Part shown: one piece after another, positions 1 through 64,000 of the stretch
Numbering within the stretch: position 1 is the first letter of the stretch
How the letters are laid out: the number at the start of each line of letters is the position of its first letter
Source: Burkholderiales bacterium
GTDB taxonomy: Bacteria > Pseudomonadota > Gammaproteobacteria > Burkholderiales > Burkholderiaceae_C
NCBI GenBank assembly: GCA_016223165.1
Contig: JACRPO010000021.1
Coordinates: 56,286 to 120,285 of the forward strand
Direction of reading: 5' to 3'
Length of the DNA: 64,000 nt
Notes under the pieces: generated by a model
Seen by the model: only the letters and a program-made list of their open reading frames with translations
Database searches by the model: none
What the model was told of the DNA's origin: nothing
Program-made: the position numbers and the translations under genes

Positions 1-23
1 AAGACGAAAGAGGGCGACGAGGC

Positions 24-512
24 ATGGCAGACACCTCCGGGACGTCCGGCACCGCCGGGACGATGGGCCGTCCGGACCGCGCGACGGCCGGGCACGCGCG
101 CACGACTGCACGGCCGGGCACGATGCGCCTGATCGACGCCCTCGGCTACCGCCTGCCGGTGGCCGGCGTGGTCTCCATCCTTCACCGCGCCAGCGGCGTG
201 CTGATGTTCTTGCTGCTGCCCTTCGTCGTGTGGCTGTTCGACGTGTCGCTCAGTTCCGAGCCCAGCTACGACCGCTTCACGGCCGCCTATGCAGCGGGTA
301 TCGGCGCGATCCCGGCCTGGCTGGTGAAGCTCGTGACGCTGGCATTGATCTGGGCCTACCTGCACCACGCCATCGCCGGGGTGCGCCACCTGTGGATGGA
401 CGCCACGCACAGCGTGACCCTGGAACAGGGGCGCACATCGGCGATCGTGACGCTGGCCCTCAGCATCGGCCTGACGCTGATCCTGATGGGCAAGCTCTTC
501 GGCTGGTATTGA
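24..512 (+). CDS. sdhC: Succinate dehydrogenase cytochrome b556 subunit
   Basis: YRLPVAGVVSILHRASG motif, three hydrophobic helices, heme-ligand His in YLHHAIAGVRHL; first gene of the sdhCDAB block. Confidence 0.93.
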   Translation: MADTSGTSGTAGTMGRPDRATAGHARTTARPGTMRLIDALGYRLPVAGVVSILHRASGVLMFLLLPFVVWLFDVSLSSEPSYDRFTAAYAAGIGAIPAWLVKLVTLALIWAYLHHAIAGVRHLWMDATHSVTLEQGRTSAIVTLALSIGLTLILMGKLFGWY

Positions 513-523
513 GCAAGAACCGG

Positions 524-548
524 GCGACAACCGAGCGACAACCGAGCG
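524..548 (+). repeat. 11-bp tandem repeat (GCGACAACCGA)x2 + GCG in the sdhC-sdhD spacer
   Basis: Exact copies at 524-534 and 535-545. Confidence 0.85.
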
Positions 549-559
549 GAGGGCAGGCG

Positions 560-925
560 ATGTCGGTCAACTACGGATCCAAACGCGTCGTCGTCGGCGC
601 GCATTACGGCCTGCGCGACTGGCTCAGCCAGCGCGTCACCGCGGCGCTGATGGCGCTGTTCACCCTGGCCCTGCTGGTGCAGGTGGCGTGGCCCGGGAGG
701 CGGCTCGGCTACGACCTCTGGGCGGGCATCTTCGCCGCGCAGTGGATGAAGGTACTCACCTTCGCGGTCATCGTCGCACTCGGCTGGCATGCCTGGGTCG
801 GCATGCGCGACGTCTTGATGGACTACGTCAAGCCGGTCGGCGTGCGCCTCGTGCTGCAGGTGGCGACGATCGTCTGGTTCGTGGGCAACATGGGCTGGAT
901 GGTGCAGGTGCTGTGGAGACTATGA
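560..925 (+). CDS. sdhD: Succinate dehydrogenase hydrophobic membrane anchor subunit (121 aa)
   Basis: True start is ATG at 560 (MSVNYGSKRVVVGAHYGLRDWLSQRVTA), inside the longer 230..925 ORF; WHAWVGMRDVLMDY motif; GGAGG upstream; lies between sdhC and sdhA. Confidence 0.93.
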   Translation: MSVNYGSKRVVVGAHYGLRDWLSQRVTAALMALFTLALLVQVAWPGRRLGYDLWAGIFAAQWMKVLTFAVIVALGWHAWVGMRDVLMDYVKPVGVRLVLQVATIVWFVGNMGWMVQVLWRL

Positions 926-985
926 CCCCCGCGAAGCGGCCTTCCCGGCCCACGTCCGGCCACTGATCAGACCCGAGAACAAAAG

Positions 986-2815
986 ATGGCAAGTACCCAG
1001 TCTCTTCCCCGGCGCCGCTTCGACGTCGTCGTCGTCGGTGCCGGCGGTTCGGGCATGCGCGCTTCGCTGCAGCTGTCGCTGGCCGGCCTGAACGTGGCCG
1101 TGCTGTCCAAGGTCTTCCCGACGCGCAGCCACACCGTGGCCGCGCAGGGCGGCATCGGCGCCAGCCTTGGCAACATGGCCGAGGACAACTGGCACTACCA
1201 CTTCTACGACACCGTGAAGGGTTCCGACTGGCTCGGCGACCAGGACGCCATCGAGTTCATGTGCCGCGAGGCCGGCAAGGTCGTCTACGAGCTCGAGCAC
1301 ATGGGCATGCCGTTCGACCGCAACCCCGACGGCACGATCTACCAGCGCCCCTTCGGCGGCCACACCGCCAACTACGGCGAGAAGCCGGTGCAGCGCGCCT
1401 GCGCCGCCGCCGACCGCACCGGCCACGCCATGCTGCACACGCTGTACCAGCAGAACGTGCGCGCCAGGACCAACTTCTTCGTCGAGTGGATGGCGCTGGA
1501 CCTCATTCGCGACAGCGAGGGCGACGTGCTCGGCGTCACCGCGCTCGAGATGGAGACCGGCGAGGTCTATGTGCTCGAGGCGAAGACGACCCTCTTCGCC
1601 ACCGGCGGCGCCGGGCGCATCTACGCGGCCAGCACCAACGCCTTCATCAACACCGGCGACGGCCTCGGCATGGCGGCGCGCGCCGGCATCCCGCTGGAAG
1701 ACATGGAGTTCTGGCAGTTCCACCCCACCGGCGTGCACAACGCCGGCGTGCTGCTCACCGAGGGCTGCCGCGGCGAGGGCGCCATCCTGCGCAACAGCAA
1801 CGGCGAGCGCTTCATGGAGCGCTACGCGCCGACGCTGAAGGACCTGGCGCCGCGCGACTTCGTCAGCCGCTGCATGGACCAGGAGATCAAGGAAGGGCGC
1901 GGCTGCGGTCCGAACAAGGACTACATCCAGCTCGACATGACGCACCTGGGCGCCGACACGATCCTGAAGCGCCTGCCCAGCGTCTTCGAGATCGGCCACA
2001 ACTTCGCCAACGTCGACATCACCAAAGAGCCGATCCCGGTGGTGCCGACCCTGCACTACCAGATGGGTGGCATCCCGACCAACATCTTCGGCCAGGTGGT
2101 GGTGCCCAAGGCGGCCAGCACGGGCGGCGTGCACAACGAGGTCATCAACGGCTTCTACGCCGTGGGCGAATGTTCCTGCGTCAGCGTGCACGGCGCCAAC
2201 CGCCTGGGCACGAACTCGCTGCTCGACCTGCTCGTCTTCGGCAAGAGCGCGGGCGACCACATCGTCGCATCGCTGAAGGGCGGCGCGGGCGCGGCGAAGG
2301 CGCACAAGCCGCTGCCGGCCGACGCCGCCGAGCGCTCGCTCGCGCGCCTGGCGCGGCTCGATGGCAGCACAGGCGGCGAGTACGCGCAGGACGTCGCCAA
2401 CGACATCCGCAACACGATGCAGCAGCATGCCGGTGTCTTCCGCACGCAGGCCAGCATGGACGAGGGCGTGGCGAAGGTGGGCGCGCTGCGCGAACGCGTG
2501 CTCGGCGTCACCCTCAAGGACAAGAGCCAGGTCTTCAACACCGCCCGCATCGAGGCGCTCGAGGTCGAGAACCTCATCGAGACGGCGCAGGCCACGATGA
2601 CGAGCGCCGCCGCACGCAAGGAGTGCCGCGGCGCGCACACGGTGCAGGACTACGAGCGCGGCGCCGACGATGCGCAGACGCCGCTCGGCCGCAACGACCG
2701 CGATTGGTTGAAGCACTCGCTGTGGTACAGCGAGGGCAACCGCCTGGCCTACAAGCCGGTGAACCTGAAGCCGCTGTCCGTCGAATCGATCCCGCCCAAG
2801 GTGCGGACCTTCTGA
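986..2815 (+). CDS. sdhA: Succinate dehydrogenase flavoprotein subunit
   Basis: GAGGSG Rossmann motif, covalent-FAD motif TRSHTVAAQGG, QFHPT, EGCRGEG, HGANRLGTNSL, ECRGAH. Confidence 0.98.
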   Translation: MASTQSLPRRRFDVVVVGAGGSGMRASLQLSLAGLNVAVLSKVFPTRSHTVAAQGGIGASLGNMAEDNWHYHFYDTVKGSDWLGDQDAIEFMCREAGKVVYELEHMGMPFDRNPDGTIYQRPFGGHTANYGEKPVQRACAAADRTGHAMLHTLYQQNVRARTNFFVEWMALDLIRDSEGDVLGVTALEMETGEVYVLEAKTTLFATGGAGRIYAASTNAFINTGDGLGMAARAGIPLEDMEFWQFHPTGVHNAGVLLTEGCRGEGAILRNSNGERFMERYAPTLKDLAPRDFVSRCMDQEIKEGRGCGPNKDYIQLDMTHLGADTILKRLPSVFEIGHNFANVDITKEPIPVVPTLHYQMGGIPTNIFGQVVVPKAASTGGVHNEVINGFYAVGECSCVSVHGANRLGTNSLLDLLVFGKSAGDHIVASLKGGAGAAKAHKPLPADAAERSLARLARLDGSTGGEYAQDVANDIRNTMQQHAGVFRTQASMDEGVAKVGALRERVLGVTLKDKSQVFNTARIEALEVENLIETAQATMTSAAARKECRGAHTVQDYERGADDAQTPLGRNDRDWLKHSLWYSEGNRLAYKPVNLKPLSVESIPPKVRTF

Positions 2816-2826
2816 GCACCACCGCC

Positions 2827-3531
2827 ATGACCGCACGCACCTTCCAGATCTACCGCTTCGACCCCGACCAGGACGAGAAGCCGCGCATGCAGAGCTACAC
2901 CGTCGAGCTCGACGGTTCCGAGCGCATGCTGCTCGACGCGCTGATGAAGCTGAAGGCGCAGGACCCGAGCCTGAGCTTCCGCCGCAGCTGCCGCGAGGGC
3001 GTGTGCGGCAGCGATGCGATGAACATCAACGGCAAGAACGGCCTCGCCTGCCTGACGAACCTGCGCACGCTGCCGGACACCATCGTGCTCAAGCCGCTGC
3101 CGGGGCTGCCGGTGATCCGCGACCTGATCGTCGACATGACGCTGTTCTTCAAGCAGTACCACAGCATCAAGCCCTACCTCCTCAACGAGACGCTGCCGCC
3201 CGAGAAGGAACGCCTGCAGTCGCCCGAGGAGCGCGACGAGCTGAACGGCCTGTACGAATGCATCCTGTGCGCCAGTTGCAGCACCAGCTGCCCGAGCTTC
3301 TGGTGGAACCCGGACAAGTTCGTCGGCCCGGCCGGCCTGCTGCAGGCCTACCGCTTCATCGCCGACAGCCGCGACGAGGCCACCGCCGAGCGGCTGGACA
3401 ACCTCGAAGATCCGTACCGGCTCTTCCGCTGCCACACGATCATGAACTGCGTCGACGTCTGCCCGAAGGGGCTGAATCCGACCAGGGCCATCGGCAAGAT
3501 CAAGGAACTGATGGTCCGCCGTGCGGTGTGA
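2827..3531 (+). CDS. sdhB: Succinate dehydrogenase iron-sulfur subunit (234 aa)
   Basis: Start ATG at 2827 (MTARTFQIYRFDPD), the C-terminal part of the 1261..3531 ORF; Fe-S motifs SCREGVCGSD, CILCASCSTSCP, CHTIMNCVDVCP. Confidence 0.97.
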   Translation: MTARTFQIYRFDPDQDEKPRMQSYTVELDGSERMLLDALMKLKAQDPSLSFRRSCREGVCGSDAMNINGKNGLACLTNLRTLPDTIVLKPLPGLPVIRDLIVDMTLFFKQYHSIKPYLLNETLPPEKERLQSPEERDELNGLYECILCASCSTSCPSFWWNPDKFVGPAGLLQAYRFIADSRDEATAERLDNLEDPYRLFRCHTIMNCVDVCPKGLNPTRAIGKIKELMVRRAV

Positions 3532-3541
3532 GGCCAGCGCC

Positions 3542-3829
3542 ATGCCCGAACGACTTGACGAGCGCTCGCTGTCCCGGCTGAAGTGGCGCTGCCGCCGCGG
3601 GCTGCTGGAGAACGACCTCTTCATCGAGCGCTTCTTCCGCCGCCACGAGGAAACGATCACGACGAGGCAGGCCGCGGGGCTCAACACCCTGATGGACCTG
3701 TCCGACAACGACCTGCTGGACCTGCTTCTCGTGCGCAGGGAACCGCAGGGGGAGACAGACACCCCCGAAGTGCGCGAGGTGCTGGCGCTGATGCGCCGCA
3801 AGCCGCTGCCCACCCCGACCACGAACTGA
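3542..3829 (+). CDS. sdhE: Succinate dehydrogenase assembly factor 2 (FAD assembly factor SdhE/YgfY)
   Basis: [15 protein letters not shown] (RGxxE) motif; about 95 aa from ATG 3542; conserved position between sdhB and gltA. Confidence 0.92.
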
Positions 3830-3842
3830 AGGAAGCCAAGCC

Positions 3843-5159
3843 GTGGCCATGACCCCCTCCGACGTGAAAGCCACGCTGTCGTTCAGCGACGGCAGCCCGA
3901 GCATCGACCTGCCCCTGTACAAGGGCAGCATCGGCCCCGACGTCATCGACATCCGCAAGCTCTACGGGCAGACCGGCAAGTTCACCTACGACCCGGGCTT
4001 CCTCAGCACCGCCAGCTGCAACTCGACCATCACCTACATCGACGGCGACAAGGGCGAGCTGCTGTACCGCGGCTACCCGATCGAGCAGCTCGCCGAGCAG
4101 TGCGACTTCCTGGAGGTCTGCCACCTGCTGATCTACGGCGACCTGCCCGACGCCGAGCACCGTGCCAAGTTCGTCAAGACCATCACCAACCACACGATGG
4201 TCAACGAGCAGATGCAGTTCTTCCTGCGCGGCTTCCGGCGCGACGCGCACCCGATGGCGGTGATGACGGGCCTGGTGGGCGCGCTGTCGGCCTTCTATCA
4301 CGACAGCACCGACGTGCAGAACCCGCGCCACCGCGAGATCGCCGCGCACCGGCTGATCGCCAAGATGCCCACGCTGGTGGCCATGGCCTACAAGTACGGC
4401 ATCGGCCAGCCCTACATCTACCCGAAGAACAGCCTCAGCTACAGCGCCAATTTCATGCGCATGATGTTCGCCACGCCGTGCGAGGAGTACGAGCCCAACG
4501 ACGTGCTCGTGCGCGCCATCGACCGCATCTTCATCCTGCACGCCGACCACGAACAGAACGCCAGCACCTCCACCGTGCGCCTGTGCGGCAGCTCGGGCAC
4601 GAACCCGTTCGCGGCCATCGCCGCCGGCGTGGCGTGCCTCTGGGGCCCGGCGCACGGCGGCGCCAACGAGGCGGCGCTGTCGATGCTCGAGGACATACAG
4701 CGCAACGGCGGCGTCGAGAAGATCGGCGAGTTCATCAAGCAGGTGAAGGACAAGAACAGCACGGTCAAGCTGATGGGCTTCGGCCACCGCGTCTACAAGA
4801 ACTACGACCCGCGGGCCAAGCTGATGCGCGAGACCTGCCACGAGGTGCTGGGGGCGCTCGGCCTCGGCAACGACCCGCTGTTCAAGCTGGCGATGGCGCT
4901 GGAGAAGATCGCGCTCGAGGACGAGTACTTCGTCGCGCGCAAGCTCTATCCGAACGTCGACTTCTATTCGGGCATCGTGCAGCGCGCCATCGGCATCCCG
5001 GTGAGCCTGTTCACCGCCATCTTCGCGCTCGCGCGCACGGTGGGCTGGATCGCGCAGCTCAACGAGATGATCGGCGATCCCGAGTACAAGATCGGCCGGC
5101 CGCGGCAGCTGTATGCCGGCTCGGCGCGGCGCGACGTGAAGGCGCTCGCGCAGCGCTGA
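3843..5159 (+). CDS. gltA: Citrate synthase (type II)
   Basis: [52 protein letters not shown] motifs; GTG start. Confidence 0.98.
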
Positions 5160-5208
5160 ACCGCGCAGACCCATTCCGCGTGCAAACAGGCCCGAGGCGG
5201 CGTGCCGC

Positions 5209-6108
5209 ATGACGCTGCAGCGGCGCCGCCTGGTCGGCGCCGCGCTGCTTCGGGTGCCGGCGCTTTCGGCAGCGGCGCTCGCGGGCTGCACGCTCGCACC
5301 CGATGCCGATCACGACGGTGACGATGCGTCGCGCGCGCTGCCGCTTGCGCGCGCGGTGCGCACGGCCTGGGTCCTGAGCTCGGGCGGACCGCGTGGCTTC
5401 GCGCACGTGGGCGTGCTGCGCGCGCTCGACGAGCTCGGCCTGGTACCCGACCTCATCGTCGGTGCCTCGGTCGGTGCGCTGGTGGGCGGCCTGCGCGCGG
5501 CCGGCCGCAGCGCCGCCGACATCGAGTTCCTCGCCCTCACGCTCAACGTGCTGTCGGTGGCCCGGCTGGCCCTCGGCAGCGCCGAGCGCCTGAGCGGCGC
5601 GCCGGTGGCCGAACTGATGCGCGAGTGCGTGCCGCAGCAGCGCATCGAGCGCCTGCCGGTGGCGCTGGCCTGCGTCGCTGCGCGCCGGCGCGATGCCGTG
5701 GCCACGGCGTTCACGGCGGGCGACATCGGGCTGGCCGTGCAGGCCTCGGCCGCCATCGAGGGCCGGCTGACCCCGGTGCGCATCCGCGGCGAGGCCTATG
5801 TCGACGCCGACTGGGTGGCGCCGCTGCCGGTGCGCATCGCACGTGGCCTCGGCGCGGCGCGCGTGCTCGCCGTCGACGCGAGCGTGCACCTGGACCGCGC
5901 CCCCGCCGGCGCCGCGCGCTACCGCGAAGGGGACCTGAAGAAGGAAGCGCTGGTGGCCGCCGACGCGCGCCACGCCGACCTCGTCATCAAGCCCGACTTC
6001 GGCTACTGGGTCAGCTTCTCGCGTGACTTCCGCGAGCGCGCCATCGCCGCCGGCTACCGGGACACGATGGCGCAGGCGGAGCGGCTGCGCGCACTGCATC
6101 GCGGCTGA
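5209..6108 (+). CDS. Patatin-like phospholipase family protein, probable lipoprotein
   Basis: N-terminal RRR plus hydrophobic stretch and lipobox LAGC; oxyanion loop LSSGGPRGFAHVG; nucleophile GASVG; Asp motif YVDAD in place of DGG. Confidence 0.8.
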   Translation: MTLQRRRLVGAALLRVPALSAAALAGCTLAPDADHDGDDASRALPLARAVRTAWVLSSGGPRGFAHVGVLRALDELGLVPDLIVGASVGALVGGLRAAGRSAADIEFLALTLNVLSVARLALGSAERLSGAPVAELMRECVPQQRIERLPVALACVAARRRDAVATAFTAGDIGLAVQASAAIEGRLTPVRIRGEAYVDADWVAPLPVRIARGLGAARVLAVDASVHLDRAPAGAARYREGDLKKEALVAADARHADLVIKPDFGYWVSFSRDFRERAIAAGYRDTMAQAERLRALHRG

Positions 6109-6160
6109 GCGCACTGCTGCGTCGGCGGATCGGCTGCGCACGCGAAGAGCGCCGAGCCCA

Positions 6161-6859
6161 TCAGGCCCCTGCTGCCGGCACCACCTGCGCCTGCCCCGGC
6201 ATCACCGGCAGCCTGCCTGCGGCGCGCAGCGCTTCCCACTCGGCCTGCAGGGCGGCGTCGCTCCTGTAGTGCGGCACTCGAAGGACGAGGCGCTTGCAGC
6301 GCGTGACGAACGCGTTCGTGCCGGCCACCTCGGCGTTCCAGTAGTGGTGCGCGCGCCGCAGGTTGAGCTCGGTGTCCACCTCGAAGTGGTCGCGCGACGT
6401 CTGGCCGCCGAAGACGTACAGCTTGCCGCGATAGATGCGCCAGGTGTTCGGCCCGCCGCCGCCGCCCCAGGGAACGGCGTAGTTGATGCCGTTGCTGCAG
6501 AAGCCGCCGAACTGCGGCATGTACTTCTTCGGGTCGCGCTCGAACTGCGCCTTGTGGGCTGCACTCGCGAAGCGCCATGTCACGCCGTGCAGGCTGGAGG
6601 TCATTGCCGGGTCGCCGGGCACGGCGGCGTTGCGCGTGAAGTAGGCGACCGCGTCGTGGCCCTCGAGCATCACCCCCGCCGGCACGCCACCCGTGCCGGT
6701 GCGGAAGGGCCCGTCGTTGGGGCTGTCGGGCTGCGCCGGCGCGTCGGGCGCCACGGGCGGAGCGCCGCAGGACGAAAGCGCCAGCGAGCCCGTCGCGGCG
6801 CCGATCAGCCCCAAGGCGCCGAGGCGCAGTGTCTGTCGCCGGCGCCCATCGACGGTCAT
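6161..6859 (-). CDS. YHS-domain lipoprotein (232 aa)
   Basis: Real start ATG at 6859 (MTVDGRRRQTLRLGALG...LALSSC), the C-terminal part of ORF 6161..8080; EGHDAVAYF, GVTWRFASAAHKAQFERDPKKYMPQFGGFCSNG and WRIYRGKLY match the periplasmic YHS family. Confidence 0.8.
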   Translation of the reverse strand: MTVDGRRRQTLRLGALGLIGAATGSLALSSCGAPPVAPDAPAQPDSPNDGPFRTGTGGVPAGVMLEGHDAVAYFTRNAAVPGDPAMTSSLHGVTWRFASAAHKAQFERDPKKYMPQFGGFCSNGINYAVPWGGGGGPNTWRIYRGKLYVFGGQTSRDHFEVDTELNLRRAHHYWNAEVAGTNAFVTRCKRLVLRVPHYRSDAALQAEWEALRAAGRLPVMPGQAQVVPAAGA

Positions 6860-6888
6860 CGGGTCGGCCCGGTCGGATGCTGCTCGGT

Positions 6889-8262
6889 TCAATCGAGATC
6901 CTTGGCCAGCCGCACGCCGCTGAACTGCCAGCGCGTCTCGGCGGGGAAGAAATTGCGATAGCTCGCGCGCATGTGCTCGCGCGGCGTTGCGCACGAGCCG
7001 CCGCGCAGCACGTACTGGTTGATCATGAACTTGCCGTTGTACTCGCCCACCGCGCCGGCCCAGGGACGGAAGCCCGGATAGCCCTGGTAGGACGACGTCG
7101 TCCACTCCCAGACGTCGCCGAAGAGCTGCATCGGCGCGCCGGGCGGCATGCGCCGCAGGGGCATCGGGTGCAGCGCTTCGCTGTCGACGAAGTTGCCCTC
7201 GGCCAGTGCGGCCGCCTCGTCGGCCTGCGCGGCATGCTCCCACTCGGCCTCGCTGGGCAGGCGCACCGGCTCGCCGCTCACGGCGGCGCGCCAGCGCGCG
7301 TAGGCATCGGCCTCGTACAGGCTCACGTGCACGACCGGCGTGTGCGGGTCGACCGGCACCTCGCCGTGCAGCGTGAAGTTCACCCAGCCGCGGCGGCCGC
7401 TGTCGTCGGTTCGCCGGCGCCAGTACATCGGGGCTTCGATGCGCTGCTGGCGCAGCCAGTCCCAGCCGGCCGCGAGCCACCAGCGCGGCTCGGCGTAGCC
7501 GCCGGCCTCGATGAACTCGCGCCACTCGCCGTGCGTGACCAGGCGGTTGCCGAGCGCATGGGGCCGCAGCTGCACGGCATGGCGCGGCGCTTCGTTGTCG
7601 AAGGCGAAACCTTCGCCGCCATGCCCGATCTCGACCGGGCCGCCATCGAAAGAGCACCAGCCGTGCGCCACCGGTGCCACCGCGGCCAGCGGCCACGCCG
7701 GCCGGTAGACCGGCGCCAGCGGACTGCAGCCGAGCAGGTGCTTGAGGTCGGTGAGGATCAGTTCCTGGTGCTGCTGCTCGTGCTGCAGGCCGAGCTCGAC
7801 GAGGGTGGCGATCGGGTCGCGGTGCGGCCCGGCCTGGCCGGCGTCGCCGGCCTCGAGCAATGCCGCCATGCGCTCGTCCACCGCGGCGCGGTAGGCCTTC
7901 ACTTCGGCGAGCCCGGGCCGCGTGACCAGGCCCCGCTGCGGCCTGGGATGCTGCTCGCCCACGCCGTGGTAGTAGCTGTTGAAGAGCACGCGGAAGGCCG
8001 GGTGATGCGGCCGGAAGCCGGCTTCGAATCGCTCGAGCACGAAGGTCTCGAAGAACCACGTGACATGCGCCAGGTGCCACTTCGTCGGGCTGGCGTCGGG
8101 CATCGACTGCACCTGGCAGTCGGCCTCGGAGAGCGGCGCCGCCAGCGCCATCGTCTGCGCACGCACGCGCGCGTAGCGCTCGGCGAGCGGCGTGGCGGCG
8201 GCACGGTGGGCCTGTGCGGCGGGTGCATGCGGTGCGGCCGGCGGGCGCGGGGCCTGCTTCAT
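6889..8262 (-). CDS. egtB: Ergothioneine-biosynthesis sulfoxide synthase EgtB (DinB_2 + FGE-sulfatase domains)
   Basis: QSMPDASPTKWHLAHVTWFFETF, FNSYY, RPQR, Fe ligands HEQQHQE, GDVWEWT, GEYNGKFM, LRGGSC, RASYRNFF; AGGAG RBS upstream. Confidence 0.9.
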   Translation of the reverse strand: MKQAPRPPAAPHAPAAQAHRAAATPLAERYARVRAQTMALAAPLSEADCQVQSMPDASPTKWHLAHVTWFFETFVLERFEAGFRPHHPAFRVLFNSYYHGVGEQHPRPQRGLVTRPGLAEVKAYRAAVDERMAALLEAGDAGQAGPHRDPIATLVELGLQHEQQHQELILTDLKHLLGCSPLAPVYRPAWPLAAVAPVAHGWCSFDGGPVEIGHGGEGFAFDNEAPRHAVQLRPHALGNRLVTHGEWREFIEAGGYAEPRWWLAAGWDWLRQQRIEAPMYWRRRTDDSGRRGWVNFTLHGEVPVDPHTPVVHVSLYEADAYARWRAAVSGEPVRLPSEAEWEHAAQADEAAALAEGNFVDSEALHPMPLRRMPPGAPMQLFGDVWEWTTSSYQGYPGFRPWAGAVGEYNGKFMINQYVLRGGSCATPREHMRASYRNFFPAETRWQFSGVRLAKDLD

Positions 8263-8296
8263 CGCGGCATCTCCTGCGGTGCGCCGTGGCGCTCTG

Positions 8297-8920
8297 TCAG
8301 GCGCGCCGGCGGCCGCGCGCGATGTAGCCCATGCCCCACTGCGTGCTCCAGCGCTCGAATCCGTCGCAACGCGGCGCGATCAGGTCCCAGGGCATCCAGA
8401 GGTCGGCAGGGCGCGCGTTGTAGGGCCGGTTCTTCAGCCAGGCCAGCAGGTTGAGCGGCCCCGTCCACCAGGGAAAGAACTTCATGCCGGCGATGGCCAG
8501 CCGGGCGCCGGGCTTCAACTGGCGCAGCAGGTTGTCCACCGCCTGCGGCGTGCGGGTGATGTCGTGCACGTAGTTGAAGAGCGCCGCGTCGGCCGCCTGC
8601 GGCAACTGCACGTCCTCGGCGCGGGCCTCGCGCAGCCAGACGCGCTCCTGCCAGCCCTCGCGCGCCACGCGCGCGCGTGCCTGCTCGAACATTTCCGGGC
8701 TCTGTTCGAAGGCGAGCACGCGCCCGCGCTCGCCCACCGCCGCCAGCAGCGGCGCAAAGCTCAGGCCCGTGCCGGCGCCGACATCGAGCACAACGTCGCC
8801 CGGCTGCAGCGCGAGCAGCGCGATCGTGCGCCGCCGCAGCGGCATCGTGAACTCGGCCGAGGCGTCGTAGCCAGCGGCGCGGCGGCGGTAACGCTCGATG
8901 GAGAGTTGATTGGGCGTCAT
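8297..8920 (-). CDS. Class I SAM-dependent methyltransferase (207 aa, stand-alone)
   Basis: Motif I VLDVGAGTG, acidic residue after strand 2 (LAFEQS), LKPGARL post-II motif. Confidence 0.85.
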   Translation of the reverse strand: MTPNQLSIERYRRRAAGYDASAEFTMPLRRRTIALLALQPGDVVLDVGAGTGLSFAPLLAAVGERGRVLAFEQSPEMFEQARARVAREGWQERVWLREARAEDVQLPQAADAALFNYVHDITRTPQAVDNLLRQLKPGARLAIAGMKFFPWWTGPLNLLAWLKNRPYNARPADLWMPWDLIAPRCDGFERWSTQWGMGYIARGRRRA

Positions 8921-9046
8921 GACGCGCAGGATCTGTCGGGCACGGCGGCGACACCTTACACCGATCTCTTGACGGTCTCGCGGCAGCCGCCGGGCGCCGC
9001 CGTCGCGCCCAGGGTTTCGGCGCGGAAGGAGTGCAGGGCGCAGGGG

Positions 9047-9397
9047 TCAGCCGGGCGCGCGCGACGCCGCGTGCAGCCCCATCACGCCCAGCACGATGAG
9101 CCCGATGCAGGCGAGCTTCAGGGCCGTGGCCGGCTCCTTGAAGTACAGGAAGCCGATGCCGGCCGTGAGCACCGTGCCCACGCCCGACCACACCGCGTAC
9201 ACGACCGAGAGCCCCAGCGTGCGGACGATGAGCGTGTTCAGCGCGAACGAGGCGGCGTAGAAGACGAAGATCAGCACCGAAGGCGCGAGGCGCGAGAAGC
9301 CCTCGGACAGCCGCATGCTCGTCGTGCCGGCCACCTCGAGCACGATGGCCACCCACAGCACGGACCAGGCCTGGCCCAGGGTCAATTGAACGCTCAT
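9047..9397 (-). CDS. SMR/DMT small multidrug-resistance family exporter (116 aa)
   Basis: WVAIVLEVAGTTSMRLSEGF with the conserved TM1 Glu, YAVWSGVG motif, four TM helices; AGGAG RBS 8 nt before ATG 9397. Confidence 0.9.
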   Translation of the reverse strand: MSVQLTLGQAWSVLWVAIVLEVAGTTSMRLSEGFSRLAPSVLIFVFYAASFALNTLIVRTLGLSVVYAVWSGVGTVLTAGIGFLYFKEPATALKLACIGLIVLGVMGLHAASRAPG

Positions 9398-9512
9398 GCC
9401 GGGCACTCCTGTCGATTCGCGGGTTGCCGCGCGCCGTGCGACGCTTCGCGGCCGAGGAGGCTACACGAGACGGGCGGGTCGGCAGTGGGCCGGGAGCGTC
9501 GGGCGGAGGCGG

Positions 9513-12500
9513 TCAGATTTCCAGCACCTCGCGCGACGGCGCGTCGGCGGGCGGTGCCACGGCCGCATGCGCCGAAGCGGGCAGCCGCTCGGCGAGCAGG
9601 CGGATGGTCGAGGCGTCGAAGACCTCGCGCAGCGGCAGCTTGGCGCCGAAGCCCTCGTCGATGAGGGCGAGCACGCGCGTGAACATCAACGAGTGGCCGC
9701 CGAGCTCGAAGAAGTCGTCGTTGACACCGATGCCGCGCACGCCGAGCAGGTCTTCCCAGATCGCGGCCAGGCGGCGCTCGATCTCGGTGGCGGGCTCCAC
9801 GTAGGCCGTCGACAGGGTCGGGCGCGTGGGAGTCGCGGCCGTGCCCGCGGCGGCTGCAGCGTCCGCAGTCCCGGTCGGTGCGGGGGAAACGAGCCGCGCT
9901 GTGTCGCCGAGTGCCGGCGCCGGAGGATGCCGGATGAGCTCGTGCTGGCGAACGACATCGTAGGTCTCCGCCACGACGCGCCGCCGACGGGACGCCAACA
10001 CGCGCTCGAGCGCTTCGATGCCCATGGCCGGCGCAATGGCCCCGGCCAGGTGCGCCGTCCAGTGCGCGCGCAGCTCGTCCGGCACCGTGAGCCGCGCCGC
10101 CATGCCCACCTCGCGCCACGCGCCCCAGTCGATGGCCACCACGTGTTGCCATGTCGGTGGCCGTTCCGTGCTCTCCACGAAGGCGTCGAACACGGCATTC
10201 GCCGCTGCATAGTCGCATGCGCCCGGCGCCGGCAGGACGGCGTTGACGCTGCTCACCAGCACGACGAGGTCGAGCGGTTCGCGGCTGAGCAACCGGCACA
10301 GGACCTGCAGCCCGGCAACCTTGGGGGCGAACACGGCGCGCGCCTCCTCGGCATTCGAGCGTCGAGCCAGGCTGCCGCGGCCGGCGATGCCGGCGGCATG
10401 GAAGACGCCGTGCAGCTCGCCGAAGCGTGCGCGTGCCGCGGCGAGTGCGTTGCCCATCGCCGCCTCGTCGGCGGCGTCCGCGGTGGCGAGCAGGACCTCG
10501 CCGCCGCGCGCCTCGATATCGCGCACGGCGCGCATCGCCTGCGCCTGGGCGTCGTCGGCGGGATGGCTGGCGATCCAGGCGTCCCATGTCTCCCGGGGGG
10601 GCATGGGCCTGCGTGACGTGAGCACGAGCCGCGCCGCCCATTGCTCGCCCAGCCAGCGGGCGATCGCGAGTCCCATGCCACCGAGGCCACCGGTGAGGAG
10701 ATAGGCGCCGCGGCGCCTGAGTGGCAGCGGGGCGGCGCTGCCGGCCGCGGCGGCAGGCAGGGCCAGGCGCTCGTAGCGGCGCACCCAGCGCCGCCCGGCG
10801 CGGTGCGCCACCTGCGGTTCGATGGCGGCATGCTGCGTTTCGTCCGCGAGCATCGACGCCGCGCGCTCGGCGGCCGCCGGCTCGAGGTCGCTCGCGTCGA
10901 GGTCGACCGTCCGCATCTGCAAGCCGGGAATCTCTCGCGGCAGCACCAGGACCGGCCCGGTGGCGAGCGCCTGCGTCACGCCCTGGGCCGCTTCGCCCAG
11001 CACCGACTCGGCAGCGGCGGTGGCATGCAGCACGCGCATCGGCGCTTCGATCGGCAGGTCGGGCAGCGCCAGGGCCAGGGTCACGAGGCCGTCGTAGCCG
11101 GGCTCGTGCGGCAGCACCGGCCACGCGGCGGCTGCGGCGGCACGCCGCGCCTCCTGTGCGGCGGCGCGGCGCAGGCCCCAAAGGTGCACGACGCCTGCCA
11201 GCGGGGTGCGCGAGGCGATCCCCACCAGGCGTTGCACATCGTCGGCTGAATCGACGCGCACGCGCCAACGGTCTCGGCCGATGGTCTCGAACCGTTCGCC
11301 GGCATCGGCACGCAGCACGGTGCGGCCCCGCCGGGTCAGTTCGTCGACAAGGGACGAGGTCAGGGGGCCCTCGTCACCGAGCACCAGCCAGCGCTCCGCA
11401 GCGTCCCCGACGACGCCGCCGACGCGGGCGGGGATGCCGTCGTCGCGGCTCCAGGTCGGGGCGTAGAACCAGTCGTCGACTCGTGCCGAGCGGTGGATCG
11501 ACGCCGCTGGTGCTGCCTTTTCGCGGCCGCTGCCGGCGGCGGTGACCGGCGATGCCGGTTCGACCGCGTGGCGCTGGCGCTCGAAGGGATAGGTCGGCAG
11601 CGGCACCCGGCGTCGAGCTGGCGCGCCGGCGTCACCGCCGGCCTGCACCGGCGCATGCCACCCGACCCGGCAGCCGGCCAGCCACAGCCGTGCCGTCGCC
11701 TCGAGGAAGAACTCGGCGTCGGGCCGGCTCTCGTTCGGCCTGCGCGTCGAGGCGAAGGCGCGGCGCGGCCCTTCGGCCCCGAGGTTCGCGCGTGCCAGGG
11801 CGGTCAGCGCCTGCCCGGGGCCGACCTCGAGAAACTGCAGCGTCGGGTCGGCCGCCAGCGTGCGCATGCCGGCCTCGAACAGCACCGGGCGGCGCAGGTG
11901 TTCGGCCCAGTATGCGGGTGAGGTGGCCTGCGCCGGCGTGATCCAGGTGCCGGTGACATTCGAGATGAACGGCCTCGCCGGCGGCGCCAGTTCGACGCGC
12001 TCGAGCAACGCGACGAAGGGAGGCACGGCCGCCGCCATCATCTCGCTGTGGAAGGCGTGCGAGGTCTGCAGCGTGCGCGCTTCGATGCCGGCCTGCTGCA
12101 GCCGCGCGACGAGCGACTCGATGGCCTGGGTTGGCCCGGACAGCGTGCACAGGGACGGCGCATTCACCGCCGCCACTTCCACCCTCGGCTGCAGCCAGCG
12201 CTGCACGTCGTTCGCGCCGAGGTGCACCGCGGCCATGCGGCCTGCGGGTTGCTGTTGCATCAGCCGCCCGCGCGCGGCCACGACGGCCAGTGCGTCGCCC
12301 AGCGACATCACGCCGGCCAGGTGGGCGGCGACGAACTCGCCGAGGCTGTGGCCGAGCATGGCGGCCGGCTCGATGCCGTGCGTATGCAGGCATCGGGCCA
12401 GCGCGTACTCGGTGACGAAGAGCGCCGGCTGCGTGATGCGCGTGACGTGCAGCGGGCCGGCGTCGGCCTGGGCGGCGCCGAACAGGAGCTCGCGGATGTC

Positions 12501-14247
12501 CATGGCGAGGTGCGGTTGCAGCAGCGCCGCACAGCGGTCCACCGCCTCACGGTAGGCAGGTTCCGCCTCGTAAAGGCCGCGGCCCATGCCCGCGTACTGG
12601 CTGCCCTGGCCGCTGAAGAGGAAGGCCACCGGGCGCGCCCCGCCCTCGTGCCGTGCAGCGAGCACACCGCTGCGCTGCGGCTCGCGCAATGCCGCGATGC
12701 CCTGCTCGCGCTGCTGCACCACCGCCGCGCGGCGGTGCGCCAGCGCCTGGCGTCCGACCTTCAGCGTGTAGACAACGTCCGCCAGGTCCTGCTCCGGGTG
12801 CGCCTCGAGGTGCGCGGCCAGGCGCTGGCCCACGGCGTCGAGCGCCGCCTCGGTGCGTGCCGACCAGACGAGCAGGTGCGGGCCCGTCGCTGTTGCCCGG
12901 GGCGCGGGCATGGGTGCCTCTTCCAGCACCGCGTGCGCATTGGTGCCACCGATGCCGAACGAGCTGACACCGGCACGCCGCGGCACGCCCGCCGGCGGCT
13001 CCCACACCGCCGCTTCGGGGCTGGCATGGAACGGGCTGGAAGCGAGCTTCAGCGTCGGGTTGGGCTTGGTGAAGTTGACGAGCGGCGGCAACGTGCGGTG
13101 CGTGAGCGCCAGCACCGTCTTGATGAGGCCGGCCACGCCGGCCGCCGCATCGAGGTGGCCGAGGTTGGCCTTCAACGAGCCGAGGCGGCAGAAGGCGACG
13201 TCGGGCGTGTCGGCGCGAAAGGCCTGCGTCAGTGCCTCGATTTCGATCGGGTCACCCAGTGGCGTGGCGGTGCCATGCGCCTCGACGTAGGTGACGCTGC
13301 GCGCCGGCACGCCGGCCAGCGCCTGTGCGGTGGCGATGACTTCGACCTGGCCCTCGACGCTCGGGGCAGTGAAGCCGGCCTTGTCGGCGCCGTCGTTGTT
13401 GACGGCGATGCCGCGGATCACCGCGTGCACGGTGTCGCCATCGGCCAGTGCCTGGTCCAGGCGCTTCAGCAGGACGACGCCGGCGCCGGCGCTGCTGCGC
13501 GTGCCCTGGGCGCCTTCGTCGAAGGGCCGGCAGCGTCCGTCAGGCGAAAGGATCATGCCCTCCTGGTGGAGGTAGCCGCTGCGCTGGGGGAAGAGGATCG
13601 AGACACCGCCGGCGAGCGCCATGTCGCATTCGCCGCGTTGCAGGGCGCGGCAGGCCACCTGCACCGCCACGAGCGAGGTCGAGCAGGCGGTCTGCACCGT
13701 CATGCTCGGGCCCTTGAGCCCGAGCTTGTAGGACACCCGCGTGCACAGGAAGTCCTTGTCGTTGGCGAGCATCAACTGGTAGCCGCCCACGGCGGCGGCC
13801 AGCGCCGGGTTGAGCATGATCCGGCCGTGCAGGTAGGTGTTCATGCTCGCGCCGGCATACACCCCCACCGACTCGGGCAACCCGGAGGTGCCGGCGGCAT
13901 AGCCGGCGTGTTCGAGCGCCTCGGCCGCGCACTCGAGGAAGACGCGGTGCTGCGGGTCGAGCACCTGCGCCTCGCGCGGCGCGTATCCGAAGTGGCCGGC
14001 GTCGAACTCCTCGCAGTGCTCGAGGAAGGTGCCGCGACGCACGTAACCCGCCTGGTTGCGCTGCTCGGCGCTCACGCCGGCCGCATCGAGGTCGGCGTCG
14101 GTGAGCTCCTCGAGAACCTCCACGCCCTCGGACACCTGGCGCCAGAAGTCGTCGAGATCGCGCGCGCCGGGGAAGCGCCCCGCCAGGCCCACCACCGCAA
14201 TGGCGTGCGCCGGCAGGGCCGCGTCGGTGCGAGGAAGGCCGGTCTGC

Positions 14248-14255
<8 letters not shown>
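9513..14255 (-). CDS. Type I PKS module 8: KS-AT(malonyl)-KR-ACP, no thioesterase
   Basis: Start ATG 14255 (MSEQTG), overlapping the NRPS stop; hybrid-type KS (VQTACSTS, HGTATPLGDPIE, NLGH); AT GHSLG + HAFH; KR TGGLGGMG and DYAAAN, no LDD; carrier FFELGGHSL; ends PSREVLEI. Confidence 0.93.
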
Positions 14256-17705
<3,450 letters not shown>

Positions 17706-17709
<4 letters not shown>

Positions 17710-20700
17710 AGGGTGAGCTCCTCCCGCGCCTCGTCGCCTTGATGCGCGCCCGCATCGGCGAAGTAGCCCGCCAAGTGGCCCGCCAGGGCGGCCGTCGTCG
17801 GCCACTCGAAAGCGGCGGTGGCCGGCACCGGCCGGCGCACGGCGGCCTGCAGCCGGTTGCGCAGTTCGACCGAGGTCAGCGAGTCGAGCCCGAAGCTGCT
17901 GAAGGGCTGGTCGTCGACGAGCGAGCGCCCGCCGTCGGGCAGCGCCAGCACCGTGGCCAGTTCGCGCCGTACCAGGGCCACCAGCTGCGCCAGGCGCTCT
18001 GCGGGTGGCAGGGCGGCGAAGTCCAGCGCAGCCGCGCGCGGACCTTCGGCGTGCGCCGCACCCATGCCGGCGCGGGCCTGGGCCACGAGCTCCTGCCAGA
18101 TCGGTGGGGCCGCATTCGACCCCAGTTGCAGCAGCAGCCGGGGCCAGTCCACCGGTGTCACGGCGACATGGGCGAAGCCCTCGCGCAGCACCAGGCCCAG
18201 CGCCTGGTGGCCCTGCGCCGGCGTGAGCGAAGACAGGCCCATGGCGGCCGCGCGGTCCACCGTGCTGCCGCGGGCGGCCATGCCCACGTCCTTCCAGGCG
18301 CCCCACGCGATGCTGCAGGCGGCGTCGTCGTGCACGCGGCGGTGGTGCGTCAGTGCATCGAGGAAGGCGTTGGCCGCGACGTAGTTGCCCTGCCCCGCGG
18401 AGCCGAGGACAGCCGACATCGACGAGTACATCGCGAAGAAGTCCGGCTTCAGGCCGTGGCGCAGCAGCGCCCGGTGCAGGCGCCAGGCCCCGTCGGCCTT
18501 GGGCGCCATCACGGCCGCCAGCCGCTCGCGCGACTGGCGCACGAGCATGCCGTCGTCGAGCACCGCGGCGCCGTGCAGCACGCCGCCGAGCGGCGCGGCG
18601 CTGTCGAGCACGGCGCGCATCACGGCGTCGATGCCGGCGGCGGTGGCGACGTCGGCGGCGACCACCGACACGCTCGCGCCGTCGGCGCGCAGCTTGGCGA
18701 TGACCTGCTGCGCTTGCGCGTCCGGCGCCGATCGTCCGGCCAGCACGAGATGGCGTGCGCCCTCGCCGGCCAGCCAGGCGGCCGCCAGCAGGCCGAGCCC
18801 GCGCAGGCCGCCGGTGACGAGGTAGGTGGCGTCGTCGCGCACCGCATTCGCTGGGCGCCGCGGCACGACGGCATGGCGGAAGACGACGCGTCCGGTGTGG
18901 CGCGCCTGTGCCATGTAGCGGAAGGCCTCGGCCGCCTGCTCGAACGCGAACGTCGTGCAGGGCAGGATGGGCAGCAGCCCGGCCTCGATTTCCTTCAGCA
19001 CGCGCGCGAAGATGCGCCCGACCATCTGCGGCGTGTCGCGTGCGTGGTCGTTGCAGTCGACGACGTGATAGCGGATGCCGCGGTCCAGCGCCGCCACCTG
19101 CTCGTGCGTCCACAGGTTGCGCTTGCCGATCTCGAGGAAGATGCCGTCCGGCGCCAGCACCTCGAAGCTGCGGTCGAGCATGGCGCCGGTGAGCGAGTTG
19201 AGCACGATGTTCACGCCGGCACCGCCGGTGATCCGCATCACCTCGTCGGCGAAGGCCGGGCTGCGCGAGTCCAGCACATGCTGCACGCCCAGCCGCGCCA
19301 GCACGGCGCGCTTGTCGGGGCTGCCCGCCGTCGCGAAGATCTCCGCGCCGGCCCGCCGGGCCAGCGCGATCGCCGCCATGCCGACGCCGCCGGCACCGGA
19401 GTGGATGAGTACGCGCTCGCCCGCCTTCATGCCGGCGATCTCGTTGAGCGTGATGTCGGCCGTGAGGTAGGCGGTGGGGATCGCTGCGCCGAGCTCGAAG
19501 TCGAGCCGCGCCGGCAGCGGCGCCACGAATTCCCAGCGCGTGGTGGCATGGCTGGCGAAGGCGCCGGAGACCATGGCCACGACGCGATCGCCGAGCCGGA
19601 AGCCGCGCACCTCGCTGCCCAGGGCGACGATCTCGCCGGCGCAGTCGCTGCCCAGGCGCTCGATCTCGCCCGGGTACAGGCCGAGGGCGCTCAGCACGTC
19701 GCGGAAATTCAGGCCGCTGGCGCGCACGCGGATCTCGATCTCGGCGGGGCCCGGAGGCCGGCGCTCGGCGGCCGCGATGGCGAGGTTCTCGAGCGTGCCG
19801 CGTTCCTGGATGTGCAGCCGGGTCGGCGCCTCGTCGGTCGGCGGCGCCGTGTGCCGCCGCTGGCGCGCCAGGCGCGCGACGAAGCGCACTCCCTTGCGCA
19901 GCGCGACGCGGCTCTCGTGGCCCGTGGCCGCTGCCGGCGGTGCCGCGCTCATCTCGGCCAGTTCGTCGGCCAGCTGGCGCGCCTCGGCGCTGCTCGTGGG
20001 GCTGGACTGCGGGTCGAGGTCCACGTGGGTGACGCGCAGCTCCGGGTGCTCCAGTGCGGCGACGCGCGCCAGGCCGGCCAGGGGCGCCTGTTCGATGCAC
20101 AGCGTCTCGCTGCCATCGACGGCTTCGGTGCCCGCGGTCACGAAGCACAGCGGCGTCGGCTGGCCGTGCGCCGCCAGGGCCTGCAGCAGCAGCAGTGCCG
20201 CCTCGGTGCCCATGCGCTGGATCATGCTGGGCAGGTCCTCATCGTCGCGCAGCGCCGGCACGGCGAGCGGCCACAACGACACGATGCCGGCCAGCGGCGG
20301 GCCCTCGTTGTCGAGGAGTCGCCGGTGGTCGCCCGGCGAGCCGGGATCGATCTCGACGACCCCCGGCGCGGCAGCATCGAACGTGCCGCCCGCGACGACG
20401 CGCGTCACGGCGCCGCCGCGGCGAACGATCTCGGCGGCGACGCGCTCGCCCCGGCCCTGGCCCTCGTCGAGCACGAGCCAGCGGCCTTGCAGGCCGTGCT
20501 CTGCCGCGGCGAGCGGCTGGCTGTGCCAGGCGACCGCGTACAGCCAGTCCGCCGCCTGTGCATCGGCGCGCTGGCGGAACATGTCGCGGCTGGCGCGGCG
20601 GCAGCGCAGCCCTTCGACCTGCATCACCGTGGCGCCACCGGCATCGACGATGGTGATGTCGATGAGCAGCATGTCGCCGCGAGTGCGCGGCGCGCGCACC

Positions 20701-23700
20701 GCGGCGTGGCTGGTGAGGCGGCCCGAGGGCGGCACACCCCAGCGGATGCGCTCCACCCCGATCGACAGGTACATGCGTTCGTCTTCCGCGCCGGGCAGCG
20801 AGGCGATGGCGACCGCCGAGGCGTGGAAGCACGCGTCCAGCAGCGCGGGATGGAAGGCGTACCGCTCGCCCTCGGCCTGCACGGAGGGGTCGGCCTCGAC
20901 CTCGCCGAGGCCCTCGCCGGCACCGCCCACGGCGCTGCGCATGACGTTGAACGAGGCTCCGAAGTCGGCGCCGCGGCTGCGTGCCTGCTCGTAGAAGGCG
21001 GCGATGTCGACGGCCGTGGTGCAGCGCGAGCGTGCCGCAGCGAGGTCTGGCGCCGCCGGCGCAGGGTCGGCCTGCGGCCTGCCGATGAGGGCGCTCGCAT
21101 GCAACGTCCAAGGCGACTCCGCGCGCGCGGCGTCGCGGCTGAAGACGCGCACGCGGGTCGCGGCGGCGGCGCCCTCGCCGTCCACCAGCACCTGCATGAG
21201 GCGCTCTTCGTCCGGCCGCAGCACCATCGGCTCGCCGACTTCCACGTGCTCGATGGTGGACAGGGCGGATCCGTGCACCTGGCGGGCTGCGGCCAGCGAG
21301 ATCTCGAGATAGGCCGTGAGCGGCATCACCGCTTCGCCGCCGATGCGATGGTCGACCACCCAGGCCGGATTGCCCGTGTTCAGGGCGCGTTCGAAGGCCG
21401 CCGCGACGCCGGCCACCGGAATGCGCGCGCCGAGCAGTTCGTGCACGGGCCGGCCCGACGTGCTGGATGCGCGGCGCGCCGGCTTGCGGTAGTCGATCAG
21501 GTAATGCTGGCGCTGGAACGGCGTGCTCGGCAGGCGCACGCTGCGCCGCTCGCCACGCCGCGTGTAGGCGGCCCAGTCGATGCGGCCGCCGCGCACGTGC
21601 AGGCGCGCGACGCTGTCGGCGATCGTCTCGATGCCGCTGCGCTGGCGCCGCAGCGACGCGTGCCAGGTGAGCGCGCCGGCGCCGGCCGTGGCCACAGCAC
21701 CCAGCGTCTGCTGCGCCAGGCCGATCAGCGTGGGATGCGGGCCGATCTCGACGCAGGCCTGCATCCCGGCGCCGGCCAGCGCCTTCACGCCGGCCTCGAA
21801 ATCGACGGCTTCGCGCACGTGTCGGCACCAGTACTCCGGCATGCGCGCGGCCCACTCCGACCACTCGAGCGTGCGGCCGGTCAGGCTGGAGATCCAGTTC
21901 AGCTGCGGTTGGGCATGTTCGACGCCGGCCGCGACGCGACGGAATTCCGCCACCATCGGCGCCATCAGCGGCGAATGGAAGGCGTGCGACACGGCAAGGC
22001 CCTGCGTGCGCAGCCCGAGTGCCGCCAGGCGCGCCGCGGCGCCTTCGACCGCGGCGCGCGCGCCGGCGATCACCCAGCTGCCCGGGGCGTTGCGGGCGGC
22101 GATGGACATCTCGGCCGCGTTCGCCTCGACCTCGCGCGCCACTTCGCGCGCCAGTTGTCCGGCTTCACCCTGCACGGCGACCATCACGCCGCCTGCGGGC
22201 AGCGCCTGCATCAGGCGGCCGCGCGCCGCGATGAGCCGGGCGCCGTCCTCGATGCTGAACACCCCCGCCACCGCGGCGGCGGCGAACTCGCCCACGCTGT
22301 GGCCGATGACGGCGCCGGGCTCGACCCCCCAGCTGCGCCACAGCGCCGCCAGCGCCACCTGCAGCGCATAGAGCGCCGGCTGGGTGCAGCCGGTCTGGTC
22401 GAGCAGGCCAGCGGACTCCTTGAACAGCAGTTGCAGCAGCGGCCGCGGCAGGCTGGCGTCGAGCACCGCCGCGCAGCGCTCGAGCGCGGCGCGGAACACG
22501 GGCTCGGTGTCGTGCAGCTCGCGCCCCATGCCCACGTACTGCGAGCCTTGCCCCGTGAACAGGAAGGCCGTGCGCACGCGCGCCGCGGCCTGGCCGCGCG
22601 CGATGGTCGGCGCGGCGGCGGCCGCGACCTCGCCATCGGGGCCCACGGCGCGAAGTTGCGCCACCAGCGCGGCGACGTCCGGGCCGACCACGGCCAGCCG
22701 GTGCACGAAGTGGGCGCGGCCGGTCGCCGCCGTGGCACACACGTCGGCCAGCTGTTCCGGCGTCACGGTGCCGAGCTGTTCGAGATGGTCGGCGTACCGG
22801 CGGGCGACGTCGCCGAGCGCCGCTTCGCTGCGGCCCGAAAGCGGCAGCACGAACAGCGGCCGCGGCGCCGGCGGCGAGGCCCCGGCAGGCGTGACCTCTT
22901 CGAGGATGGCGTGGGCATTCACGCCGCTGAACCCGAAGGCGCTGACACCGGCACGACGCGCCGCGCCGTGCGCGGGCGCCCAGTCGTGCAGGCGGGTGCT
23001 GACGCGCACCGGCATGCGGTCCCAGGGGATCGCCGGCGACGGCTCGCGCACATGCAGGCTGGCCGGCAGCTGCCTGTGCTGCAGCGCCAGCACGACCTTC
23101 ATCATGCCGGTCACGCCGCTGGCCGCCTCGAGGTGGGCGAGGTTGCTCTTCACGGAGCCCACTTCGAGCGGCTGCGCCGCATCGCGGCCTTCGCTGTACA
23201 CCGCGGCGAGCGCCTCCACCTCGATCGGGTCGCCGAGCGAGGTGCCGGTGCCGTGCGCCTCGACGTAGCTCACGTCGGCCGGCGCCAGCCGCGCCGCGGC
23301 GAGCGCCTGCCGCAACACCGCCTGCTGCGCGATGCCGTTGGGCACGGTGAGGCCGCTCGAGTGCCCGTCCTGGTTGATGGCCGAGCCGCGGATCAGTGCC
23401 AGCACGTTGCGGCCCTTGGCGCGCGCCACGGAGAGGCGCTCGAGCACGACCAGGCCGCAGCCTTCGCCGCGCACGAAGCCGTTGGCCGAGGCGTCGAAGG
23501 CCTTGCAGCGCCCGTCGGGCGACAGCATGCCCCACTTGGAGATCATGACGTAGGCCTCGGGCGACATCATGACGTTGACGCCGCCGGCGACCGCGAGCTC
23601 GCTCTCGCCGTTGCGCAGGCTCTGGCAGGCCGTGTGGATGGCCACGAGCGACGACGAGCAGGCCGTGTCGATGGCCATGCACGGCCCCTGCAGGCCGAGC

Positions 23701-24320
23701 GTGAACGAGACCCGGCCGGCGGCCGCGTTCAGCGCCGTGCCGGTGGCCAGGTAGATGTCGCTGCGTGCCGGGTCTTCGACGTCGATGCGGTTGGAGTAGT
23801 CGGTGCCGGTGATGCCGACGAAGACGCCGGTGCGCGTGCTGTCGAGGCTGTCGGGCGCGATGCCCGCATCTTCGAGTGCCTCCCAGGTCACCTCGAGCAG
23901 CAGGCGCTGCTGCGGGTCGAGCGCGCGTGCCTCGCGCGGCGAGATGCCGAAGAACGTCGGCTCGAACCCGGCGATGTCCTGCAGGAAGCCGCCGGCCTTG
24001 GTGCGCGACTTGCCCGGCGCTTCGGGGTTGGGGTCGTAGAAGGCATCCACGTCCCAGCGGTCGGCGGGGATCTCGCCGACCATGTCGAGCCCTTCGCTGA
24101 GCACCTTCCAGTAGCCGGCGATGTCGACCACGCCGCCGGGCAGCCGGCAGGCCATGCCGACGATGGCGATGGGTTCGTGCGCAGCGGCCTCGGCGGCGTC
24201 GAGGCGGGCCTGCAGGCGATCGATGGCCGCCAGCGCGTTGTGCAGCAGGTGGCGGCGATCGCCCCCGGCCGCAACCGCGACGCCGGCCTGAGAGGAGGGT
24301 TCGGAGCGATCCGCGGACAT
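17706..24320 (-). CDS. Type I PKS module 7: KS-AT(malonyl)-DH-ER-KR-ACP
   Basis: KS DTACSSS/HGTGT/NLAH; AT GHSVG + HAFH; DH HRIGGEAVMP and DACFH; ER GLNFRD, LIHSGAGGVG; KR VLDD, GQGNY; ACP GLDSL; C-terminal tail AREELTL. Start 24320 preferred over 24335. Confidence 0.93.
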
Positions 24321-24344
24321 GTCTGCCACCTTCAAGGAATCAAC

Positions 24345-25249
24345 TCAGTCGGCCGCGCCGCCGGGCGCGGGCGCGAGCGCGGGCCGCTGCCGCACGGCAG
24401 GATCCAACCACCACAGCGCCATCGCCACCGCCACGACGACCACGGCGCCGAGGGTGGACGACCACGACCACGCATGCTGCCCGGCCAGCCACGCCGCGCC
24501 GATGCTGGGCAGCAGCTGCAGGCCGGTGGCCGGGGCGGTGAGCGAGACCGGTGCGGCGGCGGCCATGCGCTCCAGCGCATAGAGCGCCCCGAAGCCGAGC
24601 ACGCCGACGCTGACCATTCCGGCCAGGCCCATTGCGTCGGGCCAGACCCAGCGGCCCGGCAGCAGCGGCAGCATCAGCACCACCACGCCGGCGGCCGTGT
24701 AGAAGAGGTTGGCACGCAGCCGCTCGTGTCGCAGCGCGCGCGTGGCGACGACGAACAGCACGAAGGAAAGCGTCATGCCGAGCGCCAGCGCCACCATGGT
24801 GGCCGTGGGCAGGCGCTCGTGGTGGAAGAACAGGTTCGCGCCCGCGCAGGCCGCGGCGGCCGCGATCCACAACGTCGCCGGGGCCCGTTCACCCCCGAGG
24901 ACGTGGGCACACAGCAGCAGCAGGATGGGCGAGCTCCAGAACACCGCCATCAGCGTGTCGGGAGCCATGTTGCGCTGCATGGCCAGCAACCAGCAGATGG
25001 GCATGGCCACCATCATCGCGGCGCGTGAGACCTGGAGCCAGGGCCGGGCCGTGCGCACGAGCTGCATCGGTTCGCGCCGGCCCCAGAGCAGGCCCATCAG
25101 CACCAGCTGGGCCGCGAAGCGCACCCAGACGACCTGGAGGGCGGAGTAGCGCTCGATGAGCAGCCCGGCCACGAGCTCCTCGCCTGCCCACAAGGTCACG
25201 CACACCAGCTTCCAGAGCAGGCTCTCCCGCCCGGGGCTCAGCGCTGTCT

Positions 25250-25253
<4 letters not shown>
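24345..25253 (-). CDS. DMT/EamA-family transporter (302 aa)
   Basis: About 10 hydrophobic segments; EamA-like SALQVVWVRF, FWSSPIL...LGGER; ATG overlaps the PKS6 stop (ATGA at 25250-25253). Confidence 0.82.
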
Positions 25254-32110
<6,857 letters not shown>

Positions 32111-32180
32111 GTGCTGACCTCGAAACTGCCTTCTTCCCGGCGCCACGTTCGTGCGCCGGGCGCTCCCACTCGTCGATGTG

Positions 32181-40294
<8,114 letters not shown>

Positions 40295-40298
<4 letters not shown>

Positions 40299-43200
40299 CT
40301 CGGTTTGTCCAGCCGCTCGAGCAGCAGCAGTTCGATCTCTTCGTCGCTCATCTGCGCGACGCGTTCGGCGCCCAGCGGCGCGTTCGCCGCCGGTGCGGCC
40401 GGTGCGGCAGTAGCGGCAGCTGCGGCAGTTGCGGCAGCTGCGATGTCCGCCGCAGGCCTTGCCCCGCTTGCCGCCGTGGCCGGCGCGACGGCGGGCGTGT
40501 TGCCGGGCACCAGGGGCTGCAGGTAGGTCGCGAGCGCGTCCACGGTTGGGTGGTCGAACATCAGCGTCGCCGGCAAGGGGCGCGGCAGGCCGAGCAGCTT
40601 CGAGAACCGGTTGCGCAGCTGCACGGCCATCAGCGAATCCATGCCGAAGTCCATCAGGCGGTCGTGGCGACCCGGCGCCTCGTCGGGGCCGAGGCGCAGC
40701 ACCGCGGCCACGGCGTCGCGCACCATGTCGCGCAGCAGTTCGTGCTGCTCCTCGGGCGTGGCTTCGCGCAGGCGCTGGCGCAGCGCCTCGTGGCTGGCCT
40801 CATGGGCGGATGGGTGGGCGGCCTGATGGGCAGCTTGGTGGCCGCCCGGGTCGGCATTCGCTCCGGCGCCATTCAGCGCGCCCGCCACCGACGTCGCACC
40901 GCCGTTGGCCGGCGCCATCGAACTCCGGCCCGTGCTGCCGGCCAGCCAGCCCGCGATCACCTGCTGGCCGAGGGCTGCTGCCTCGTTCGCGGGCGGCGGC
41001 CATGCGCCGGCCTCGCTGAATCCTGCATCACGCAGCGCGCGCAGCCAGACGGGGGCGGGCAGCAGCGGGTTGTCGGTGCGCAGGTCGTCGGCGAAGTGCT
41101 GCCAGCCTTCGATGAGGCCGGTGGTCATGTCGTACCACGCCAGGTGCTCGGTCGACTCGACCAGCAGCAGCACGCCGCCGGGCGCGAGCAGCGAGCGGAT
41201 GCTGGCCAATGCGTGCCGCAGGTCGCGCGCCGCGTGCACGGCATTGGCCGAGATGACGAGGTCGAACGAGGCCGGCGCGAAGCCCTGCGCGGCCACGTCG
41301 CGCTCGAGGTCGAACTCGGCGAAGCGCATGAACGGGCAGTGCGCGAACTTCGTGCGCGCGAGGTCGAAGAAGACCGGCGTGACGTCGGTGTAGCAGTAGC
41401 CGAGCGTCCCCGGATGCTCGGCATGCCAGGCGGCCAGCGGCGGCATCAGCGCCGCGGTGGTGCTGCCGGTGCCGGCGCCGATCTCGAGCACGCGCAGCGG
41501 CGCGCCCAGCGGCCGCGCGGCGAGCAGGGCCTCGATGCCGCTGGTGGCCAGCGCGTTGACATAGCGCATCGGCGAGGACCGCTGGTAGATGCCCTCGGCG
41601 AGTTCGAACGAGCCGCCGGGAAAGAGCGTCTCGAGCGGGCTCTCGCGCCCGCCGATGACGTCGCCCAGCAGGCGGCCGCAATGCAGCATGTACTCCAGCT
41701 GCGCGGGGTTGTCGGCCAGCGCCGCGCGCGTCTTCGCCAGCCATTGCTCGAGTTGCGGGTCGGCGAGCGGCCGATCGGCCACGAAGCGCAGGCCTTCGGC
41801 GTGCGGCTCCTCGCGCAACTCGCCGCCGGCGGCCAGGCGCTGCAGCCAGCGCCCGAGCAGGTGGGCGTAGGTGTCCTTGGCACCCAGGCGCCGGCGCACC
41901 GACTCGACGTCGTGTGTTTCCCCGGGCGTGGCGAACAGGCCGGCGTCGCGCAGCACGGTGGCCGCGTGCGCGACGGTGAGGCGCTCGAGCACCGCCCAGC
42001 GCTCGGCGTAGCCCTGCACGTTGGTGCCGATCGGCGCCTGCTCCGATTGCCGCGCCAGCGCCGCCCCCATGCGCTGCCACACATGCGCGGCCGCGGCCGG
42101 GCCCGAGGCCGCTGGCACCGTGCTCGCCGAGACCTGATCGAACCAGTGCCGGCGGCGCTGGAAGGGCATCACCGGCGCGGCCACGCGGCGGCCGGGCCGC
42201 CCGGGGCCGCGTGCGAAGGCGGCCCAGTCGACGGCGGCGCCGTCCACGTGCAGGCGCTGCAAGGCTTCGACGAGGTCGGTGCTGTCGGCGGCGTCACGGC
42301 GCAGCGTCGGCAGCCAGTGCACGGCGCTCTCCGCTGGGGCTTCCTCGACGGCCAGGCCCAGCAGCACCGGGTGCGGGCCGATCTCGAGGACATGCGTCAC
42401 GCCCTGCGCCAGCAGCGTGTGCAGCCCGTCGGCAAAACGCACCGGCGCGCGCATCTGGCGTTGCCAGTAGCTCGGCTGCGCCATCTCGTCGGCGGCGGCG
42501 AGCGTGCCGGCCACGTTGCTCACGATGGCGCAGTGCGGCGTGCCGAAGCGCACGCCGGCCAGCGCCTCGCCGAGCGGGGCCAGCGCCGGCTCGACGAAGG
42601 AGGAATGGAAGGACTGCGAGATGCGCAGCGCGCGCCAGCGCGTGCCCTCGGCATCGAGCCGGGCACCGAGGCGTTCGATGGCGGCGCGTGCGCCGCTCAC
42701 CACCACCTGGCGCGCGCCGTTGAAGGCGGCGAAGTCGAGCCCGGCACCCGGGGCCATGCCGAGCGCAGCGAAGTGCGCGCGCAGGGCGGCTTCGTCGGCC
42801 TGCACCGAGATCATCGCGCCATCGCCTGGCAGGTCGCGTGTGAGCTGGCCACGCCGCGCGAGCACGCGCAGCGCGTCTTCGAGCGGGAAGATGCCGGCCA
42901 CGCAGGCCGCCGCGTATTCGCCGAGGCTGTGGCCCAGCACGACGGTGGGTGTGATGCCGAACGAGCGCAGCAACGCGGCCAGCGCCACCTCGAGCGCGAA
43001 GAGCGCCGGCTGCGCACAGGCCGTGTCGTCCAGGCGCGCGGTGGTGGCCGCGTCACCATAGAGCAGGTCGACCAGCGGCACGCCGAGCAGGGGGTCGATG
43101 ACGGCGGCGCAGCGCTCGAGGGTCTCGCGGAAGACCGGGGCGCGCTCGCAGAGTTCGCGGCCCATGCCCGGGAACTGCGCACCCTGCCCGGTGAACAGGA

Positions 43201-44961
43201 ACGCCACTTTCGGCGCCGTCGATGCGGCCCGGCCCGCGAGCAGCCCCTCGGGCGCGGCGCCACCGAGCCAGTGGGCGAGGCCGGACTGCAGCGCCGACGC
43301 GTCCGCACCGCGCAGCGACAGGCGCTGCGGCAGGCGGGCGCGGCCCGTGTTCGCTGTGAAGCAGAGGTCGTCCAGCGCCCCCGGCGCGTCAAGCTCGGCA
43401 AGCCGCGCCTGCCATGAACGGGCCAGCGCGTGCAGCGCCGGCTCGTCGCGCGCCGAGAGGTTGAGCAGGTGCGGCGGGCGCAGCGGGCGCAGCGGGAGCA
43501 GCGGGCGCGTGGCCGCGTCGGCTGCGGGCTCGCCCGTCTCTTCCGCCGGTGCCGCCGCCGAGGCAGGCGGCGCCTCTTCGAGGATCACATGCGCGTTGGT
43601 GCCGCTGAAGCCGAACGAGCTGACACCGGCACGCGCCGGCGCCGGCCCGGCCGGCCAGGGCCGCAGCGTCGTCGGCACCGCCAGCGGCAGCTGCGCCCAG
43701 TCGAGCAGCGGGTTCGGGTTGCGGAAGTGCAGGTGCGGCGGCACCTGGCGGCGGCGCAGCGCGGCAATGGTCTTGGCCACGCCGGCCAGCCCGGCGGCCG
43801 CCTCGAGATGGCCGAAGTTGGTCTTGCAGGAGCCCACCCACAGCGGCCGCTCGGGCACGCGGCCGGCGCCGAGCGCCGCGGCCAGTGCCTGCAGCTCGAT
43901 CGGGTCGCCGAGCGAAGTGCCGGTGCCGTGCGCTTCGACGACATCGATGTCGGCCGGCGCCAGCCCGGCCTGCGCGAGCGCGGCGCGGATCACCGCCTCC
44001 TGCGCCGGGCCGTTGGGTGCGGTGAGGCCGCCGCTGCGTCCGTCCTGGTTGACGGCCGAGCCGCGCACGAGGGCCAGCGCACGCGCGCCGGCCGCTCGCG
44101 CATCCTTGGCGCGCTGCAGGACCAGCATTACCGCGCCCTCGCCGCGGCCGTAGCCGTCGGCGGCGGCGTCGAATGTCTTGCAGCGGCCGTCGGGCGCCAT
44201 CATGCGGGCCTTGCTGAACGCGATGTGCGCCTCGGGCGTGAGGATGAGATTGACGCCCGCGACCAGGGCGAGGTCGCACTCGCCGCTGCGCAGGCTCTGG
44301 CAGGCCAGGTGCAGCGCCACGAGCGACGAGGAGCAGGCGGTATCGATCGACAGCGCCGGCCCCTGCAGGCCGAGCACGTAGCTCAGCCGCCCGGCCACCA
44401 CCGCGAGGCTGCCGCCGGAGCCACCGTAGGCGTCGATATGCTCGGCCTCGCGCCACATCATGCGGCCGTAGTCGCTGTTGCCCACGCCGACGAAGACGCC
44501 GGTGCGGCTGCCGGCGAGCGAGTCGGGCGCGATGCCCGCGTCCTCCAGCGCATGCCACGCGGTCTCCAGCACGAGCCGCTGCTGCGGGTCCATGCGCTCC
44601 GCCTCGAGCGGGGCGATGCCGAAGAAGGCGGCGTCGAAGCCGGCCACGTCGTCCAGGAAGCCGCCCTCGCGCGTGCTCATCGTGCCGGGGTGGTCGGGGT
44701 CGGCGTCGTGCCAGGCGTCGATGTCCCAGCGCTCGCGCGGCACCGGCGCGATGGTGTCGACGCCCTCGGCCAGCACCCGCCACAGCGAGGCTTCGTCGTG
44801 CACGCCACCGGGCAGCCGGCACGACATGCCGACGACGGCGATCGGCTCGCGCGCGTCAAGCTGGGCCGCCTCGGCGGCGGCCAGGCGCGAGCGCAGGTCG
44901 CGGATCTCCAGCAGCGCCTGCTTGACCGGCGAGAGGGCGGCGCGTTCGTCGCCGGGCAAGG

Positions 44962-44965
<4 letters not shown>
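40295..44965 (-). CDS. Type I PKS module 4: KS-AT-cMT-ACP, no reductive domains (1556 aa)
   Basis: Start ATG 44965 (MTLPGDERAALSPVKQALLE), overlapping the PKS3 stop; KS DTACSSS; AT GHSLG + ISQSFHS; MT TLFPGGS, EIGAGTGSTT, ANAVH; ACP GMDSL; no KR NADPH motif present. Confidence 0.92.
40781..40840 (-). repeat. 12-bp-period His repeat (HQAA-HQAA-HPSA-HEAS-HEAL) in the PKS4 MT-ACP linker
   Basis: Translation shows His every fourth residue, five times. Confidence 0.75.
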
Positions 44966-51620
<6,655 letters not shown>

Positions 51621-51624
<4 letters not shown>

Positions 51625-54600
51625 CGCGCATCTCCGAGCGGCTCGGGCAGGCCGGGCGCCGCTTCGCCCAGGCCTTCGAGCTCGGCCATCAGGGCGCGGC
51701 GCACCTCGTCGTCGGAAAGCGATTCGACGGCTTCGGGTGGTTCGGTCGCGCCGGCAGGGGCGGGCGTGCTCGCCGCCGGCCAGGTGGCGTTGGGTGCCGC
51801 GGCCGCTGTGGCGTCGTCGGGTGGGGACAAGCCTTCGAGCAGGTGCTCGGCGAGTGCCGCCGCGGTCGGATGGTTGAAGGTGGTGGTCGAGGGCAGCGCG
51901 GCACCCGTCAGCCGGCCCAGGCGGCGGCGCAGCTGCACGGCCATCAGCGAATCGAGGCCGAGATCGAAGAAGCCGCGCGCCGGGTCGACCTCCTGCGGGC
52001 CGGCAAGCCCGAGCACGGCGGCCAGCTCGGTGCGCACGAGCGTGGCGAGCTTGTCGCGGCGTGCGCGCGGCGCGAGCCCGGCGAGCAGGGCACGCAGCGT
52101 GGCGCCGGCCGCTTCAGCCCCGGGCTCCGCGGCCTCGTCGCGGGTGGCCGGCGGCGCCAGCAAGGAGAGAAAGGCGCGCGGGCCGTGCACCTGGTAGGCC
52201 TGGCCGGCGGTGGCGGCATCGAGATCGGCCACCATGCACTGGGGCTCGCGGGCGACCACCAGCCGCGCCAGCATGTCGAAGGCTTCGGCATCGTCCATGG
52301 TGCGGAAGCCGAGCTGGTGGATGTCGTCGTGGCGCTCGCGGCCGAGCAGGCGGATCTCGCTCCACGCGCCCCACTCGACACAGGTGGCGGGCAGGCCGAG
52401 CGCGGCACGTTGCCAGGCGAGCGCGCCGAGGAACTGGTTGGCTGCGGCATAGCCGGCCAGGCGACTTGCACCGAACAGCGTCGTGCCGGAAGAGAACATC
52501 ACGAACAGGTCCAGCGGCCGCTCGCGCGTGAGCTCGTGCAGCACCACGGTGCCCTGCACCTTGGCGTGCAGCAGGGCGCGCAACGCGTCGGCCGACAGGT
52601 CGGCGAGCGCGTGGTAGGCGAGTGCCGCAGCCGCGTGCACCACACCGCGCAAGGGCTGGCCCGCGCCCTCGAGACGGTCGACGAGCGCGCGCATCGCGTC
52701 GGCGTCGGCCACATCGGCGCGTTCGAGCCAGAGGGCCACGCCGGCCGCCTGCATCTCGGCGCGCAGCATCTCGAACGAGGTGTCTCCGGCCGGCGGGCCG
52801 CCGCGCCCGAGCAGCACGATGCAGCGCGCGCCACAGGAGGCGAGCCAGCGCACGATCTTCGGCCCCAGGCCGCCGTAGCCGCCGGTGACGAGGTGGGCGC
52901 CGGACCCGTCCAGCGCCAGCCGGGCCGCCGGCGGGGCTTCACGCCGCGCCAGCCTCGCGACATGCCGTGCGCCGGCACGGAACGCGACTTGATCCTCGCC
53001 GTCGTGCGCCGCGAGCTGGGCGAGCAGCGCCGCCACGGCGCCGGCCTCGTCGGCAGCGGGGTCGAGATCGACCAGGCCGCCCCAGCATTGCGGCACCTCG
53101 AGCGCAACCGAGCGGCCCAGGCCCCAGAGCAGCGCCTGGGCCGGCACGGGGGCCGCATCGCCGGCGTCGATGCGCTGCGCGCCGCGCGTCAGGAGCCACA
53201 GGCGCGCCCCGCGTGCCGCGAGGGACAAGTGCTGAAGGCCGAGCAGGGCGCCCACGGTGCCGTTGTCCACGGCCGCGGACAACGCTGCCGCCGACGAATC
53301 GGCGCTGGCATCGAGCGCGCCGCAGTGCACGAGGCCGGTGAGCGCCGGGGTCGGTGGCGGCGAGGCGGCCGCGCTCGCGAAGAGCTCGCAGGCCGCGCCT
53401 TCGTCCCGCAGCGCCTGGGCCAGCCGCTCGCCGAAGCCGCCAGGCTCGCCGACGACGCGCCACGCGGTGCCCTCGAAGCGGCGGGTCGCGGGCCCGGGCG
53501 CAACCGAGTGCGACATCGCCTGCGGCAGCGCGAGCGAGGGCGAGAGCGGCATCGAAAGCGACATCGAGAGCGGCAGTGCCGGCCACTGCATCTCGTAGCA
53601 GGCGAGCCCTTCATCGCGCCCCGCAACCGGCGCGTCGCGCCCGGTGACGCCGAAGGCGAGTGCAGCCGCATCGGGGGCCTCGAGCCAGTGGCGCCGCCGC
53701 TGCCACGGATACGCGGGCAGGGCCACGACACGCCGGCCGGCATCACGCCGCGCCGCCCAGTGAATGGCGGCGCCGGCTTCGTAAAGCTGCCCGAGGCCGG
53801 CCAGCAGCGCCGCACGCGCGGGCTGCGACCGGCGCAGCGAGGCGGCGATGGCCGCGCGCGCACCGGCCGCCTCCGCGACGGCGGCGATGCCGGCACCCAG
53901 CGCCGGGTGGGGCCCGATCTCGAGGAAAGTGTTGAGGCCGGCTTCGAGCAGGCGCGCCACCGCCGGCGCGAAGCGCACCGTCTCGCGCACGTTGCGGCCC
54001 CAGTACGCCGCCCCGAAGTCGCCGGTGCCGGCCCACTGGCCGGTGACGGTGGAGACGATGGGCAGCGTGGCCGGGCGCGGCTGCAGCGTGCCCAGCGCCG
54101 CGACGATGGCCGGCACGAAGGCGTCCATCTGCGCGCTGTGGAAGGCGAACTCGACCGCGAGCTCGCGCGCCGCGATGCCGCGTTGCGCGAGCCGCGCGAC
54201 GAGCGCCGCCAGCGCGCCGGGCTCACCGGCGACCACGGTCGAGGCAGGGCCGTTCACCGCCGCGATGGACAGCGCGCTGCCGGACGGCGGCAGCTCGGCC
54301 AGCAAGGCGGCTTCGCTGCACTCCACCTGGGCCATGCGACCGCGGCCGAAGGCTGCCTGCATGGCGCGCGAGCGGTGCAGCACGACCCGCACCGCCTCGA
54401 CGAGCGTGAGCACGCCGGCCACGTACGCCGCGGCGACCTCGCCGACGCTGTGCCCGACGACGGCACCGGGCTTCACGCCCCAGGAGCGCCAGAGCGCAGC
54501 GAGGGCCACCTGCACGGCGAAGATCGCCGGCTGCGCCACGTCGGTGGCGGCCAGGCGCGCGCCCTGTGCGGCATCGGTGAGCACCGGCAGCAACGGCCAG

Positions 54601-56458
54601 CCGGCGTGCCGTTCGAACAACGAGGCCACTTCCTCGAGTGCGGCGCGGAAGACCGGCTCGGTGTCGAAGAGCTCGGAGGCCATTGCCGGCCACACGCCAC
54701 CCTGGCCGGTGAAGACCCAGACGACCTGCGCGTGCGCATCGTCCGCGGCGCTATCGGGCAGCGCCGCGATGCGCGCTTGCAGCCGCGCGGCAACCGTGCC
54801 CGCCGTGTCGCCCACGACGGCCACCCGCCAGGGGTGGTGGCTGCGCCGTGTGGCCGCACAGTGGGCGGCATCGGCGAGCGCGTCAGGTGGCAGCGCCGCC
54901 AGCGCGTCGCTGTGCTCGCGCAGGGCCTGGGCCAGCGCGGCGGCGCTGCGCGCCGAGACGACGAAGAGCTCTTCCCGTTGCGGTGCCGCAGTCGCTGTGG
55001 AGGCCGCGGGGGCTGCGTGGCCGGACACCACGTCGGCCGCCTCCTCGAGCACCACGTGCGCGTTGGTGCCGCCGAAACCGAACGAACTCACCGCGGCGAC
55101 GCGCGGCAGCGGGCCGCCCGGCCAGGGCGTCAACGTGGTGGGGATCTCGAAGGGCGTGCCCTCGAGGCGCAGGTGCGGGTTGGGCTTCGTGAAGTGCAGG
55201 TTGGCCGGCACCGCGGCGTGGCGCAGGCAGGCCACGGCCTTGAGCAGGCCGGCGATGCCGGCTGCGCCTTCGAGGTGGCCGATGTTGGTCTTCACCGCGC
55301 CGAGCCAGCAGCGGTGCTGCGCATCGCGGCGCGGGCCGATCGCGGCTGCCAGCGCCTCCACCTCGACCGGGTCGCCCAGCGGCGTGCCGGTGCCGTGCGT
55401 CTCGACGAGGCCGACGCGCTCGGGCGCGATGGCGGCCAGCGCGAGCGCGCGCCGCACCACCGCTTCCTGCGCCGGGCCATTGGGGGCGGTGAGGCCGTTG
55501 CTGGCCCCATCCTGGTTCACGGCGGAGCCGGCGATCACGGCGAGCACCGTGTCGCCGTCGCGGCGCGCATCGGCCAGGCGCTTGAGCACCACCAGGGCCG
55601 CGCCTTCGCCGCGCGCGATGCCGTTGGCCGAGGCGTCGAAGCTGGCGCAGCGGCCCTCGGGCGAGAGGATCTGCAGCTTGCTGAAGGCGAGGCTCGCGCT
55701 CGGCAGCAGCATCAGGTTCACGCCGCCGGCGAGCGCGAGGTCGCACTCGCCGCCGCGCAGGCTCTGGCAGGCCAGGTGCACGGCCACCAGCGAAGAGGAG
55801 CAGGCCGTGTCCACGGCCATCGAAGGGCCGCGCAGGTCGAAGGTGTAGGAGATGCGGTTGGCGAGGATGCTGTGCGCCGACCCGGTGGCCGAGTGGCTCT
55901 CGAGGCCGCCGCGCTGCGCCAGCTGCAGCAGCCAGTAGTCGCTGCTGTGGCTGTGCGCGCCCACGAAGACGCCGGTGGAAGTGCCGGCGAGCTGGTCGAC
56001 CGGCTGGCCGCCGGCCTCCAGCGCTTCCCAGGCCAGTTCGAGCAGCAGGCGCTGCTGCGGGTCCATCAGCGCCGCCTCGCGTGGCGAGATGCCGAAGAAG
56101 CCGGCGTCGAACTGCTCGATCCCCTCGATGAAAGCGCCGCGGCGCGAGACCATGCGGTTGGGTGCGAGCGGATCGGCGTCGAGCAATGCCTCGCCGCCCC
56201 AGCGCTCGGCCGGCACGTCGGTGACGGCATCGCGGCCTTCGACCAGCATCTGCCAGAACGCCTCAGGCGTGTCGGCGCCGCCGGGCAGGCGGCAGGCGGC
56301 GGCGACGATGGCGATGCGCTCGGGCCTGTTGCCGACGCTCGCACCGGCACTGGCGCCGGCGCCCGCCGCAGGCGCCGCGGCCGCGCCCTGCGCCAGGCGG
56401 CGCTCGAGCAGCGCACGCTTGGCCGGCGAGAGGTGGGCCAGGCGGTCGGTCGCTTCGG

Positions 56459-56462
<4 letters not shown>
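51621..56462 (-). CDS. Type I PKS module 2: KS-AT-KR-ACP (1613 aa)
   Basis: Start ATG 56462 (MTEATDRLAHLSPAKRALLERRL), overlapping the PKS1 stop; KS DTACSSS; AT GHSVG + VEFAFHS; KR TGGYGGLG, no LDD (AAAALAY), LAGYAAAN; ACP GLDSL. Confidence 0.93.
53541..53576 (-). repeat. 12-bp in-frame tandem repeat x3 (LPLSMSLSMPLS) in the PKS2 AT-KR linker
   Basis: cgagagcggcat / cgaaagcgacat / cgagagcggcag. Confidence 0.8.
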
Positions 56463-63309
<6,847 letters not shown>

Positions 63310-63313
<4 letters not shown>

Positions 63314-63999
63314 TGCGCGACGGCACCAGCCGGCTGGGCAGCGAGCGGCGCCAGCAGATGCGCCAGCTCGGCAACGAGCTGGCCGCGCACCGCCGCGTCG
63401 TTGAAGTAGAAGTGCCCGCCGGCGAACTGCCGCACCTGCACGGGGCCATGCGTGTGCTCGTGCCAGGGCGCCAGCACCTCGCGCTGGGCGCGCGTGTCGC
63501 CGGTACCGCCGAACACGGTGATGGGGCAGTCGAGCAGGGGGCCGGGCAGGTGGCGGTGCGTCTCGATGGCGGTCATGTCGGCGCGCATGGCCGGCAGCAG
63601 CAGCTCGAGGATGTCGCGATGCTGCAGGATCTCGGCCGGGATGCCGCCATAGCGGCGGTCGAGCTCGGCGATGAAGGACTCGTCGGGCAGCGGGTGCAGC
63701 GGCGCGTCGGGCTCGCTCAGGTGCGGCGCGCGCCGGGCGGAAACGACGAGGCGTGCCGGCCCGGGCAGGCCTTGCGCGCGCAGCGCGCGCGCCACCTCGT
63801 AGGCGACGAGGCCACCCATGCTGTGGCCGAAGAACGCGTACGGGCGGTCGAGCTGCGGCGCGAGGTTCGGCAGCAGTGCCTCGACGATGGCCTTGACGGA
63901 CTTCAGGGGCGGTTCGCGCAGGCGGTTCTCGCGGCCCGGCAACTGCACCGCGAGGACCTCGATCGAGGATGGCAGGGCGAGCGCGAACGGGCGATACAC
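63310..63999 (-). CDS. Type II thioesterase (GrsT/RifR-like), 5' end outside the window
   Basis: VQLPGRENR, FFGHSMGG nucleophile, MRAD, GGHFY; starts mid-protein at the window edge; stop overlaps the PKS1 start. Confidence 0.92.
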
Positions 64000-64000
64000 C

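Follow-up and report, generated by a model that had tools for sequence, protein, structure and literature searches.

The DNA that we analysed, a stretch of 64,000 nucleotides referred to below as the window, carries beside gltA a functional-looking orphan assembly line of the cis-AT type I PKS/NRPS kind, and this line probably makes an N-acyl 4-amino-3-hydroxybutyrate product. The evidence comes from the domain content and catalytic residues of the megasynthases, from the docking elements at their termini, and from relatives at the same locus. The least certain part of the reading is the end of the line.

Architecture of the assembly line

Pfam scans identified eight monomodular cis-AT PKS genes and one NRPS gene on the minus strand, running from 63310 to 9513 (Table 1). 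Each megasynthase gene is one uninterrupted ORF without frame breaks (about 54 kb in total, 75% G+C), and the Pfam domain E-values range from 1e-9 to 1e-100; therefore, chance matches are not an issue. All eight PKS proteins match PF00109/PF02801, PF00698, and PF00550, that is, every polypeptide combines a KS and an ACP with an AT of its own. Every module has this in-line AT with GHSxG and a discrete AT gene is absent, which is not the arrangement of a trans-AT PKS; by its domain content the line is classified as a cis-AT modular type I PKS/NRPS hybrid. An independent assembly gives the same 1153-aa NRPS gene call, and four independent metagenome assemblies carry identical sequence. The stop of the thioesterase gene overlaps the start of pks1, and overlaps of four bases are found at the junctions TE/pks1, pks1/2, pks2/3, pks3/4, pks4/5, pks6/eamA, and pks7/NRPS, with one of eight bases at NRPS/pks8; the intergenic gaps are 34 bases (pks5/pks6) and about 24 bases (eamA/pks7). 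The original prediction of an apparently intact cis-AT line made of eight PKSs and one NRPS, all monomodular and free of frameshifts, in one coupled operon, was thus borne out, with the line described as intact-looking.

The long plus-strand ORFs of this region (e.g., 17739-25028) are antisense by-products of its 75% G+C.

Table 1. Features of the assembly line and its surroundings, in order of position in the window
Feature	Position	Strand	Description
YHS-domain protein	6859-6161	-	232 aa; putative cluster member
EgtB	8262-6889	-	putative cluster member
SAM methyltransferase	8920-8297	-	207 aa; putative cluster member
SMR-family small multidrug efflux protein	9047..9397	-	116 aa; 116 bases downstream of pks8
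pks8	9513..14255	-	1580 aa; KS (post-NRPS type)-AT-KR-ACP; without release domain
pks8 conserved C-terminal tail	9516-9536	-	...SREVLEI; sequence reading
NRPS	14248..17709	-	1153 aa; TubC_N dock-C-A-PCP
NRPS docking domain, TubC_N-type beta-hairpin	~17536-17688	-	PF18563, E = 2e-15
pks7	17706..24320	-	2204 aa; KS-AT-DH-ER-KR-ACP; C-terminus ...DEAREELTL
EamA/DMT-family transporter	24345..25253	-	302 aa; within operon; start overlaps pks6 stop
pks6	25250..32146	-	2298 aa; KS-AT-DH-cMT-KR-ACP; DH His and Asp kept; AT motif LAAH; KR without LDD motif
pks5	32181..40298	-	2705 aa; KS-AT-DH-cMT-ER-KR-ACP; KR His replaces catalytic Tyr
pks4	40295..44965	-	1556 aa; KS-AT-cMT-ACP; no reductive domains; AT motif QSFH
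pks3	44962..51624	-	2220 aa; KS-AT-DH-ER-KR-ACP; AT motif HAFH; KR with LDD motif
pks2	51621..56462	-	1613 aa; KS-AT-KR-ACP; AT motif FAFH; KR without LDD motif
pks1	56459..63310	-	2283 aa; KS-AT-DH-ER-KR-ACP; first module
Standalone type II thioesterase (P0001)	63310..64000	-	window holds C-terminal 229/260 aa; PF00975, E = 3e-41

Catalytic residues and predicted product

The KS Cys/His/His residues and the AT GHSxG motif are kept in all eight PKSs, and the carrier serine is kept in nine of nine cases (G(L/M)DS in pks1-7, GGHS in the NRPS and pks8), just as had been claimed from the sequence at the outset. The KS motif of pks7 reads NLAH, and the KS of pks8 reads QTACSTS/HGTAT, the usual form after an NRPS module. 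In the C domain the motif is DHIVCDG, with the second His of HHxxxDG kept. The A domain code, DILQLGMIW (read against the LgrA alignment), indicates glycine specificity and agrees with the earlier assignment of this module to glycine. The AT motifs of pks1 (GHSMG/VASH/RIEFIQP) look methylmalonyl-like. Those of pks2, pks4, and pks6 (FAFH, QSFH, and LAAH) are non-canonical, and we counted this against our preferred explanation.

Assuming collinear operation, KS1 would take an acyl starter directly, without a loader; the identity of the starter is a guess. Module 1 would then add a methylmalonyl-like unit with full reduction, module 2 malonyl with ketoreduction, module 3 malonyl with full reduction, module 4 malonyl with C-methylation and the keto group kept, module 5 malonyl with C-methylation and full reduction, module 6 malonyl with C-methylation and the action of KR and DH, giving a methyl-branched olefin, and module 7 malonyl with full reduction. 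An amide link to glycine by the NRPS and one more malonyl with ketoreduction by pks8 would complete the chain. The predicted ACP-bound product is R-CH2-CH(Me)-CH(OH)-(CH2)3-CO-CH(Me)-CH2-CH(Me)-CH=C(Me)-CH2CH2-CO-NH-CH2-CH(OH)-CH2-CO-S-ACP, which would belong to the N-acyl 4-amino-3-hydroxybutyrate class of lipid-like polyketides. Most simply, the trans-acting thioesterase would release it, either as an acid or perhaps as a lactam, and EamA and/or SMR may export it. Most of the backbone proposed in the original prediction, also a collinear product, agrees with this domain reading, but two parts of it need revision. Its CH(OH)-CH(Me) for module 6 is less likely than CH=C(Me), because the catalytic His and Asp of the module-6 DH are both present, and its end is made uncertain by the tail of pks8, discussed below.

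The ketoreductase of module 5

The pks5 KR has His at the usual position of the catalytic Tyr (codon 32988-32990). This is the majority state in the nearest homologues (82/107). The proteins returned by a search with the KR-ACP part of pks5 were all shorter than 760 aa and pks5 itself was absent, so that named megasynthases were not detectable by it. The pks5 orthologues in collinear relatives also have a His-type KR. We therefore regard this KR as a subtype and not a lesion; an assembly error or inactivating lesion was rejected on the same count and on the agreement of the four run assemblies. A literature search on His-type KRs found nothing specific. If the domain were inactive, a second keto group, from module 5, would remain in the product.

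Start of the line and neighbouring genes

Only the remainder of the thioesterase gene, an Sfp-type PPTase gene, a gene of the beta-lactamase family, and a GntR regulator gene lie beyond position 64000. Therefore, pks1 encodes the first module, without a loading module before it: its KS begins at residue 22, with neither a loading domain nor an N-terminal docking helix, and no loading module or starter-activating enzyme was found at pks1 or in the upstream genes. The original prediction had headed its product with R and advised retrieval of the sequence past the window edge; with that check run, R narrows to the starter unit only, there being no further modules beyond 64000.

The thioesterase at the window edge has the features of a standalone type II enzyme, judged by its length of 260 aa, its PF00975 match, its GxSxG motif (GHSMGG), and its candidate Asp and His (in GGTGD and GGHFY). 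We had also considered that this ORF is the C-terminus of a further PKS, which was rejected because the full protein has 260 aa and is preceded by the PPTase. The latter (222 aa, AASDHPPT_N + ACPS) is encoded directly upstream of the thioesterase.

Within the operon, the EamA protein scores 28.1 bits against PF00892, just under the curated cut-off of 28.2. Logan contigs derived from the same groundwater runs contain this exact protein, and the gene occupies the same position in two related contigs (L092 and L095). The SMR protein, 89% identical in L095 and in the same position there, is a candidate exporter or self-resistance gene product. Further towards gltA, the methyltransferase, EgtB, and YHS genes are syntenic in a Rubrivivax MAG and in L095, and their proteins are 77-87% identical in L095 versus 71% for pks8. 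EgtB scores 555 bits against TIGR03440 (cut-off 360) and matches both PF12867 (DinB_2) and PF03781 (FGE-sulfatase). No EgtD is encoded beside it: the 207-aa methyltransferase matches PCMT/UbiE/ArsM-type models, not Methyltransf_33.

Docking and the end of the line

Proteins pks1-6 end in acidic helical tails and pks2-7 begin with coiled coils, which in pks2 and pks4-6 include an LSPxKxALL-like motif; REELTL, the tail of pks7, stands before the sole TubC_N domain, that of the NRPS. This predicted docking logic fits the gene order. The last protein, pks8, ends about 45 aa past its ACP, and Pfam found no release domain (TE, R, or terminal C) on it; the standalone type II enzyme is the only thioesterase available to the cluster. 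The acidic ending xRE(E/V)(L/F)x(L/I) is common to upstream PKS C-tails in this and in unrelated loci, and the ...REVLEI of pks8 matches the endings of PKSs that stand ahead of TubC_N-type NRPSs. In five more distant relatives (L096, L097, L098, L105, and L136), a docking-C-A-PCP gene directly follows the pks8 homologue, and behind that gene L097 also encodes a 262-aa protein and an alpha/beta hydrolase. Since pks8 keeps an NRPS docking tail whose partner is present in distant relatives, the end of the line is uncertain and the product may be longer than the collinear prediction.

The strongest alternative to release after pks8 is that the line continues on a beta-hairpin-docking NRPS encoded elsewhere in the genome, perhaps together with an alpha/beta-hydrolase releaser, and that this NRPS would add another amino acid after the 4-amino-3-hydroxybutyrate unit. 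The arrangement in the distant relatives, hydrolase included, speaks for it, as does conservation of the tail in the Rubrivivax MAG and L095 even though the adjacent linker varies. However, neither the window nor the next 5 kb yielded a second TubC_N domain, and the three related lineages all lack an extra NRPS at this locus; on balance, we consider a continuation unlikely, although it deserves more weight than any other rival. Somewhat more doubtful is a broader proposal in which the pks8 tail is functional, either recruiting an unlinked terminating NRPS or docking back onto the Gly-NRPS for programmed reuse, and in which, separately, the His-type KR of pks5 is active, previously undescribed, and restricted to ER-containing modules.

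Decay or silencing of the cluster, to a remnant without a defined product, is improbable. On the one hand, the terminal NRPS and hydrolase of the more distant relatives are missing, the pks5 KR is without the Tyr, there is no loader, and in Piscinibacter aquaticus the homologue is split among many ORFs. On the other hand, about 54 kb of uninterrupted ORFs at such a G+C content keep every core catalytic residue, the His-type KR is the prevailing state among its nearest homologues, and intact relatives exist; indeed, collinear intact relatives at 53-76% identity imply purifying selection. Least probable is reuse of the Gly-NRPS and pks8, with the pks8 tail docking back and repeated Gly-acetate units made before thioesterase release: pks7 and pks8 do share a tail type and a single matching docking domain is present, but the idea is inference throughout, the relatives point to a separate NRPS of which the tail would be a remnant or for which it would be a partner, and cis-AT lines rarely use an NRPS-PKS pair iteratively. 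We retain the collinear line ending at pks8 as the preferred reading.

Genomic setting and relatives at the same locus

The bacterium comes from groundwater. Its GltA falls in a 90%-identity cluster that includes Rubrivivax sp. and Azohydromonas aeria, which places the host genome in the Rubrivivax/Azohydromonas group of Burkholderiales and upholds the Burkholderiales-like origin suggested at first. The cluster is chromosomal and adjoins gltA, whose end at 5159 lies 4.35 kb from that of pks8; the gene order sdhC-D-A-B-sdhE-gltA was found nearby, matching the sdh-gltA block of Burkholderiales order that had been placed about 4 kb away. The region downstream of gltA in A. aeria is wholly different and uninformative for the cluster boundary, and a scan of 5100-9700 found no promoters or terminators. 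The GC3 of the PKS genes (0.89-0.93) is the same as that of host genes, which argues for long residence and against a recent and possibly dead import; recent horizontal acquisition, considered in view of 75% vs 67% G+C, is therefore not supported.

Collinear relatives, 44-76% identical and differing in module content, were found in MAGs and in Piscinibacter aquaticus: a Rubrivivax sp. MAG (GCA_016789865.1, JAEUPC010000109.1), the JGI contig Ga0209172_10003925 (L095), another MAG (GCA_964268075.1), P. aquaticus (GCA_007994965.1), and Logan contigs L088-L090. Identities to relatives are 57-76% for pks1, 44-74% for pks4-7, and 62-71% for pks8. In the Rubrivivax MAG the whole locus has this arrangement (GntR-PPTase-TEII-PKS ... 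NRPS-pks8-SMR-MT-EgtB-YHS-patatin-gltA-sdh), but its first module is without an ER. L095 matches at the gltA side, starting with a PKS and EamA and running through the NRPS and pks8 to gltA, but there two NRPS modules, fused to each other, stand ahead of pks8. In L088 a cMT is present in module 2, and the homologous copy in P. aquaticus is broken by many frame changes. By comparison of these loci, the cluster is one variant of a module-shuffled family in this lineage. The original view that such a line is unusual here, monomodular cis-AT lines being in the style of myxobacteria and cyanobacteria, did not hold, given collinear clusters in the Rubrivivax MAG, the JGI contig (at the same gltA locus), the other MAG, and P. 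aquaticus. No known product was found for the collinear relatives.

Comparison with known systems

Among 185,579 species-representative genomes, the best NRPS match is 57% identical (a Hydrogenophaga MAG) and the next is at most 49%. An exact look-up of pks1 gave no match, and a literature search found no product for this lineage. For Aquincola NRPS/T1PKS regions, the antiSMASH known-cluster match is none or weak (14%) (PMC11092185). The pathway had been called uncharacterised, and provisionally the cluster still is. It is nevertheless a known type of system and a standard genome-mining lead; nothing in it challenges current understanding.

The curacin and jamaicamide lines likewise have one module per protein and embedded cMT domains. 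A CurL-like KS-AT linker (PF22621) is found in all eight PKSs here, and pks7 has the CurL KS-AT structure as its second-best PDB match (904 bits). Acidic C-terminal and coiled-coil N-terminal docking tails are also shared with cyanobacterial and myxobacterial lines, and jamaicamide, too, ends with an amino acid and one malonate. However, with all ORFs accounted for, Pfam found here no GNAT or ACP loader, HMG-CoA-synthase (beta-branching) cassette, halogenase, terminal sulfotransferase-TE, or JamQ-like cyclising C domain, and we do not assign the line to the curacin/jamaicamide type. Matches to its NRPS in cyanobacterial and other genomes outside Burkholderiales reach no more than 49% identity, and its host, unlike those of such lines, is a betaproteobacterium. 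The NRPS N-terminus matches PF18563 as in TubB/TubC-type docking, with the difference that the tail predicted to bind it is also found at the end of the last PKS, where no partner follows downstream.

Mycocerosic acid synthase (MAS), an iterative, fully reducing PKS primed by acyl-CoA, is the top PDB match for pks1 (1031 bits); the two have the same KS-AT-DH-ER-KR-ACP order and both lack a loader, but pks1 has a C-terminal docking tail for pks2. We considered a MAS-like iterative lipid synthase as the identity of pks1 but rejected the match as specific evidence for it: MAS is also the top match for the internal module pks7, at a higher score (1064 bits), so that the likeness reflects shared architecture and no special relationship.

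Implications

Two features are directly testable and of some general use to PKS engineers: the widespread His-for-Tyr KR subtype and a docking tail without a partner. Module-shuffled variants at one chromosomal locus are a natural experiment in the gain and loss of assembly-line modules. If expressed, the line would provide a new methyl-branched polyketide-glycine lipid from under-explored freshwater and groundwater Burkholderiales.

Organization of the biosynthetic operon

The window has a G+C content of 67-76%, and at such high values six-frame ORF lists are crowded with long antisense artifacts. Plus-strand ORFs of up to 2,429 aa lying antisense to the PKS genes (e.g., 17739-25028) have no domain support and were rejected as artifacts of this kind; Pfam scans place all real genes from 64000 to 6161 on the minus strand. 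Candidate start codons were set by overlap with the stop of the preceding gene, and those of the NRPS and pks8 agree with independent gene calls on Logan contigs. As originally predicted, the line comprises nine one-module proteins, eight of them PKSs and one an NRPS, all free of internal stops. The predicted coupled operon is also borne out, with seven 4-base overlaps, one 8-base overlap and two gaps of about 24-34 bases at its junctions, and the spacing to the sdh-gltA block, put at about 4 kb, measures 4.35 kb between pks8 and gltA.

Features of the megasynthase operon and its flank (window positions)
Feature	Position	Strand	Domains or basis
Thioesterase	window end (cut) to 63310	-	Pfam
pks1	63310-56459	-	KS-AT-DH-ER-KR-ACP
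pks2	56462-51621	-	KS-AT-KR-ACP
pks3	51624-44962	-	KS-AT-DH-ER-KR-ACP
pks4	44965-40295	-	KS-AT-cMT-ACP
pks5	40298-32181	-	KS-AT-DH-cMT-ER-KR-ACP
pks6	32146-25250	-	KS-AT-DH-cMT-KR-ACP
EamA-family transporter	25253-24345	-	
pks7	24320-17706	-	KS-AT-DH-ER-KR-ACP
NRPS	17709-14248	-	TubC_N docking domain-C-A-PCP
pks8	14255-9513	-	KS-AT-KR-ACP
SMR efflux gene	9397-9047	-	
Methyltransferase, 207 aa	8920-8297	-	
EgtB	8262-6889	-	
YHS-domain protein	6859-6161	-	
sdhCDAB, sdhE		+	
gltA	3849-5159	+	
Patatin-like gene	5209-6108	+	

Between the operon and gltA lies a conserved trio (6161-8920) of an ArsM/UbiE/PCMT-like methyltransferase, EgtB (555 bits against TIGR03440) and a gene of the YHS (seleno)protein family, with no adjoining EgtD. 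The trio is syntenic in a Rubrivivax MAG (GCA_016789865.1) and in JGI contig Ga0209172_10003925, with conservation (77-87%) above that of the PKS genes; it may serve either polyketide tailoring or a separate thiol or selenium pathway. In Azohydromonas aeria, Methyltransf_33 (EgtD-like), glycosyltransferase and SelD-like (AIRS) genes (L094, 6445-9497) lie about 5 kb downstream of gltA, past a TctC gene and an ABC-transporter operon. This set, which resembles a selenoneine-type one, holds the side of gltA taken in the window by the patatin, trio and PKS block.

Catalytic residues and predicted chemistry

The active sites are as intact as had been claimed: KS Cys/His/His in 8/8 domains, the AT serine (GHSxG) in 8/8 and the carrier serine in 9/9. 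The pks8 KS has the form usual for a post-NRPS KS (QTACSTS / HGTAT). The AT of pks1 is methylmalonyl-like (GHSMG / VASH and a RIEFIQP box), those of pks3, pks5, pks7 and pks8 have the malonyl form HAFH, and those of pks2 (FAFH), pks4 (QSFH) and pks6 (LAAH) are non-canonical with malonyl-like surroundings. The methyl branches of modules 4-6 are assigned to their cMT domains, which retain LEIGAGTG, the SAM motif. The NADPH motif is intact in each of the four ER domains. The KRs of pks3, pks5 and pks7 carry LDD and that of pks1 LAD; those of pks2, pks6 and pks8 lack both LDD and the Trp of A-type KRs. Read from an LgrA alignment at the motif positions of the GrsA numbering, the specificity code of the A domain is D-I-L-Q-L-G-M-I-W, a glycine code, in agreement with the original prediction.

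The backbone drawn in the original prediction largely stands, except at its two ends, discussed below, and at module 6. A hydroxyl had been drawn there; however, every one of the five DH domains, that of pks6 included, retains its catalytic His and its DxxxQ/H Asp, so module 6 should yield an alpha-methyl olefin instead.

A histidine-type ketoreductase in pks5

The pks5 KR reads NHSAAN where the other KRs read NYAAAN, and its His (codon 32988-32990) aligns to the catalytic Tyr of the DEBS and Lsd14 module structures. A lesion is ruled out, since the codon is identical across contigs of four sequencing runs (6-87x depth) and the His is shared by 82 of the 107 nearest homologous KR fragments. 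Among all loci fetched, His-type KRs occur only in ER-containing modules. The domain looks like a conserved KR subtype, which may be catalytically active.

The two ends of the assembly line

The thioesterase fragment at the window edge is 100% identical to a standalone 260-aa protein (P0001). Upstream of it, on a contig assembled from these groundwater runs, lie an Sfp/HetI-like PPTase, a divergent PF00144 beta-lactamase-family gene and a GntR regulator. Retrieving sequence beyond 64000 had been proposed, and this neighboring contig holds no further PKS module; pks1 is therefore module 1, and the group R at the start of the drawn product can stand for the starter only. The pks1 KS begins at residue 22, with no loading didomain, FAAL or ACP ahead of it. 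MAS is the best PDB match of pks1 but also that of pks7, so this likeness is not specific to priming. The PF00144 beta-lactamase/esterase-family gene (L085, the contig past the window end, 1424-2365), divergent from the PPTase, is kept in Logan contigs L088 and L089 and missing from the Rubrivivax MAG; it is possibly an acyl-transfer or release enzyme.

At the other end, pks8 stops about 45 residues past its ACP and has neither a TE nor an R or C domain beyond that point. Its C terminus, SREVLEI (9516-9536), resembles the pks7 tail AREELTL (17709-17729), which sits ahead of the TubC_N docking domain of the NRPS. Both tails are acidic (REELTL, REVLEI), and PKSs upstream of TubC_N-bearing NRPSs at unrelated loci end in REDFQL, KEEIRI and WEEIEL. 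The pks8 tail is kept in the Rubrivivax MAG (AREVLEI) and the JGI contig (TREVLEL), although the linker ahead of it varies. A search with an HMM of these docking domains gives a single hit across the window and the flanking sequence. In five more distant relatives (L096, L097, L098, L105 and L136), whose pks8 homologs are about 48-52% identical, a second docking-C-A-PCP gene directly follows pks8; in L097 that gene is itself followed by one for a 262-aa protein and one for an alpha/beta hydrolase. By this comparison, the window's lineage has either lost its terminal NRPS or moved it elsewhere. Product release by the conserved, translationally coupled type II thioesterase would be the simplest model.

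Other NRPS arrangements were seen. The NRPS homolog of a Hydrogenophaga MAG (L005) starts at its N terminus with two TubC_N-type docking domains in tandem (5999-6350) and is preceded by a 320-aa thioesterase rather than a PKS. In the JGI contig (2617-9444) two NRPS modules share one frame with a docking-domain-like segment kept between them, which points to a recent fusion of genes in this very close relative.

Related clusters and novelty

The exact proteins were found in four groundwater metagenome runs and in a 336,658-bp NCBI contig. At 90% identity, GltA clusters with the proteins of Rubrivivax sp. and Azohydromonas aeria, in keeping with the Burkholderiales-like genome first proposed. 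The Rubrivivax MAG has the same locus on a 60-kb contig (JAEUPC010000109.1), from GntR-PPTase-TEII-PKS to NRPS-pks8-SMR-MT-EgtB-YHS-patatin-gltA-sdh. The JGI contig, whose GltA is 98.6% identical to the window's, runs from PKS-EamA through the two fused NRPS modules and pks8 (71%) to SMR, MT, EgtB, YHS, patatin and gltA. Logan contigs L088-L090 have the operon head in common with the window (pks1 is 65-76% identical), but module 2 of L088 is different. L093 and Piscinibacter aquaticus are collinear across pks4-pks7. Frame changes split the P. aquaticus homologs (GCA_007994965.1, 1877303-1898892) into some twelve ORFs, which reflects either indels from long-read assembly or decay of the cluster in this cultured species. 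The PKS genes and the host genes have equal GC3. The cluster is a resident, diversifying family, not a one-off, and these relatives soften the claim that lines of this type are unusual for Burkholderiales. Monomodular cis-AT proteins are also known from the enacyloxin pathway, which softens the claimed rarity as well.

Across 185,579 species-representative genomes, the NRPS is matched best in a Hydrogenophaga MAG, at 57% identity, and the next matches, from Acidobacteriota, cyanobacteria and other phyla, reach at most 49%. In an antiSMASH survey of Aquincola, the NRPS/T1PKS regions are reported to have no known-cluster match or a weak one (14%) (PMC11092185), and our literature search returned nothing on polyketides of this lineage or on the predicted end group. 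The cluster is likely, if provisionally, uncharacterized. This orphan cis-AT PKS-NRPS cluster is real and looks intact. Its kind is well known, and only the puzzle of the docking tail and the pks5 His-type KR take it beyond routine genome mining.

What the first reader, a model, noticed from the sequence alone, without database searches (positions are those of the whole stretch)
9513..9800. Last module has no release domain and ends in an unpaired docking tail (..PSREVLEI)
Seen: PKS8 stops about 25 aa after its carrier domain, with no TE, reductase or C domain. Its tail REVLEI resembles the PKS7 tail REELTL, which precedes the NRPS carrying a TubC-type docking domain. The carrier is PCP-like (FFELGGHSL), and the next gene is an SMR exporter. 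Knowledge: short acidic beta-strand tails bind TubC-type beta-hairpin N-terminal docking domains. Inference, three options: (a) another NRPS/PKS acceptor is encoded upstream or elsewhere (split cluster); (b) PKS8 docks back onto the only visible acceptor, the Gly NRPS, giving repeated 4-amino-3-hydroxybutyryl units; (c) the discrete TEII releases the chain, as in polyether pathways (NanE/MonCII).
Basis: partly seen in the sequence, partly recalled or inferred. Interest (0 to 1): 0.68.

Follow-up and report, generated by a model that had tools for sequence, protein, structure and literature searches.

The report
Orphaned docking tail on release-less PKS
The last enzyme of this polyketide/peptide assembly line ends in a short, conserved docking tail; in related bacteria that tail hands the product to one more enzyme carrying the release function, but here that enzyme is missing from the gene cluster, so how the product comes off is unknown.

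Summary
PKS8 (9513-14255, minus strand) is KS-AT-KR-carrier with no TE, reductase or C domain. Its carrier is NRPS-type (FFELGGHSL), and it ends 22 residues after the carrier in ..SREVLEI.

The tail is not chance. In 89 of 91 homologues (54-75% identical) the last six residues follow R-E-[E/V]-[I/L/M]-x-[F/I/L], behind a hypervariable linker. This is a SLiM-type tail for a beta-hairpin docking (TubC_N) domain.

In every sister lineage sampled, the next gene is a further single-module NRPS with an N-terminal beta-hairpin domain. It carries either a TE domain or two alpha/beta hydrolase genes behind it.

The window's clade (four independent assemblies) is nested within those lineages. It has lost that NRPS and its release enzymes from the locus. 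PKS8 is followed directly by an SMR pump and an EgtB block, then housekeeping genes. The tail is still invariant in the clade, with clade-specific changes (E to V at -4, acidic residue lost at -7).

An upstream acceptor is excluded: PPTase, serine hydrolase, GntR and mutase lie there. The present partner is unresolved. It is either an unlinked beta-hairpin protein or re-docking onto the cluster's own Gly NRPS. TEII is family-wide, so probably an editing enzyme.

This is a new variant of a known docking system, of moderate interest.

The parts
9516..9533 (-). C-terminal docking tail (SLiM) REVLEI of PKS8; stop codon at 9513-9515
   Evidence: Translation. Conserved in 89/91 homologues; V at -4 occurs only in the window clade.
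9534..9581 (-). Variable, Ala/Pro-rich linker between carrier and tail (16 aa)
   Evidence: Hypervariable in length and sequence among homologues.
9582..9773 (-). PCP-type carrier domain of PKS8 (phosphopantetheine Ser codon at 9690-9692, motif FFELGGHSLM)
   Evidence: Pfam PP-binding. Score 158 against the NRPS PCP, versus 31-67 against the PKS ACPs. Clade-specific changes in helix 2: MFTRVLAL versus MATRVLAR.
9513..14255 (-). PKS8: KS-AT(HAFH, malonyl)-KR-PCP-tail, 1580 aa, no release domain
   Evidence: Exact protein found in Logan assemblies L001 and L002.
14248..17709 (-). NRPS (1153 aa): beta-hairpin docking domain-C-A(Gly)-PCP, with a basic C-terminal helix [11 protein letters not shown]
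17533..17679 (-). The only beta-hairpin docking (TubC_N) domain in the window
   Evidence: Pfam PF18563, E 2e-15. Six-frame HMM search gives a single hit. PDB hits 2JUG, 5T7Z, 6CGO and 8AQQ.
17709..17726 (-). PKS7 docking tail REELTL, the cognate tail of the NRPS beta-hairpin domain
   Evidence: The homologous tail in L006 is REEMTL.
17706..24320 (-). PKS7: KS-AT-DH-ER-KR-ACP
63310..64000 (-). Discrete type II thioesterase (260 aa in full; N-terminus cut by the window end). It is the first gene of the operon and its stop overlaps the PKS1 start.
9047..9397 (-). SMR efflux protein. It occupies the position held by the terminal NRPS in sister clusters.

Best explanation
PKS8 is by descent a penultimate module, not a designed terminal one. 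Its PCP-type carrier and its last six residues (REVLEI) form a SLiM-type donor interface. The disordered tail lies as a beta-strand against the beta-hairpin docking domain at the N-terminus of a downstream condensation-domain protein, which brings the carrier to that C domain.

In all sampled sister lineages the acceptor is one more single-module NRPS encoded directly downstream. It is either beta-hairpin domain-C-A-PCP-TE, or beta-hairpin domain-C-A-PCP followed by two alpha/beta hydrolases. That NRPS adds a last amino acid and releases the chain.

In the window's clade this NRPS and its release enzymes are gone from the locus. The carrier and tail are still under purifying selection and have shifted: E to V at -4, and loss of the acidic residue at -7. 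They therefore still serve a partner, probably a changed one.

Shown: the architecture, tail conservation, acceptor adjacency in sister clusters, the clade nested among them, absence of an acceptor in the window and in both flanks.

Inferred: that the tail binds a beta-hairpin domain at all, and who the present partner is. My preferred guess (about 0.4) is a beta-hairpin-domain protein encoded elsewhere in the genome, either an NRPS-TE or a stand-alone C or TE. Re-docking onto the cluster's own Gly NRPS is the main alternative.
For: Architecture and PCP nature.

Tail conservation against a variable linker: R 87/89 and E 89/89.

Downstream acceptor with TubC_N in sister clusters:
- L005 and L006: NRPS plus two hydrolases.
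- L093: NRPS-TE with a beta-hairpin domain fragment 0 bp after the tail.
- L010 outgroup: beta-hairpin domain 6 bp after the tail.
- Same-contig pairs P0134/P0243, P0137/P0253 and P0139/P0246.

General rule in incidental loci: 13 of 17 SLiM-like tails outside the clade have a beta-hairpin domain within 50 bp.

The NJ tree places the seven REVLE[IL] proteins as one clade nested inside the REELEF group. Four independent clade members show PKS8-SMR-MT-EgtB synteny with no NRPS. No remnant of the NRPS or hydrolases is left in the window. The changes at -4 and -7 are specific to the clade, 7/7 against 0/82 for V at -4.

Literature: only the last ~5 residues of a SLiM bind, through salt bridges and a hydrophobic face. 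Beta-hairpin domains occur on C, Cy, E, TE, MT, reductase and halogenase proteins (PMC9113145).
Against: The rest of the genome could not be searched. No NRPS-TE homologue with the source contig's length (336,658 bp) appeared among the best 120 hits. That is weak evidence against a partner on the same contig.

Split clusters are a minority among bacterial BGCs.

A SLiM can be conserved yet dispensable in vivo, as in the FR-901375 system (PMC13324335). Conservation alone therefore does not prove that the tail is needed.
Confidence: 0.6

Rival explanations
1. Re-docking. The PKS8 tail binds the only beta-hairpin docking domain in the cluster, that of the Gly NRPS. The C domain then takes the PKS8-bound chain as donor, and the NRPS-PKS8 pair is used again. 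Each round adds a 4-amino-3-hydroxybutyryl unit (+101.05 Da). TEII or water ends the cycle.
For: - It is the only beta-hairpin domain in the window.
- The tails share R-E-x-L-x-[L/I]: REELTL and REVLEI.
- The carrier is PCP-type, as expected for a C-domain donor.
- The clade-specific loss of two acidic residues fits a domain with fewer basic beta2 residues. The NRPS here has RLSINAP, against RLRV(S/T/N)A in the lost acceptor type. This is my inference.
- SLiM/beta-hairpin pairs are promiscuous and drive iterative module use in the rhabdopeptide NRPS (PMC9113145).
- Cross-talk between non-cognate pairs has been shown (PMC13324335).
Against: - The loop has no built-in stop or release step.
- The NRPS beta-hairpin domain is almost unchanged from orthologues in clusters that keep a separate acceptor: RLSINAP against RLSVNAP. 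So there is no sign of adaptation on the domain side.
- The 'orphan beta-hairpin domain' seen in relatives is weak evidence. L008's internal domain may be a fusion relic. L007's two NRPS genes share 1.7 kb of 100% identical DNA, which is gene conversion or an assembly artefact.
Confidence: 0.25
2. TEII release. The discrete type II thioesterase hydrolyses the N-acyl-4-amino-3-hydroxybutyryl thioester from the PKS8 carrier. The tail is an inherited element with little or no present role.
For: - TEII is the only thioesterase in the cluster and is translationally coupled to PKS1.
- Type II thioesterases can offload acyl thioesters from carrier proteins in vitro, e.g. Bamb_5926 (PMC13324335).
- A SLiM can be dispensable.
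Against: - TEII homologues sit in the same position in sister clusters of the subgroup whose terminal NRPS carries its own TE domain. TEII is therefore ancestral and not a compensating gain.
- The tail is invariant in seven clade proteins that are only 63-75% identical and whose adjoining linkers have diverged freely. That argues against a functionless relic.
Confidence: 0.12
3. Release by another nearby hydrolase, or a decaying cluster. Candidates are the beta-lactamase-fold serine hydrolase next to the PPTase (outside the window), acting like LovD, or the patatin-like protein at 5209-6108. Alternatively the cluster is inactive after losing its loading and release ends.
For: - A beta-lactamase-fold protein with an SxxK motif is conserved beside the PPTase in two clade members.
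- Patatin synteny is conserved.
- The clade also lacks the E1/E2-ACP genes found upstream in a sister cluster.
Against: - Both hydrolases lie beside housekeeping genes (methylmalonyl-CoA mutase; gltA/sdh) and may simply be flank.
- Neither carries a beta-hairpin docking domain.
- All nine synthase genes are intact, and the clade has kept them across 63-75% divergence. That argues against decay.
Confidence: 0.05

Closest known systems
[quoted passage not shown]
   Same: A short disordered C-terminal tail follows a carrier domain. Its last residues are charged plus alternating hydrophobic. The partner fold (TubC_N) is present on the next NRPS in sister clusters and on this cluster's own Gly NRPS.
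   Different: The tail here has no acceptor gene next to it or anywhere in the cluster. It also carries a clade-specific Val where 82 of 89 relatives have Glu.
Enacyloxin chain release: Bamb_5917 PCP-SLiM handing to Bamb_5915 beta-hairpin domain-C (PMC9113145, PMC13324335)
   Same: A polyketide chain sits on an NRPS-type PCP with a SLiM tail and is taken off by a C-domain protein recruited through a beta-hairpin docking domain. There is no TE on the PKS.
   Different: In enacyloxin the PCP is a separate protein and the C-domain protein is encoded in the cluster. Here the PCP is fused to KS-AT-KR and no such C-domain protein is visible.
Rhabdopeptide NRPS Kj12A/B/C (iterative use through promiscuous SLiM/beta-hairpin pairs; PMC9113145)
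   Same: There are more donor tails than strictly needed, and one beta-hairpin domain could accept two tails. That would give repeated use of modules and a product ladder.
   Different: Rhabdopeptide is NRPS-only and ends with a terminal C domain that uses a free amine. Iteration here is only a hypothesis, and no terminating step is evident.
Release by discrete thioesterases in TE-less PKSs
   Same: A TE-less last module together with a discrete alpha/beta-hydrolase thioesterase in the cluster.
   Different: The TEII here is a PF00975 enzyme shared with sister clusters of the subgroup that has a terminal TE domain. That points to an editing role.

Membership tests
SLiM-type C-terminal docking tail (SLiM / beta-hairpin docking class) | Short (<15 aa) tail at the extreme C-terminus after a carrier domain, joined by a flexible linker | tested here: met
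   22 residues follow PP-binding. The linker varies in length and sequence while the last 6 residues are conserved.
SLiM-type C-terminal docking tail (SLiM / beta-hairpin docking class) | Last ~5 residues have charged residues for salt bridges alternating with hydrophobic residues | tested here: met
   R-E-V-L-E-I; the family consensus is R-E-E-[ILM]-x-[FIL]. The feature is as described in PMC9113145. One acidic position is Val in this clade.
SLiM-type C-terminal docking tail (SLiM / beta-hairpin docking class) | A cognate N-terminal beta-hairpin docking domain on the downstream subunit | tested here: inconclusive
   Met in sister clusters L005, L006, L093 and L010. Not met within the window or its flanks, where the Gly NRPS has the only such domain.
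SLiM-type C-terminal docking tail (SLiM / beta-hairpin docking class) | Physical binding of the tail to a beta-hairpin docking domain | not testable with these tools
This needs ITC/NMR or a multimer prediction.
Beta-hairpin docking domain (TubC_N, PF18563), for the NRPS N-terminus | Match to the Pfam model above its cut-off, and similarity to solved domains | tested here: met
   57.1 bits against a cut-off of 26. PDB hits: 2JUG E 1.3e-6, 5T7Z, 6CGO, 8AQQ.
NRPS-type peptidyl carrier protein, for the PKS8 carrier | LGGHSL core motif and closer similarity to PCPs than to PKS ACPs | tested here: met
   FFELGGHSLM. Score 158 against the NRPS PCP, versus 31-67 against the seven ACPs. 54% identity over 80 aa to the PCP of L093's NRPS.
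Terminal (chain-releasing) PKS module | C-terminal TE, reductase or condensation-type release domain | tested here: not met
   No such Pfam domain is found and the protein ends 22 aa after the carrier. None of the 91 homologues of 1400-1650 aa lists PF00975.
Type II (discrete) thioesterase | Stand-alone PF00975 alpha/beta hydrolase of about 250 aa in a PKS/NRPS cluster | tested here: met
   PF00975 E 3e-41. The full-length protein is 260 aa. Whether it edits or releases is not testable here.

The most novel reading that the evidence does not exclude
After losing its terminal NRPS, this clade re-targeted the PKS8 tail to the beta-hairpin docking domain of its own Gly NRPS. A hybrid NRPS-PKS module pair would then be used repeatedly under the control of SLiM/beta-hairpin cross-talk. 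The products would be lipids capped by one or more 4-amino-3-hydroxybutyrate units, cut off by the type II thioesterase. This would be the first docking-programmed iteration of a mixed NRPS/PKS pair.
Probability: 0.22. Interest if true: 0.72.

Novelty: new variant of a known kind. Interest (0 to 1): 0.45.

Why it matters
SLiM/beta-hairpin docking pairs are used to predict the order of subunits in assembly lines and to re-wire them. Here a donor tail has outlived the loss of its neighbouring acceptor and kept evolving. This gives a natural experiment on how such interfaces are re-targeted.

It also gives a concrete rule for annotators: a TE-less 'last' module with a conserved R-E-x-hydrophobic-x-hydrophobic end is a penultimate module, so look for its acceptor.

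The cluster belongs to a large family with no informative name in any source. More than 90 homologues were found in Burkholderiales, Gammaproteobacteria and myxobacterial metagenomes. The family's product is unknown, so solving release in this clade would also help to define that product.

Tried and rejected
1. Exact look-up of PKS1, with either the GTG or the ATG start, to read beyond 64000 found nothing. I got there instead through the full-length TEII.

They returned almost no true family members. I used their loci only as an incidental control set for tail/beta-hairpin adjacency.

4. A search for the lost NRPS-TE type found no protein on a contig of the source's length. This is uninformative for other contigs of the genome.

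5. The 'orphan beta-hairpin domain in relatives pairs with the orphan tail' argument was considered and downgraded. L007's two NRPS genes share 1.7 kb of identical DNA, and L008's internal domain sits at a direct fusion joint.

6. The idea that the SMR/MT/EgtB/YHS genes take part in release was rejected. They are an EgtB (TIGR03440, 555 bits) / YHS (seleno)protein block.

7. No deletion scar or remnant of the NRPS or hydrolases lies downstream of PKS8.

8. The promoter/terminator scan of 6000-9900 found nothing.
Full report
**What is in the window.** The window is 68-76% G+C. On the minus strand it carries one long operon:

| Gene | Coordinates | Content |
|---|---|---|
| TEII | 63310-64000, cut by the window end | discrete thioesterase |
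| PKS1 | 56459-63310 | KS-AT-DH-ER-KR-ACP |
| PKS2 | 51621-56462 | KS-AT-KR-ACP |
| PKS3 | 44962-51624 | KS-AT-DH-ER-KR-ACP |
| PKS4 | 40295-44965 | KS-AT-cMT-ACP |
| PKS5 | 32181-40298 | KS-AT-DH-cMT-ER-KR-ACP |
| PKS6 | 25250-~32146 | KS-AT-DH-cMT-KR-ACP |
| EamA | 24345-25253 | transporter |
| PKS7 | 17706-24320 | KS-AT-DH-ER-KR-ACP |
| NRPS | 14248-17709 | TubC_N-C-A-PCP |
| PKS8 | 9513-14255 | KS-AT-KR-carrier |

Downstream lie an SMR pump, a small methyltransferase, EgtB, a YHS protein, a patatin-like protein on the other strand, and gltA-sdhE-sdhBADC.

PKS1 to PKS6 end in helical ..LSDEE..LL.. docking tails. PKS2 to PKS7 begin with the matching ..LSPxKxALL.. helix. The line is therefore collinear. 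The sequence occurs in groundwater metagenomes.

**The observation.**
- PKS8 has no TE, reductase or C domain. PP-binding ends 22 residues before the stop, and the protein ends ..APPADAPSREVLEI.
- Its carrier is NRPS-type: FFELGGHSLM. Its alignment score is 158 against the cluster's NRPS PCP, versus 31-67 against the seven PKS ACPs.
- PKS7 ends ..DEAREELTL in front of an NRPS whose N-terminus is a beta-hairpin docking domain. Pfam TubC_N gives 57 bits, and the domain matches the solved TubC, EpoB, Bamb_5915 and AerJ domains.
- The A domain reads DILQLGMIWK, a glycine code. This is a hand reading against the GrsA positions from my own knowledge.
- The same PKS8 protein and the same PKS8-SMR junction occur in two independent Logan assemblies, so the end of the gene is not an assembly artefact.
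- A six-frame HMM search finds only one beta-hairpin docking domain in the 64 kb window.

**The tail is a conserved motif.** A search with PKS8 returned a large family of proteins of about 1500-1600 aa, 54-75% identical. All are KS-AT-KR-PCP, and none of the 91 homologues has a thioesterase domain.
- Of 91 such proteins, 89 end in the same motif. The two exceptions end differently and may be incomplete.
- Position -6 is R in 87 of 89.
- Position -5 is E in 89 of 89.
- Position -4 is E in 82 and V in 7.
- Position -3 is I, L or M in 85 of 89; position -1 is always F, I or L.
- Positions -7 and -8 are mostly D or E.
- The linker between carrier and tail differs freely in length and sequence.

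This is the signature of a short linear docking motif. According to the docking-domain review, only the last five or so residues bind. They form a strand against beta2 of the docking domain, with salt bridges on one face and hydrophobic contacts on the other (PMC9113145).

**What the tail docks to in relatives.**
- In two clusters whose PKS8 homologues are 54-57% identical, the gene starting at the stop codon of the homologue is a second NRPS: TubC_N-C-A-PCP, 1105-1122 aa, with a Gly-like code. These are L005 (an ENA 3.6 Mb contig) and L006 (uncultured Hydrogenophaga). Two alpha/beta hydrolases follow. The hydrolases resemble the exosortase-A-associated hydrolases 1 and 2, below the curated cut-off.
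- In the nearest outgroup (L093, 63% identical, tail REELEF) the next gene is C-A-PCP-TE, with a beta-hairpin domain fragment directly after the tail.
- Full-length homologues of that protein are TubC_N-C-A-PCP-TE. Three of them share contig lengths with PKS8 homologues: 62,681, 20,109 and 36,854 bp. Their A domain is not of the Gly type.
- A more distant relative (L010, 44% identical, tail VEEVVF) also has a beta-hairpin domain 6 bp downstream.

**The window's clade has lost the acceptor.** Seven proteins end in REVLE[I/L]: the window's plus six that are 63-75% identical.
- Four independent members could be read in context: the window (with L001), L007 (GCA_022842825.1), L008/L009 (JGI metagenomes) and L090. 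In all four, PKS8 is followed by SMR, methyltransferase and EgtB. Where the contig reaches further, YHS, patatin, gltA and sdh follow.
- No remnant of the second NRPS or of the hydrolases is left in the window.
- A neighbour-joining tree of the 91 proteins, rooted with two outgroups, puts the seven as one clade nested inside the REELEF group. That group in turn sits beside the REEI.. lineages.
- Every sampled neighbouring lineage has the downstream NRPS. One loss or relocation in the clade's ancestor is therefore the simplest history.
- Val at -4 occurs in 7 of 7 clade members and 0 of 82 others. Position -7 is S, T, P or A in all seven, against D or E in 75 of the other 82.
- Helix 2 of the carrier also carries clade-specific changes, MFTRVLAL against MATRVLAR.

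A tail that stays invariant while its linker drifts is under selection. A tail that has also lost two negative charges has probably changed partner.

**The flanks.**
- Upstream of TEII in this organism (L003) lie an Sfp-type PPTase, a beta-lactamase-fold serine hydrolase on the other strand, GntR and methylmalonyl-CoA mutase. A relative (L094) shows the same order. There is no module and no beta-hairpin domain there, so the 'upstream' half of option (a) is refuted.
- In a sister cluster (L175/L176) the genes before the PPTase are a 2-oxoacid dehydrogenase E1 and an E2 fused to a carrier domain, presumably a starter-loading system. The window's clade lacks these too.
- PKS1 begins directly with a KS carrying the active-site Cys and has no docking helix.
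- The clade's cluster therefore lacks both the loading and the release ends seen in the nearest outgroup. This modestly raises the chance that functions are supplied from elsewhere.

**TEII.** TEII homologues are numerous. In the sister contigs L175/L176 the TEII gene occupies the same first position in the operon. Its longest contig has the same length as that of the subgroup's PKS8 homologue P0132, and that subgroup's terminal NRPS carries a TE domain. TEII is therefore ancestral, and an editing role is the economical reading. It remains the only thioesterase visible here, and type II thioesterases can offload carrier-bound acyl chains (PMC13324335).

**Who is the partner now?** I could not test binding. 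I also could not search the rest of the genome.
- For an unlinked partner: the carrier remains PCP-type; the tail is maintained; both ends of the ancestral pathway are missing from the locus; and beta-hairpin domains are known on C, TE, reductase and other enzymes.
- For re-docking onto the Gly NRPS: it is the only such domain present; the two tails share R-E-x-L-x-[L/I]; its beta2 strand (RLSINAP) has fewer basic residues than that of the lost acceptor type (RLRV..), which would suit a less acidic tail; and promiscuous pairs drive iteration in rhabdopeptide synthesis.
- Against re-docking: the NRPS docking domain is nearly the same as in clusters that keep a separate acceptor, and a loop has no obvious stop.
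- The extra NRPS modules in L007 and L008 do not help. L008's internal docking domain sits at a direct fusion joint. L007's two NRPS genes share 1.7 kb of identical DNA.

My estimates are:

| Present route | Probability |
|---|---|
| Unlinked beta-hairpin partner | about 0.4 |
| Re-docking onto the Gly NRPS | about 0.25 |
| TEII alone, with an idle tail | about 0.12 |
| Other | the rest |

**Comparison with known systems and verdict.** The element works like the donor half of a SLiM/beta-hairpin docking pair. It resembles most closely the PCP-SLiM that hands the enacyloxin chain to a beta-hairpin-domain C protein. It meets the sequence criteria of that class. The criterion 'cognate acceptor present' is met in relatives but not in this locus.

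The novelty is modest. It is a known docking system in an unusual state, orphaned but maintained and altered, within a large family that no source names informatively. Interest is moderate. It would rise if the tail proves to program repeated use of the NRPS-PKS8 pair.

Noticed in passing
window 6161-9397 (minus strand): The block SMR pump - 207-aa methyltransferase - EgtB (TIGR03440, 555 bits, above cut-off; also 363 bits to selenoneine synthase SenA, below cut-off) - YHS-domain '(seleno)protein' family NF041384. No EgtD-type histidine methyltransferase is adjacent. This may be an ergothioneine- or selenoneine-like unit. It is syntenic in all clade members.
   Followed up: partly
window 56459-63310 (PKS1); loci L175/L176 3185-6766: PKS1 starts directly with an active-site-Cys KS, with no loading domains and no docking helix. 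A sister cluster has a 2-oxoacid dehydrogenase E1 and an E2 fused to a PP-binding domain just before PPTase-TEII, a likely starter-loading system. The window's clade lacks these, so chain initiation is as unexplained as release.
   Followed up: partly
window 40295-44965 (PKS4); also PKS5 and PKS6: PKS4 is KS-AT-cMT-ACP with no KR. It should leave an alpha-methylated beta-keto group. Three consecutive modules carry C-methyltransferase domains.
   Followed up: no
window 24345-25253: An EamA-type transporter gene is embedded between PKS6 and PKS7, inside the synthase operon. The same arrangement is seen in L006 and L008.
   Followed up: no
L007 1225-8139: Two tandem beta-hairpin domain-C-A-PCP genes share about 1.7 kb of 100% identical DNA (A domain and start of the PCP). 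Their docking and C domains are only 25-40% identical. This is either very recent gene conversion or a MAG assembly artefact.
   Followed up: partly
L008 2590-9450: A two-module NRPS (2286 aa) keeps an intact TubC_N domain in the middle, fused directly behind the first PCP. This is a natural fusion of two formerly separate docking partners. The first module's A domain starts DFxxW, which is not Gly.
   Followed up: partly
L006 17928-24566: The two alpha/beta hydrolases after the terminal NRPS resemble exosortase-A-associated hydrolases 1 and 2 (TIGR03100/03101, below cut-off). A second, convergent megasynthase (4214 aa; AMP-binding-carrier-KS-AT...) is also followed by two Hydrolase_4 genes. 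This suggests that such a hydrolase pair is a recurrent release device.
   Followed up: no
L003 1424-2365 and L094 1112-2014 (just outside the window, beyond 64000): A short (300-313 aa) beta-lactamase-fold serine hydrolase with an SxxK motif is divergently transcribed from the PPTase and conserved in two clade members. It has a weak likeness to an acyl-transferring member of the fold (3-succinylated cholic acid synthase, 75 bits against a cut-off of 800).
   Followed up: partly
window 9582-9773: The recognition helix after the phosphopantetheine Ser has clade-specific substitutions: GGHSLM-F-TRVLA-L against GGHSLM-A-TRVLA-R in the rest of the family. These run parallel to the changes in the tail.
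   Followed up: partly
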